DNA of 64,000 nucleotides. It comes from a virus. The stretch spans positions 58,464 to 122,463 of the IMG/VR virus record IMGVR_UViG_3300045012_000066; one strand, written 5' to 3'. Under the pieces are notes generated by a model that was given only the letters and a program-made list of their open reading frames with translations, made no database searches and was not told the DNA's origin. Numbering within the stretch: the first letter of the stretch is position 1; each line of letters starts with the position of its first letter. This document shows positions 1-64,000 of this stretch, one piece after another. Position numbers and translations under genes: made by a program.

Positions 1-291
1 GATGATGTCAAGGTTCGCTGCGCCATGCCCTCCAAGGTGCTCGTAGCTGTCGCAGTCATATGCATTGGTGCCGGGGTCGCAAGGGAACAGGGCGAAGACA
101 TCGCCACCCTCGGACTTCGGCCACTTGCGGAAGATGACTTGCGTCTTGCACAGCGCGAACCATAGGCCAGTGGGGCCGATGACTACGGTGTGGTTGTGCT
201 CGTCCTGAAGGCACTCTTCGCAGTAGTTAAACTCAAACGTTTTCCGCAAGAACTCTTTTGCGGAGATGCCGCTCGCGTCTTTGATTTCCAT
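1..291 (-). CDS. Conserved phage hypothetical protein, partial (runs off window start)
   Basis: Manual translation from ATG at 291 with GGAGGGGA SD: MEIKDASG...VIFRKWPKSEGGDVFALFPCDPGTNAYDCDSYEHLGGHG; open to base 1; not in the ORF track. Confidence 0.7.
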   Translation of the reverse strand, partial: MEIKDASGISAKEFLRKTFEFNYCEECLQDEHNHTVVIGPTGLWFALCKTQVIFRKWPKSEGGDVFALFPCDPGTNAYDCDSYEHLGGHGAANLDII

Positions 292-326
292 TTCCCCTCC
301 CGGAAACGTGTTTGTGTGAACTAGGT

Positions 327-638
327 TGGGACATGCCGGAATCGAACCGGGATGTTACTAGCACCATGAGTACCTCCAACGGGGCCGCTTACCTAACCAG
401 CTTGACCTAGTAAGCCCACTGGCAATTCGGCGGGTTCCCGCAGTACACATGCCCCATAAAAAGCTTGCGCTTTCGGATGCCCATCGATGATTCCTGCGAC
501 TGCGCTTGTCCGCAGGACAATCAAGATACTCGCGGCTGCGTCCAGCCGCACTAGATTTCCACCCAGCCCCGCTACACCCGGTAGGGTGCTGTTTCACGAG
601 GGTAGTACCTGACGGGCATCCGAAAGAGCAATGCTCTT
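327..638 (-). ncRNA. Candidate structured ncRNA ending in a tRNA-like module (455->327)
   Basis: GGGGCATG/CATGTCCC 8-bp acceptor-like stem, CCGG-TTCGATT-CCGG T-arm, TTACTAG/CTAGTAA helix; upstream 15-bp helix (611-625 with 471-485) enclosing hairpins; promoter directly upstream. Confidence 0.45.
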
Positions 639-643
639 CCTTG

Positions 644-672
644 AAGATACTTACTCGGTACTACGGTGTCAA
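644..672 (-). promoter_or_regulatory. Sigma70-type promoter
   Basis: TTGACA (672-667), 17-nt spacer, TATCTT (649-644) on minus strand. Confidence 0.6.
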
Positions 673-1037
673 GCAGTACCGGGTAATTTAAATTTACGTC
701 CCTCGGCCTCCTCAATGGCCTCGACGGGCAGGGGAACCTCGATCCATCCAACCGGGGCGCACGCATAGGCCGTCTTGCTGTTGAGGACAATCACGTCGCC
801 AACGCTCATGCTGCGGTTGCGGTAGTCGGCAGGGTGACCGATGTTGAATGTCTCAAACAGTCGATTGCAAGCGTCGCGCTCCTCAAAGCGTTCGCGGCCT
901 TCCTGCGTCTCGCGCATATGCGCTGCCAGTTCGCTGTCAGGCTCGACCTCGCCAGCATACGCAAGCTCCAGCGTGTCGCCCTCCCGGTAGCCGCTGAAAA
1001 AGTCTGTCTGCGTGTTCACGAAGAACAGGTACTTCAT
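669..1037 (-). CDS. YodL-like domain protein
   Basis: FNIGHPADYRNRSMSVGDVIVL resembles the YodL-family motif; start moved to ATG 1037 by GGGAGAG SD. Confidence 0.6.
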   Translation of the reverse strand: MKYLFFVNTQTDFFSGYREGDTLELAYAGEVEPDSELAAHMRETQEGRERFEERDACNRLFETFNIGHPADYRNRSMSVGDVIVLNSKTAYACAPVGWIEVPLPVEAIEEAEGRKFKLPGTA

Positions 1038-1097
1038 TTCGATCTCTCCCATGTAAACCAGTTTCAGTGTGGCGGGGGAGACTCGCTCCCCCGTGTT

Positions 1098-1424
1098 TTA
1101 GCTTCGACTCAGGTAGGGAATGCCGGGGCCTTCAAAGAACACCTCGCCAGCCTTACCATCGTCCGTGCTTGTGAATGACCAGTGCGGCAGCGGCAGAAAG
1201 ACCTTGAACCGCGATACCAGTAACTTAGTCTTGCTGGCCTCGCTTGTCGCTCGCGTGAGGCTTTCTTCAAAGCGTCGCCACTCATCCTCGGGCAGCGTGT
1301 CGCGCAGCGCTGCAATGGCCTGTTCCAGTGCTTTCGGGTCGCGCTGCCGCAAGTGTTCGCGGATGTGCGGCGTAAGCACCAGAACGAGAAGTGCGTTGAT
1401 CGTTTTCCGTTGGCTGTTTTCCAA
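1098..1424 (-). CDS. Hypothetical phage protein
   Basis: ORF track 1098..1460; TTG at 1424 follows TTTACAGGAGAG; LTPHIREHLRQRDPKALEQ segment. Confidence 0.6.
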   Translation of the reverse strand: MENSQRKTINALLVLVLTPHIREHLRQRDPKALEQAIAALRDTLPEDEWRRFEESLTRATSEASKTKLLVSRFKVFLPLPHWSFTSTDDGKAGEVFFEGPGIPYLSRS

Positions 1425-1460
1425 TAAGCTCTCCTGTAAACCGGTTTTCGTATCAGGCAA

Positions 1461-1502
1461 TGCGCCTGTTCAAAGCCTCCAGCGAAGCCTTGAATAGGCG
1501 CA
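1461..1502. other. Intergenic inverted repeat (13-bp stem)
   Basis: TGCGCCTGTTCAA ... TTGAATAGGCGCA, one G-U pair. Confidence 0.4.
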
Positions 1503-1523
1503 CGGGCCGTAGCCCATGCGGGT

Positions 1524-1703
1524 TTAGTGTGTGTGCGGCTTCGATTGCAGGGCGTGCCACGGCGTCATGGCATCCAGCTTTTCCATCAGCGTGCCACCGT
1601 GTACTTGCCAGTACAGGTTCGCGTCCTCGTAGTTGGTGAAGGCTCGCCCGTTGACGCGGTACTTTCGCTCGTCCTCTCGGGGTTGCTGTGCGGGTGTCGC
1701 CAT
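1524..1703 (-). CDS. Small hypothetical protein (59 aa)
   Basis: Manual: MATPAQQPREDERKYRVNGRAFTNYEDANLYWQVHGG...; preceded by TTTACAGGAGA. Confidence 0.65.
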   Translation of the reverse strand: MATPAQQPREDERKYRVNGRAFTNYEDANLYWQVHGGTLMEKLDAMTPWHALQSKPHTH

Positions 1704-1751
1704 TTCAATCTCTCCTGTAAACCTGTTTTCCTGTGTACTTGCGCGATATTC

Positions 1752-2075
1752 TCATCGAACCTCTGGGAACTGCATCCCGGCCTTGTTGCCGTGCTTGGTG
1801 TAGAACGCTTTGATAGGTGCCAGCGTCTTCTTCAGGTCTGCATCTGTCGGCTCGGGCAGTCGTGGATATGCGCCCATGCCCGCGAACATATGACCGTGCA
1901 GGATAGTCATCAGCTTGTCGGCTGCTTTCGTCGGAAGCTTCCAGTAGGCCCAGCCATCGCTGTGCTCGTTGACTTCATTCTTGAACGCGTCCAGAAACCT
2001 TGCGTACTTGCCCAGCACAGGATGCGACTTGAACCTCTCCGCTGCCTCCTCAACTTCCCACTGATTCATCCACAT
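1752..2075 (-). CDS. Conserved phage hypothetical protein
   Basis: CCGGGAGG SD; VNEHSDGWAYWKLPTKAA motif recalled from phage proteins. Confidence 0.75.
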   Translation of the reverse strand: MWMNQWEVEEAAERFKSHPVLGKYARFLDAFKNEVNEHSDGWAYWKLPTKAADKLMTILHGHMFAGMGAYPRLPEPTDADLKKTLAPIKAFYTKHGNKAGMQFPEVR

Positions 2076-2106
2076 AATTTTTTCCTCCCGGTTTGTGTAA
2101 GTTGGT

Positions 2107-2739
2107 TTATCTGTAGGCGCTGCGTCGTTCAGCGCGTCTCTTTGCTTCCTGATTGGCTCGCTCTACCTCCGCGTAATCAAATACGGGGTCAAGCAGTATC
2201 AGCGTCTCGCCATCCACGGCTAAGTTACGCTTGGATATCTCGATCAGATACTCGCCGTAGGAGCATGCCCAGTTCACCAGTGCGCGAACGTCATCGCGGA
2301 TACTCTGCGGCAGTTCGTCGTCCTCTTCGACCAGTGAAGCAAAGTCCTCATTGACTCGCTGCACGTTCAGCCTTTCGTTGTATTTCGGCTGCGCCTCTCT
2401 CAATGCTTGCTCAGCGTAGCGCTGGAGCACCTTGAAAAGGTTCCATGCTGGCCTGTTGCTGGCCGTCAGCGGCTCATAGAACTGTGTGCGATACAGAGTC
2501 TCCTCGGCAGTGAACTGCCCGCACTGTTCCAGCTTGGGGATGTGTACGCCGTCAAGGTGACTGAGTAGTTCTTTGCTGTTGTCTCTGTCGCTCACTTGGA
2601 GATAGACGACGGCAGGATTGGAGACGCTGCGCCATGCAATCGTATAGCGACCCTTGCCCAGCTTCTCCACCTCTGCGGCTGCACCTGTGTCCAGCGTCAG
2701 CATGGCGCGACGCGGCAAACTTTTTAAAGTGACTGTCAC
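2107..2739 (-). CDS. Protein-kinase-like fold protein (atypical)
   Basis: LGKGRYTIAW (Gly loop), EISKRNL (catalytic-loop-like), LILLDP; GTG 2739 after GGGAGG. Confidence 0.55.
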   Translation of the reverse strand: MTVTLKSLPRRAMLTLDTGAAAEVEKLGKGRYTIAWRSVSNPAVVYLQVSDRDNSKELLSHLDGVHIPKLEQCGQFTAEETLYRTQFYEPLTASNRPAWNLFKVLQRYAEQALREAQPKYNERLNVQRVNEDFASLVEEDDELPQSIRDDVRALVNWACSYGEYLIEISKRNLAVDGETLILLDPVFDYAEVERANQEAKRRAERRSAYR

Positions 2740-2791
2740 ATTTACCCTCCCGGTAAAGATGTTCTGGTGTGATTGCGTTCTAACCTCGCCG

Positions 2792-3247
2792 TTACTGGCG
2801 GATTGCCGTAACGATGCCGTTCTCAAGAGCGCAGTCTATTTTGCCTAGACGGATGGCTTCGGCTTCGCTGTCCGCGTTCACGGTGACCTCAAAGCGAAAC
2901 GTCCATGTCGGTTTTAACGGATCGTTTATCAGCGTCGCTAAGTCTGGCTTCGGCTTTGCCTCGGCCTCGTCGATCACTGCGATAGCTCGGACAAGCAAGT
3001 CATGCGGACTATTGGCATCGCGTGGTGATGTGTGCTCACGCGCCCAGTCTGTCAGCGCTCGCAGTGCCTCCAGTAATTCAGCGTTGACTGGTGATGGTGT
3101 CGGGAACTCGCCCTCGACTACGATAGGCTCGCGGCTTGGCGCGATGCCAGACTCGTACACCAGCGCCTCCAGTCGAGTATCAAACTGGCGACTCGTCGCC
3201 AGCACATAGGAACCGCTCTCATCGCGGCAGACGACAAAGTGCTTCAT
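2792..3247 (-). CDS. Hypothetical protein
   Basis: 151-aa ORF preceded by TTTACAGGAGAG. Confidence 0.65.
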   Translation of the reverse strand: MKHFVVCRDESGSYVLATSRQFDTRLEALVYESGIAPSREPIVVEGEFPTPSPVNAELLEALRALTDWAREHTSPRDANSPHDLLVRAIAVIDEAEAKPKPDLATLINDPLKPTWTFRFEVTVNADSEAEAIRLGKIDCALENGIVTAIRQ

Positions 3248-3286
3248 GGTTTTCTCTCCTGTAAATCAGTTGTGGTGTGATGCGGC

Positions 3287-3928
3287 TCATGCCGTGCGGT
3301 TGATAATCTCCTCGGCTTGCTCCCACGTCAGCGGCTGCGTCTCGTCCGAGTATGTCGGCTCGTCGTTGTTAAGTGTGGCCGTTGGATTGAACAGAGTCCC
3401 GTGTGCGGTATGCTTCTCAACGTTAAACGTGATACGTGCAAAGCCTTCCGACCTGTACTTGACAGGTTCAAAGTCGCGGTAATCCTCGTATGTCTGGAGT
3501 AAATACCACTGGTTGCCAGTCAGCTTCGGCTCGCGCTGTGCTGGCAGGTTGCCCTCGTTGCGTGTCGTGGCTGTTGCCGTATCCGTCCACGGACGCGATA
3601 CGTTCGCGGCTGTATTAATCGCGCTCTCGTGCTGCCACGAAGTAAGCACAGCATCCGGTGTGTACGTCTCCGTATACCTGTGCTTGAAACTCCCGCGCAG
3701 AATGGACCCAGCGGGGATAATGGCCGCGCCTTTCAGTTCCAGCGCGATAGAGCGCAGCGCGTTGTCGGCGGACTCGGCACGCGCTCGCTTTTCCTTCTCG
3801 GCTCGCGTGAGTCTCGACTTGCGGTCTAGGATTTTAACTTCTGTGCTTCGCCGCAAAGCTTCCATGTCGATGTATTCGGCCACTTCTTTCAGTAGCTCCT
3901 GCGGTGTCAGTGATTCAAATGCAAGCAT
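3287..3928 (-). CDS. Hypothetical protein
   Basis: 213-aa ORF with variant ACAGGAGAG SD, operon context. Confidence 0.65.
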   Translation of the reverse strand: MLAFESLTPQELLKEVAEYIDMEALRRSTEVKILDRKSRLTRAEKEKRARAESADNALRSIALELKGAAIIPAGSILRGSFKHRYTETYTPDAVLTSWQHESAINTAANVSRPWTDTATATTRNEGNLPAQREPKLTGNQWYLLQTYEDYRDFEPVKYRSEGFARITFNVEKHTAHGTLFNPTATLNNDEPTYSDETQPLTWEQAEEIINRTA

Positions 3929-3965
3929 GTTCTCTCCTGTGTAAACGTGTTTAGGTGTGATGGGC

Positions 3966-4226
3966 TTACTTCGATTGCAAGCTGGCGTTTATCGCCGTCG
4001 CTCCTGCCGGTTGCCGTGCGAGTATGTCTGCCGCTTCCTTGGCCGGGATCGTCACGCGTCCAAGCTCTACCCATTGCTCGCCGCTGCCAACAACTGGAAC
4101 GATCAGCAAGCGCGGCTTGCCCCATGCGTTCTTTACGTCCTTTACCCAGCATTCAACGGTCAGGGACTCAAAGCGGACTAGGACGTGTGCGCCCAGCGCG
4201 GGGATCATCTCTCTTGCTGTTGTCAT
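3966..4226 (-). CDS. Small SH3-like beta-barrel phage protein
   Basis: VKDVKNAWGKPRLLIVPVVGSGEQWV; TTTACAGGAGA SD. Confidence 0.65.
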   Translation of the reverse strand: MTTAREMIPALGAHVLVRFESLTVECWVKDVKNAWGKPRLLIVPVVGSGEQWVELGRVTIPAKEAADILARQPAGATAINASLQSK

Positions 4227-4291
4227 TGACTCTTCTCCTGTAAATTGCTTTGTGTGTGAAGGGCCGGACCCTTGCGGGTCCAGCCTGTTGA

Positions 4292-5647
4292 TTACCAGCC
4301 TACGTACACCGTCTCGCCAAAGGGTGCCTCGCGTTCCAGCGTGGCCAGCCAGAGCACCGGGACTTGCGGTTCAACCTGCGGGAAGATGCCCAGCAAGTCA
4401 GTGATGAAGATCGTGCAGACCGGTTGATTCTCGTCTGCGTCGATTGCCTCAAGCACGGGCCGGAAGTCTGTTCCCCATCCGCCCTTCGGCTCCCACACCA
4501 GCGTGTCGCCACGCTCAAGTCGTTGTACGTGGCAGACCTTCTCGTCTGCGAAGTACAGGGTGACTCCAGCGGGTTCGACCTCGTCCAGCACCTCCTGTAC
4601 GATTGCTGCCGCCTTGCCTAGCGCCACTTGATCGATTGATCCAGAGGTATCGATGGCGATGGCCACCTCGCCCATCTCCTTGCTGTGCCGCTTCGGGAAG
4701 AAGTAACCGCTGCCCGCGTAGCGGGGGTTGGGCCTCTGCCAGTCGTAGGACGCTGCGTTGCTCTCTTGCATGAAGCGCAGGACTAAGCTGTACACGTCCA
4801 CGCGTGGTTGCAAGGTCTGCTCGAATGCTCGCGTGAGTGCTTCGCCCGTCTCCAGCCCTTGGCCTTTGGCCAGTGCTGAAGTCTGCGCGACGCGCTCTTT
4901 CCACTCGTCCTCTGAGGGTGGGCCGTCGCCTTCGGCGTCACTGTCAAGCGGTGCATCGCGGCACTCACCCAACTCGTCGCCTTCCTCGTCGCCTTCCTCG
5001 TCGCCTTCGCCCTGACCTTCGCCCTCGCCTTCGCCGTCCTCGTCGCCAGACTCCCCGTCGCCCTCGTCCTCGTCTCCCTCTCCGTCCTCGTCACCTTCTG
5101 GCTCGGACTCGTCGTCGCCGTCCTCGTTCTCGCCGTCCTCTTCGCCCTCTTCCTCGCCAGACTCACCCTTGCCCGGTTCAGGCTTGGGCTTGTCTTGCGG
5201 TTCGTCGAATGGCATGTGGTCGTATATCCACTCCGCTGATTGGCCTTGCTCGTCGCCTTCGGCGTAGTATGCGCCGTCCGGCAACTCGAAACCGAATCCG
5301 CGAAGCAGGGTATTGATTGCCTTGTCGCAAGCAATATTCCAGCGTCGCATATCGCGATTGCCACGCCGCCACGGATGCCCCAGCGCGACGTGCAGGACTT
5401 CGTGGGCTACCAGCGCAATCAACCGCTTCGGAGTCAGGCTTAGGACGAAGTGGGGGTTGAACCCCAGACTCCGCCCGTCTACCCATGCCGTTTTGCAGCG
5501 CGGGTCTGCCAGCAGCTTCAGCCCCATCGCCAGTGCTCCAAGTTGGAACTGGTCGAGTACCAGCGTCTGGCGTGCCTTCTCAAACCGCGTGACGGCTTGG
5601 CCAATGGCCGCGTCCATCGCGGCCTGTGCCTCTACTCGTGCGCTCAT
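4292..5647 (-). CDS. VWA-like domain protein with N-terminal HExxH putative metallopeptidase (DUF2201-type)
   Basis: AHEVLHVALGH; acidic linker; AIDTSGSI MIDAS, GGWGTDF and FITDL motifs. Confidence 0.9.
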   Translation of the reverse strand: MSARVEAQAAMDAAIGQAVTRFEKARQTLVLDQFQLGALAMGLKLLADPRCKTAWVDGRSLGFNPHFVLSLTPKRLIALVAHEVLHVALGHPWRRGNRDMRRWNIACDKAINTLLRGFGFELPDGAYYAEGDEQGQSAEWIYDHMPFDEPQDKPKPEPGKGESGEEEGEEDGENEDGDDESEPEGDEDGEGDEDEGDGESGDEDGEGEGEGQGEGDEEGDEEGDELGECRDAPLDSDAEGDGPPSEDEWKERVAQTSALAKGQGLETGEALTRAFEQTLQPRVDVYSLVLRFMQESNAASYDWQRPNPRYAGSGYFFPKRHSKEMGEVAIAIDTSGSIDQVALGKAAAIVQEVLDEVEPAGVTLYFADEKVCHVQRLERGDTLVWEPKGGWGTDFRPVLEAIDADENQPVCTIFITDLLGIFPQVEPQVPVLWLATLEREAPFGETVYVGW

Positions 5648-6576
5648 TTCAGCGTGTCCTTTCCAAATGCATTGAGCATGTCGTCCATAATGCTCTGTGC
5701 TCTCGCGGCAGTTTCCAGCCGCACGTTTACGTTTTCGCGGAGCGTGTCCGGCTCGCTCATGGCAAGTAGCTCGGTCTCGCGCCGGTACTTCTCCAGTGAC
5801 GCGTCGTCGGTCACGTTCAGGCGGGTGAGAATGTCGCAGATTTCGCGGGCATTCGTTATCAGAGTGTCCTCGAAACGCTTGTACCCGGACTTCGTGTTCC
5901 CCGCCTTGCCCCCCAACGTTTCCTTGATGCGGTCAAGGCATTTGTACAGCTTCTTGGCCGCTTCGCCCGTGACCTGCTGCGCCATGTCGCGCATATCAGC
6001 TTCTGCGGACTCGCGCAGGACTGCTAGTTCAGCCTCGCCCAGCGTGACGCGGAAGTCAGCGCTCGGCACGGGACGCGGAGTCACTTGCATATCGAAGCGT
6101 GCCAAGGCATCGTCTACATTCGGCCAGACTGCGTCCTTTGCCAGCCCATTAAGCTGAACCTTTGCGCATGTGACCAACTCGCGCCAGTCAAGCTCCAGAT
6201 TGCGCCGCAAGCGGTCGTACTCAGCCTTGAACGTGCGCCATTGATCCATGTACGGCTCATAGTTGAGCATGGGCAGGATGTGCCACCCGTCGCGGTTCCA
6301 CGGCAGGGTGTTTTTGTAGTGCCACTGGCGCACGGCGGACAGGTGCGATACCAGCGCGTGGTATGCGTTTTGCTCCTCGCCCGCTTCGCGCTGCCGCTCG
6401 GTGTATGCCGTCTCAGGCATCAGTCGCTGAGTAAACTTGCCGGAGCCTTTGGCCGCGCCGTGCTTCTCAATCACAGCTTTGGACTCTGCCTTGTTCTCCA
6501 TTGAGTCATTCCAGACCGGCAAGCTAGGATGCACGAGGATGGCTCGCTCGTGCAGGTTCATTATCTGCGTCATCAT
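5644..6576 (-). CDS. Conserved protein between AAA ATPase and VWA genes (DUF3150-like)
   Basis: YKNTLPWNRDGWHILP motif; 4-bp overlap with VWA gene; position in the trio. Confidence 0.7.
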   Translation of the reverse strand: MMTQIMNLHERAILVHPSLPVWNDSMENKAESKAVIEKHGAAKGSGKFTQRLMPETAYTERQREAGEEQNAYHALVSHLSAVRQWHYKNTLPWNRDGWHILPMLNYEPYMDQWRTFKAEYDRLRRNLELDWRELVTCAKVQLNGLAKDAVWPNVDDALARFDMQVTPRPVPSADFRVTLGEAELAVLRESAEADMRDMAQQVTGEAAKKLYKCLDRIKETLGGKAGNTKSGYKRFEDTLITNAREICDILTRLNVTDDASLEKYRRETELLAMSEPDTLRENVNVRLETAARAQSIMDDMLNAFGKDTLK

Positions 6577-6644
6577 GATGTGTGGTTACCCCTTCCCGGT
6601 AACTGCTTTTGGTGAGTGGCGCGGTTCCCATGCCGCGCCGATTT

Positions 6645-7691
6645 TTAATTTTGCCCCGCCAGAATATCGGCGTACTTGCCTTGCTGCATACGGATGTATG
6701 CGTCCGTTAGGACGACTTCAGGATGCAGCTTCACAGAGGTCCGCATGATGAGGGTGGAAACCTCGCCGTGCTTCGAGTCGAAAAGCCTCTCCGTGTACGT
6801 TGCGACGGCGGGAAAATTGGTGCGTTTGGCCACGCGTGCAAGCGTGACGGCTACGGCATACAGTTCACCGGGTGACTTCGGCAAGGCTGCCGTGCGGGGA
6901 TTCTTGAGGATATCGGCCACGTCTACCAGCGAACGATGCGCCAGCTTGAATTGCCGGTACATCTGGCCAAACGTTGCGCCCACTGCGCCCTCGATAGAGA
7001 TGCGCTCGGTCTCAGCGCTCATGCCCCATGAGTCGATATGCGAGACATGCTCCCATGTACGGGCGCAAGGACTATTGGTCAGGTCCGCAGTGGGTGTAAA
7101 GACGTGGAACGCGTCCGGGTTCAACTTCAGGAAGGCAATCAACATAGGGCTGATGCCATGCGGCAGCGCGAAGTTTTCCAGCCAGTAGTCGAGGTCAGGA
7201 ATCAGTTTCACGATAGTGACCATGCGCGACTTGACCGTTTCCAGCATGCCGCGCACGCCCGCCTTGTGCTGCCGCTCATTCGTGGCTGCAATGAGCGAGA
7301 CGCACTGCGGCAGCTTGTTATTGTGAAAAAGGTGCATGGTGGCCTTCTGCACATCCTCATTGCCTTGCGCCAAGTCGTCGAAGAACCATCCTGTATTCCT
7401 CGTCGCGGCCAGTGCCAGAGCGTGCTCGCCTATCGGCAGGAACGCGCCGCCATTGATCGGAGGCATGCCGCGCAGGTCAGGCGGTTCAATGGTTGCCGGG
7501 TACGTGGTGAGTGAGTCCCACTTCAAAAGATCGGTCAGAACGTGGTTCACGATTGCGGTCTTGCCAATGCCGGGGTCGCCCGCAATGCATACGGGTTGAC
7601 GCGCCGGGATAGCCTTCAAAAGTAGTTCAATCAGTTGCGCCGGTCCCATTGCCGGGACGGGTGTAGCGGTCTGCTGTGCGATTGCTGGCAT
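6645..7691 (-). CDS. MoxR-type AAA+ ATPase
   Basis: Walker A GDPGIGKT, Walker B WFFDD, sensor AATN, SRM arginine finger, CARTWE. Confidence 0.9.
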   Translation of the reverse strand: MPAIAQQTATPVPAMGPAQLIELLLKAIPARQPVCIAGDPGIGKTAIVNHVLTDLLKWDSLTTYPATIEPPDLRGMPPINGGAFLPIGEHALALAATRNTGWFFDDLAQGNEDVQKATMHLFHNNKLPQCVSLIAATNERQHKAGVRGMLETVKSRMVTIVKLIPDLDYWLENFALPHGISPMLIAFLKLNPDAFHVFTPTADLTNSPCARTWEHVSHIDSWGMSAETERISIEGAVGATFGQMYRQFKLAHRSLVDVADILKNPRTAALPKSPGELYAVAVTLARVAKRTNFPAVATYTERLFDSKHGEVSTLIMRTSVKLHPEVVLTDAYIRMQQGKYADILAGQN

Positions 7692-7775
7692 TTCATTCTC
7701 CTGTAAAGGTCTTTAGGTGCATATGCGCCTATCGCTTGCCTCGTATCTGAGGCAAGGCATAGAAGCATTTCAGGG

Positions 7776-7949
7776 TTACTTGATATAGGCATTCAGCCCG
7801 ACAATCACGGGCTTGCCGTCCACGGTTGCCGTGGTGGCGATATTCCCGCCGCTGGATGCGACGATCAGCGTCCTGCCGGTCTTGGACGGGGTTGGTTTCT
7901 GCAAAGGAATGCGGATGACTAACTCGTTTTTCTCGATTACAACTTTCAT
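7776..7949 (-). CDS. Small conserved phage protein (57 aa)
   Basis: MKVVIEKNELVIRIPLQKPTPSKTGRTLIVASSGGN...VGLNAY; ATG 7949 after TTTACAGGAGAG. Confidence 0.75.
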   Translation of the reverse strand: MKVVIEKNELVIRIPLQKPTPSKTGRTLIVASSGGNIATTATVDGKPVIVGLNAYIK

Positions 7950-7966
7950 TTTTTCTCTCCTGTAAA

Positions 7967-8485
7967 AGGCGAATGCGCCTATTTCAACCCTCATGCAAAG
8001 GACTGAAGTAGACACACGGTAGAGGCTAAAATCGAAGCTCTACCCGTGCCCTCTCTCCAAACTCTTATGTTTGGTTGCCCGTCTCACGTTCGCTTGCTTC
8101 GCTAGGTCTGAGGTACTTCGCCGGTCACCATCAAGCTTTCCTGTCCCTGAATCGTCGCGCCCGTCTCTATGGACTCCAGCGCTGCTGCTCGATTCAAAGC
8201 TGCTTGTCTATGCTGCCTCACGGCAGTAGATGACCCGTCCGTTTCGCTCTAACTCTCGTGGATCGGGATACGCGCCATTACAGCGCCTTTGGCCGGTGCA
8301 AACGTTGATTGCCGGTTTCAACTCATTCCGCCCGGTAACTCTGCTGACCCCTTTCTCGCCGCCCCTCGTTAGGGACTGAAAGCTCAAGGACTCCATTTCA
8401 GCTTCGGGCTATGTTGTCAAAGATTCGGTGGTCCATCTGCGCCACTAGCGCCCCCACCATGCCCGCCCCTTGGGGCGAACTCACT
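7967..8485 (-). ncRNA. Candidate long structured leader or ncRNA of the leftward operon
   Basis: No SD-supported ORF; hairpins GTTCGCCCC-AA-GGGGCGGGC, TGCC-GTGA-GGCA, CCAAAC/GTTTGG, CACGGGTAGAG/CTCTACCGTG. Confidence 0.3.
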
Positions 8486-8491
8486 AAAACA

Positions 8492-8501
8492 ACTATACAC
8501 A
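8492..8501 (-). promoter_or_regulatory. Extended -10 promoter candidate
   Basis: TGTGTATAGT (TGn + TATAGT); no canonical -35. Confidence 0.4.
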
Positions 8502-17238: not shown

Positions 17239-17900
17239 CAACACAGAAAAAGTCCGCAGCATCCGGCAGGGTAGAAGTTCAGGACGAATTAAAATTGCGC
17301 TGGCCCGAGGGCTGGAAGCGAACCCTGATTGAGTTGCGTAGGGGGCAAAAGCGATGGGGCAAGACCTCTTCCTACTACCACCAGAGCGTCATCAAGGAAC
17401 TGACGCTGATGGGTGCCACCGCCATCCTGATCACCCATTGGCCCAACGACAAGGAACGCATGGACCCCGGCGTTGCCGTGTGGTTCTCGCTGGTCAAGGA
17501 AGACTACTCATGGCAGACGCTGCTCGATCTGCCGCCCGCGCCCACACTGGATGAGATTGACCGCGCCTTCCGCGACAAGGCGAAGCCCATCCACCCCGAC
17601 CGGACGGACGGCGGCGATCCCGAGATGTTCAAACGGATGGGTGAGGCCAAGAGGCGGGCCAGAGATTGGGTTCTGGGCGAGAATGCGGGCCGTCATGAGC
17701 ACGTGATGGCGCTGGACCTTTACACCAGCATCCACTCCAATCTGGCCGGACTCGCGCAAGCCTTCAAGGCGTTCCGATCCTTGCAGCGATTGGGTATGCC
17801 CACCATTCTGGAGCGCGTGCTGGAGGGAGCTTTGAAGGGCGTACTGCCTATGACGGCATCGGGAGGTGCCAATGAGCCTCGTACTGAACGTTCCGCATAA
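17232..17900 (+). CDS. J-domain (DnaJ-like) containing phage protein
   Basis: WQTLLDL...EIDRAFRDKAKPIHPDR...MFKRMGEA (HPD motif); WPEGWKRT and DPGVAVWF motifs. Confidence 0.75.
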   Translation: MVTTQKKSAASGRVEVQDELKLRWPEGWKRTLIELRRGQKRWGKTSSYYHQSVIKELTLMGATAILITHWPNDKERMDPGVAVWFSLVKEDYSWQTLLDLPPAPTLDEIDRAFRDKAKPIHPDRTDGGDPEMFKRMGEAKRRARDWVLGENAGRHEHVMALDLYTSIHSNLAGLAQAFKAFRSLQRLGMPTILERVLEGALKGVLPMTASGGANEPRTERSA

Positions 17901-18360
17901 CCCGCAAGACATGATTGCCTCACTTCAGCGCGAACTGCATGACCGAATCGTGCGCATTCGCGAACTGGAAGATGAACTCGACAAAGAGAAGCTGCGCAAC
18001 CGGGGCGTCGAGGTCAGCGCCGCAAGCCTGCGCAACATCCTGACCCCGCTCTACAACGCCATTGGCGGCATTCTCGGCCATATAGACGCCATGGATATCA
18101 CCACCACGGACGGACGCAGCGGCAAGCCCGCCAGCAGCGAAGACGACAAGGTGTGGGAGTCGTGGAAGCAGAAGCTGGGGGGAAAGACGGCAGCGGCTAT
18201 CGACGCGCTGCGCATGCACGGCCCCATGACACAGGCACAGTTACGAATTCAATTAGGCTGCGCGACGCGTACGGTCACCAACGTAGTCGGAGCACTGAAC
18301 AAGGCCGCGCTCATCAATAAGGCCAACGGAAAGATCGCGCTCAAGGAGTTGTACAAGTGA
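17872..18360 (+). CDS. Coiled-coil plus C-terminal winged-HTH protein
   Basis: GGAGG SD; N-terminal heptads; GPMTQAQLRIQLGCATRTVTNVVGALNKAALI. Confidence 0.65.
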   Translation: MSLVLNVPHNPQDMIASLQRELHDRIVRIRELEDELDKEKLRNRGVEVSAASLRNILTPLYNAIGGILGHIDAMDITTTDGRSGKPASSEDDKVWESWKQKLGGKTAAAIDALRMHGPMTQAQLRIQLGCATRTVTNVVGALNKAALINKANGKIALKELYK

Positions 18361-18554
18361 CACTCTGGACGTTGAGCAACCCACACAGCTTGTCTATGGT
18401 GATCGAAATCATAGGCGTACAAACGGTGCGAGCTACCTTCCCGGCGATCCCCGGCTGCGAAGGAGAGGGCACCCATCTCGATCCTTGGAAAGCACGCGAT
18501 ATGGCGATCCTCAATTGCGCACAGTCAATTGTGGCGAAGCTGCAATCGGAGTAA
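18357..18554 (+). CDS. Hypothetical protein
   Basis: GTGA overlap, AAGGAG SD. Confidence 0.5.
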   Translation: MTLWTLSNPHSLSMVIEIIGVQTVRATFPAIPGCEGEGTHLDPWKARDMAILNCAQSIVAKLQSE

Positions 18555-18559
18555 ACGTC

Positions 18560-18796
18560 ATGCATATTCAGGTCGTCAGCACAGAAGGTGGAAGACACGA
18601 ACTTATCACGCTCACTGAACCAGTGACGATTTTGTGCGGCGAAACATTGGACCGTTTAATCTGCGGAGCCACGGAACACTGGTTCAGGAAAGACGGCACC
18701 TACGACGGTTGGGGTATGAATCTGGCCGACACCAAGATGACTCCAGAGGAAATATCCAAGCTTGTCGATGAGGTCGAGAAGGGCCGGGTGTTCTAA
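18560..18796 (+). CDS. Hypothetical protein
   Basis: ATG 18560 after GGAG; 78 aa. Confidence 0.55.
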   Translation: MHIQVVSTEGGRHELITLTEPVTILCGETLDRLICGATEHWFRKDGTYDGWGMNLADTKMTPEEISKLVDEVEKGRVF

Positions 18797-18813
18797 AGAA
18801 CACGGAGGCAACG

Positions 18814-19179
18814 ATGGGTCTAAGCGCACACAACTTCGACACAGAGCTTTCAATCTGGGCAAGGGTTCACAGGATTCACAACTCCCATCCGGGAAGGGTT
18901 CTCCTCGACGGTCGGGAGGTTTCCCTAGAAAAGCTTCACGGCACCTTGTCTGACACCTTTGAACCAATAGCAAGGAAGAGGAAGGTAAAGCCGCCAGAGA
19001 ACCGGCCCCGGTCGGCAGATTGCCTCGTTCACCACAATGCGGAGTTTGCCCAAGCGCATGCGGAGAGGCTGGAGCGCCTGACCGGCGACCACTGCGAGGT
19101 CAGGAAGTACGGACCTACCCTCTTCAAGGTGATCCGGTATGACGCCAGCGGCAAGTGGGTCTTGAACTGTTCGTACTGA
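18814..19179 (+). CDS. Hypothetical protein
   Basis: GGAGG SD, 121 aa. Confidence 0.6.
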   Translation: MGLSAHNFDTELSIWARVHRIHNSHPGRVLLDGREVSLEKLHGTLSDTFEPIARKRKVKPPENRPRSADCLVHHNAEFAQAHAERLERLTGDHCEVRKYGPTLFKVIRYDASGKWVLNCSY

Positions 19180-19191
19180 GGGAGGGAAGCG

Positions 19192-19332
19192 ATGCGTGTT
19201 CTGTTGATAGACGAAGAGGCCAAGGAAAAAGTTGCGCAGGCGATGTCTTATGCGCGGCAGCACATCTACCACCCCGGCACAGATACCAAAGTGCCGGGAG
19301 ACCCCACTGTATGGTGCTGGCCGAGGAGTTGA
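19192..19332 (+). CDS. Small hypothetical protein (46 aa), possibly truncated
   Basis: Manual: GGAGGG SD, MRVLLIDEEAKEKVAQAMSYARQHIYHPG... Confidence 0.45.
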   Translation: MRVLLIDEEAKEKVAQAMSYARQHIYHPGTDTKVPGDPTVWCWPRS

Positions 19333-19336
19333 CGCA

Positions 19337-19594
19337 ATGAGTGACGACAAGGAAATTAAAACGCATACAACTGAAGACGACGAGTACTTGGAGCGGGCGA
19401 AGAAACGCGCCTTGGCCTACCTTGATCAGCTACACGATCCGGCGCAGGCGTTCACGTCGATGCTCAGCGACATGACCAAGAACCCGCATTTCAGGAACCA
19501 TGCAGGCAACATGATCGGCACGGGGATGATGCTGATCCCCGGTTGGATCACCAACCCGGTCGAGGTGCGACGCTGGATTGAGGGCTATCGCTGA
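19337..19594 (+). CDS. Conserved phage hypothetical protein (85 aa)
   Basis: GAGGAG SD; KRALAYLD...AFTSMLSDMTK...RRWIEGY. Confidence 0.7.
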   Translation: MSDDKEIKTHTTEDDEYLERAKKRALAYLDQLHDPAQAFTSMLSDMTKNPHFRNHAGNMIGTGMMLIPGWITNPVEVRRWIEGYR

Positions 19595-19595
19595 G

Positions 19596-20381
19596 TTATT
19601 TCTTAGTCTTTTTCTTAGCTCTTGTGACCCTTGCGACTGGCTCCGGTTCCGGCTCTGGCTCAGGTTCTGGTTCAGGCTCTTCTTCTTCCGGCTCTTCAGG
19701 TTCCTCTGGCTCTGGCTCTTCTGGTTCCGGTTCTGGTTCCGGTTCTGGTTCTGGCTCAGCCGGTGGTTCCGGTTCAGGCTCTGGCTCAGGTTCAGGCTCC
19801 GGCTCTGGCTCAGGTTCAGGTTCTGGTTCAGGCTCAGGCTCAGGTTCAGGCTCCGGCTCTGGCTCAGGTTCAGGTTCTGGTTCAGGCTCCGGCTCAGGTT
19901 CAGGCGTTGGCGGTTCCGGTATAGGAAGCCCAGCCAGCGTCAGCAACTGGACGTATCCCTGTTGCACCATGGCGTCTAACTCTTCCTGTGTATGCTGGCC
20001 AACCCGCACGCGTTCGTCGCCGATGTCAACCGCTTCCCCCGGAGCCGCATCCCCGGATTGCATACTGGGCAAGGAAACCCAGTAGAACGTTTGTTCGTTG
20101 ATGCTGATCCGCCAGATGGCGCAGTACCCAATCTCACCGTCCGGGACATGGCCAAGCTGCATCATCCCCCATTCGTCATAGCCAGCGATATCCGCCAGCC
20201 AGCCGCGAAAGCTGGCACGCTGCATCTCCAGTTGTTCACCGGGAGCCACACCTAGTGCTACGAGAATTGCATTGGAGTTCGGCCTGCCTTCCTCCATGCG
20301 CATGGTGGCGTCTTGAATCTTGAGCATGTCTTCGCGACGCATTGCTTCTGCGAACTCTTCCAGTGTTGCGACCTGCTGCAT
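19596..20381 (-). CDS. Protein with long (Pro-Glu)n tract and basic tail
   Basis: ATG 20381 after GGAGG; ~94-residue PE-rich tract; ends [11 protein letters not shown]. Confidence 0.7.
19638..19919 (-). repeat. Coding 6-bp tandem repeat (Pro-Glu)
   Basis: CC(T/A/G)GA(A/G) units with synonymous variation. Confidence 0.9.
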
Positions 20382-20430
20382 ATAAACCTCCACTGCCTAT
20401 AGTAGGTCTAGAAGCTAACTTATCCGACAC

Positions 20431-20631
20431 TTATTGTCCCCAGATAGATTCTTGCTCCTTACGATGCGCGGCCAGCACGCGATTGCGGTGCGGCGCAGGG
20501 AGATAGACCATGCCACCCATGCCACCGGGTTTAGGAGCGAGGCACTTGCCCGACACGGCTGCGTTGCACTCTGGACACTGAATGGAGAGGGTCTCGTCAT
20601 CGTAGTTGTCGAAGTCTAGGTGCAGGTCCAT
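20431..20631 (-). CDS. Small phage Zn-finger protein
   Basis: CPECNAAVSGKC...H-R pattern; GAGGAGG SD. Confidence 0.7.
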   Translation of the reverse strand: MDLHLDFDNYDDETLSIQCPECNAAVSGKCLAPKPGGMGGMVYLPAPHRNRVLAAHRKEQESIWGQ

Positions 20632-20670
20632 TGTTCCTCCTCTTCCTCCTCTTCCTCTTAACTACTCTAG

Positions 20671-20740
20671 TTATCCACAAAAGTTTTTCCACTTATGCAC
20701 CAGTGTTCTTGACTTAAGGCGCAGCTTAGGCGCATGTTAG
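20671..20740 (+). promoter_or_regulatory. Divergent control site: DnaA-box-like 9-mers, TTGACT and AGGCGCA direct repeats
   Basis: TTATCCACA 20671-20679; near-boxes 20685-20693 and 20693-20701; TTGACT 20709; AGGCGCA at 20717 and 20728. Confidence 0.45.
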
Positions 20741-20764
20741 CAGAGTCGTGAAGGCTTATTCACC

Positions 20765-20959
20765 ATGCCGCTGTTGGAAAAGATTTACATGCAGGAGAGA
20801 ATCACTGACCTGCTCGTTCGCTTCTGGGGGTTGGGCAAAGAACTCAACGCCGAGGAGAAGGACACGCTTCTGACGGCACTTGACGCAGAAAATAAATCCA
20901 TTCGCGGGCCGATCCATGTGCGAGCACTGGAACGGCTCCGGGAGATGGGGATTGAGTAA
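20765..20959 (+). CDS. Hypothetical protein
   Basis: 64-aa helical ORF; start uncertain. Confidence 0.5.
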   Translation: MPLLEKIYMQERITDLLVRFWGLGKELNAEEKDTLLTALDAENKSIRGPIHVRALERLREMGIE

Positions 20960-20961
20960 AC

Positions 20962-21180
20962 ATGCCAGCCGACAAGGACGCGCCCTGTGGACGCTGCCAC
21001 ATGCCTCTGAGCGAGCACTGTCCGGGGGATGTGGTTCACGGCGGCATCAAGTGCCGCACTCGCCACTGCCTCGCGCCGTTGTGTGACTGCATAGACTATG
21101 TGGAGACGAGAGATGCCGCGATCCCAGCCAAGGGCGAAAGCCGAATCGCAGACCGAGGACGTAGACCTGAAACAGCGTAG
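20962..21180 (+). CDS. Cys/His-rich small protein
   Basis: CGRCH..HC..C..HC..CDC. Confidence 0.55.
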   Translation: MPADKDAPCGRCHMPLSEHCPGDVVHGGIKCRTRHCLAPLCDCIDYVETRDAAIPAKGESRIADRGRRPETA

Positions 21181-21415
21181 AAAACGCGCCAACGACTGGA
21201 AGCTGTTCCGTCGTAACAACCTCTTTACACAGAAGCGGTTGGCCGAAGTGATCGGCGTGTCGCGTCGCACCATCCAACAGATCGAGGGCGGTCACATTAC
21301 GCCGCGTGACGTGACGCTGCGCCGCTTCGCCGTCTTTAAACAAAAGTGCAAAGTCAACGCAGATTTAAATCTGCAACTTGTAGAAGGAGAAACTGATGGC
21401 AACGGAAGTAGATGA
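21098..21415 (+). CDS. XRE-family helix-turn-helix regulator
   Basis: FTQKRLAEVIGVSRRTIQQIEGGHITPR; start uncertain. Confidence 0.8.
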   Translation: MWRREMPRSQPRAKAESQTEDVDLKQRRKRANDWKLFRRNNLFTQKRLAEVIGVSRRTIQQIEGGHITPRDVTLRRFAVFKQKCKVNADLNLQLVEGETDGNGSR

Positions 21416-21794
21416 GTATGTCGAACCCTTGAGTGGCGAAGAGATTGTGATTGATCTGTGCTCGCGGATCGCTGAAAAGCTGCGAGCGGATTGCAACCTG
21501 AGAGAGAGCGACGCCTACAGCGGCGGCTACATGGCCAAAGTAACCGTCCATCTGGAGGCTTACGGGATGGACACGGCCAACGTGGACGTGGCAGTTGTAA
21601 CCGGCAAGCCACAGGACACCCCGGATGAACTGCTTGACACCGAGTACGAGATTCCCCGCGAGGAAGCTCTGAACAAGGTGCGCGAGCGCTCCGACCAGCC
21701 GGTGCCCACGCTCACGAGCGAAGGCGGTCAGCCGGTGGTGAAGCAGCGCCGTTACGTGAAGGGCGCTGAAAAGGTGGGCGGGGGAGCAAATTAA
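21396..21794 (+). CDS. Hypothetical protein
   Basis: AAGGAG SD, 132 aa. Confidence 0.7.
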   Translation: MATEVDEYVEPLSGEEIVIDLCSRIAEKLRADCNLRESDAYSGGYMAKVTVHLEAYGMDTANVDVAVVTGKPQDTPDELLDTEYEIPREEALNKVRERSDQPVPTLTSEGGQPVVKQRRYVKGAEKVGGGAN

Positions 21795-21817
21795 ATTTTC
21801 CGCGCACTGTTACGCGG

Positions 21818-21862
21818 CGTGCGGCAGTCTTCGAGGGAACGGGAAGCCCAGACTGCCGCACG
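21818..21862 (+). other. Perfect 13-bp stem hairpin (processing site or terminator-like)
   Basis: CGTGCGGCAGTCT ... AGACTGCCGCACG. Confidence 0.55.
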
Positions 21863-21882
21863 TATTCCGCCGAGGTTCAGCG

Positions 21883-22218
21883 ATGACCGACGACCAGATG
21901 AATGCGTTTGTCGAACGTTTTGTGCTATCGTTCGAAAAAATAGGGACAGCGCTGGAGGGTCTGGATGAAACCTACCGACGACACCTCGACAAGCTCTACC
22001 CGGCCCGCGCAGAGCGCCGGGAAGCGGTCGTTACGCGGGTCCAAACCGAAGAAGACCGCATCCGTGAAGCCCAAGGCTCAAGCGCGAAGCCACTCGACCA
22101 ATGGCTCAGCGAAGTCGAAGAAGAAGAAGAAGAGCGGGAATATATTGGAGTTCGCGAGCGGGTCTGGCTCGACGGTCAAAAGCGTAAGCAAACTGAAGAG
22201 AAACCAGCAGGGGATTGA
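21883..22218 (+). CDS. Acidic helical hypothetical protein
   Basis: GAGG SD; 111 aa; overlapped 254 nt by the next gene. Confidence 0.6.
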   Translation: MTDDQMNAFVERFVLSFEKIGTALEGLDETYRRHLDKLYPARAERREAVVTRVQTEEDRIREAQGSSAKPLDQWLSEVEEEEEEREYIGVRERVWLDGQKRKQTEEKPAGD

Positions 22219-22840
22219 TCGCTCGGCAAATGCCCTCAAGCGCATCCGCGTCTCCCCGGAACAACTGGCGCTCGCTCCCCAGATCACGCCGCTGCTGAAG
22301 CAGGCCGCAGGTGGACTGCAACAGGTCATTACGGCACTGCGCTTCTCTGCCGATACTCTCGCGCTGGCGTTCCTTGAAAAGTACGACTCTATCCCGACTG
22401 GAGACCGCGAGTATCTGTCGATTGAGTCCATTGCTCTAGCCGCGCAGATCGACATCACCCATCTGCTGGGATCGATCATGGTCTCTCTTCAGCAGCATGC
22501 GGTCAACGCAACACGGATTATCGCCATGACGAATCACCCCAAGATTACGGAGGCTAGAGTTGCGTACGGCATGCTTCCGCTGGGTGAGCGCGACCGCACG
22601 GCGCTGGATACGGCGATGGGCTTCCTGCCTTCGCCCAAGGGGCCGACCTTCATCGGCAAAGCTATCTTCGGTTCCGGCAAAAATACGATGGATCAGCAGC
22701 GGAGTGATGAGGACGACGATCCGGGAGACGATGGTGATGGCCCTGATCTGGACAAGCTCTTTCCACCTGCAAACACGATGCAGAATAAATTAACCGCGAT
22801 CCGGCAGAGAGCGTTACCGCCTCCCCCGAATCAGCAATGA
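21965..22840 (+). CDS. Putative terminase small subunit or packaging-associated protein
   Basis: Immediately upstream of TerL; GGAGG SD 6 nt before ATG; function inferred from position only. Confidence 0.5.
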   Translation: MKPTDDTSTSSTRPAQSAGKRSLRGSKPKKTASVKPKAQARSHSTNGSAKSKKKKKSGNILEFASGSGSTVKSVSKLKRNQQGIDRSANALKRIRVSPEQLALAPQITPLLKQAAGGLQQVITALRFSADTLALAFLEKYDSIPTGDREYLSIESIALAAQIDITHLLGSIMVSLQQHAVNATRIIAMTNHPKITEARVAYGMLPLGERDRTALDTAMGFLPSPKGPTFIGKAIFGSGKNTMDQQRSDEDDDPGDDGDGPDLDKLFPPANTMQNKLTAIRQRALPPPPNQQ

Positions 22841-22863
22841 ATTTAATTGCGGCAGCGTTTCCT

Positions 22864-22979
22864 TCTTGACGCCTGCCGAAAACAAGCTTAAGTATTGATT
22901 CGATAGGGACACAGGCTCCTCTTCTCAGAGAAGGGACAGGCAATGGCTCTGGCGACAACGCCAGAGCCATTTCTATTTG
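22864..22979 (+). promoter_or_regulatory. Late leader module A (promoter, GACRC box, P1, terminator-like hairpin)
   Basis: TTGACG 22866; GACACAGGC 22908; ATGGCTCTGGCG-ACAA-CGCCAGAGCCAT 22943-22970 followed by TTCTATTTG. Confidence 0.6.
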
Positions 22980-25139
22980 CGGCTCATGTACTCCAACAGG
23001 ACCATCGTCGATAACTTGGAGCAGTTCGAAGCGCAGGAACGGTGGATGCCTATCTACCATACCTACGACGAGGTGCGCGAGTTCATCGCCTACATCGACT
23101 CGCTGACCAAGATCGAGTCGAACTCCAAGACCAGCTATATCTCCGTGGTGAAGCCGATCAGCGGCCAGCGCCAGAAGGACATTGCCCGCTGGGTGGAAAA
23201 CGAGCAGGTGTTATGCGGCTTCGACAGCAGCTACTGGGAGCAGAACTACGCGTGGGTCTGCGACGAAAAAGGGCAGATTTTTAAATTTCATAATCGCAAA
23301 TCGCAGGATGTGTTTGACGCTGTCATCGCCGACTTCGATGAGCGGCAGGTCTCTATCGAATTACTAATCCTGAAGGCACGGCAGGTGGGCATCTCCACCA
23401 AGACGGCGCTGAAATTTATTCACCGGCTGATGTTCATCCCGCACACGCAGGCGGTGATGGCGTCGGTGATGAAAGAAAAGTCGGAACTGATCGGGCGCAT
23501 CCTCGATACCGCGTACAATCGCTCGCCATGGTGGCTGGTGCCGCGCCGCATGCCGAAGCGGTCGTTCGACAACGGCTCCATCCTCTCCATTCAATCCGGT
23601 ATGCAGGCCACTGGACTGGCGCAAGGCTGGACGCCCACCTGCGTCCATGTTTCCGAGCTTGCTGACGTTCCGAATCCCAAGGTCACCATCGAGGAAGGAT
23701 TGTTCCGCGCCGCGCACTCATCCAGAAACCTGTTCATGGTTCTCGAAGGAACGGGTGGCGGCAACACCGGATGGCTGGCGGAGACATGGAGAGCGGCGAA
23801 GGCGGATTGGCCCAAGGGGCTGGCTCGTCTGTTCCCTATGTTTATCCCTTGGCCCATGTGCCCGGACATCTATCCGGAGCCGGACTGGCTCAGAAAATTC
23901 CCCGTGCCCGCCGAGTTCGAGAGCCGCCAGATGCACGACATCACGCGGAAACACGTGACCAAGTGTGAGTCGTATATCCGTAACACGCCCTACCTCGCCA
24001 AAATCGCTGGCACTGGCTGGCGCATGCCGGTCGAGCAGAAGTGGTTCTGGCAGTTCTACTACGACGCGGCCTGCAAGAACCACACGCAGAAGACGTGGTC
24101 TGCGCAGATGCCCGCCGACGATTATGAGGCGCTGACCGGCGTGCATGACACCGTCTTCGATCCCGAAGTGCTGGCCGAGGTGGAAGACCGTATCTACGAA
24201 GTCGAATCCGACGACTACAAGCGCAAGCGCAAACAGCCGGTCGAGATATACGCCATCACCGGCCACGATGTAGACGAGGTCTTCTACCCGCCAGAAGAGC
24301 GCATTGACTGGGAAAAAGAAGTGGTACGCGTCGAGTGGGACTCATATCGCGGCCACCACTACGAGTGGGACATGATTCCACTGCTCACGCTGGACGAAGA
24401 CAACGAGCGGAACACTCTGGACTACCTGCTGATCTACGAATGGCCCAAGAGGGGACAGCGCTACTCCTGCGGGATCGACACGGCAGACGGGCTGGGCAAA
24501 GAAGACGAAGAGCGCACCTGTCTGTCGGTGGCCAAAAACCGCTTTGGGGGAGACTGCGACCAGCAGGTCGCCGAGCTTACGTCGAATCGTATCAACTCCG
24601 CGCAGGTCGTCGCCTTTGCCGCCTGCGTAGGAGCGCTGTACGGGCCAGCCTGCCCGGATGCGAGGGGTATGAAGTACTGCATCGAGCAGATTCAGGGGCC
24701 GGGAGACACCTGCCAACACCAGTTGAAGATGATGGGCTTCTTCAATCACCATATCCCGCGCCGTTACGACTCGAAAAAGATCAGAGACGAGTCATCGAGA
24801 AAAGAAGGCTTCTATGCCAGCACGTGGTCCATTCCCCTGCTCATGACGCGATTCGTCGAGGCAGTGAATGGCGGCTGGTACGAGCCACGGTCGAAGTGGC
24901 TCATCGAGGAGTTGCGCACGCTGGAGCGCCACGTCACTACCAACAAATCAAAAATGGAGCACCAGACCGGCAAGTTTGATGATCGCGTACGCGGCGCGGC
25001 GATGTCGTACTTCACCGCGCACGACATGGACGTGCTGACGGATCGGGCACAGAAACGCTACGCGCTGCCGGTGAACAAGCGGCCCGTGGCCTACAAAGCG
25101 GCGTGTAGCGCCAGTCGGGCATCAGTGGGGAATTGGTGA
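22977..25139 (+). CDS. terL: Terminase large subunit
   Basis: Walker A LKARQVGIST, Walker B HVSE, VLEGTGGG, RNase H-like YSCGIDTADG and KFDDRV; start may be ATG 22986. Confidence 0.92.
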   Translation: MRLMYSNRTIVDNLEQFEAQERWMPIYHTYDEVREFIAYIDSLTKIESNSKTSYISVVKPISGQRQKDIARWVENEQVLCGFDSSYWEQNYAWVCDEKGQIFKFHNRKSQDVFDAVIADFDERQVSIELLILKARQVGISTKTALKFIHRLMFIPHTQAVMASVMKEKSELIGRILDTAYNRSPWWLVPRRMPKRSFDNGSILSIQSGMQATGLAQGWTPTCVHVSELADVPNPKVTIEEGLFRAAHSSRNLFMVLEGTGGGNTGWLAETWRAAKADWPKGLARLFPMFIPWPMCPDIYPEPDWLRKFPVPAEFESRQMHDITRKHVTKCESYIRNTPYLAKIAGTGWRMPVEQKWFWQFYYDAACKNHTQKTWSAQMPADDYEALTGVHDTVFDPEVLAEVEDRIYEVESDDYKRKRKQPVEIYAITGHDVDEVFYPPEERIDWEKEVVRVEWDSYRGHHYEWDMIPLLTLDEDNERNTLDYLLIYEWPKRGQRYSCGIDTADGLGKEDEERTCLSVAKNRFGGDCDQQVAELTSNRINSAQVVAFAACVGALYGPACPDARGMKYCIEQIQGPGDTCQHQLKMMGFFNHHIPRRYDSKKIRDESSRKEGFYASTWSIPLLMTRFVEAVNGGWYEPRSKWLIEELRTLERHVTTNKSKMEHQTGKFDDRVRGAAMSYFTAHDMDVLTDRAQKRYALPVNKRPVAYKAACSASRASVGNW

Positions 25140-25528
25140 TGAAAAATACGCAGCTAAGAAATAAGGTCGTGTACTGGGTGGACCGGAACCAGCAGCTTTA
25201 CATGGGCCTGCCGGAACAGTTTCCCGCGCCATTCGGGATGGAAAGAATTATCTGCGCCACTGCCCAGCAGGCCGAGTACTGGTCGAAGCGTATGCGCGAG
25301 CAGGAGCGAGTCAGAGAAGAGGCGAAGGACGAGGAGCGCGAGAAGGTCGAGGGGCCGATCCGTAAAAACCTGCGCAGCCACATCCTGCATCTGGCCGGGA
25401 ATGCCCGCAACAACATGAACCGCGATTTTCTTCTGATGCACCTTCGCCAGTACGACCAGCGTGCGGACCTCACGAAGACGAGGCGGACCAGCTATCTGCA
25501 CAGCGAAGCGTTTGAGCAAGGGCGTTAA
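25133..25528 (+). CDS. Hypothetical protein between TerL and portal
   Basis: 131-aa ORF, coupled to terL stop. Confidence 0.7.
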   Translation: MVMKNTQLRNKVVYWVDRNQQLYMGLPEQFPAPFGMERIICATAQQAEYWSKRMREQERVREEAKDEEREKVEGPIRKNLRSHILHLAGNARNNMNRDFLLMHLRQYDQRADLTKTRRTSYLHSEAFEQGR

Positions 25529-25530
25529 TT

Positions 25531-27630
25531 ATGCCGGTCATTCTCGAAAGCGCGGGATACGTAAATTCGGCCAGTGATCGGACGTACTGGGCTGCGCCGA
25601 AATTCGAATCGCATCCCAGTGCCATCTTCGGTTGGGTCGAGGAGCAGATTCAGGAAGGTGAAGGCTTTCTGGAGGGCCAGCAATGCTATCGGGAATGGGC
25701 CTCCAACCTGCGCGTGTTTAATGCGATCTTCCGCGACACCACCAAATCGAAGCTGGTCACCAACGAGCTTAAGTACGACATCCGCAAGTTCTGCGAGACG
25801 CTGGCGCAGGTAAGAGAGATTGCCGGGTATGCCTCCGACTTCCCCGGATTTAAAAAGATGGCCGACATGCTGTCGAAAGTCTCCAAGGCCGTCTATCACG
25901 AATCCGATTTCCCTTTTCAAATCCTGAAGGTTCTCCAGTACGCCAGCGTGATGGGCATCGGTTACCTGTGGCCCAAGGTGCGAGCCGACGAGTACGGCTA
26001 CGGCGAAAGGAAGATGGAGTTCGACGCGCTGGGACTGCTGGATGTGGTCCCGGTGCAGATACCGCCACGCACCAACAACGTGCAGGACGCGTACGCGATC
26101 ACTCTGTACGACTACATGCCCATCGCGGAGGCGTGTACAAGGTATCCACTGTTTCAGGGTGACATTCAAACGGTCGGCCCGCGCAACTTCAGTACGCGCT
26201 TGCAGGCCCGTCGCCTCGACTTTGCGGAGCGCACCCGCTACGGTCAGCAGGGCAGGAGCTTCGGCGATCTCTACGCGGAAATCCGCTGGACTTTCATTCG
26301 CGACACCCGCATCAACACCACCGGCTACGAGCTTCCCATGGGGGATTTGGGAACGACGTGGTTCTACAAGGTGCCCTTCGTCGGCCAGCAGATTCTCGGC
26401 GGCGTCTTCAATGGGCAGCCCTACATGCGTTCTGCCACTCCGGAAGACTGCCGCGTCTATCCCAACCTGCGGCTGATCATCACTTCGTCCGGCATGAACA
26501 AGCCGATGTACGACGGCCCCGGATTCGACTGGGATTCGAAGATGCCGGTCATTCAGTACACCGTGGACGACTGGGCATGGGAGCCGCTGGGCCGCTCGCT
26601 GGTGGGTGACGTTTCTACGATTGAAGTCACCACGCGCAAGATCGAGCGCAAGATGGACGCGGTCATCACCGTCACGCTCAATCCGCCGCTGGGCTACAAC
26701 AATACGGAAACCGGTGGTCCCAAGATCGAGCACTTTGACATCTTTGAAGAGGATGTTCGTCTGGGCGTGGATGGCAAGCCGCGTGAGACGTTGCAGTCGG
26801 TGCTACCCGACAGTGTGCGCGTCGAGGGCGAACATTTTAATTTCCTGAAGTACCTGAAGGAAGCCAAGCAGAGCCAGCTTGGCCTGACCGATCTCGGCAA
26901 CCTTCAGAATATGAAGATGAATCTCGCCAACGACACCGCAGATAAGATGCTGGAGTCGATTGGACCCATTGCCAAAGGTATCGCGGCCCGCATCGAGCGC
27001 GGCAACAAGGCGGTTGGCCAGCGGATGAAATTCCTGATCCTTCAGTGGTTCGACGTACGCAGGATCATGGAGTACGTAGGTCCGGAAAACATCGCCCCGG
27101 AAACCTTTGACTACAATCCGGACGATCTTGTTCCCAGCCACATGCCCAACGAAATGATATCCGGCAACTTCCCCAGCGGCGCGTCGCAGTACACGCAGCT
27201 TGATCGAGCGCGGTGGTTTGCCCGGAATATTCGTCTCATCTCCGTACCCAGCACATTGCTGAAGATTACCCAGATGCAGCGTCAGTTGATGATGCTGCAA
27301 CTGAAGCGCGGTGGTGCGCCGCTCTCATGGCTCACGGTGTTCCAGAATATGGACATCGCGAATCCGGAACGGGAGATCGAGAACAGCTTCAAGGAAGATG
27401 CCAAGCTGCAAGAGATGAAGATCATGGAACAAATCTCCATCATGGCGAAGCTGAAGGAGATGGGCGTCGATCCTCAGGCGTTGATGGGCGGTGGCGAAGG
27501 CGGCGGTGGCGGAGCAGCTAAAGGACAAGGCAAGGGCGGCGGTAGACCATCGAGTGCGCAGAGAGCGCCGCGACTGGGAACCAAAGGTGCTGCCGGTGGT
27601 CAGCCACGCACCGTAGTGAAAGAGTCGTAA
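25531..27630 (+). CDS. Portal protein
   Basis: 699 aa directly after TerL; helical C-terminal extension typical of podoviral portals; assigned by position and size. Confidence 0.7.
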   Translation: MPVILESAGYVNSASDRTYWAAPKFESHPSAIFGWVEEQIQEGEGFLEGQQCYREWASNLRVFNAIFRDTTKSKLVTNELKYDIRKFCETLAQVREIAGYASDFPGFKKMADMLSKVSKAVYHESDFPFQILKVLQYASVMGIGYLWPKVRADEYGYGERKMEFDALGLLDVVPVQIPPRTNNVQDAYAITLYDYMPIAEACTRYPLFQGDIQTVGPRNFSTRLQARRLDFAERTRYGQQGRSFGDLYAEIRWTFIRDTRINTTGYELPMGDLGTTWFYKVPFVGQQILGGVFNGQPYMRSATPEDCRVYPNLRLIITSSGMNKPMYDGPGFDWDSKMPVIQYTVDDWAWEPLGRSLVGDVSTIEVTTRKIERKMDAVITVTLNPPLGYNNTETGGPKIEHFDIFEEDVRLGVDGKPRETLQSVLPDSVRVEGEHFNFLKYLKEAKQSQLGLTDLGNLQNMKMNLANDTADKMLESIGPIAKGIAARIERGNKAVGQRMKFLILQWFDVRRIMEYVGPENIAPETFDYNPDDLVPSHMPNEMISGNFPSGASQYTQLDRARWFARNIRLISVPSTLLKITQMQRQLMMLQLKRGGAPLSWLTVFQNMDIANPEREIENSFKEDAKLQEMKIMEQISIMAKLKEMGVDPQALMGGGEGGGGGAAKGQGKGGGRPSSAQRAPRLGTKGAAGGQPRTVVKES

Positions 27631-27648
27631 GATTAAACTTCCGGGAGA

Positions 27649-27933
27649 ATGGTCATGGCAATAAAGCTCCAGACGCAGAACGATTACCTGCTTACCGAAG
27701 TAGTTATCGATATACCTCCTGACCGAACGGAGCAAAATAAGCTGCTGAGCGAGATCGATGCCCTGATGAGGGCGTCGCGTGGCACAGGTAAAGTGGTTGC
27801 ACAGTACTCCAGCGGCGGGTTAAACGGAATTAATGTGGAGCAGCGATCAAAAATTCGCGGTGCAGTCGCAGATAGAGTGCGCGACCTCGTTGGTATCGAG
27901 AGCGTAGAAATAAATAATGGCTACCATAAGTAA
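27649..27933 (+). CDS. Hypothetical protein
   Basis: CCGGGAG SD, 94 aa. Confidence 0.6.
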   Translation: MVMAIKLQTQNDYLLTEVVIDIPPDRTEQNKLLSEIDALMRASRGTGKVVAQYSSGGLNGINVEQRSKIRGAVADRVRDLVGIESVEINNGYHK

Positions 27934-28021
27934 GCTGCTGCGCCTAACTGCGCCTGATCTGCGCCTATCTTCCATACCTTTGAGTTAAGCTCGCAAGTAT
28001 TGCAGATTCTGCAAAATAAAA

Positions 28022-28142
28022 TCTTGACGACAGGGAATAGTTAGGCTTAGGTTTTTATGAAGATAAGTTGAGACGCAGACTCCTCAGTAGGTACTGGGAT
28101 AGGTCATGGCTCTGGCGGAAACGCTAGGGCCATTTTCATTTG
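28022..28142 (+). promoter_or_regulatory. Late leader module B
   Basis: TTGACG 28024 + 18 nt + TAGGTT; GACGCAGAC 28072; ATGGCTCTGGCG-GAAA-CGCTAGGGCCAT 28106-28133 followed by TTTCATTTG. Confidence 0.65.
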
Positions 28143-28172
28143 ACCTAGCCCCAACCGAAAAAGGAGACTACC

Positions 28173-28277
28173 ATGGCCGGTCGTCGTCGTCACACCGCTG
28201 CTGTAACCCACATCAGGAAAGTCACCCGCAAGCGCCGCACCCGTCGTAGCGGCAAGCGGTCAGCCATCAAGGCGTAG
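28173..28277 (+). CDS. Protamine-like basic peptide (34 aa)
   Basis: Manual: AAGGAG SD, MAGRRRHTAAVTHIRKVTRKRRTRRSGKRSAIKA (14 R/K). Confidence 0.65.
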   Translation: MAGRRRHTAAVTHIRKVTRKRRTRRSGKRSAIKA

Positions 28278-28304
28278 TTGTAGCCCACCGTTCGAGGTCA
28301 ATCG

Positions 28305-28625
28305 ATGGCTACAGCACCGCCAATGCCGGATCAAGGAGCACAGGGAGCGCCGCCACCCCCGCAGGGTGGTGGTGCCCCTCCTCCTCCTCCCGACCAGAAC
28401 GGGCAACAGCCCGGTCAGGGAGATCAGCCGCAGTCTTCGTTTCAAGCTCCCGCAAATCCTATCCAGATACTCCTCGCGAAATGGTCCAAGGTGGCCGAGC
28501 AAATGGCCGCTGCCGATCCTCGTCTCGCGGCGGGTGCGCAGAAGGTGCGCGAGGGCATTCGCGACATGCAGCAGGCCATGATCACGCCACAGCAACCGAC
28601 GCCGCTGGGGCAGCAGCCTCAGTAA
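28305..28625 (+). CDS. Pro/Gln-rich head-region protein
   Basis: GAGG SD; 106 aa. Confidence 0.65.
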   Translation: MATAPPMPDQGAQGAPPPPQGGGAPPPPPDQNGQQPGQGDQPQSSFQAPANPIQILLAKWSKVAEQMAAADPRLAAGAQKVREGIRDMQQAMITPQQPTPLGQQPQ

Positions 28626-28664
28626 TCAATCAACCGCCTGTTTATTTCCGGGAGAAATAAAAAT

Positions 28665-29618
28665 ATGCCAACCGTTGAAGAGGTTTTGAGACAAAGCGGA
28701 TTTACGGATCAGCAGATCAGCGAGATGGATGCGCGAGCGATCACTGCCTTTACCGGCGTGCTCGGCCAAGCAGAGAAAGAACGGCAGGAAGCCAAGGCTG
28801 CGCAGGACGCAGCCGAACTCGCACAGCGTAGCAACGTCGATTTTTACGAAAACCGCATCGCGCCCAGCCTGACAGCGTGGGAAGAAGAGAAGCAGCGGCT
28901 CGAAAACGACCGCGCCAAGGCGAATGCGGAAGCGGCCTTCTATCGCGTGCAGGCCGAAGAGGCCAAGAAAACCGGCTTTATCCCTGCCGAAGCTCCCGGA
29001 TTCGATCCCGCCAAGTTCGCTCCTCCCGCAAATGGTCAGGTCCGCGATCCGAATAACGGTCGCTACGTGGCTGGCGTACCCGGTGCGACCCCCGGTTCCC
29101 CAACTTTCAATGTGAATGAGTTTGCTGCTAAAGCAGGTGATGCCATGGGCATCATCGCGGATATCAACTGGAACTACCAAACATTGTTCGGCAAGCCGCT
29201 CCCCGTTTCCCCAACGGAATTAATTAAAAAGGCCGATGAACAAAAGCTCGATCCCATGACGTACGCGTCCCGGATATTTAATTTCGACGCCCGCCGACAG
29301 GAGCTTCAGAAGCAGGAGCAGGAAGCCCGCGACCAGAAGCTTCGCGAGGAAGCGATAGCCCCATACGAGCAAAAGCTCAAAGAAAAGGACGAGGAGTCCA
29401 AGAAGGCTTTGGCTAACAAGGATCGCGAGTGGGCGGAGCGCACCGGCAACAACCCCGATATACGCAGGCCGCAGGACAACGCCCAGATGTCATCCATTGC
29501 CAAGGCGGCGAAAACCGACCCCGCGAATTTCGACCCCTTGTTATTGAACGATCAGCAGCGCAGGTCGCTGACCGCGCAGATGATCCGCAAGGACATGGAA
29601 GCCAATACAGCCGCGTGA
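28665..29618 (+). CDS. Capsid scaffolding protein (putative)
   Basis: Charged coiled-coil protein directly upstream of the capsid gene. Confidence 0.65.
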   Translation: MPTVEEVLRQSGFTDQQISEMDARAITAFTGVLGQAEKERQEAKAAQDAAELAQRSNVDFYENRIAPSLTAWEEEKQRLENDRAKANAEAAFYRVQAEEAKKTGFIPAEAPGFDPAKFAPPANGQVRDPNNGRYVAGVPGATPGSPTFNVNEFAAKAGDAMGIIADINWNYQTLFGKPLPVSPTELIKKADEQKLDPMTYASRIFNFDARRQELQKQEQEARDQKLREEAIAPYEQKLKEKDEESKKALANKDREWAERTGNNPDIRRPQDNAQMSSIAKAAKTDPANFDPLLLNDQQRRSLTAQMIRKDMEANTAA

Positions 29619-29667
29619 CCTGCGGCGGACGAAGTTTTGAAGTTACCGACGATAGGAGATATCAGCC

Positions 29668-30909
29668 ATGCCGACCGATCCGCTTTACAACGAGATAGAC
29701 GCCAGTAACTTAGAGTCTGTCCGGCGCAATGTGGTATTCAACAACCTATTCGTCGGCACCCCCTTTCAGGCGAAGCTGCGACGCGCTGGCGTATGGGATG
29801 AGTTCCTTGGCGGCGCGGGCATGATGGAAGGCATCCTGTACGGTCGCACCCAAGGCGCGGCTGTCAATCCCGGCCAGACCATCACGGTCACCCGCCAGCA
29901 GATCAACACCGGAATTAAATTCCTGCCGAAGGCGTATGCCACGTGGTATCCGCTCGACGACTGGGAGATGGATGACGGCTCGGGCACGGGCGGAGTGATC
30001 AACTCCGGCCCATCGTTGATCGTTGACTCGTACCAGCTATACATGGAGAACCTTGTCCTGACCATGAACACCATGCAGGAAATGGACTCCTTCCGGCACG
30101 GTCAGGCGTCATCGGCATTCATCACCGATAACCGGACCAAGACCATCAACGGTCTGGACGAGGCGCTGAATAACGGGATCGATCCGTCCGTCTATGGCAA
30201 CGTCTACAAGTCCTACGGCGGACAGCAGCGCAACGGCAACGTCGGCGTCGCGCTGAACTCGACACCCATCTACTGCGGCACTCCGACCGGAGGCACCGGC
30301 CAGATCGACTTCGCAGTGCTGATGCAACTGTGGTCGCAGTGCAAGGTGACAGGCGGCTCTCCTTCTCTGGGTATCACGAATGTGTTCGGCTTTAAGGCTG
30401 TCGCTATCGCACTCGATGCGCAGCGCCGCGATATTTCGAACACGCGTCACGATATCAAGTGGGATGGGCTGAACTTTAACGGTGTGGATATCTACGCCGA
30501 TCCTCTGGCTCCTTCGGCGCAGGCACAGAACTACATCGCGCTTGGGTCGGCGGTCGGAGGTGGACAGGGTAACGCCAGTCTGGTGGATGGTGTTGGATCG
30601 AGCACCACGACCGTCGCTTTCACCACGCCGCAGTTCGTCAACCCGACGACTGGCGCACCGATGCCGGTATCGCCGACAGGATCGGGGTTGCCGTCCAATC
30701 AAGCCATTTCACCGGGTGAGGTTCTCTACTTCTTGGAGCCGGAGTCGTTCAAGATCAGGCCGACTAATAAGAAGGGCTGGAACTTCGGACTGCGCCGTGC
30801 GCCGATGCCGAACAACGTAAGCATCGATGCCTTGTTTATGAGGCTGGGTATCAACCTCTATAACACGCAGCCGCGCCACAATTGCTACGCATTTAGCTTC
30901 TCCGCATAA
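29668..30909 (+). CDS. Major capsid protein (putative)
   Basis: 413 aa after portal and scaffold; AGGAG SD; size and position consistent with an HK97-fold capsid. Confidence 0.75.
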   Translation: MPTDPLYNEIDASNLESVRRNVVFNNLFVGTPFQAKLRRAGVWDEFLGGAGMMEGILYGRTQGAAVNPGQTITVTRQQINTGIKFLPKAYATWYPLDDWEMDDGSGTGGVINSGPSLIVDSYQLYMENLVLTMNTMQEMDSFRHGQASSAFITDNRTKTINGLDEALNNGIDPSVYGNVYKSYGGQQRNGNVGVALNSTPIYCGTPTGGTGQIDFAVLMQLWSQCKVTGGSPSLGITNVFGFKAVAIALDAQRRDISNTRHDIKWDGLNFNGVDIYADPLAPSAQAQNYIALGSAVGGGQGNASLVDGVGSSTTTVAFTTPQFVNPTTGAPMPVSPTGSGLPSNQAISPGEVLYFLEPESFKIRPTNKKGWNFGLRRAPMPNNVSIDALFMRLGINLYNTQPRHNCYAFSFSA

Positions 30910-30939
30910 CGCAGGTAAGAGGGTTCTTAGAAGGAAACG

Positions 30940-31779
30940 ATGCCGCAGCAGCAGATCATCCCGACATGGTTGGCGTGGAACAACGCTAACTTTGCCACCG
31001 AGTCCGGCATTCAGGACTTTCGTACAGGGCAGAACTTTCCTGCCGGTGGACTAGGTCTGGGCGACTACTTCGATGCGACGGAAAAGGAAGCCAATACCGC
31101 ATCCTTCCTCCAGAACGGTCTCCTTCACTCGGGTCGATACCGCCTCGTGCAGGTGGATTCAGGTGCCACGGTTGCCAATGTCAAGACGGGCACAGTCGGC
31201 TTTATACGCCCCGGCCAGTTTTTGCAGGCGATAGCGATTGCCGTTCCCGGCACGGGCGGGACTCCCGGTACTTACAACATCCTAGCGACACCGGGCAGCG
31301 GCGCTGGCGTCGGCGCGGCGATTCAAGTGGTGGTCGGGCCGACAGGCGGCATTCAGTCAGCAAGCGTGCTTAAGGGCGGATTTAATTATGTATACGCCGC
31401 TCCCACATTCGACCTGACCGTCACTGGTGTTACTGGCGCGGTGCTGTTATCGCGCCTGAATTCCTCGCCCAATATCGTGACGAGTTCAGACGCCGGACTT
31501 GTGCCACGTCCGGTCGTGTTTCTGAATGCAATCACGCCGGGGAACTTCGGCTTCGTGCAAGAACTAGGTCAGGCCACTGTGTTATGCGGCCCGACTGCTG
31601 GCTCCGGTACTCAGGGTCAGGGTGACTGGGTGAACGTCACCATCGCCAGCGGAACCGTAACGTCCACGCCCCTAACCGGGTCGCCGCTTGGGCTGACTGT
31701 CGGGAAAGCGTTGGAGCCGGTTTGGGCCAACACGATGTTGAAAATCTATATGACCAATATTCCGGTGGTTCAGGACTAA
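30940..31779 (+). CDS. Capsid decoration/cement-like protein, paralog 1
   Basis: Follows MCP; PVVFLNAITPGNFGFVQELG; similar along its full length to the next gene. Confidence 0.6.
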   Translation: MPQQQIIPTWLAWNNANFATESGIQDFRTGQNFPAGGLGLGDYFDATEKEANTASFLQNGLLHSGRYRLVQVDSGATVANVKTGTVGFIRPGQFLQAIAIAVPGTGGTPGTYNILATPGSGAGVGAAIQVVVGPTGGIQSASVLKGGFNYVYAAPTFDLTVTGVTGAVLLSRLNSSPNIVTSSDAGLVPRPVVFLNAITPGNFGFVQELGQATVLCGPTAGSGTQGQGDWVNVTIASGTVTSTPLTGSPLGLTVGKALEPVWANTMLKIYMTNIPVVQD

Positions 31780-31789
31780 GGAGCAAGTT

Positions 31790-32617
31790 ATGCCACAGCA
31801 ACAAATCATCCCGACTTGGTTAGCTTGGAATAATGCTAACTTCGCGACTGAGTCCGGTCTTCAGGATTTAAGAACAGGTGCAAACTTTCCCGCTGGCGGT
31901 TTGGGTCTCGGCGATTACTTTGACGCAACGGAGAAGGAAGCGAACGCTGCATCCTTTGCCGCAAATGGCTTACTCCATGCGGGCCGGTATCGTCTGGTGC
32001 AGGTGGATTCCGGAGCGACGGTCGCCAACGTCAAAACTGGCACGGTTGGCTACGCACGCGTTGGCTCGTTCGTACAGGGCGTACTTGTCTCTGCTCCCGG
32101 TACAGGTGGAACTCCGGGCACGTATAACATCCCAGCTACACCGGGAAGCGGTGGCGGCAGCGGCGCGGTACTTACGGTCGTCGTCGGATCGACCGGCGTG
32201 ATCCAGTCTGCCAGCGTGGCTCAGGGTGGATTTAATTATGTCTCTGCGCCTACTTTCCCGCTGACTGTCACAGGTGTGACCGGCGCTACGCTATCCGCGC
32301 AATTGAATTCTTCAGCCAATCTTGTAACCAGTCAAGACAAGGGTGTTTCAGCGCGTCCCGTGGTCTTCCTGAATGCGATTACGCCGGGGAATTTTGGCTT
32401 CGTGCAGGAGTTGGGTCTGGCCACTGTGCTGGCTGGTGCGTCTGCTGGCACTGCCGGTGTCGGCGACTGGGTGAATGTCGGCGCAGGCGGAACGGTAACG
32501 ACAACTGCGGCGACCGGGTCGGCGATTGGAGCGACTATCGGAAGCGCGGTCGATGTGGCGGTTGCGAACTCGCTGTTCAAAGCCTACCTGTCTGAGGTTC
32601 CGGTAGTTCAAGACTAA
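31790..32617 (+). CDS. Capsid decoration/cement-like protein, paralog 2
   Basis: Same N-terminus MPQQQIIPTWLAWNNANFATESG and C-terminus PVVQD. Confidence 0.6.
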   Translation: MPQQQIIPTWLAWNNANFATESGLQDLRTGANFPAGGLGLGDYFDATEKEANAASFAANGLLHAGRYRLVQVDSGATVANVKTGTVGYARVGSFVQGVLVSAPGTGGTPGTYNIPATPGSGGGSGAVLTVVVGSTGVIQSASVAQGGFNYVSAPTFPLTVTGVTGATLSAQLNSSANLVTSQDKGVSARPVVFLNAITPGNFGFVQELGLATVLAGASAGTAGVGDWVNVGAGGTVTTTAATGSAIGATIGSAVDVAVANSLFKAYLSEVPVVQD

Positions 32618-32629
32618 GGAGCGGAAACG

Positions 32630-32971
32630 ATGCAACTCACATTGCTCAAAGGCTATCCCGATTTTGTCGGCAAACGAGCTACGTTTGTTGGCTGGGGAAA
32701 CGGACCCGCTTCGTATAACCAGACAACCGGCGATGTAATCAGCCTGCCGCAACGAAACTACTACATCGATGCGGTTGCAGGCGGGGTCAACAGCATAAAC
32801 CTGACCACGGGTGTGATGGGCGGCTTCTATGTCAGGGCGCAGTCCTCCGGGGTGGGGCCGCGAATGACGTGGGCGCTGTTCTGGTTCACGCCAGCGGGGT
32901 TGCCGGTCGGGAACGGCGTCAACCTCTCAGGCGAGCAGGTACAGATCGGCGGGAATTGCGGCCAGTACTGA
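32630..32971 (+). CDS. Virion structural protein (putative)
   Basis: AAGGAG SD, beta-rich 113 aa, head operon. Confidence 0.6.
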   Translation: MQLTLLKGYPDFVGKRATFVGWGNGPASYNQTTGDVISLPQRNYYIDAVAGGVNSINLTTGVMGGFYVRAQSSGVGPRMTWALFWFTPAGLPVGNGVNLSGEQVQIGGNCGQY

Positions 32972-33005
32972 GGCGCAACACGAAGTCTCGACCCCTCCCG
33001 GAAGA

Positions 33006-33052
33006 GACACAGGCAAACGCCCTTGCGGGGGAGCATCTTCGCAAGGGCGTTT
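33006..33052 (+). terminator. GACRC box plus 13-bp hairpin (weak member of the leader family)
   Basis: GACACAGGC 33006; AAACGCCCTTGCG/CGCAAGGGCGTTT 33015-33052; weak U tract. Confidence 0.4.
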
Positions 33053-33079
33053 GAGTTATAGGGGCAAAGGAGAAACGTC

Positions 33080-33196
33080 ATGGCGAAGCGGAAGAAGGTA
33101 TCGGTCCAGTGCGATAGCGATATGGGGCAGGGTGAAGAAGCTCCGGTGAAAAAGACCACGCGGAAGAAGACACGCAAGCGGGTGTCGAAGAAATAA
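33080..33196 (+). CDS. Small basic peptide (38 aa)
   Basis: Manual: AAGGAG SD, MAKRKKVSVQCDSDMGQGEEAPVKKTTRKKTRKRVSKK. Confidence 0.6.
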   Translation: MAKRKKVSVQCDSDMGQGEEAPVKKTTRKKTRKRVSKK

Positions 33197-33205
33197 AGGA
33201 GCGCA

Positions 33206-34444
33206 ATGTCTCTGGGGTCCATGCGGCAAGAGTTACTCGGCATACCGGGTTCGAACTTCGGTCTTGTGACCACTCGAATCAATGAGGCTCTTGCTGCGAT
33301 TCAAAATGAGAACGTGTTCTCCTTTCAGCTTCAGGTCAACGGGTGGCTTACTCCCGGCCTGTTGGGCGGGCCGACGACTACCTTTCTCAGCCCCGGCCTG
33401 ATCACGATCAAACCGTATACCAACACGGTTACTGGCGATCCGGTAGCCTCGCAGATTTGGCAGGCCACCATTTTTAATCCGCCCTTATTGACCCAGCAGC
33501 AAATTCGCGTGCCTTACTACTCGCTGTACAACATCATCGCGCTGGGAAATAACGGCACCGTTTCTTATGCGAACATCATCAGCCCCGGCTCCGGGCAGAC
33601 GCCGGGAACTTATGCGGTCCCGGTGATCGACGGTGCAGGAGTGGGCGGCGGCGGCATGGTTTCGATCACCGTAGGGTCGGACGGGACGGTAAGCATTCCT
33701 CCGGTGGTGCTGGCTGCGGGAAGCGCGTACATCATGCCGATCATCGACTTTTCCCAAGGCGGAAATCCAGCAGCCTTCAATGTCGGCTTGCAGGCAGTGC
33801 TGACGCTGGATCGGCCATGGACGGACCCGAATCAGTTAAACGCGGGCTACCTGATCTATCAGGCTTACTTTCCCGCGCCGCCCGGATTTAAACGTTGGTA
33901 CTACATTCTCGACACCACGAATAACAACTGGTTGGACTGGTGGTCGTACACACAGGTCAATCTCTCGGAGAAGGATGCGCAGCGAGTTAATTTTCTACAG
34001 CCCACCAATGTGGTTCCGTATGGCATGGATACGCGGCAGGGAAGCGCAACTCTCGGGCAAATGCTGTACGAGTTATGGCCACATCCGATTATGCAGTTAC
34101 CGTACACCTTCGGTTGTCAGACGAACTGGCCCGCGCTCCAAGCTCCGGGCGACACGGTCCCGTTCCCGCTGACCGACGAACTGGTCAAGATGCGTGCTTA
34201 CGAAATGATGTACCTCTGGAAGGAATCCCAGAAGGGCGATGAGATGGAGCGCGGATCGGGAGCCAACTGGCAATTTCTGGTGCAGGCCATGCGAGCGGAA
34301 TACACAGATCGGCTCAAGAGAATTCGCATCATGGATCGCCATCTGGTCGATCTCTACTTTACGAAGATGCGCAGAATGCCAATGAGTCAGCAGGTGTGGG
34401 GCACGGTGACAGGTCAAGCCAACGTAGGCGGCTGGAACAGCTAA
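33206..34444 (+). CDS. Head-tail adaptor-like protein with inserted beta module
   Basis: Position; helical termini; internal PGSGQTPGTY module. Confidence 0.5.
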   Translation: MSLGSMRQELLGIPGSNFGLVTTRINEALAAIQNENVFSFQLQVNGWLTPGLLGGPTTTFLSPGLITIKPYTNTVTGDPVASQIWQATIFNPPLLTQQQIRVPYYSLYNIIALGNNGTVSYANIISPGSGQTPGTYAVPVIDGAGVGGGGMVSITVGSDGTVSIPPVVLAAGSAYIMPIIDFSQGGNPAAFNVGLQAVLTLDRPWTDPNQLNAGYLIYQAYFPAPPGFKRWYYILDTTNNNWLDWWSYTQVNLSEKDAQRVNFLQPTNVVPYGMDTRQGSATLGQMLYELWPHPIMQLPYTFGCQTNWPALQAPGDTVPFPLTDELVKMRAYEMMYLWKESQKGDEMERGSGANWQFLVQAMRAEYTDRLKRIRIMDRHLVDLYFTKMRRMPMSQQVWGTVTGQANVGGWNS

Positions 34445-34490
34445 GGGATCACATGAAAACCTCTTTAGGTGAGAAGAACGGAGAAGCGGC

Positions 34491-36875
34491 ATGAGCGGCG
34501 GCTACGGCGGCACCGGACAGGCAGCACTTCTGCGCCAGAATCAGCAGGTAGCTCTGTTTCAGCAAGCGACAAACATTGTCGGCAGGGCGAGCATTGCCAT
34601 CCAACCGGAGCGCCTTTCGTTTCCGACCTCGTTATCCGTCCAAATTTATTTCACTGACGTAAACGGTAATCCGTCCAGCCCCGGCGCGTTCGAGGTGGAT
34701 GTCCAAGCATCGGACCTCGATCAGGATTCGCAGTATTACACCGCCAGCACATGGACCGGCCCTCTGAACGCAGGAGATGTGGGCCGAATTGAACTAGGCT
34801 CGATCCTCGCCAGATATGTCCGCATCGTAGTGAAGTCGCTGACCAATGCTGTCTACACGACCGCATACCTCACCAGCTTCGCTGGCGGAGGCGGTGGCGG
34901 CAGCAATGGCGGAGGTGGTGGCAGTGGCCCCGCATTGCAGGTCAACGGGACACCGACTGCGGATCAGGCACTTTTAAATCTGGTGGCCGGTCCCAATGTG
35001 ACCATCGCCGACAATGGCGGTGGTGCTGTTCAGATTTCTGCTGCCGGTGGCGGAGCACCCTCCGGCCCTGCTGGCGGCGACCTGACGGGCACGTACCCCA
35101 ACCCAACTGTGAATGGGATTGCTGGCGCTGCCTTACCAGCCAACTTCTTAGCTAGTGGCGCAGCCAGTCTACCCGCTGTCACAATGACGGGCGCACCGTT
35201 CGTAGGGACCGCCATCACCGCGACGCCGCTCCTTCTTCTTAGCCCGAGCGGCACACCTGCTGTTTCGACGTGGATTGCAGCCGGAACTTTCCTTGGCATC
35301 AACTCACCGACTGGCTTCTCAGGAAATTTAATCGACACCAAGCTCAACGGTGTTACCGTCTTCAGCGTAGGACAGGCGGGCGGGGGAAATGTCCAACTCA
35401 GCACATCGTTTCAGGTCATTCCAAATCTCTTCACAGCGACTTCAAACTCGCTTCTCGCGTGGTTTAGTGCCACGACGATAACAGGCGCTCGCGACACGAC
35501 CCTTGGTCGCGCAGCGGCAGGCATATTGCAACTGAACTCCGGATCGACGGCAGGGAATACAGGCCAGCTTAACCTTGGTGCAATTCAGTTGATCGGTGGC
35601 ACGGCTGCTGCATCGGTATCGCAGTTGCTCTGCACCACTCCGCCGTTTACGGCAGGCACGGCCACGACTAACTTGCCGGTTCTCTATCTCAATAGCAGTG
35701 CGATCTTGCCGACGTGGAGCACTCTTGGCACCATACTCGGCATCAATGCTCCAGCCGGGTTTGCCGGGAACTTTATCGACCTCCGTCTCAATGGAGGTGC
35801 CTCTGGTTTCGCTGTCGCTAACAACGGAACGACAAGCGTCGCGAATTTAAATATCGGCACATTTTTCACCGGGCTGGCTTCTCTCTCAAGAATGGGGATG
35901 AACAACGCGACGTATCTGGCGTGGTCGTCCACCACCGGTACGTCGGCAGGGATGGATACCACCCTGTCCCGCGCCAATCCCGGCGTACTGCAACTCGCCA
36001 GCAGCGCGACACAAGGGAATAACGGCGAACTTGATCTCGGCTCCCTTCAGGTGATTGGGGGCACCGCTGCGGCGTCCGTGTCACAGATGTATTGCACCAC
36101 GCCACCGTTTACAGGTGGCACCGGCACGACAAATTTCCCAGTGTTGTACCTGAATAGCGGTACGACACAGCCGACAACCTTCAGCGTGAGCGGCACAGTC
36201 CTTGGGATCAACGCTCCCGCTGGATTTACCGGGAACCTCGCGGATTTCCGCGTCAACGGAGGAGCAGCAGTACTTAGCGTGAACGCAGCCGGAGGCGTCA
36301 CAACCCCTAGCTCTGTCTCGGCTACTGGCGGCTTCGGTGTTACTTCTACCGTAACGATAAATTCCACACTTACCCGATTCCAAAATGCTTACGTTTTGGG
36401 ATGGTCGTCCACCACTTCCATCGTATCGGCATCGGACATAACTCTCTCCCGTGTTGCTGCTGGCATCCTTGGCGTAGGTGCGGTAAATGGAGCCGGAGTC
36501 CAAGGCACGATTCAGTTGGGCCAGATCATGGGCGGCGGCGGTACGCCCAGTATTGCGGCAGGTGCAGCCGCTGGGACAGCCCCAACGGTCACCATCGTCT
36601 CCAATAGCTCCAATCTGGCGGGCAGTGTCAGCGTCACGATTGGCACGGCACCCGTTGGTGGTGCGCCGATCCTGACCATCACCTTCGCAAACGCCTTCAC
36701 CTTCGCCAACGCTCCTTTTAGCATGCTCACACCCGGCAACGCCAATAGCGCCGCACTGACCGGCCCGACACAGGTCTACACAACAGAGACTACGACCACG
36801 ATTGTCATCAACGCTGGAGCAACCGCGCTGACAGCGGGCACGCAATACGTCTGGAAGTATCACGTAGTCGGGTAG
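34491..36875 (+). CDS. Tail fibre-like protein with internal repeats
   Basis: G/T/A/S-rich; about three degenerate repeats (GINAPAGFxGN..D.RLNG; DTTLSR...G.LQL); N-terminus shared with the next gene. Confidence 0.65.
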   Translation: MSGGYGGTGQAALLRQNQQVALFQQATNIVGRASIAIQPERLSFPTSLSVQIYFTDVNGNPSSPGAFEVDVQASDLDQDSQYYTASTWTGPLNAGDVGRIELGSILARYVRIVVKSLTNAVYTTAYLTSFAGGGGGGSNGGGGGSGPALQVNGTPTADQALLNLVAGPNVTIADNGGGAVQISAAGGGAPSGPAGGDLTGTYPNPTVNGIAGAALPANFLASGAASLPAVTMTGAPFVGTAITATPLLLLSPSGTPAVSTWIAAGTFLGINSPTGFSGNLIDTKLNGVTVFSVGQAGGGNVQLSTSFQVIPNLFTATSNSLLAWFSATTITGARDTTLGRAAAGILQLNSGSTAGNTGQLNLGAIQLIGGTAAASVSQLLCTTPPFTAGTATTNLPVLYLNSSAILPTWSTLGTILGINAPAGFAGNFIDLRLNGGASGFAVANNGTTSVANLNIGTFFTGLASLSRMGMNNATYLAWSSTTGTSAGMDTTLSRANPGVLQLASSATQGNNGELDLGSLQVIGGTAAASVSQMYCTTPPFTGGTGTTNFPVLYLNSGTTQPTTFSVSGTVLGINAPAGFTGNLADFRVNGGAAVLSVNAAGGVTTPSSVSATGGFGVTSTVTINSTLTRFQNAYVLGWSSTTSIVSASDITLSRVAAGILGVGAVNGAGVQGTIQLGQIMGGGGTPSIAAGAAAGTAPTVTIVSNSSNLAGSVSVTIGTAPVGGAPILTITFANAFTFANAPFSMLTPGNANSAALTGPTQVYTTETTTTIVINAGATALTAGTQYVWKYHVVG

Positions 36876-36889
36876 GTAAGGGAGGACTT

Positions 36890-38266
36890 ATGAGTGGTGG
36901 CTATGCCGGAACAGGACAATCGACGCTTTTGCGCCAGAACCATCAAATAGCCCTGTTCCAGCAAATGACGGGCATTGTTGGCGCGGCGAGTATTGCTGTG
37001 CAACTGGAGCGCGTTCGCCTTGCAGCCCCCACTTCAGTCGCTGTCCAAATTTATTTCACCGACGCGCAGGGAAATTCATCCAGCCCCGGTGCCTTTGAAG
37101 TCGATATTCAAACTTCAGACATCGATCAGGACTTGCAATACTGCACCGCTGAGACATGGACTGGCCCTCTGAACGGTGGCAACGCGGGCCGGGTTGTGCT
37201 GGGGCCGGTCTTTGCCAAATACGTTCGGATATTTGTGAAATCGCTGGCCAATGCAGCCGTTTATACAACTGCCTATCTCACCAGCTTTGCAGGCGCAGGG
37301 AGCGGCAGTAGTAATGGTGGCGGCGGAGGTGGAGGAGGTGGTCCTGTGTTACAAGTCAATGGCACGCCGACCGCAGATCAGGCGCTACTCAATCTGGTGA
37401 ATGGTCCCAACATAACCATCACCGATGAAGGGGCAGGAGCCGTTCAGATATCGGGTACGGGAAGTCTCAGCGGAAATGCTCCTCCGTTCTTCCGGTATTT
37501 TGGCGACGGCTCCGACGGCTCGTGGACTGACCTTGTTCCCGCTATCGGCCTCTTTGAAAACTGGTATACGACCTTCACTCTCAATGCTGGAGTCACGCTC
37601 ACTGCCGGATCGGGTGGACAGTATCCGATGGTCATTCGTGCCACACAAAAAATTACCATCGCGGGGACCATTACGATGCCCGCATTACGGCCTTTCCCGA
37701 TGGGCTTGGGCGGAGGCACGGGCGGTGGTGGTGGTGGCGGCGCTGCGGCGGGTACGGCGGGCACATTCATGGGCTACGCGGGGTCAAATGCTGGCACAGG
37801 CGGAGGTGGGGGCGGCATCGGGCTTGTGGGTGCGGTCGGCAATACGATGCCTCCCAATACGTTGCGCTTTGTGCTCACGACGATGGGTTTCCCCGGTTCT
37901 CCGGCCAGCGTCCCGAATACGCAAATTGGCGCATACGGCGGAACCGGAGGAGGGCAGGGAGGTTCGAGCGGTGGGGCTGGCGGCGGTGGCGGGGGCGCGG
38001 TGTTCCTGATTGCCCCGATCATCGATTTTCAATCGACAGCCGTCATCAACGCTCCCGGCGCTGCTGGGACGGCAGCTTCCGGCGCTAGTATCGGCGGTGG
38101 CGGCGGAGGTGGCGGCGGACTTGTCGTTCTCGCGGCTGCGACCTTCCTGAATCAGGCGGGGACGATCAACCTCCAAGGCGGTGCTGGCGGAGCGAGCGGT
38201 GGCACCGGCTCCGGTGCTGGCGGTGCTGGCGGAGTTGGCAACTTTAGATTTATGACCATCAGTTGA
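36890..38266 (+). CDS. Tail fibre-like protein with glycine-rich C-terminal domain
   Basis: ~185-aa N-terminus paralogous to 34491; FGDGSDG then GGGGGG-rich domain. Confidence 0.65.
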   Translation: MSGGYAGTGQSTLLRQNHQIALFQQMTGIVGAASIAVQLERVRLAAPTSVAVQIYFTDAQGNSSSPGAFEVDIQTSDIDQDLQYCTAETWTGPLNGGNAGRVVLGPVFAKYVRIFVKSLANAAVYTTAYLTSFAGAGSGSSNGGGGGGGGGPVLQVNGTPTADQALLNLVNGPNITITDEGAGAVQISGTGSLSGNAPPFFRYFGDGSDGSWTDLVPAIGLFENWYTTFTLNAGVTLTAGSGGQYPMVIRATQKITIAGTITMPALRPFPMGLGGGTGGGGGGGAAAGTAGTFMGYAGSNAGTGGGGGGIGLVGAVGNTMPPNTLRFVLTTMGFPGSPASVPNTQIGAYGGTGGGQGGSSGGAGGGGGGAVFLIAPIIDFQSTAVINAPGAAGTAASGASIGGGGGGGGGLVVLAAATFLNQAGTINLQGGAGGASGGTGSGAGGAGGVGNFRFMTIS

Positions 38267-38278
38267 GTCGATGACTTT

Positions 38279-38761
38279 ATGGATAAAGAGCGGGCGCGAA
38301 AGCTGATCGAACAACACGAAGGGCGGCGGAACCGGGCCTACGCCGATACCAAGGGAATTATGACGATTGGCATCGGATTTAATTTAGAGCAACTGAGCGC
38401 CCGTGCCCGCATCGAAGCGCTCTTGGTGGATTACGACGCACTGTTCGACCGGCGCTGTGCGCTGACCGATCCGCAGATCGACCAACTGTTCGGCAGCGAT
38501 CTCGATACTGCTGTCACGGAAGCGGCGAAGCTGGTGCCGGATTTCTGGAATCATCCGGAAGATGTGCAACTCGCCGTCGTGGACATGATTTTTAATTTGG
38601 GCGGGCCACGCTTCTCTGGGTTTGTGAAGTTCATCGCGGCGCTGAAGGCGAAGGACTATCTGACGGCAGCGGCGGAGATGGCTGATTCCAAGTGGGCGCT
38701 GGTCGATGTTCCCAATCGTGCCGCCAACGACATTGCGCTGGTACGCGGGTGCGCAACGTGA
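38279..38761 (+). CDS. Endolysin, phage lysozyme (GH24, T4-like)
   Basis: HEGRRNRAYADTKGIMTIGIGFNL (E-x8-D-x5-T); MIFNLG; AAAEMADSKWA..VPNRA. Confidence 0.9.
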   Translation: MDKERARKLIEQHEGRRNRAYADTKGIMTIGIGFNLEQLSARARIEALLVDYDALFDRRCALTDPQIDQLFGSDLDTAVTEAAKLVPDFWNHPEDVQLAVVDMIFNLGGPRFSGFVKFIAALKAKDYLTAAAEMADSKWALVDVPNRAANDIALVRGCAT

Positions 38762-38771
38762 GGGAGAACTT

Positions 38772-39035
38772 ATGCAGCAACCGGACCCAATCGACAAGCT
38801 CAAGATGATTTACGGCCTTATTTTACTGGTGAGTCTCGTAGTCCTCGCTGGAACTTTTGGGTTCGGCAGGATAGAGGAGAAGACCAGTTACGGCCTGATG
38901 CCGATTATTACCACGCTGTCTACTTTGGCCGGTTTGTTCGGCGGCTGGGCCTTTCGCGAGAAGCGTCCCGATCTACCGCAACCGCCTCCCCCTCCGCCAG
39001 AGGAAGACCATGCAAAGGAGGAATCCCATCTATGA
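38772..39035 (+). CDS. Holin-like membrane protein
   Basis: Two hydrophobic segments; GGGAG SD; follows endolysin. Confidence 0.55.
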   Translation: MQQPDPIDKLKMIYGLILLVSLVVLAGTFGFGRIEEKTSYGLMPIITTLSTLAGLFGGWAFREKRPDLPQPPPPPPEEDHAKEESHL

Positions 39036-39370
39036 CTCCCGCAATGGAGAAGGCTAAGCACTGGATTGTGACCACCACCGTAGCCATGCTGGGCGGCGGC
39101 GCTGCGGCGGGATTTTCTGCCGCGATGGACCCGACAAAGTACCACTTCCCGCAGGACTTCGGCTCCGGCAAGCTGTGGAAATATGTCTTCATGGGCTGGG
39201 CGCTGACCTTCGGTGGCGTCCTCATTCACTCCCCGCTTGGCCAGAAGGTAATCGCCATTTCCAAGCAAAGCAAGGAACAACTGGATCAGACGCAAAAAGA
39301 CTTGGATCAGGCCAAGGCGGATTTAAAATCTGCCGCCGCTGCGAAGCCAGCGGACAGCACTAAATCTTGA
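39032..39370 (+). CDS. Lysis-cassette membrane protein (2 TM plus coiled coil)
   Basis: Two hydrophobic segments, QSKEQLDQTQKDLDQAKADL heptads. Confidence 0.5.
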   Translation: MTPAMEKAKHWIVTTTVAMLGGGAAAGFSAAMDPTKYHFPQDFGSGKLWKYVFMGWALTFGGVLIHSPLGQKVIAISKQSKEQLDQTQKDLDQAKADLKSAAAAKPADSTKS

Positions 39371-39493
39371 TGACACCGCAGTTGGAAGCGGTGTATAAAT
39401 GCCGGTAAGACACGCGCTCTGCGAGATATCGACGAGCAATAGGCGGCGGCTTCCCGGTGAAACATCAACCCGGAAGCCGCCGCTTTTCGTTTT
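39370..39493 (+). promoter_or_regulatory. Late leader module D
   Basis: ATGACA-18-TATAAA with GGAAGCGG in the spacer; GACACGCGC 39409; GCGGCGGCTTCC/GGAAGCCGCCGC 39443-39483 + TTTTCGTTTT. Confidence 0.6.
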
Positions 39494-39514
39494 GCGGCAA
39501 AGGAGAACTCACTC

Positions 39515-39739
39515 ATGAAGCGGAAAAGACATTCAACTGAAGGGTCAAAGGCGGGGCAGGCTGCTGATTTCGGAAATCTGCCCACTCACCCGAACGCGCC
39601 AGAGAAGGCGACCTCCAGAAGGGATGTGGCGAATTCCTTCGTGAGTGGAGGCGGCAGGGAAGGGCACGTCGGACACCGCAAGGGCATCGGCAAAGGCAAG
39701 GCCAGCCGTCGCAGGAAGGCCGTAATCGCGAAGAAGTAG
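39515..39739 (+). CDS. Small basic protein
   Basis: AAGGAG SD; K/R-rich 74 aa. Confidence 0.65.
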   Translation: MKRKRHSTEGSKAGQAADFGNLPTHPNAPEKATSRRDVANSFVSGGGREGHVGHRKGIGKGKASRRRKAVIAKK

Positions 39740-39904
39740 ATGCCTGTCGAGAGCTTCAGCAGTCCGGAAAAGTATCGGAAGTACCGGGCATTCGTGCATA
39801 TCCACGGCATACCCACGCACGCAAAGCGCGTGTGTATTCAGGGCAAGTGCCACACGGTGAAGCACTCGGCGAAACGCAAACATGGACGAAAGAGGCTGTC
39901 ATGA
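39740..39904 (+). CDS. Small basic His-rich protein (54 aa)
   Basis: Manual: MPVESFSSPEKYRKYRAFVHIHGIPTHAKRVCIQGKCHTVKHSAKRKHGRKRLS; abuts both neighbours. Confidence 0.55.
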   Translation: MPVESFSSPEKYRKYRAFVHIHGIPTHAKRVCIQGKCHTVKHSAKRKHGRKRLS

Positions 39905-42846
39905 GATGGCTGCTAGCAGCGCTTCTATCCCTGTTGTCGTTTCCTCTGGCATTGGCACAGACGCAGATCAACAACGTCCCGATCTTCGGTTATTGCGACA
40001 ACGGGGCAAAGCCAGCCATTACCAGCGGTCTACCCTCCAGCAACTTCAATCAGAATTTAATTCCGAAATGTACGGTGACGGTTGTTTTAACCGGGACCAC
40101 GTCTCTGGCCACCATCTACGCAGATGCAAACGGGACTCCACTCACAAACCCGTTTACCGCCAATCAAGATGCTTCGTGGAAGTTTTACGTAGGGTCAAGT
40201 GCTGCGGGTCAGGGCTACGACATTACACTTTCAGGTGGCATTCCGCCGAACACTTACAATCCACCACTCACGCTGGTGAACCGGTCCCCTTCGGGCAGTG
40301 GCGGGGGCGGGGGCGGCGGTGGTCCAACCAACCCCATGAACCTGATGGCATTCGGAGCGGTGCCTGATGAGCGCGATATCTATGATGCTACGGCTTCGGG
40401 AACTGCGCTTCTTTCGGCCACAGGCCACTTTACGCCCTTAGATAACAAGCGTATTTTCCTAGTCCCCGATGGAGCGCAGGGCGTGCTCTATGCGACCTAT
40501 GTATCTGGCGGAACGCCAACGGGAACCACCGGACAGACCTGTACAGTCACCGGCTTCAACGGCGGCGGCACGGGCGTATCGGGCGTGATCTATCTCAATG
40601 GCACAAACACCTTCGCTGCCAATGCCACCATCTACACCAGCCCAAGCTATGGAACCGGGTTTACCAGCGCACCCACTTCCGCCACGCTGGGCACAGGTGG
40701 TCCGAATCCCGCTGCGTCCTGTTCGGGCGCGATCACCATTACGTCAACGATGGCAACCTATCCCATGCTGACTACGGCAACCTATGTCAGCGCAACCCAG
40801 ATGAACTTGGCGACTCCGGCCATCACGAACGGCACAAGTTTGCACGTGAGCATCGGAACCGATAATGCGACGCCCATTCAGAATTGGATCAATGCCTGCC
40901 AAGCGGCTGCACAGTCCGTATCCTGCTATGTACCCGCTGGCCAGTATCTGACTACGCAGACAGCAGCGGTCACACAGCCGCTACGCTTTCAGGGTGACGG
41001 AGCGTATGCGCAATTTGGCTCTGGATCGACCTTTAGCCAGTTCTATCCGGTGACGGCTCCGTTTCTGACGGGTTCGGTTTTTGTGGAAGCGGGCATGGGC
41101 ATTGACGCCTTCGATATCAACACGCAGGCTGCTGCGGTGAACATCTTCGATATTGGTGTGCGCTTTGCCCCTGCCATTGCTTTCTGGGATACAGGGAACG
41201 GCTTTAACTCCGCGTCAACGGCGACCATCGGCGGCTTCCCGGCTTGGGGCGTGATGAGCTTCTCGTGGGAGCGCGATACGGTCTGGGGGCAGGATGGCAA
41301 TCACTATGCATGGATGATCACCAATTCTGAAGCCGGAAGGCTGATCGGCCTTAGCTCATGGGGCGGCGGTGGCTTGTTCTGGACTGCGAACACAAATCAA
41401 TGCTGTCCCGGCAATTCGACCGTCGATCAATTTGTCGCCGGAGTAGGTGTGGGTGGTGCGGCTGGCACGACTCCGACAGGCGGCGCTGGCGGTATCGTGC
41501 TCTATAACCAGCCAACCACGACTGCGAATAATAACCTGATGTGGATCATGCGCCCGAACATCGGCGTCTATCCTATTACCGGGTTTTCCCCCGCTGGGAA
41601 TATCGTTCTAAGTTTCAATCTGCCTCCAATATCGCCATCGCAGCCGCAATATTACCTTGACGACAATCAACGGAATATCTATATGGCTGCGACGGACTTT
41701 GAAGGCAGCGCTGGCGGCGGATCGCGCTTTCCTGTGCGGCCTTACGACTTCGCCATCTTTGGGGAAAGTACCGGCTTTAGTTTCATTCCGCTGCAATTCG
41801 CGATTGCTCCGAATTCTCTCAACGGGGCACCGTATGCCTACAATGCAAATCATCACAGCGCTGCGGTTCCAATTATGCAGGTCGGGGATACCGGCAGAGG
41901 GGTCGGCACCAACTTCGAACTCGGACTCCTGCAACCTTTAGCAGGCCCGACCAGCGTACAGGGGTTAGGGATAGGGCAGACTCTTGCGCGAGGAGACTCG
42001 CTTGCGCTGCTCTTCAATTACGAAGGCGACAACTCACCAAATAGCTGGATTCAGTTGGGCATCTATGACGATAGCCCTCTGCTCATTTCGCCTGCGGGAT
42101 GGCTGGGGATTATGACTGGCACTCCCTCAATTGCAGCGCTGCCGACTGCACCTCTTCAGGTGGGCACGAACGCAGGGAATCCGATCCCGGCGAATACAAC
42201 CGTTGCGCAATTCTATGCCAACGACTCGACGATCAGTACTCCGGTTATCGCGGTAGAGACGGATGCGGTGATCGGTGCTCCAGCGGTCTTAGAAACACAA
42301 CTGGCCCCGGATGCTTCACCCTCAGCGGGCGCATTTCCTTTTACCTGTACTGGCGTGGATATCACTACACCCGGTGACTGCCTGATCTTTGGCATGCACT
42401 ATGTTGGCCCCGGAGACCCCGGAAATTATGGCGATATCCACCTGTTTAACAGCCCCGGCGACATCGTCATCGATTCGGCTGGGCATGTTGGGATCAACAG
42501 TGGGAACACGCCGTTGAAATACACAATGAGCGTGAATGGTAGTCTCGAATTTGGCCAGCTTGTAAGCGGAGGACACCCAAATATCACGGGTTGCAACCTC
42601 AATAGTTCAGTCGGCAGTCAGATAGCAGGCACTTTCGCTTCCGGTACTGCCGGAACATGCACGGTCACGGTTACTCCGGGCCTCACAGCGCCCAACGGAT
42701 GGTCGTGCGGTAGGCCCAGCGACTTGACGACGCCAGCGAATACGTCAAGCTGGCAGCAGACAGCTACCACAACCACCACGGCAACACTGGCAGGAACCAC
42801 GGCTTTAGCAGACGGCATAATCTGGGGGCCGTGCGTGGCGTATTAA
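39901..42846 (+). CDS. Tailspike/depolymerase-like beta-helix protein with signal-peptide-like N-terminus
   Basis: GTDNATPIQNWINAC...CYVPAGQY (pectate-lyase-3-type start); ATG 39901 after GAGG gives MRWLLAALLSLLSFPLALA-QTQ. Confidence 0.65.
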   Translation: MRWLLAALLSLLSFPLALAQTQINNVPIFGYCDNGAKPAITSGLPSSNFNQNLIPKCTVTVVLTGTTSLATIYADANGTPLTNPFTANQDASWKFYVGSSAAGQGYDITLSGGIPPNTYNPPLTLVNRSPSGSGGGGGGGGPTNPMNLMAFGAVPDERDIYDATASGTALLSATGHFTPLDNKRIFLVPDGAQGVLYATYVSGGTPTGTTGQTCTVTGFNGGGTGVSGVIYLNGTNTFAANATIYTSPSYGTGFTSAPTSATLGTGGPNPAASCSGAITITSTMATYPMLTTATYVSATQMNLATPAITNGTSLHVSIGTDNATPIQNWINACQAAAQSVSCYVPAGQYLTTQTAAVTQPLRFQGDGAYAQFGSGSTFSQFYPVTAPFLTGSVFVEAGMGIDAFDINTQAAAVNIFDIGVRFAPAIAFWDTGNGFNSASTATIGGFPAWGVMSFSWERDTVWGQDGNHYAWMITNSEAGRLIGLSSWGGGGLFWTANTNQCCPGNSTVDQFVAGVGVGGAAGTTPTGGAGGIVLYNQPTTTANNNLMWIMRPNIGVYPITGFSPAGNIVLSFNLPPISPSQPQYYLDDNQRNIYMAATDFEGSAGGGSRFPVRPYDFAIFGESTGFSFIPLQFAIAPNSLNGAPYAYNANHHSAAVPIMQVGDTGRGVGTNFELGLLQPLAGPTSVQGLGIGQTLARGDSLALLFNYEGDNSPNSWIQLGIYDDSPLLISPAGWLGIMTGTPSIAALPTAPLQVGTNAGNPIPANTTVAQFYANDSTISTPVIAVETDAVIGAPAVLETQLAPDASPSAGAFPFTCTGVDITTPGDCLIFGMHYVGPGDPGNYGDIHLFNSPGDIVIDSAGHVGINSGNTPLKYTMSVNGSLEFGQLVSGGHPNITGCNLNSSVGSQIAGTFASGTAGTCTVTVTPGLTAPNGWSCGRPSDLTTPANTSSWQQTATTTTTATLAGTTALADGIIWGPCVAY

Positions 42847-42871
42847 CGGGATTTTGTGTGACAAAAGAAGC

Positions 42872-42977
42872 TAGAATGATTCGGTAATTTAAATTTTTTG
42901 GGACGCATGCCCCTCCGCAGGCGCGGGGATAAGCAATGGCTCATGACCAGCAATGGTCTTGGGCCATTTTTATTTTG
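42872..42977 (+). promoter_or_regulatory. Late leader module E
   Basis: TAGAAT 42872; GACGCATGC 42902; GGGGATAAGCAATGGCTC...GCAA loop...GGGCCATTTTTATTTTG. Confidence 0.6.
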
Positions 42978-42992
42978 GAACGGAGGTGAAGA

Positions 42993-43247
42993 ATGGCGGC
43001 ACTTACCACCAAGCAGCGTAACCGGCTTCCGAGCAAAGTCTTCGCTCTGCCGGGGCGGCGCTATCCGCTTGATACCGCCAATCGCGCCAGCAGTGCGTTG
43101 TCTCGTATTTCCGCACACGGTACGCCGCAGCAGAAAGCTATCGTGCGCAGGAAAGTGCATACGCGTTATCCGGGCATCGCGGTGAGCGGGCTACAGAAGG
43201 GCAACAGAAAACATGGGCAGCGCAAGCGCGTCAGCGCACGGAGGTGA
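42993..43247 (+). CDS. Small basic virion protein
   Basis: GGAGG SD; LTTKQRNRLPSKVFALPGRRYPL motif recalled from phage head-associated proteins. Confidence 0.7.
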   Translation: MAALTTKQRNRLPSKVFALPGRRYPLDTANRASSALSRISAHGTPQQKAIVRRKVHTRYPGIAVSGLQKGNRKHGQRKRVSARR

Positions 43248-43453
43248 GCGTGGCTAGCAACGAAGTGAATGTGAATAATCAGGAATCCGTGTCATGGGAC
43301 ACCGATCCCGAGAGACGGGGAGGAAGCCGCGATCCGCAGCATTCGCCTAGCCCCGGCACCAAGCGCCTCAGGATTGTGACCAGCGTCGATCCGACTATCG
43401 CGGCCAGACCGAAGCTGAAGCACACCAAGAAACCTCCTTACAAACGGGATTGA
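43244..43453 (+). CDS. Hypothetical protein
   Basis: GGAGG SD, GTG start, 69 aa. Confidence 0.5.
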   Translation: MSVASNEVNVNNQESVSWDTDPERRGGSRDPQHSPSPGTKRLRIVTSVDPTIAARPKLKHTKKPPYKRD

Positions 43454-43466
43454 AAGGCGGCAGACC

Positions 43467-43754
43467 ATGGCAAGGAAGAAGAAGGGCGCGATGCAGAGTC
43501 AGCCCGCCTCGATTGGTGGCGGCAGCGACCGGATGAGCACGGACATCTCCTCGGCGGAGAACGGATTCATCGTCAACGTTTCCGGCGAAACAGGTGGGAA
43601 GACTCCCAGCTACTTCAGTAAGCGATTTATCGCAACCAGCCGTCCGGCAGCGCTGCGGATCGCGAATCACCACATGGCCGGTGCCGGTTCCGCGAAGGGC
43701 AAAGGTGGAAGGAAGAAGAGCAGAGGCGGTCTGCTCAAAAAGAGTTCGGCCTAG
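43467..43754 (+). CDS. Small basic protein
   Basis: MARKKKG... ends KGKGGRKKSRGGLLKKSSA. Confidence 0.65.
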   Translation: MARKKKGAMQSQPASIGGGSDRMSTDISSAENGFIVNVSGETGGKTPSYFSKRFIATSRPAALRIANHHMAGAGSAKGKGGRKKSRGGLLKKSSA

Positions 43755-43775
43755 CCTTTCCGCTGGTGCGTAGCG

Positions 43776-45098
43776 ATGCCTAACTATCAATGGATTAATT
43801 TCGTCACGGGCCGGAACGAGCTAGCACAGCGGCTTTACGACGAGAACAAGGTCTGGACGGTTGACGCGGAACTGGGAATTTATATCCAGCAGGCGCTACG
43901 CATGTTCAATGCGCTGACCTACACATGGAAAGTGGATTACGTCTTCAATCCCACCACGCTATGGAATTCGCTGGGTGCGTTGCCGGGTTCGCCGCGTGTA
44001 CGCACGCTGACCGATATCGACTGCTACACGCAGATGGAGTACATGCTCTTGGAGCCGCCCTCGGGCGGTTTTTGGACCGGCACTCCGCAATTTGCCATCG
44101 CTGATTTCGCACAGGCGCTGCAAGGACGCAGGGATGAAGTGTTGCAGGTATCGAACTGCAACCAGCAACTCATGGCGAACATCGCGCTGACGCCGAATAC
44201 GCGGCGCACCGTGCTGCCTGACAACGTCATTGAAGTCGCCAGAACGCGCTATCTGCCGATCCCGTCGCTGGGATCACCCACCACACTTTTCCGCGACGAC
44301 ACGATTGCGCAGGAGTTCTACGAGTACGGCTTCATGCAGGCGCAGCCGAACACACCTAACACGTTCATGCTTTCGTCGGAGCCGCCGCTGTCTTGGGATG
44401 TCGATATCCCGCCGAGTCTGCCGGGAACGTACGAGGCCGTCACCCTTCTGTCGGGTCAGGCATTCGTTCCACCAGCACGTACGCTGCTGAATATTCCCGA
44501 CGACTTTATGTGGATGCTGATCTGGGGAGCGATGTCCGACCTGCTGGGCCGGGAGTCGGAAGCGGTAGACAGGCAACGCGCCGACTACTGCCTGAAACGC
44601 TACTTGGACGGGATGAAGTTAATGCTCAAGTCGCCATGGATCATGCTGGCGAATGTTACCGGCGTGCCTGTGACCACGCAATCCATCGTGGCGGCTGATC
44701 GTTACTCGCCGGAGTGGGATTCCAGCCCGACGACCTTCGGCCCTTTCATTGTGACGGGCGGCATCGATTTCTTTGCCTCGCCGCAGGGCACCAGTATCGG
44801 TTTAACCGTGTTAGGAAATGCGCCTGTACCGGTCGCGGATACCGATTTTATTCAGGTGTCGCGCAGCAACTGGAACACCATTCTTGATCTGGCGCAGTGC
44901 TTCGCCTGCTTCAAGATGGGCGGCGAAGAATTTCAAGCAGCACTGGAACTGGAAGCGCGGGCGGTACAGGCGTGTGCTGCGGAGAACTCACGGCTGAAGA
45001 GCACGGGAGCCTTCGCCGACATCCTGATCCAGCGCGGTCTGATGCAAGAGGTCGATCAGGAGCGGTACGCAACGGCATCGCAGGCTCCGTCGAGGTAG
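43776..45098 (+). CDS. Tail/adaptor protein (putative)
   Basis: 440 aa upstream of the large tail protein; assigned by position. Confidence 0.55.
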   Translation: MPNYQWINFVTGRNELAQRLYDENKVWTVDAELGIYIQQALRMFNALTYTWKVDYVFNPTTLWNSLGALPGSPRVRTLTDIDCYTQMEYMLLEPPSGGFWTGTPQFAIADFAQALQGRRDEVLQVSNCNQQLMANIALTPNTRRTVLPDNVIEVARTRYLPIPSLGSPTTLFRDDTIAQEFYEYGFMQAQPNTPNTFMLSSEPPLSWDVDIPPSLPGTYEAVTLLSGQAFVPPARTLLNIPDDFMWMLIWGAMSDLLGRESEAVDRQRADYCLKRYLDGMKLMLKSPWIMLANVTGVPVTTQSIVAADRYSPEWDSSPTTFGPFIVTGGIDFFASPQGTSIGLTVLGNAPVPVADTDFIQVSRSNWNTILDLAQCFACFKMGGEEFQAALELEARAVQACAAENSRLKSTGAFADILIQRGLMQEVDQERYATASQAPSR

Positions 45099-45107
45099 CG
45101 AGGATCA

Positions 45108-48100
45108 ATGCCTCCACAAAATTACCAGCGAGACAAGGACGGCGTCCGCTTCGATCTGATCGGCGGCATGAATACCATGCTGCCTACCGATTTAATGCAG
45201 CAGACGTTCCCTTATCTCCAGAACGTGCGCCGCAACCTTGCCGGACGCGCCATCTCGCGGCCTACTCTCTCGGGCAACTTCCTCCCCGCCGTCATCTTGC
45301 CGCCCACCTCGATGACCCTGATGAACGACCCGTACATGGTGACGCCGCCAGCGCTTGGGCCGACTACGTATGTGCTCATCCTTGGCGCGTCGGGGTTTTT
45401 GTATGTCAACGCGACGCAGTTAGTGTCCGGGCTGACCGGCCTGCCGCTGAGTTTCATCATCTTCGGCCCGAACACCACGCCGCAGCCATGGTGCTATGTG
45501 GCCGATGGGTCCATGGCAGTCACCATCCCGAATTACCCAGCCACGATTTACGGAAACCCCATCGCCGGAATGGTGAAGGTGCGTTCCGACAAGACTGTGT
45601 ACAAGACGGGGATCGCGGAGCCGCAGGTTGCGCCGAACGTCACACTGACCCAAGGCGCGGGTCCAAACTGGACGATCTATCGGTATGTCTATCGCTCCTC
45701 AACCACAGGAGCGATTTCCAATCCGTCCCCGGAATCCGGAGCGCTGGTGGCGGAGCAAGGTACGGATATCGGTGGTCCGATCAATGCGACGGCCACCGGG
45801 GTCACGTACAACGCCTCTCAGTACGAACCCAATCCAGACGATGCCGATCAGCTTCGGACCAGCGGGAACGTGGGCGGCGGAGTGTTAACGGATTTCATCA
45901 TCGTGACCGGCTTCGGCCTAGACGTTCCGGAGAATGTGCCCATCCAAGGCGTGACTGTTTCGATGAACTGGTATGGACAGAACGCCGGAGCGGGCCTGCT
46001 GTTCAATGTGTCCCTCTACTATCAGGGCAATCAGTTTGGGGCACCGAAATCTCCGGGCATATCCAACACCGGGCCGGACGACACAACGGCCACCACGACG
46101 CAGGGAAGCAACATTGATAGCTGGGGCGCGACTCTGAGTCCGGGAGTGGTCAACGATCCCACCTTTGGCTTCGGCGTGCAGATCGAGGCGGTCGTTGCCG
46201 ACAGCACGAACAGATCGTTCATCAACAGCTTCACGCTCACGGTGTATTACGCCAACCAGAATTCCACGGTCACCGCAACTGCTTCTCCTGACCCGCAGGT
46301 GGATAAGATCGATTTCTATCGCAGTGATCCGGGCTTGGATAACTTCACCTATGTAGGAACGATTTTAAATAGCGGGGCTGCGGCTGGACTGAGCGACACT
46401 CTGAGCGATCTGGCGGTCGCCGACAATCCTACCTTGGAGTTCGATAACTACGAGCCGTTCCCATCTATCGACCTGCCGCGTTCGGGAATCTGTAACGTGG
46501 CGGCGGTGAGTCAGTTTGTGAGTGGCGTCCAGATCGCCTCTCCGGGCAGCGGGCAGGCGAATGGAACCTACGTCATCCCGTCAACCGGTGGCGGAGGGAC
46601 GGGCGCGACGGTACAGATTGTGATTGCAGGCGGAATCATCACTACAGCCATAGTCCTGACTGGTGGGTCCAACTACACCTCATCGCCGACATTCCTAGTC
46701 CCGACGACTACTGGCACGACGGGAACTCTGGCCGCTAGCATCAGCCCGATCAATCCGGGAGCGCCGAACGTTACGTGGGTATCAGGGGATCAGTTCAACG
46801 TGCGCTGGCTTCCCGGTGACATCCTTCTTCTGGGCGGTTATCCCGGCTCCACGCAGCAGATTGCTTGGACGCTCTACGCCCGACCCATCTCGCCGACGCA
46901 GTTGCAGGTGTATCAAAGCATCATCGATCCAACCACCGGCATCCCCACATTTAATTTTCCTGCGGCAGGAACCAACCTGACCTTTGAGATCAGCGCAGCC
47001 ACGCTGGCGGCGCAACCTAGTCCTGTCATCTGGGGGCCGACGCCGGAGAATCAGGGATCATTTTATTTCGGTGTGGACCCACTGAATCCCGGTGATCTCG
47101 TGTGGTCGAAGGGAAATAATTTCGACTCCGCTCCCGACACCAATCGCATGATCGTCACATCTCCTTCTGAAATGCTGATGAACGGAACGATCACATCAGA
47201 GTTGAGCACTGTGTTTTCGACCGAGCGCTTCTGGCTGATCTATCCGAACTTCGCCGACGCTATCGCGACCGTGACCGGAATTACAGGTCCGCAGTGGACA
47301 CTGACACAGGCGCAGGCCACGCGTGGGCTGTACATGCGCTATGCGATTGCTTCTCTTGGTTCAATGATTGCTTACCGGGCTAAGGATTGTATTGCGGTGT
47401 CGATGGGCGGAGGCCCGGAAGAATCGATCACCGACCCCATCTATAACCTGTTTCCCCATGCCGGTGCGGTCCCGCAGCCGGTCGTGATCGCCGGGAATAC
47501 GGTGTATCCGCCCGATGATACCAAGCCTGCGGCGCAGACCATCACGCTTACGCCGAGCTACTTGTTTTATGACTACCAAGATACGACGGGCACGCCGCGA
47601 ACGCTGGTCTTCGATCTTCAGGCGAAAGGCTGGGGCGTCGATGTTTACAATCCAACCGTTAATTGCCACTTGTCCACGGTAGCCGGATCAGCCGCCCGAC
47701 TTCTGGCTGGTTGTTCCGATGGCACCGTGCGCGTGATTGGTGAAGGTCTGCCCAGCACGGAAACAGGTACGTCGATCATCCTGACGCGCTCTGAGAATGG
47801 CGGCGATGCGCGAGCACTGAAGCGCATGGGAGACATATTCTTCAAGGGTGAAATTCAGGCCAGCGCTCCCGTCACTTTGCAGTTCTGGCAGACGCAGTAC
47901 ACCCAGCAACTCTCAGGATTCTCTCCGGCAGTCCTCGCCGGGACCGGGAGCGTGAAGTACTTCATCGTCGATTTCACATCCGGCTTCGGCGAAGATGTGG
48001 ATGATATCGGCGCTGTGCTTTCATGGCCACTTGGCAGCAGTGACATTCTTGACTTATGGCAACCGGGTTGGACGTGGTTACCGGAAACAGTTCAGGATCG

Positions 48101-48749
48101 GCCATCGGACTGGGACGATGGCGGAACTGCGGGAAATAAATATGTGCAGGGCTTGCTGCTTGAATGCGATACGTTTGGCCAACCGAAAACCTTTCAGGTA
48201 GAGTCCGACGATGGCATCCTGCACACGCCTGTGCCCATGCCCTTCACCCAGAATGGGCAGGCGGTGGTGTCGTTCACCTTCAATCCTCCATTTACCGCGC
48301 ACATGATCCGCATCGTTTCAACCGATGGGGTTCCATGGAGATTCGGCCCGTCCGGAGGCTGGACATCTTCGTGGATTACGCAGCCCTATCCGGAGGCTAG
48401 CTCTTCGTGGACGACGCAGATGTCGAGCTTGGGACTGCTGGGCTGGAACCATATTTACCAGATCAATCTGGCTTACATTTCAGCTACGCCGATTACGCTG
48501 ACGATTAACACCGATCAGGGACCGTTTACGCTCACTTACCCTCCCAGCGCGGGCAATGTACCGTCGAAGATTCTCCTGAAGTGCCCAAGGAATAAGTGGA
48601 AAGTCGTTTCCTTTACCGCCACATCCACCGCCGCATTTTCGCTCTGGAAAGACCTGACGGAAGTGTGGGTGAAATCGTGGGGAAGCATGGGAGAGTACCA
48701 GAAGGTGAATCCCTTCGGCGGTGACTCATCGCCTGCTGCCCCAATTTAA
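45108..48749 (+). CDS. Podoviral tail nozzle / stabilisation protein (putative)
   Basis: 1213 aa, beta-rich, between adaptor and ejection proteins; GAGG SD. Confidence 0.55.
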   Translation: MPPQNYQRDKDGVRFDLIGGMNTMLPTDLMQQTFPYLQNVRRNLAGRAISRPTLSGNFLPAVILPPTSMTLMNDPYMVTPPALGPTTYVLILGASGFLYVNATQLVSGLTGLPLSFIIFGPNTTPQPWCYVADGSMAVTIPNYPATIYGNPIAGMVKVRSDKTVYKTGIAEPQVAPNVTLTQGAGPNWTIYRYVYRSSTTGAISNPSPESGALVAEQGTDIGGPINATATGVTYNASQYEPNPDDADQLRTSGNVGGGVLTDFIIVTGFGLDVPENVPIQGVTVSMNWYGQNAGAGLLFNVSLYYQGNQFGAPKSPGISNTGPDDTTATTTQGSNIDSWGATLSPGVVNDPTFGFGVQIEAVVADSTNRSFINSFTLTVYYANQNSTVTATASPDPQVDKIDFYRSDPGLDNFTYVGTILNSGAAAGLSDTLSDLAVADNPTLEFDNYEPFPSIDLPRSGICNVAAVSQFVSGVQIASPGSGQANGTYVIPSTGGGGTGATVQIVIAGGIITTAIVLTGGSNYTSSPTFLVPTTTGTTGTLAASISPINPGAPNVTWVSGDQFNVRWLPGDILLLGGYPGSTQQIAWTLYARPISPTQLQVYQSIIDPTTGIPTFNFPAAGTNLTFEISAATLAAQPSPVIWGPTPENQGSFYFGVDPLNPGDLVWSKGNNFDSAPDTNRMIVTSPSEMLMNGTITSELSTVFSTERFWLIYPNFADAIATVTGITGPQWTLTQAQATRGLYMRYAIASLGSMIAYRAKDCIAVSMGGGPEESITDPIYNLFPHAGAVPQPVVIAGNTVYPPDDTKPAAQTITLTPSYLFYDYQDTTGTPRTLVFDLQAKGWGVDVYNPTVNCHLSTVAGSAARLLAGCSDGTVRVIGEGLPSTETGTSIILTRSENGGDARALKRMGDIFFKGEIQASAPVTLQFWQTQYTQQLSGFSPAVLAGTGSVKYFIVDFTSGFGEDVDDIGAVLSWPLGSSDILDLWQPGWTWLPETVQDRPSDWDDGGTAGNKYVQGLLLECDTFGQPKTFQVESDDGILHTPVPMPFTQNGQAVVSFTFNPPFTAHMIRIVSTDGVPWRFGPSGGWTSSWITQPYPEASSSWTTQMSSLGLLGWNHIYQINLAYISATPITLTINTDQGPFTLTYPPSAGNVPSKILLKCPRNKWKVVSFTATSTAAFSLWKDLTEVWVKSWGSMGEYQKVNPFGGDSSPAAPI

Positions 48750-48754
48750 ATTTT

Positions 48755-49219
48755 ATGAGTACAGGAAGCACAGCATTACCGACATTCGCACCAAGGATCG
48801 AGCCGACGATCCCTCGCGACGTACAGCGCCATCTTCAATTGATCTACCAGACGCTGAATAACCATACGTCAGCCTTTCAGGCGCTGCCCAAGGCGACCAG
48901 CAACAGCACGACGGCTACCAATAAGACCTTTTTCCCGAGAATCTCTCCGTCGATTCCCCATGACGTACAGAACCATCTTCAATTAATTTACGGGGCGCTC
49001 AATAATCACACGGTTGCCTTCGGCAAGCTTCCGAAAGTAACCGCGACGCCGGAGACAGCCGCCACGCTTCAGCAGCAAGCGACGACGAAGTCGCTCTTTC
49101 CCCGCGTCGAGACGACGATTTCGCCATTAGTGCAACTGCACCTGCAACTTATCTACGGGAAACTCGACAACCACGCGCAGGCGTTCGCATTCTACAAACA
49201 GCACATGCCCACGAGCTAA
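48755..49219 (+). CDS. Three-repeat protein
   Basis: Three copies of F.PR(I/V)...(I)...VQ.HLQLIY..L.NH..AF. Confidence 0.7.
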   Translation: MSTGSTALPTFAPRIEPTIPRDVQRHLQLIYQTLNNHTSAFQALPKATSNSTTATNKTFFPRISPSIPHDVQNHLQLIYGALNNHTVAFGKLPKVTATPETAATLQQQATTKSLFPRVETTISPLVQLHLQLIYGKLDNHAQAFAFYKQHMPTS

Positions 49220-49235
49220 AGGAATGAATTCTCCG

Positions 49236-49339
49236 TTGCTTAACCGGCTGGAAGCGGCGTATTATCGGCGCAAAGAGACACGCGATCCCCGTGCGGACAG
49301 TCGGCGGCTCAACCTAACTGGTTGAGCCATTTGTCGTTT
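49236..49339 (+). promoter_or_regulatory. Late leader module F
   Basis: TTGCTT-18-TATTAT with GGAAGCGG in the spacer; GACACGCGA 49277; GGCTCAACC/GGTTGAGCC 49306-49328 + ATTTGTCGTTT. Confidence 0.55.
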
Positions 49340-49351
49340 ATGGAGGAATAA

Positions 49352-49861
49352 ATGAGCTTCTGGTCTTCCATGTTCGGTGGTTCGAATCCGACGCTGAATT
49401 CCGGGATCAACCAAGCGGGTCAGGTTGCCGGGTTCGGCACCAGTCAAGGCGAGGGGTTGCTCAGCAGCGCCGGGAACTTTTTCCAGACGCTGCTGGGCGG
49501 TAATCCGGCGCAGACAGCCAAGCTGCTGGCTCCGCAGATCAAGGCGCAGCAGGATCAGACGCAGCAGGCCAAGCAGACCATGGCACAGTTCGGCAACCGC
49601 TCAGGCGGCACCAACGCTTCAGCCCAGACCCTCGACGACAAGAGCCGCGCCAACATCAGCGACATGATTTCGAAGCTCACTGGAGAGGCTGCGACGGGAG
49701 CGGCGAGCACCGGATCGAACCTGCTCAGCACCGGCATACAGGCGCTGAACATGCAGGTCGGTTTCAGTCAGGACCAGATGCAGAACTGGGCGAACTCCAT
49801 CTTCGGGCAGGGCATGGCAGGCGCGGCTGGCTTTGGCGAGTCGGCAGCGCTGGGCGCTTAA
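49352..49861 (+). CDS. DNA-ejection/pilot-like protein
   Basis: GGAGG SD; G/A/Q/S-rich amphipathic 169 aa, FWSSMFGG N-terminus. Confidence 0.6.
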   Translation: MSFWSSMFGGSNPTLNSGINQAGQVAGFGTSQGEGLLSSAGNFFQTLLGGNPAQTAKLLAPQIKAQQDQTQQAKQTMAQFGNRSGGTNASAQTLDDKSRANISDMISKLTGEAATGAASTGSNLLSTGIQALNMQVGFSQDQMQNWANSIFGQGMAGAAGFGESAALGA

Positions 49862-49882
49862 GCAAGCAGGAAGGGACGCACA

Positions 49883-50227
49883 ATGGCAACCAACGCGTTT
49901 ATGGCAGGCTTCAACCTGAGGAAGAATAAGACGGGCGACGATAGCCAGTCCGGCACTGGAGCCAAGGGCACCAGCGGAGCGAGAGGAAAGGCCAGCGGTG
50001 GGATTCCGGGCCTGATCAGCGGAGCCATCCAGAAACGTCGGCAAACCAAACAGCAAACCAAGTCTCCGACTGCACCAGACCTTTCAAACGCCACGATTCC
50101 TTCTTTCAAAAAAGGCGGGCGCGTGAAAAGGACCGGCTTAGCATTCGTGCATCGCGGGGAACGGGTCATCCCTGCCAAGCGTTCCCGTACGAAGAGGTCC
50201 AGCAAACGGACTGTCACCAAGCCCTAA
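49883..50227 (+). CDS. Small basic virion protein
   Basis: SFKKGGRVKRTGLAFVHRGERVIP motif. Confidence 0.65.
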   Translation: MATNAFMAGFNLRKNKTGDDSQSGTGAKGTSGARGKASGGIPGLISGAIQKRRQTKQQTKSPTAPDLSNATIPSFKKGGRVKRTGLAFVHRGERVIPAKRSRTKRSSKRTVTKP

Positions 50228-50242
50228 TATGCGGAGCGCACA

Positions 50243-52450
50243 ATGGCCAGTTCGGCATTTCAACTCGGCTGGGAAGCCGCGCATCAGAAGAACGAGGAGA
50301 AGCGCCAGCGCAAGCTGAAGCTGGAGGACGAGGCTCGTCAGGACAAAGTAAAAGACCTGTTCGAACAGCGGCAGGCGATCCGGCAAAATCTGGCCGACCT
50401 CAATCTGCTGGACGCAACCAAGCCAGAGATCGCGAATGACCCTCGCCGCAAGAACGCTGACGCCGCGATGCTGGGCATCCAGACGCAACTGGACGAGCTT
50501 CACGACCCCGTCAAAAATCCCGGCGCACTCCAGCGAGACTGGGAATTCATCAAAGGGCTGGTTGGCCGAAAAAAGACGCAACCAGCCGCCGCCCCAGCGG
50601 CTCCGCCAGCGGCAACTTCAGCAGGGGCACCAGCAGCAACCGCAACCGCAGCCGCGCCACCGCCGACCCCCGCCCAGCTTCGTGCGCAGAATGAGGTGTC
50701 GCAGTTTTTGCTGGCCGCACCGTTGACGGAGCAGCAGAAAGCAACGTTTCAATCTCAGTCAGACTTCGACAGTAGGAGGCTGCAAATTGAAAATTCAAAT
50801 CGACTGGGCAAGCAACTGTTCGGCGACGACTGGACAAAGGAAGATGAAAAGAACACATTCCAAACTGCGCTTGGCGTCAACAAGACGCCAAAGTACTTCT
50901 CGCAGATCGTAACCACCAAAGACCCGGCTACTGGAGTAGATCACTACTGGCGCGTTCCACAAGACCCTTCGATGCAGCCGCAGGAGGTCGATTTTAACGG
51001 CCAGCGCATGATTCCGAAGCAGGTCAGAAAGGTCAAGATTGGCGTTGTGCCAAGCAAACAATCGCCCACCGGGTATGCTGAGATTTGGGGCGATCCCTAT
51101 GGTCCGGGAGATCAGACGCAATGGTCTTGGACGCCTATCGCAGCCACTCGCTATCAGCAGACAATCCAGACAACCGGGTACTCAAAAGACCCGTTCGGAG
51201 CGATTACCTCATCGGGCCGCGTCACAGGACCGGCGAATCAGCAGAGCATGGACCTGTCTGGGATCGGCGTGAGGCCAGAGGGTTATGCGGGCATCGAAGC
51301 GCCCACTGGCGCACCTCCGGGTGCAGCACCAGCGACCACCGCGACAGCACCGGCAGTGGGTGGCGATGCGGACTGGGCAGCAAATTATCGAGCGCCTCGG
51401 GGTATACCGACTCCGATTGCGCCACCGCGTCCTAGCGCTCAGACTGCGCCAACTCGTCCTAACATTCAGACAGCGCCAACGCCGCAAAATTTAAAACAGC
51501 AAGTCCCGACGCAACCGGTTGTCACCAACCCGCACGCTGCGGTCGGAACGTACGGCAACCCGCTCCCGCTGGACGAGAACCTGCACGTGCCGGATTCGGC
51601 AGGAATGCCCGAAAACATCAAAGGGTTCGTGGATCGACTGCTCGACGGCGCAGACATCGACAAGATGGGGCTGGCCGCTAAAGATAAGGCGATAGTTCAG
51701 CAGAATGCCGAAAAGTACGGTTGGTCACAAGGTCTTTTCACGCCGAAAGAGAAGCTGCTGATTCGTGAAGCTGGGTCGTTTTTAAAAAAGACACGCAACT
51801 CCAAGTCTCTTGATGTTCTGGGTAACTACTGGTCGCGGCAAAAAATCAGTAACGCCATCGAAGCGGCTGATCCTAAGGGTACGGGTGGATTTCTAAGCCA
51901 CCAGATCGCTATGACTTTTAGTCTCACCCCCGAGGAATCCGATTTCGTGCAACAGTTCCTGCAATTAAGGGGTGTTGTCAGCGGCCTGAGTGGCCTGTCC
52001 AGAGGCGGGAGGACGACGGAAGCAGGAATCTCACGCTTGCAGGCTGAACTGCCAAACCCCATGCTTACGCACGACGCGGCAACCGCGAGACAGCAGCTTG
52101 ACCGCTTATTGTCGGAGATCACTGTGGCGCAGAAACAAGGCTTCATTGCCGACACGGAAGAGGACAGCGTCGGCAGCAGGGTCGATGCGCTTGACAGGCT
52201 AGTTGGCGGGATGCCCGCGTTGCCAGCCGGTAAGGGTGGTGGTGCGCCGCCAGCGCCTAAGGCAGCGCCCAGCGCCGCACCGCAACCGCCGCCGAAGGCT
52301 GGACAGCCTGCACCGAATTTAAAACCCGGTGGTATCGTGTACCGCACGAATCCGGATGGAAGCAAGACCCCGATGAGGTACAAGGGTGGCGCGAAAAACG
52401 ACCCCAACAACTACGTAGAGGTGCCGAATGCCCCCGCAGCAAACCGCTGA
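50243..52450 (+). CDS. Internal virion/ejection protein (putative)
   Basis: 735 aa, coiled coils and Pro/Ala linkers; position. Confidence 0.6.
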   Translation: MASSAFQLGWEAAHQKNEEKRQRKLKLEDEARQDKVKDLFEQRQAIRQNLADLNLLDATKPEIANDPRRKNADAAMLGIQTQLDELHDPVKNPGALQRDWEFIKGLVGRKKTQPAAAPAAPPAATSAGAPAATATAAAPPPTPAQLRAQNEVSQFLLAAPLTEQQKATFQSQSDFDSRRLQIENSNRLGKQLFGDDWTKEDEKNTFQTALGVNKTPKYFSQIVTTKDPATGVDHYWRVPQDPSMQPQEVDFNGQRMIPKQVRKVKIGVVPSKQSPTGYAEIWGDPYGPGDQTQWSWTPIAATRYQQTIQTTGYSKDPFGAITSSGRVTGPANQQSMDLSGIGVRPEGYAGIEAPTGAPPGAAPATTATAPAVGGDADWAANYRAPRGIPTPIAPPRPSAQTAPTRPNIQTAPTPQNLKQQVPTQPVVTNPHAAVGTYGNPLPLDENLHVPDSAGMPENIKGFVDRLLDGADIDKMGLAAKDKAIVQQNAEKYGWSQGLFTPKEKLLIREAGSFLKKTRNSKSLDVLGNYWSRQKISNAIEAADPKGTGGFLSHQIAMTFSLTPEESDFVQQFLQLRGVVSGLSGLSRGGRTTEAGISRLQAELPNPMLTHDAATARQQLDRLLSEITVAQKQGFIADTEEDSVGSRVDALDRLVGGMPALPAGKGGGAPPAPKAAPSAAPQPPPKAGQPAPNLKPGGIVYRTNPDGSKTPMRYKGGAKNDPNNYVEVPNAPAANR

Positions 52451-54152
52451 TCGTCAGTCACAAAACGATACTCTGCCCAGCGGCATGTCGCAGGATGGCG
52501 GCGATACCTCTCCGGCGACTCCTCAGCAAGCTCTGGATACTGCTCACCAGCAACAGCAGGCCACTGAAGACTTCAAGAAGAAGTGGCTGGGCATGTCGCG
52601 TAAGCAGAAGGAGGACTACGCGAAGGGTTTGAGTGCCGATCAGGTGGGAACGATCCTCGATATCGACAATGCCCAGCACCCGACCGGAACGCTGGAGATG
52701 CGTGCCGCCCCACCATTGTGGTCAAAGGCGGGACTCAAGCAGCTAGGATACGATGCGATGGCCAAAGTGCTGACGGCGCTGCCTTCAATCGGTGGCATCG
52801 GCGGTGCATGGGGTGGCGGTGCGATGGGCGCTGGTGCAGGAACCATGGCACTACCGGGAGTCGGCACTGTTTCCGGCGAAGCTACCGGGCAGGTGGTCGG
52901 GTCTGCTCTCGGCGGTGGAACCGGCGAAGCGGCGCGGCAGGGGATCGAGCACCTGCTGGGATGGGACGAGGGTGAATATGCAAATGCGGGACAGCGCTGG
53001 AAGGATATCGGACTTGAAACTGCATATAACTCGCTAAGCGAATTAGTCGGAAGGGGTGTGGGTAAGGCTCTGACCGGTGGCACGGCTGCGGGCAAGGCAG
53101 AGAGGCAGGCGGCTAAGCTGGCCTTTGCTGGCGGGCTTGAGCACGGCGCAAACGCGCTGGGGCCGAGCGATCTATCGGTCATCCTTCCTGACCTGATCAC
53201 ACTGGAAAAGAAGTTTCCAGTTAGACCAAAGACGGGTACGGCGGACTTGGCCAATCTCATCGGTCAGCTACGAAAGAACGTTGGTGCGCAGGTTGACGAC
53301 GCTTATCTGCAAACCATCAATCAGGGAGGCACGCAAGTTCCACTTGGCATGGCGCAGGCCAACACGGCGAACATAGCCAACCGCGTGAACTCCCTTCTCA
53401 ATGATCTGAAGGTGAACCCGGATATCAATGCGCCAGCCATCAGAGAGGTGGAACAGGTCAAGCTGCTGGCTGCGAAGCCACGAACCTACGCGCAGTTGGC
53501 CGACTGGCGTATTCGCATCAACGACGAGATCAGGTCGTTCTACGAGATGAATCCGGGAGTAAAAAGAGTCGCAATGAATAACAACCCGGAGTTGGCGGCG
53601 AAGAAAGAGGTGGCCGACGCCATCCGCGACATTACTTATCCAGAGATGGACCTCGCATCCGGACATCCGAAGGGCACCACGGCGGCGCTGCAAAAGAAGC
53701 GCGGGATCGCCATGGACCTCGAAAGACAGGTACTGGATCACCGGAACAGGCTGCTCTCGAAGACAGCGATAGCCAAGGGCGAAAGTCCGCTAAAGCGGGG
53801 CAATTTCTCAATGTATGTGACCGGCAGTGGAAGGCCGGGTGGAGCGATGCACAAAGTGAAAAGCATCATAAGTGCCCCGGATGTGCTCAGCGATGCGGAT
53901 AAGCGGGCAGCGAGCGCCTTCGGTCGCACGTTTCCATCGAAGACGGCCAGAGCCTTAGCTCATCCGGTAACGCGTCGCTTTGGCCAAGGTGCCGCAGTCT
54001 ATGCCTTAACGCCCGGAACAAGAAGGCCGACAGGTGCGGCCACCCCACTGAAGACATACAAATTTAATTTCCAGAACAAGGACGGCCATAAGATCGGCAG
54101 CGACGATGGGACGATATGGTACGACCGGGAAACGGGAGAGCAGGTCCAGTAG
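52428..54152 (+). CDS. Internal virion/ejection protein with Gly-rich hydrophobic segment
   Basis: 574 aa; GGIGGAWGGGAMGAGAG...GGG segment; position. Confidence 0.6.
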   Translation: MPPQQTADRQSQNDTLPSGMSQDGGDTSPATPQQALDTAHQQQQATEDFKKKWLGMSRKQKEDYAKGLSADQVGTILDIDNAQHPTGTLEMRAAPPLWSKAGLKQLGYDAMAKVLTALPSIGGIGGAWGGGAMGAGAGTMALPGVGTVSGEATGQVVGSALGGGTGEAARQGIEHLLGWDEGEYANAGQRWKDIGLETAYNSLSELVGRGVGKALTGGTAAGKAERQAAKLAFAGGLEHGANALGPSDLSVILPDLITLEKKFPVRPKTGTADLANLIGQLRKNVGAQVDDAYLQTINQGGTQVPLGMAQANTANIANRVNSLLNDLKVNPDINAPAIREVEQVKLLAAKPRTYAQLADWRIRINDEIRSFYEMNPGVKRVAMNNNPELAAKKEVADAIRDITYPEMDLASGHPKGTTAALQKKRGIAMDLERQVLDHRNRLLSKTAIAKGESPLKRGNFSMYVTGSGRPGGAMHKVKSIISAPDVLSDADKRAASAFGRTFPSKTARALAHPVTRRFGQGAAVYALTPGTRRPTGAATPLKTYKFNFQNKDGHKIGSDDGTIWYDRETGEQVQ

Positions 54153-54155
54153 CTC

Positions 54156-57100
54156 ATGGCTCAACAAGCTCAACAGGACACATTGCCACCGGGATTCAGT
54201 TTTGACTCCCCGGCCAGTCCTCCGCCGTCATCGCTTAACGATCTAAAGGCGGAAGCTGTCAAGCAGAAGCCAGTCACGCCGCCCAAGGGCTATTTTCAGG
54301 ACGCCTCAGCAGCGCCGACCGCGACCGCAACCCCGACCCCGCCAGCAGGATACTTTGAAGATACCGAAGCGGGCGAGAGTCCCGGCACGAAGCAGTTGCA
54401 CAAGGTTGCCAAATGGGCGACCACTCCGCTGATCCCAGAGCCAAGCGAAAAGACCAAGCTGAAAATAGCCGCTACGCTCACTGGCAGCACACCTGAGAAG
54501 GTCGCGCAGGAGCATCCGATTGCACTGGGCGTCGGCGAAGGCGTATTGGAATTCGGGCGCAGTCTGTCTGAGCCATTAAACATCGCCACGATTGCCGGTG
54601 GCCCGATCATCGGCAGTACAGGAGAAGCTCTCAATCTCTCTCCAAGGGTTATTCAGGGCGTCTCTGCTGCGCTGTCCGGCGTGTTCGCAGCGCAGGCGGC
54701 GCACGGAACATACAAAGACGCCAAGACCGCCTACCAAGCGTATTTGCAGGGTAATAACCGCGTTGCTGCGGAGTCTGCAACCAACGCTGCTTTAAATCTG
54801 GGCGCGGCGCTATTCGCCGGGAAGCACGCGGTGAAGGGCGGTTACGAGGCTTTCAAGGGGCGCATGGGAGAGTCTCTGTCCGGCCCCGAGATTGTCGAGC
54901 CTCCGGATGAAGGTGCCCCGCCGTCACCACCTCCCGGTGGAGGTGGTGGGGGTGGTGATCTTGAGGAGCAGATAAGACTGGCACGTCAACGGGAACTGGA
55001 AGAGACGCGTGCGATTCAGGATCGTAAGGCCAAACACGCGGAAGTCTCCGCCGCAGTGCGCCGCGATCTGGAGCAGGTACTTCCTGAGGATCGACAGGCC
55101 GTCTTAGATGAACTCAATCAGCGCGGGAAGACGGCATACGATCAAGGGAACTTGGATGCAGCAGGCGAAGCGGCCCATCACGCATGGGTGATGGAACAGA
55201 TCATGCAAGAGGCGCTTCCGCAGCCCGCTCCGCAGCCTGTCGTTAGCGAGGTTCCTCCGGAAGAAGAACCACCGGCCCCGGCTACTCCTATTGTTTCTTC
55301 GGACCCGCGACTGGCCCCGCGTGGCGGTGGCGGCGGTGGGGCACCATCCGCAGCGCCCCAACGCGGTGCGCCTGTGGCCGTGATGGAGCGCGAAGAAGCT
55401 CCTGAAGCAGAGTCGGTACAGGGAACGCTGTTTAGCGGTGCTCCTGAAGTGGCTGAGCCTGTCGAAGAGCCGACGAAAACGGTAGGGGAAACCGCCGCCG
55501 AGATCGAAAGGATGGATCGACAGGCAATACTGGACGAACTCGGCGTAAAGGAAGGCTCTTTCGATGCAAAGCAGTCAAAGAAGCGGCTGGCAAAACTGCT
55601 GGCCCTGAAGCGTGCCGGTGAGAAGAAGCCTGCATCGGCTACGGCTGGTCCTCAGCCCATTACGCCAAAAGCTGCGGCCAAAAAGCCGTCAAGGAAGGCA
55701 GCGGCAGAGCAAGCGGCGGCAGATCGGAAATTGGCTGACCACTTCACTCCCGGCAACGTTATCTTCAACGACTACTGGAAAAACTACGACAAAGTTCTGC
55801 AATTCGAGCCATCGGCAGAGGGTGAGCCATGGAAGGTGCAGGTCATTGGAACGGACGTAGACGGCAATCCTCGCCCCGGAGAGCGCCCGAGATGGCACTT
55901 TACCTATCCAGACAGCAAGGACACGGTCGTTTCCCGCGCCCCGCAGGCTGCGCCAGCGACTCCCATCCTCATACCGACATCCACGACACCCCCAGCCACC
56001 ACACAAACGCAAGAGCCGGGACTTGTGGACAAGGTGGCAAAGGAGGTCAGCGCGAAAAAGAGGGGCGCGAAGCGCGAAAAGGTCGCGGCTGCACCTGAGA
56101 CGGCTCCTGTTGCGACTGAGACTGTACAGCCGCCTCCCCCGGCTCCTGTAGCCACGCCAGTGATCGAACCGGAAGCGCCTGTGGCTGAACAACCGGCCAC
56201 GCCATCGCCAAATCTACGCAGGCAGCGCTTGTTATACGAAGAGGCGAACCGCAAGCTGGAGGAATCGAAAAGGCAGAATCCGAACACGCCATCCGCCTAC
56301 CGTGCGCAGGCGGGCGCAGTTACGAAAGCCTTCAATCGTCTTGCCAAGCAGTACACAAACGAGTTTCCACAAGATACGGAGCGGCAAGGATTGGCGGATT
56401 GGCTCAGGAAAAAGCCGGAAGACTCTATCGTGCCGCCAGTACCAGAAGAGGCTGTAGCCGCCGAACCCGAGACTCCTGCGCCAACCCCGGCTGCTGCACC
56501 GACACCGCCTACCCCCGCGCCAACTGCTAAGCCAATCACAGTAAACCGTCTTTCAGGGATGGTGTGGGAAGTTCCGGGCACGGATTACACCATCCACTAT
56601 CTCGGTGATGACAAGTTCGATGTCCGCAAGGGCGGTGAACCTATCGGTACAGCGCCGAGTGTGGGCGATGCTAAGGCTCAGATACAGGCACATCAAGCGT
56701 CAGCTTGGGAAGCACCGACGCCCGGTGAACTCGGGGCCACGGCGAGGGCGAATAAAGCACGCCGCGAAGCTCTCACAGCAGCCGCGCCACCAACTGGTCC
56801 GGATACCGCAGTAGTTAAAAACGCGCTGACCAAGGCCGGATTGCATGATCGAACCACAGCACGAGTGATCAATCAGGCCGTGAAAAAGAGGCTGATCCAG
56901 TCGCCAGAGCAATTAAGTGAGGTTCTTCAGATCGCCAACGCTATCAGGTCGATGGACCCGAAAGTCACAAAAGCTGCGGCGGTGATTGAAGCGAGTCAGT
57001 TCGACGGGTTGGCGCATCTGGAGGCAACAGCGGCGGCGAAAGAGGGAGACTTTCCACCGGGTGTTGTTGCGCGGGCGCGGCAGGTCTGGCACGCGGCCAT

Positions 57101-60100
57101 GGAAGAAGAGGCTGATCCTTACGTATCAGCAGCCCGCGTAGCAGGCGGCAAGGTCAAGATGGGTGCTGATCCAAAGGCGCTTGCTGAAGTACTGGGTTCC
57201 AGTCTCTACGGGAAAGACCCTGCAACTGTAGTTACAAAAGAGTTGACGCAGAATGCATGGGACGCACTCCGGCCCGCAACGGGCGCGAAGGAAATTAATA
57301 TCCGTCTCGATCACAGCGAGAATACGGTCACTGTTAGCGACACCGGTCTCGGTATGACAGAGCAGGAACTGGTAACAGTTTTTACTGATCTCGGTCGCAC
57401 GGGAAAGCTTACTCAGGTAGATGCGTCTGGTGGATTCGGGATTGCCAAAGCAGCACCATTCATGATGCCTGAATCTCTTACGGTGACTACCGTAGTGAAA
57501 GAAGGCGGGAAGTTCTTGGAGCACTCCTTCGTTTCGACACCGAAAGAGATTGTGGGCAAGGGTGTGGAGATTCACACGAGGGAATTACCGTCGCATCCGG
57601 AGCCACAAACGGGCACGGTAATTAAAGCGAAGTTCGCAGCAGATACGAGCCTGTACTACGCTGAAAAGTTTGCCCGCCAGTCACAGCACTCGATTAATCC
57701 TCCGGGAACGCTGAAGGTTTCGAATGGCTACGGCGATGACAGTCCAGCCGCTGCGGAACTTGGCACGGCTCCGCTGGTGGTCGCGAAGGCCACGGGAGCA
57801 AAGCTGTCACTCTATGCCAGCCCGGAAACAAGACTGGGAACTGGGGGTAAGTACAGCGGATTAAAAGTTGAGGTCAATAACAACGGAATTTACCAATTCG
57901 ATATCGAGGTCCATCCCCCCGCGAAAGACATGAAGCTCCCGGCGCGGGTCGCCGTCAATGTACAGGCAATAGTACGGGAGCGCCACCCAGACTATCCGTT
58001 TCAGGCAAATCGCGAAGCGTTCCGCAATGCGGAGGTTGAAAGCAAGGTTAGAGATTTAGTGAAGGAGCACATCTTCAGGGAAATCTTCAATCAGCGCAAC
58101 CGGGAAATCTCGGCTGCGATCCGCGATCTGCCAACGATAAACATCGGCGCAACGGAAATTCCGATTTTCGATTCCGGTAAGCGGTTGACGCCGGTTGAAA
58201 TCGAGCAGCTACAGACAGACCCGGCATTCATCGATCTGGTACATACCATTCATCAGCTTACGCAAGCCGCGATTGCCCGTCTTTCAACAGAAAAGCTCCC
58301 GACAATAAGAGATCATTACGGGCAGGTTGTTGACCTAAATGGCTTGGGTAGCAAAATTAAAAAAATTGGCATGGTATTCAGCGATACGTTGCACGGAGTG
58401 CATATCACCGATCCAACGGACGCAGACAATACTCTGCTGTTTGTAAATCCGTTTTCGTTCGCGCAGAACAGTACCAGCACGGCCCGTGCCGCCAGCACTG
58501 TCTGGCATACAATTAAGCATGAGATTATTCACGACAAGGTAAAGGGTCATAACGAGACTTTTACCAGCGCAGAAGCGATAGTAGCGGGAGCACTGGGCAG
58601 CAGAAGTGAACTAGCCTCAATTCAGGAACTAGAGGATGTTTATGCGGACACCGATAACCCCGGAGCAATACGCCCAGACCTTAATTCAGCGCTACAACTC
58701 TATGCGGACTCTCGTGGACGACCAGAAACTGTTTCAGATCTTTTTAGGGGCGAAGGACTCGATACAGGAGAGCACGGTGGGGCCGAAGGTGGCGCAGGAG
58801 ATGAGGGACGCCTACGACCTAGCCCAGAGGGGACTCTTCCCGAACATGTCCAACCCCTGAGGGCGAAGAAGGGGCCGGGGACAGTCACCGAAGTCAAAAC
58901 TGAAGCAGAAGCCGGTAAGCCAGACTGGCTGCAACGCGGCGTGCAGGAGTTCATCGAAACACGCGGCGGGCGATTCTCCGTTGCCCCTGAAGTGGCTCCT
59001 GATGTCAACGCCACGGACATCGCTGACGCCTACGACGCGATGAAGCACGAGCCGGATAGTCCGGCAGTCAAAGCTTCCTATGAGGCCCTGAAGAAGGACC
59101 ACAGGGGCATTGACGCGCAGTGGGATTACGCCACCAAGAAGCTGGGCATCACCTTCGAGCCGTGGAACAAGCCCGGACAGCCATACGCTAATTCCGCCGA
59201 GATGAAGGCGGATGTAGACAACAACAAGCACCTCTACTTTTTCCGGGGTGGCGAGATGCCTGCGGATCACCCCATGGTGGAGGTCGATCCGAAGACCGGG
59301 TATACCTACAACGAGAAGATGCGGGCCATCCACGATCTGTTTGGCCATGCCATGCGCGGTCACCAGTTCGGCGCGAAGGGCGAGGAGAATGCGTGGGCCG
59401 ATCACTCGCAGGCATTTTCCCCGGCAGCGATCCCGGCCTTAACCACCGAAACCAGAGGCCAGAACTCTTGGGTGAACTACGGGCCGCAGATGCGGCGTGC
59501 GGACGGTACGCTAATTAAGAAAGGCGACCCGGATTGGATACACCCATCTAACCGGAAGTACGCCGAAAATAAAGCCGGGTTACTACCACAAAGATTTCAT
59601 TACCGGCAGGATGCCCCTCTGGTGCTGGTCAGCCCCAACACCTTCAACCTGAACGTGACGCAGGCGGAAGCACAGCTAAAGACCCGTCTCCACAAGCAGT
59701 TTGCACAGCAGGCTCACCAACTGGCGCAGGACATGGGCCTGAACGTAACCATTGAGCATTCGCTGGGATCGTGGAAGGGCGGAGCCGAAAACTCCATTGC
59801 GATCCGTCTTCCATTCGGCACCGATCCCGACCTCGTGAAGTTCTACGAAGCCCAGCTTGGCCGCTTAGGGTTTCAGTTTGCGACCGGTAGCTTCACTCCC
59901 AGCCCTGAAGGTAAGGACCATATCTACCATTTCTGGGTAGATAAGAACATATCAACTGGCACGCTGGCCAAGGCTTTGCTGAATAACGACATCGGAAATA
60001 GTACAATAGTTCCAGTAAAGGACGGTTACGGAGTTACTCTCGTCGGCAACGGCGATGAGTTAGATGAAAGAGTTACTAATCTTGCCAAAGAACTGGAGTT

Positions 60101-62564
60101 AAAAAATGTACGAAGAAATAGAGGAGTGGCTGAATTCCCCGGTTCCGAAATCGACCGCCCAACAGCAGAACGATTCTTTCTGGGACGAAGTCAAGACATT
60201 GAGCAAAGACGGCCATCCCTCGGCCTCGGGGCTATTCGTCGAAGGTGGGAATCTCGGCCCGACTATAAACATCTCTACAACGAACTCCGCAGCGCCAAAG
60301 AACCCAGCTTCGTCGAAGTAACCCACGGTTCGCGCACGCCGGAACTGGTTCAGATCGACCCCGCCTTCCACGGCAAAGGTCCACAGGGCGGGGGAGAGTC
60401 GAAAAGAAAAACAGCCTTCCCGGAGTACTGGGTTGACCGCTCCTACTTCCAGATCGAGGGCACTCCCGGCGAGCGGCCCTATAGCACCTACATCCACCAG
60501 TACGAAGGCGTATTCAATCGCGAAAACCTGTACAACTTCAGCGACGATCCCGATAACCTGAAGGCGAAAATCCCAGATCGTCTCCGGGGGAGCGAAGCCG
60601 GGTTTTCCACTTACTACGAAAAATTAATTCACGATGCTGGCTACGACGGATATTACAGTCCTGAGCGGGGGACGGTCGCCGCCTTCAGCAGGACACCTGT
60701 CGAGCAGAGGTTGAAAGCGGGCGAGGTGAAGCTGCCCGCCGCAGGAGAGCCGACCGAGGGCTTCACCAAGGGAGGACACTGGGCCGGGGCCGGGAACGCC
60801 GCCAGCGGTGTCCTGCTGATCTCGGAAAAGACAGGCCGCATCGGACTTCCCCTGCGCGGTCCACGGGTACACACCCCCAACAAGTGGGGAACCGTAGGCG
60901 GAGCCGTGCAGCGCGGCATGACGCCAGAGGAAAGCGCACGCGCAGAAGTCGCTGAGGAGACGGGATACACGGGGCCGATGGAGATGATTCCGGCGCACGT
61001 GTTCGAAGACCGTGGATTTAAATATCACAACTTCATCGGCATCGTTCCCGAAGAATTCCCTTATCGGCCCGAGCCGCACGCCGCGTGGGAGACGCAGCGC
61101 TTCCAGTGGTTCGACCCGGAAGAGATCAAGCAGGGGATGCGCGAGCTTCCGAGCCAGTACCATCCCGGCCTGATCGAGTTATTCAGCAAGTCGGGAGACC
61201 AGATTGAGAACGCGCTTCCGAAACAAGGGCCGGGGCCGATTGAACAGGTAAAGGCTGAAGCGAAGCGCAAGGAGCCGAAGCCGCCGCGTGGCTCAACTGT
61301 GCCGCTGATGCAGTCCGTACTGCTGCCGCGCTACAAGGTGATCGAGGATATCGGCGGGCATCTTGAGGACTACACGCGCAAAACTCTGGATGAATTAGAA
61401 CCCGGCAAAACGTCCGTCGAGCACAGGGTTATGGTGAACCGGGCGGTGCGGATTCTGAGGGATGAACTCAAGTATCAACTGGCGCAGGAGAACAGCGGCG
61501 CGGACTGGTACAAGGGCGACATCAAAGTGCTCTTGGATGAGATGAAAAAACTGCATCCTGAACTGGACGACCTGACCAACGAACGGATGTTTCTTCTCCA
61601 TGTCGCGGCCACTTCGCCGGGTAAAACTGCGGCCTTTGAAAACGTCAACGTCGCCGAACAGGCGTACAGCCTTTACAAGAAAGATGGCGTGATACCGGAG
61701 ACGCAGGAAGACGGGACGCCTTGGGGAGTCTACGGGCCTGCACCTCTCAGGAGCGGTCAGGGCCTGCTGAGGTATTTCAAGGGTGACGTGGCCAAGGCGA
61801 TGGAATGGATGCTCACCAAGCATCCCCTGAAGGAAGTCGAGGATGTGAAGGCGAGGTCAGGCTACAGCAGAAACAATGTGAAAAAAGCGCTGCCGCCTGA
61901 TTACGATCCGGATGCAGTGTACGGCGCGTACATTCTGGGCGAGAAGGTTGGCCCCTTCTTCATGAACCTGAATGGCATCTCCACGGAGTTGACCGTGGAT
62001 CGCTGGTTTATGCGTACATGGAATCGGCTGATGGGCACGCTGATCGGGCCGAATCCGAAAACCGGGGAACTGCAAATCCAAGACGTACCACGCGGCAAGC
62101 ATGAGCGGGCTGCGATGGTCGATGCTATCGATAGACTACGCGAGGAATTCGGCCTTGAAACCAGTCAGGTCCAAGCTGCACTTTGGTACTACGAGCAGGG
62201 GCTATACTCACGGCTGGGACAGAGGGGGATGTTTGGAGGAACTTATGCCACCGCAGCGAAAGATGTCTACGATCTTCGATCCAAAGGCCATGCAAGTCGA
62301 GGCGAGGCAGATGCTCAAGAACGGAAAGATGCCTTCCGGGGCGGCGCTGGCGGCGGCGCTGGACCGCCTGCGGAAGGAGTACGGCCCGAAGATACTGAAG
62401 GCGAGGGAGTTGGACGAACAGGAGAACTCTTCGGAGACACCTCCTTCGACCCCGGAGAGTTCGGAGAGCCAAAAGTCATCCCGCTGAAAGAAGCGCAAGC
62501 GATAGCCAAGCGACAGACCCCGCGTGAGAAGCTTGCTGCCAGTCGAAAAAACAGGGGCCAGTGA
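54156..62564 (+). CDS. Giant polyvalent protein (GHKL ATPase, metallopeptidase-like, ART-like, Nudix, glycosylase-like)
   Basis: KELTQNAWDA / SDTGLGM / GGFGIAK; HEIIH; HDLFGH; THGS...YF...GYDGY; GGAVQRGMTPEESARAEVAEETG; GEKVGPFF.N...TVDRW...QAALW. Confidence 0.85.
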   Translation: MAQQAQQDTLPPGFSFDSPASPPPSSLNDLKAEAVKQKPVTPPKGYFQDASAAPTATATPTPPAGYFEDTEAGESPGTKQLHKVAKWATTPLIPEPSEKTKLKIAATLTGSTPEKVAQEHPIALGVGEGVLEFGRSLSEPLNIATIAGGPIIGSTGEALNLSPRVIQGVSAALSGVFAAQAAHGTYKDAKTAYQAYLQGNNRVAAESATNAALNLGAALFAGKHAVKGGYEAFKGRMGESLSGPEIVEPPDEGAPPSPPPGGGGGGGDLEEQIRLARQRELEETRAIQDRKAKHAEVSAAVRRDLEQVLPEDRQAVLDELNQRGKTAYDQGNLDAAGEAAHHAWVMEQIMQEALPQPAPQPVVSEVPPEEEPPAPATPIVSSDPRLAPRGGGGGGAPSAAPQRGAPVAVMEREEAPEAESVQGTLFSGAPEVAEPVEEPTKTVGETAAEIERMDRQAILDELGVKEGSFDAKQSKKRLAKLLALKRAGEKKPASATAGPQPITPKAAAKKPSRKAAAEQAAADRKLADHFTPGNVIFNDYWKNYDKVLQFEPSAEGEPWKVQVIGTDVDGNPRPGERPRWHFTYPDSKDTVVSRAPQAAPATPILIPTSTTPPATTQTQEPGLVDKVAKEVSAKKRGAKREKVAAAPETAPVATETVQPPPPAPVATPVIEPEAPVAEQPATPSPNLRRQRLLYEEANRKLEESKRQNPNTPSAYRAQAGAVTKAFNRLAKQYTNEFPQDTERQGLADWLRKKPEDSIVPPVPEEAVAAEPETPAPTPAAAPTPPTPAPTAKPITVNRLSGMVWEVPGTDYTIHYLGDDKFDVRKGGEPIGTAPSVGDAKAQIQAHQASAWEAPTPGELGATARANKARREALTAAAPPTGPDTAVVKNALTKAGLHDRTTARVINQAVKKRLIQSPEQLSEVLQIANAIRSMDPKVTKAAAVIEASQFDGLAHLEATAAAKEGDFPPGVVARARQVWHAAMEEEADPYVSAARVAGGKVKMGADPKALAEVLGSSLYGKDPATVVTKELTQNAWDALRPATGAKEINIRLDHSENTVTVSDTGLGMTEQELVTVFTDLGRTGKLTQVDASGGFGIAKAAPFMMPESLTVTTVVKEGGKFLEHSFVSTPKEIVGKGVEIHTRELPSHPEPQTGTVIKAKFAADTSLYYAEKFARQSQHSINPPGTLKVSNGYGDDSPAAAELGTAPLVVAKATGAKLSLYASPETRLGTGGKYSGLKVEVNNNGIYQFDIEVHPPAKDMKLPARVAVNVQAIVRERHPDYPFQANREAFRNAEVESKVRDLVKEHIFREIFNQRNREISAAIRDLPTINIGATEIPIFDSGKRLTPVEIEQLQTDPAFIDLVHTIHQLTQAAIARLSTEKLPTIRDHYGQVVDLNGLGSKIKKIGMVFSDTLHGVHITDPTDADNTLLFVNPFSFAQNSTSTARAASTVWHTIKHEIIHDKVKGHNETFTSAEAIVAGALGSRSELASIQELEDVYADTDNPGAIRPDLNSALQLYADSRGRPETVSDLFRGEGLDTGEHGGAEGGAGDEGRLRPSPEGTLPEHVQPLRAKKGPGTVTEVKTEAEAGKPDWLQRGVQEFIETRGGRFSVAPEVAPDVNATDIADAYDAMKHEPDSPAVKASYEALKKDHRGIDAQWDYATKKLGITFEPWNKPGQPYANSAEMKADVDNNKHLYFFRGGEMPADHPMVEVDPKTGYTYNEKMRAIHDLFGHAMRGHQFGAKGEENAWADHSQAFSPAAIPALTTETRGQNSWVNYGPQMRRADGTLIKKGDPDWIHPSNRKYAENKAGLLPQRFHYRQDAPLVLVSPNTFNLNVTQAEAQLKTRLHKQFAQQAHQLAQDMGLNVTIEHSLGSWKGGAENSIAIRLPFGTDPDLVKFYEAQLGRLGFQFATGSFTPSPEGKDHIYHFWVDKNISTGTLAKALLNNDIGNSTIVPVKDGYGVTLVGNGDELDERVTNLAKELELKNVRRNRGVAEFPGSEIDRPTAERFFLGRSQDIEQRRPSLGLGAIRRRWESRPDYKHLYNELRSAKEPSFVEVTHGSRTPELVQIDPAFHGKGPQGGGESKRKTAFPEYWVDRSYFQIEGTPGERPYSTYIHQYEGVFNRENLYNFSDDPDNLKAKIPDRLRGSEAGFSTYYEKLIHDAGYDGYYSPERGTVAAFSRTPVEQRLKAGEVKLPAAGEPTEGFTKGGHWAGAGNAASGVLLISEKTGRIGLPLRGPRVHTPNKWGTVGGAVQRGMTPEESARAEVAEETGYTGPMEMIPAHVFEDRGFKYHNFIGIVPEEFPYRPEPHAAWETQRFQWFDPEEIKQGMRELPSQYHPGLIELFSKSGDQIENALPKQGPGPIEQVKAEAKRKEPKPPRGSTVPLMQSVLLPRYKVIEDIGGHLEDYTRKTLDELEPGKTSVEHRVMVNRAVRILRDELKYQLAQENSGADWYKGDIKVLLDEMKKLHPELDDLTNERMFLLHVAATSPGKTAAFENVNVAEQAYSLYKKDGVIPETQEDGTPWGVYGPAPLRSGQGLLRYFKGDVAKAMEWMLTKHPLKEVEDVKARSGYSRNNVKKALPPDYDPDAVYGAYILGEKVGPFFMNLNGISTELTVDRWFMRTWNRLMGTLIGPNPKTGELQIQDVPRGKHERAAMVDAIDRLREEFGLETSQVQAALWYYEQGLYSRLGQRGMFGGTYATAAKDVYDLRSKGHASRGEADAQERKDAFRGGAGGGAGPPAEGVRPEDTEGEGVGRTGELFGDTSFDPGEFGEPKVIPLKEAQAIAKRQTPREKLAASRKNRGQ
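58642..58860 (+). CDS. Nested +1-frame ORF 1 (72 aa) inside the polyvalent gene
   Basis: GAGG 6 nt before ATG; MRTPITPEQYAQTLIQRYNSMRTLVDDQKLFQIFLG... Confidence 0.45.
   Translation: MRTPITPEQYAQTLIQRYNSMRTLVDDQKLFQIFLGAKDSIQESTVGPKVAQEMRDAYDLAQRGLFPNMSNP
60106..60321 (+). CDS. Nested +1-frame ORF 2 (71 aa) inside the polyvalent gene
   Basis: GGAG-TTAAAAA-ATG; MYEEIEEWLNSPVPKSTAQQQNDSFWDEVKTL... Confidence 0.45.
   Translation: MYEEIEEWLNSPVPKSTAQQQNDSFWDEVKTLSKDGHPSASGLFVEGGNLGPTINISTTNSAAPKNPASSK
62245..62487 (+). CDS. Nested +1-frame ORF 3 (80 aa) inside the polyvalent gene
   Basis: GGAGG-AACTT-ATG; ...MQVEARQMLKNGKMPSGAALAAALDRLRKEY... Confidence 0.55.
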   Translation: MPPQRKMSTIFDPKAMQVEARQMLKNGKMPSGAALAAALDRLRKEYGPKILKARELDEQENSSETPPSTPESSESQKSSR

Positions 62565-62724
62565 ACCGGCCAGCGCGACGTGCCCGCCCCACGTCAACAG
62601 GGAAGGCCAGCAGTCCAACCCGGAAGCAGTGGAGCGAGAGCGCCTGCGCCTTTCCTATTATTGCTTAGGTGCGGTTTTAAGCATCCAATGTTTCTGCCGG
62701 GAGGGGTTGAGATCGAGGTGTCGC

Positions 62725-62913
62725 ATGATCTCAATTCTCATCACCATTATTATCGTCGCGCTTGTACTGGGACTGCTGTTCTGGGCGTTGTCGTTTCTGC
62801 CGATCCCGCAGCCGTTTCTCAATATCATCAAGTTTGCGATTGTGCTGGTGTTCGTTATCTGGCTGCTGTACACGCTGCTGCCGCTGGCTGGGGCGCATCC
62901 GATGCTGCGCTAA
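62725..62913 (+). CDS. Small two-TM membrane protein (62 aa)
   Basis: GAGGTG SD; MISILITIIIVALVLGLLFWALSFLPIPQPFLNIIKFAIVLVFVIWLL. Confidence 0.75.
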   Translation: MISILITIIIVALVLGLLFWALSFLPIPQPFLNIIKFAIVLVFVIWLLYTLLPLAGAHPMLR

Positions 62914-62922
62914 AATTATGTC

Positions 62923-63831
62923 GTGAACTCCCCGGAACTGTTAACCGGCTTTGAGCGCTGCGGACGCATCCCGTACTGGGGTAGGAGTTGGAAGTTCCGC
63001 AAATTGAAGCCGGTGGAAATGCTGGAGGCCGGGGTCCATGCCGGACTCACGGAACTCACCAGAAGTGATTATGGTGAGTTAGCCGGGGAAGAGGTCTACG
63101 GCTTTGGCTCCGATCCCGGTATCGATTCCAAGCAATACGACCAGCACACCGAGGTCGTACATCTGGCCTGTATCGCCGACATCGTCACGTCCGCGATCCG
63201 CCGACCCGGTGGCGATCCATGGGTGCCAGCGCCGCCACTCGATCACTGGAAGTCAGGCTGCTACCTTTCGCCTCAGCGAAATTACCTGCGCAGGATCGTC
63301 TTCGTCACAAGCTGGAGCGACGACAAGCATTACAGCCTCTGCCGCTCGTGGGAGAGCCTTGCTGAAACCTGTTTTCACAACCTGCCTATGCAGTTGGTGG
63401 TCGTGCATCTGGGCAAGCACCTAAACGGGAAGTATCACTCCTACTGGTCGCACGGCCTGCGCCACCCGGCCAACAAAGTACTGCGCTTCCGCAAGCGGAA
63501 TAACACCGCTGAGCCGTTCAAGGAATCGTGGATCGAGGTCTGGCGCGAAGACTACGACGATATCTCCACACACGACTGGCTACAGGGAATGCTGGCAGAC
63601 GGCGTGCTTCAGGATTGCTTAAAGAGGTACGACATCCCGGTGCCGAAAGAGGAAGCGCGGGAGCGCATCAAAGCGCTGGCGCTGAAGAAGCTGGAAATGA
63701 TCCGCAATACGACCGAATTGCCGGATCAGCAGATGAGTACCTGCGATTGGCCCGTTCCTTGTGTTTTCCGCACGCCCTGTCACGCCCAGCAGGAGCCGGG
63801 TCCGGCGTATGGGTTCATCCGGATCAGCTAG
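62923..63831 (+). CDS. Cas4/RecB-like PD-(D/E)XK-fold protein (tentative)
   Basis: N-terminal FERCGR plus C-terminal CDWPVPCVFRTPC (1+3 Cys pattern); catalytic residues unclear. Confidence 0.4.
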   Translation: MNSPELLTGFERCGRIPYWGRSWKFRKLKPVEMLEAGVHAGLTELTRSDYGELAGEEVYGFGSDPGIDSKQYDQHTEVVHLACIADIVTSAIRRPGGDPWVPAPPLDHWKSGCYLSPQRNYLRRIVFVTSWSDDKHYSLCRSWESLAETCFHNLPMQLVVVHLGKHLNGKYHSYWSHGLRHPANKVLRFRKRNNTAEPFKESWIEVWREDYDDISTHDWLQGMLADGVLQDCLKRYDIPVPKEEARERIKALALKKLEMIRNTTELPDQQMSTCDWPVPCVFRTPCHAQQEPGPAYGFIRIS

Positions 63832-64000
63832 TGCCACGCACCGCCCGCGACCGTACTCTCATTCAGGAACTTATTCTCGTCTTCCTCAGCGCCCCCATCG
63901 CCTTCTACCGGAAGCTCGACCCCGATAGCGCCACCCCCTCCGCGAGAACTCAAGGTATTGGCCGGGTGAAGCTCCTGCGGGACAGGCATTCGCGGCACCT
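63828..64000 (-). CDS. 3' end of a convergent gene (partial)
   Basis: Frame open from window end to TAG at 63830-63828 (...EEDENKFLNESTVAGGAWH*). Confidence 0.3.
   Translation of the reverse strand, partial: VPRMPVPQELHPANTLSSRGGGGAIGVELPVEGDGGAEEDENKFLNESTVAGGAWH

Follow-up and report, generated by a model that had tools for sequence, protein, structure and literature searches.

In phage lambda, late genes are controlled by transcription stops located just after promoters. Outside lambdoid phages, the signals and factors of such late stops are, to our knowledge, almost unknown. In the Bartonella gene transfer agent, which has the Q21-like BrrG, a promoter-terminator layout is found before the structural genes (bioRxiv 10.1101/2024.11.20.624540). 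In Pseudomonas phage 201phi2-1, ONT-cappable-seq revealed terminators immediately behind promoters before the major capsid gene, an arrangement read as antitermination control (PMC11512511). The put sites of phage HK022 are about 70 nt long and form two stem-loops 1-2 nt apart; putL lies just downstream of the promoter, putR further inside the transcript, and a pause occurs shortly after stem II (PMC9378689). The PeSL cassettes of T4-like phages are early elements of hyperplastic regions that have been linked to gene shuffling (PMC2839356, PMC4122927).

Here, we describe an RNA family found in a 64,000-nt stretch ("the window", positions 58,464 to 122,463) of the 122,463-bp record IMGVR_UViG_3300045012_000066, an uncultured soil phage. 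Read from the sequence, the same predicted RNA fold, with a terminator-type end, precedes the packaging, head, and tail genes in this phage and in many relatives.

Family Architecture and Covariation

From 5' to 3', the family displays a box (GRGAYRCA), a 3-bp helix (P0), a hairpin (P1), a 13-bp hairpin (P2, median 13 pairs), and an interrupted U run. The span from box to tail is 72-77 nt, an RNA of ~75 bases, with 2 nt between P0/P1 and P2. The base of P2 is invariant (GGCUC/GRGCC), and its loop is mostly of the GNRA type (GNRA in 53 of 88), a loop common in plain terminators too. Three modules of the window, termed M1, M2, and M3, carry the P2 loops ACAA, GAAA, and GCAA, respectively, as stated in an earlier note on this DNA. 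That note had also proposed their homology, which is borne out: the whole 122,463-bp genome has just three matches to the strict motif GACRCA-2/3-C-N-CCTC, all on the + strand, and the covariance model R1 retrieves M1, M2, and M3 at 77-93 bits (E 1e-17 to 1e-21), with no other match on the + strand of the genome at E<=10. Judged by these matches, they are clearly homologous copies of one structured RNA. With Rfam 15, nothing in the whole window reaches a family gathering threshold, the best sub-threshold scores being those of FinP (20.2 bits, threshold 45) and ctRNA_p42d (21.5 bits, threshold 50).

Compensatory changes had been noticed in both stems; they are confirmed, and extend to the short closing helix P0, which had not been named. 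In the covariation check on copies plus homologs, double changes affect 8 of 19 pairs with 13 sequences and 12 of 19 with 23 sequences (96.7% of cells paired), while with 90 distinct sequences 15 of the 19 base pairs exhibit compensatory changes (94.7% paired). Two shuffle tests yielded 0 of 500 shuffles matching the observed covariation and pairing values, and a slid-register control gave 20-53% paired. This covariation is strong backing for all three predicted helices (P0, P1, and P2). The unpaired positions and five P2 base pairs are near-invariant while the upper stems covary, which argues for sequence-specific recognition.

Modules of the Late Region

All features described below lie on the + strand. 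The M1 promoter (22866-22894) comprises a -35 TTGACG (22866-22871), a 17-nt spacer, and a -10-like TAAGTA (22889-22894); TTGACG-N16/18-TTAGTT/TAAGTT is conserved upstream in the M1 orthologues. The M1 RNA (22906-22978) starts with the box GGGACACA (22906-22913), followed by P0 (22915-22917 with 22939-22941), P1 (22919-22925 with 22929-22935), and the putative terminator P2 (22942-22971), and its U run ends at 22978. It scores 83.8 bits with R1, for a predicted fold of -34.6 kcal/mol (z -4.8). The first gene after M1 is terL (22986-25139), the start of which is taken to be an ATG shared with the relatives. It lies 7 nt after the M1 U run, and its expression therefore needs read-through.

The promoter of M2 (28024-28053) harbors a -35 TTGACG (28024-28029), an 18-nt spacer, and a -10-like TAGGTT (28048-28053). 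An A-rich stretch is found just 5' of it (28013-28021), and both this stretch and the -35 are kept in all head-operon orthologues. The M2 RNA (28070-28141; 92.6 bits with R1, fold z -4.5) includes the box GAGACGCA (28070-28077), P0 (28078-28081 with 28102-28105), P1 (28083-28088 with 28093-28098), and P2 (28106-28133), with a U run ending at 28141. M3 displays a -10-like TAATTT (42885-42890) and no -35 at 16-18 nt, and its promoter is therefore doubtful; M3 orthologues possess TTGTCA, TTGCCA, or TTGCAA at 17-18 nt from the -10. The M3 RNA (42900-42976; 76.6 bits with R1, fold z -3.5) has its box GGGACGCA at 42900-42907, P0 at 42908-42910 with 42933-42935, P1 at 42913-42918 with 42923-42928, and P2 at 42936-42967, the U run ending at 42976. 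It is followed by a gene encoding 84 residues (42993-43247), whose orthologues follow the orthologous module in the relatives.

Two further sites, M5 and M4, had been paired in the earlier note. They indeed have in common a 13-nt spacer/-10 motif, found at these two sites only, a box-like AGACACGCG, and U-tailed hairpins, that of M4 being strong; M5 joins the family weakly, and M4 is matched by neither R1 nor R2. The M5 promoter TTGCTT-18-TATTAT (49236-49265) carries GGAAGCGGCGTAT, which spans the spacer into the -10. Its RNA (49275-49339) possesses the box GAGACACG (49275-49282), a degenerate P1, a P2 with a GGCUC/GAGCC base (49306-49328), and a U-rich tail (49329-49339). The model match (49269-49342) reaches 30.5 bits with R1 and 48.8 bits with R2 (E 3e-9), a weak but significant score that points to a family member. 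The first gene after M5 encodes 169 residues (49352-49861). In M4, the promoter ATGACA-18-TATAAA (39370-39399), with GGAAGCGGTGTAT spanning the spacer into the -10, is conserved in the relative G001. The M4 leader (39407-39493) consists of a box-like AAGACACGCG (39407-39416), a hairpin (39416-39437), a predicted 14-bp terminator (39442-39483), and a U run (39484-39493), with a predicted fold of -46.1 kcal/mol (z -4.8). M4 is conserved in a relative, and it shares only the layout with the family.

A weaker sixth module had been suggested at M6 (33004-33059). It does possess a box, GAGACACA (33004-33011), and a 17-bp hairpin (33015-33052), but its U run is weak and no promoter was found there. 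An upstream GUCUC is able to pair with the box; in G001, the box and the upstream sequence are conserved, while the sequence of the hairpin is replaced.

Distribution among Relatives and Downstream Genes

The covariance model search retrieved 139 same-strand family copies, 90 of them distinct, in at least 78 related viral contigs. The family is carried by a large clade of soil phages of roughly 120-140 kb, and a metagenome-assembled genome (MAG) of Acidobacteriota contains the capsid region of one relative. All 139 real matches are on the coding strand. Orthologous copies precede terL, head genes, the capsid gene, and tail genes in relatives with 64-100% capsid identity, at a density of 3-5 copies per 20 kb, the window itself harboring five or six modules. 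Wherever a start codon with a Shine-Dalgarno sequence could be identified, 20-90 nt separate it from P2, the commonest distance being 30 nt. Most copies, promoter-less ones upstream of the capsid gene among them, keep this distance at 28-31 nt. The relatives harbor about 16 distinct promoter-less copies of this kind, located inside the head operon directly before the major capsid gene; a promoter is thus not obligatory for the family RNA. These copies adjoin the 3' end of an upstream gene, and a promoter-coupled gate would not need them. Three pre-capsid copies keep the fold while having a degenerate U run.

The first gene after M2 is a strongly basic micro-ORF of 34 residues (28173-28277), and similar basic starts follow M6 (33080-33196, 38 residues) and M4 (39515-39739, 74 residues). 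Basic micro-ORFs follow 50 of the 93 distinct copies; nearly all are 32-40 residues long, and they have no Pfam match. The terminator stem contains an AUG that, in some relatives, shares the reading frame of terL and can mislead gene callers.

Promoters, Predicted Terminators, and Read-Through

A promoter of the form TTGACR-N16/18-TAnnnT (score of at least 7 of 9) ends 8-20 nt before the box in 68 of the 93 distinct copies (73%), as compared to 8% of random positions. None of the module promoters was flagged by a simple sigma-70 scan because their -10 is weak, TAGTTT-like; their reading as promoters rests on conservation. On the 3' side, at least six T within the 10 nt after P2 are present in 89 of the 93 distinct copies (96%; random positions, 1.6%), and a terminator scan flags M1, M2, M3, and M5. 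The earlier note had described a promoter followed within ~100 nt by an intrinsic terminator. Most copies conform to this description, except that M3 has no usable -35 and M6 no promoter. Start sites, termination, and termination efficiency at the modules are predictions.

The module tails are conserved as U runs interrupted by C or A (ATTTCTATTT-like). Terminator-like hairpins found by the scan in the early region bear uninterrupted runs of five or six U, and interrupted runs are as expected of a tunable stop. An interrupted run fits a constitutively leaky terminator equally well.

On the + strand of the window's late region, strong terminator-like hairpins are found only at modules, and every gap longer than 100 nt holds a module. 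The U runs are 7-44 nt from the start codons, which leaves no space for a second promoter; the late genes can therefore be expressed by read-through only.

Comparison with Known Systems

The family resembles HK022 put by its size (~75 nt), its two stem-loops, the occurrence of both promoter-proximal and internal copies, a U-rich site just downstream, and the lack of an evident dedicated protein. In contrast to put, its second stem and tail take the canonical form of a terminator, and 3-5 copies per 20 kb are located before late genes. Homology to put, which the earlier note had cited for comparison, is not borne out: with R2, the best score in the whole HK022 genome, filters off, is 9.9 bits (E 1.5). 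Since the model finds nothing in HK022, the comparisons with put and with lambda pR'/tR'-Q are analogies only.

The family may be likened to lambda nut/N in that a conserved linear box precedes a hairpin capped by a GNRA-type loop, a short way behind a promoter and ahead of terminators, in that a genome has several such sites, and in that a small Arg/Lys-rich gene adjoins them. Here, however, this hairpin itself has the terminator form, P0/P1 is intercalated between box and hairpin, the basic micro-ORF comes after the terminator and not before it, and the modules precede late rather than early genes. We know of no resemblance between the family box and boxA, and Pfam and PHROG revealed no N homologue among the ~126 early/middle ORFs.

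The lambdoid pR'-tR'/Q system (6S RNA) is similar in having a constitutive-type promoter, a terminator within about 100-200 nt, and the late genes behind it. This promoter/terminator/late-gene layout is the part of the comparison that stands, whereas no Q-family gene appears in the Pfam or PHROG scans, which a very divergent Q could have escaped. Moreover, a lambdoid genome harbors one such site, against five or six in the window, and Q needs no conserved RNA fold such as that of the family. By eye, the promoter spacer is not conserved among the M1 orthologues and thus provides no candidate Q-binding DNA element, nor is a conserved -10-like element seen between the start site and the box. M4 and M5 both carry GGAAGCGGYGTAT adjoining the -10, which could be a Q-type binding or pause element.

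With phage 201phi2-1, the family shares the promoter-terminator layout, short premature-termination products (predicted for the family), and the absence of an annotated antiterminator. That phage is unrelated, however, and has its own RNA polymerases, and the paper describes no conserved multi-helix RNA family (PMC11512511). Like PeSLs, the modules are short promoter and stem-loop cassettes repeated many times per genome. They differ in their fixed orthologous positions in late operons, in their order (promoter, then stem-loops), and in their extra covarying helices; identity with PeSLs was rejected, as the modules lie before conserved late genes and not at the borders of variable early genes. 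Finally, the logic favored below, in which a protein recognizes a structured RNA beside a terminator and prevents termination, is that of RAT/BglG-SacY-LicT. In the family, however, an antiterminator/terminator overlap is unsupported beyond chance, and CAT/PRD families are absent from the Pfam lists.

Proposed Transcription Gate

We propose, with a probability slightly under one half (about 0.45), that each module is a cis-acting transcription gate at the 5' end of a late transcription unit, released by antitermination. The host RNA polymerase would initiate at a promoter of the sigma-70 type, strong in its -35 and weak in its -10, transcribe the box and the P0/P1 hairpin, and then reach P2, with its 13-bp hairpin and interrupted U run. 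P2 looks like an intrinsic terminator. By default, most polymerases would stop there, releasing an RNA of about 75-100 nt, and the same stop would end the transcript of the preceding block. The late genes would be made once a factor lets the polymerase past P2. This factor, most likely a phage protein produced earlier in infection, would recognize the invariant P2 base together with the conserved nucleotides left unpaired, namely those of the box, C bulge, and GAYAR internal loop.

The earlier note had proposed attenuation relieved by an antiterminator at several sites. The order of promoter, leader, terminator, and late gene agrees with it, as does the requirement for read-through; the antiterminator itself was not found by Pfam or PHROG. 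Pfam analysis of 126 early/middle ORFs (E<=0.001) listed 43 families. Neither Pfam nor PHROG, the latter judged by the best 25 of 36 and of 37 families, assigned any of these ORFs to a Q, N, NusG, sigma, or RNA polymerase family, and CAT/PRD families occur in neither Pfam scan. No antiterminator is named among those PHROG families, and a DxDGD motif was not found in them. Two weak matches to a ProQ C-terminal-like domain are below the curated cut-off.

It is conceivable, at long odds, that the antiterminators are the 32-40-residue Arg/Lys-rich micro-proteins encoded ~30 nt behind most promoter-bearing copies. Slight read-through would yield a peptide that binds the box or the GNRA-capped hairpin of all copies and locks the polymerase in read-through. 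This would amount to a self-amplifying, N-like switch acting on every late operon, in a clade with no recognizable Q, N, or sigma.

Alternative Explanations

P2 may instead be a leaky terminator that stops a fixed fraction of polymerases, constitutive read-through supplying the late mRNAs, while the abundant ~75-nt RNA, arising either from a dedicated promoter or by processing of the upstream mRNA at its 3' end, acts in trans or sequesters a factor. We regard this version of the small-RNA alternative raised in the earlier note as unlikely, albeit with a real chance of being correct. A promoter, a short structured RNA, and a terminator are the layout of a small-RNA gene; the siblings are multicopy, their conserved single-stranded 5' box is a possible seed, and the U run is interrupted. 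Promoter-less copies at the 3' end of an upstream gene recall processed 3'UTR small RNAs, and 5'UTR-derived small RNAs were reported to arise by premature termination in phage 201phi2-1 (PMC11512511). However, box-complementary sites do not visibly cluster near phage gene starts, M1, M2, and M3 share no locus among their best pairing partners, and the copies always lie on the coding strand, right before a late gene and at a near-fixed distance, none of which a free-standing gene needs. A factor-free RNA acting like put, whose two hairpins bind the transcribing polymerase and render it resistant to pausing and termination, would load or reload antitermination at each copy, the U run being a pause site rather than a stop. 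Such an RNA would have the size and layout of put (PMC9378689), would account for the promoter-less internal copies as reloading sites, and would explain why the scans contain no antiterminator protein. We consider it rather improbable, given the R2 result on HK022; in addition, put stem II is no terminator and pausing occurs 21 nt downstream of it, whereas here, in 96% of copies, a GC-rich 13-bp hairpin is directly followed by the U run, and a constitutive antiterminator gives no timing from sigma-70-type promoters.

Termination could also be secondary to a post-transcriptional role, the module being a processing or stability signal or a translational operator of the gene 30 nt downstream. 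The P2-start distance of 28-31 nt, the structure maintained in internal copies, and the three pre-capsid copies keeping their fold despite a degenerate U run would all fit, but 89 of 93 copies retain a U-rich tail, the 73% promoter association is left without explanation, and the module overlaps neither the Shine-Dalgarno sequence nor the start codon, which makes this role improbable. We give very little credit to a self-contained switch, in which the box would pair with the 5' arm of P2 (GRG/CUC, YR/UG) as an antiterminator, a ligand or protein selecting the fold. This pairing is found in the lowest-energy nascent fold, cut before the 3' arm, of 23 of 23 members; box changes all preserve pairing with the invariant arm, and M4 has AAG opposite an arm CUU. 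Nevertheless, arm pairing is about as frequent with shuffled 5' ends (33-326 of 500), whose folds are equally stable, variation in the box consists of transitions facing U or G, which preserve pairing automatically, and a helix of at most 6 bp is no competitor for P2 (~-20 kcal/mol) unless stabilized. A conserved alternative antiterminator fold was rejected, box-arm pairing being no better than chance against shuffled 5' ends. Least credible is a leader peptide starting at the AUG in the 5' arm of P2, after the Shine-Dalgarno-like GGGAYAGG, whose translation would melt the terminator. An AUG or GUG does occur 6-7 nt after GGGA in most copies, but the codon is CUG in some and M5 lacks a start codon at this place, several copies have the stop codon of the open frame already in the hairpin loop, and the polymerase would still enclose the ribosome site as the hairpin forms. 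A conserved leader ORF was rejected, its length varying from 5 to 120 codons with nothing conserved past Met-Ala.

Significance

The modules constitute a well-defined RNA family that marks every late transcription unit, with a predicted stop signal inside, in phages whose putative host phylum has a hardly explored phage biology. They provide a natural, sequence-diverse set of promoter-leader-terminator parts. Under the gate proposed above, or under a put-like action, the family would be a concrete handle for a new antitermination factor or for a second self-acting RNA like put.

Genome Setting

The virus is a single-contig record of 122,463 bp with a G+C content of ~57%, the window being its last 64 kb. 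From ~11 kb of the window onward, the + strand forms an almost unbroken gene run. This run includes terL (22986-25139), a 699-residue ORF located where the portal gene is expected, the major capsid protein gene (29668-30909), and genes of an endolysin, a tail-fibre-like protein and a 2802-residue protein. Few of the phage proteins have PHROG matches, and a megablast search against a phage collection returned no cultured phage matching the genome. Two pairs of adjacent late genes are paralogous (30940-31779 and 31790-32617; 34491-36875 and 36890-38266), with N-termini nearly identical within each pair (MPQQQIIPTWLAWNNANFATESG.. and MSGGY.GTGQ..LLRQN..); within the structural region, both pairs have the appearance of tandem duplications.

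Architecture of the Leader RNA

Three homologous copies of a structured leader RNA, M1 before terL (22864-22979), M2 before the head genes (28022-28142) and M3 before the tail genes (42872-42977), lie at the positions assigned to them by the earlier note, and align over ~80 nt with a mean column identity of 78%. The strict form of their common motif has three occurrences in the genome, and none outside M1-M3. They fold much better than shuffled controls, with z values of -3.5 to -4.8. From 5' to 3', the RNA displays a box (GRGAYRCA), the P0/P1 element, two unpaired bases, the terminator-like hairpin P2 and a U run with interruptions (AUUUYNAUUU). P0 is a 3-bp helix around the hairpin P1, the base of which is CC/GG and the top variable; a bulge with a C and an internal loop, GAYAR, also belong to the architecture. 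In P2, the base is invariant, GGCUC pairing with GRGCC, the upper stem varies freely and the loop is usually GNRA.

The compensatory stem changes claimed from the first inspection are borne out: in a MAFFT alignment of 13 copies, 8 of 19 pairs show double changes, and RNAalifold recovers P0, P1 and P2. In the alignment of R2, the wider of two covariance models (R1 and R2) of the family, 15 of 19 pairs have changed on both sides and 94.7% of the cells pair, values attained by none of 500 shuffles, with slid registers pairing at 31-53%. Fitting to the model biases this alignment towards the structure, with which the independent MAFFT/RNAalifold result agrees.

Further Modules in the Window

Two further modules had been proposed at 39370-39493 and 49236-49339, and a weaker sixth at 33006-33052. 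M5 (49236-49339) proves to be a weak, though significant, family member (30.5 bits with R1, 48.8 bits with R2) with a degenerate P1. M4 keeps the layout, with a promoter, a box-like AAGACACGCG, a hairpin, a 14-bp terminator and a good U run, and matches neither model. Its promoter, ATGACA-18-TATAAA, is the best sigma-70-like promoter of the module set, and its cassette is kept in the relative genome G001. A 13-nt motif spanning the spacer/-10 junction is common to M4 and M5 and confined to these two sites. As to M6, the proposed sixth, its box and upstream flank are kept in G001, where its hairpin is swapped for a different one; M6 is without a promoter, and its U run is poor.

The M6 box GAGAC can pair with a conserved GUCUC situated 14 nt upstream (32981-33011), a pairing that grows to 6 bp in G001 (L074 9533-9560). 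An extra GGGACGCA occurs at 49873-49885, separated by 2 nt from the ATG that starts the gene at 49883; Shine-Dalgarno-like and without hairpins around it, it is probably there by chance.

Distribution Among Relatives and a Host Lead

On the + strand of the phage's own genome, R1 matches M1-M3 only. Among related contigs, three yield two to four + strand copies each with this model, and a fourth a marginal match. IMG/VR relatives in terL have orthologous modules in front of both terL and the head genes. Capsid relatives amount to 92 contigs (64-100% identity), and 80 loci from them were retained. R2 yields 139 + strand matches, 90 of them distinct, in 78 sources; its only two - strand matches are P2 palindromes read backwards. 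Rfam 15 returns no match at gathering thresholds, and nothing convincing at permissive ones.

Among 151 sampled Acidobacteriota genomes, real module copies are found only on a contig with a related capsid region, from an uncultured Acidobacteriota MAG (G006, contig C1, 326 kb); two other matches involve mainly the terminator part and are not real copies. The capsid gene of this contig, 83% identical and aligned from residue 29, lies near the contig end among neighbouring head genes, and two module copies follow it (~300.7-311.1 kb; L072, L073). Over the 34 kb upstream, no other similarity to the phage was found, and neither terL nor the portal-position ORF. The region may represent the remnant of a prophage, a rearranged prophage or a chimera of binning or assembly. 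It is a lead to the host, not a proof.

Predicted Promoters and Terminators, and Downstream Genes

Among distinct copies, 68 of 93 are preceded by a TTGACR-16-18 nt-TAnnnT promoter ending at most 30 nt, and typically 13-18 nt, from the box; at random positions, 8% qualify. A stock promoter scan missed these promoters on account of their weak -10 consensus (TAGTTT or TAGAKR). An A-rich stretch before the -35 is conserved in head-operon copies. P2 has a median of 13 pairs, GNRA loops are found in 53 of 88 cases, and the tail holds at least six T in 10 nt in 89 of 93 copies. Terminator-like hairpins detected by a scan of the early region end in uninterrupted runs of five or six U, while module tails are conserved as interrupted runs. 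A promoter inside the module, with its -10 in the U run, was rejected by inspection, as the -35 would fall in the variable upper stem.

In the late region of the window, each + strand gap longer than 100 nt contains a module, and 7-44 nt separate the U run from the next start codon. No other promoter fits into this interval, so that terL, the head, tail and later genes can be transcribed only by polymerases passing P2. This need to pass P2 is read straight from the sequence and makes the strongest case for a putative gate.

In relatives, a strongly basic micro-ORF, nearly always of 32-40 codons, follows 50 of the 93 distinct copies, usually exactly 30 nt after P2. Such proteins are encoded in the window at 28173-28277, 33080-33196 and 39515-39739, and in L046 and L086-L162. 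They start with MAKRR.. or MAKTKR.., each behind a good Shine-Dalgarno, and form two paralogous types, one heading the head operon and the other preceding terL in relatives. The small proteins behind the modules have no Pfam match.

The capsid gene directly follows 16 of the 93 copies, others standing before terL or the tail-block gene. Only one of these 16 pre-capsid copies has a promoter and 13 keep the U-rich tail, and hence the RNA is not strictly a promoter-proximal element. In a clade with ~85% capsid identity (L090-L131), a promoter-less copy lies ~16-100 nt before the capsid start (locus ~9860-9985), and the capsid gene starts with GUG; the window phage lacks a pre-capsid copy (gap 29618-29668). 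In some relatives, the 5' terminator arm contains an AUG that shares the reading frame of terL (L005 106-190, L008 5918-5998), and gene callers could there lengthen terL by ~14 codons through the terminator.

Possible Mechanisms

The earlier note had proposed attenuation released by an antiterminator. The location of all late genes behind P2 agrees with the attenuation part; as to the antiterminator, Pfam (E<=0.001) and PHROG scans of 126 ORFs reveal no Q, N, NusG, sigma or RNA polymerase, for PHROG among the best 25 of 36 and of 37 families. A scan for the DxDGD motif gave nothing usable, and a TFIIB-type zinc-ribbon match is below cut-off. So are two matches to Phage_ProQ_C_like (21.3 and 13.9 bits, cut-off 27), in - strand ORFs outside the window (genome 49025-49282 and 25060-25314); these may possibly bind RNA, and no connection with the modules emerged. 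The reading tentatively favoured, at a probability of about 0.45, is that of a factor-dependent conditional terminator: polymerase would pass P2 once the conserved unpaired nucleotides and the base of P2 are recognised by a factor.

Three self-contained mechanisms find no support. Pairing of the box with the P2 5' arm into an antiterminator helix is predicted in 23 of 23 nascent RNAs, but equally with shuffled 5' ends, and a leader peptide from the P2 AUG is conserved in neither frame nor length. Nine module segments were used in genome-wide duplex scans for a trans RNA complementary to the conserved arms; no locus common to M1-M3 emerged except their own antisense strands. A put-like, protein-free mechanism fits in part: size, two-hairpin layout and internal copies agree with put, the antitermination RNA of HK022 (PMC9378689), but the terminator signature fits poorly and the family model finds no match in HK022. 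It is plausible that a leaky terminator also yields a small RNA, an alternative already raised, and comparable premature-termination products have been mapped in phage 201phi2-1 (PMC11512511); as to a seed role of the box, however, its complementary sites do not visibly cluster near starts. Finally, the fixed 30-nt distance to the start codon suggests a role in processing, stability or translation.

Functionally, the modules are similar to lambda nut/N, lambda pR'-tR'/Q, BaGTA BrrG and HK022 put, while by membership they fall within none of these systems and within no Rfam 15 family. Order, place and RNA structure set them apart from the PeSL cassettes that T4-like phages carry (PMC4122927). 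In kind, they are classed with termination control, whether promoter-proximal or intra-operon.
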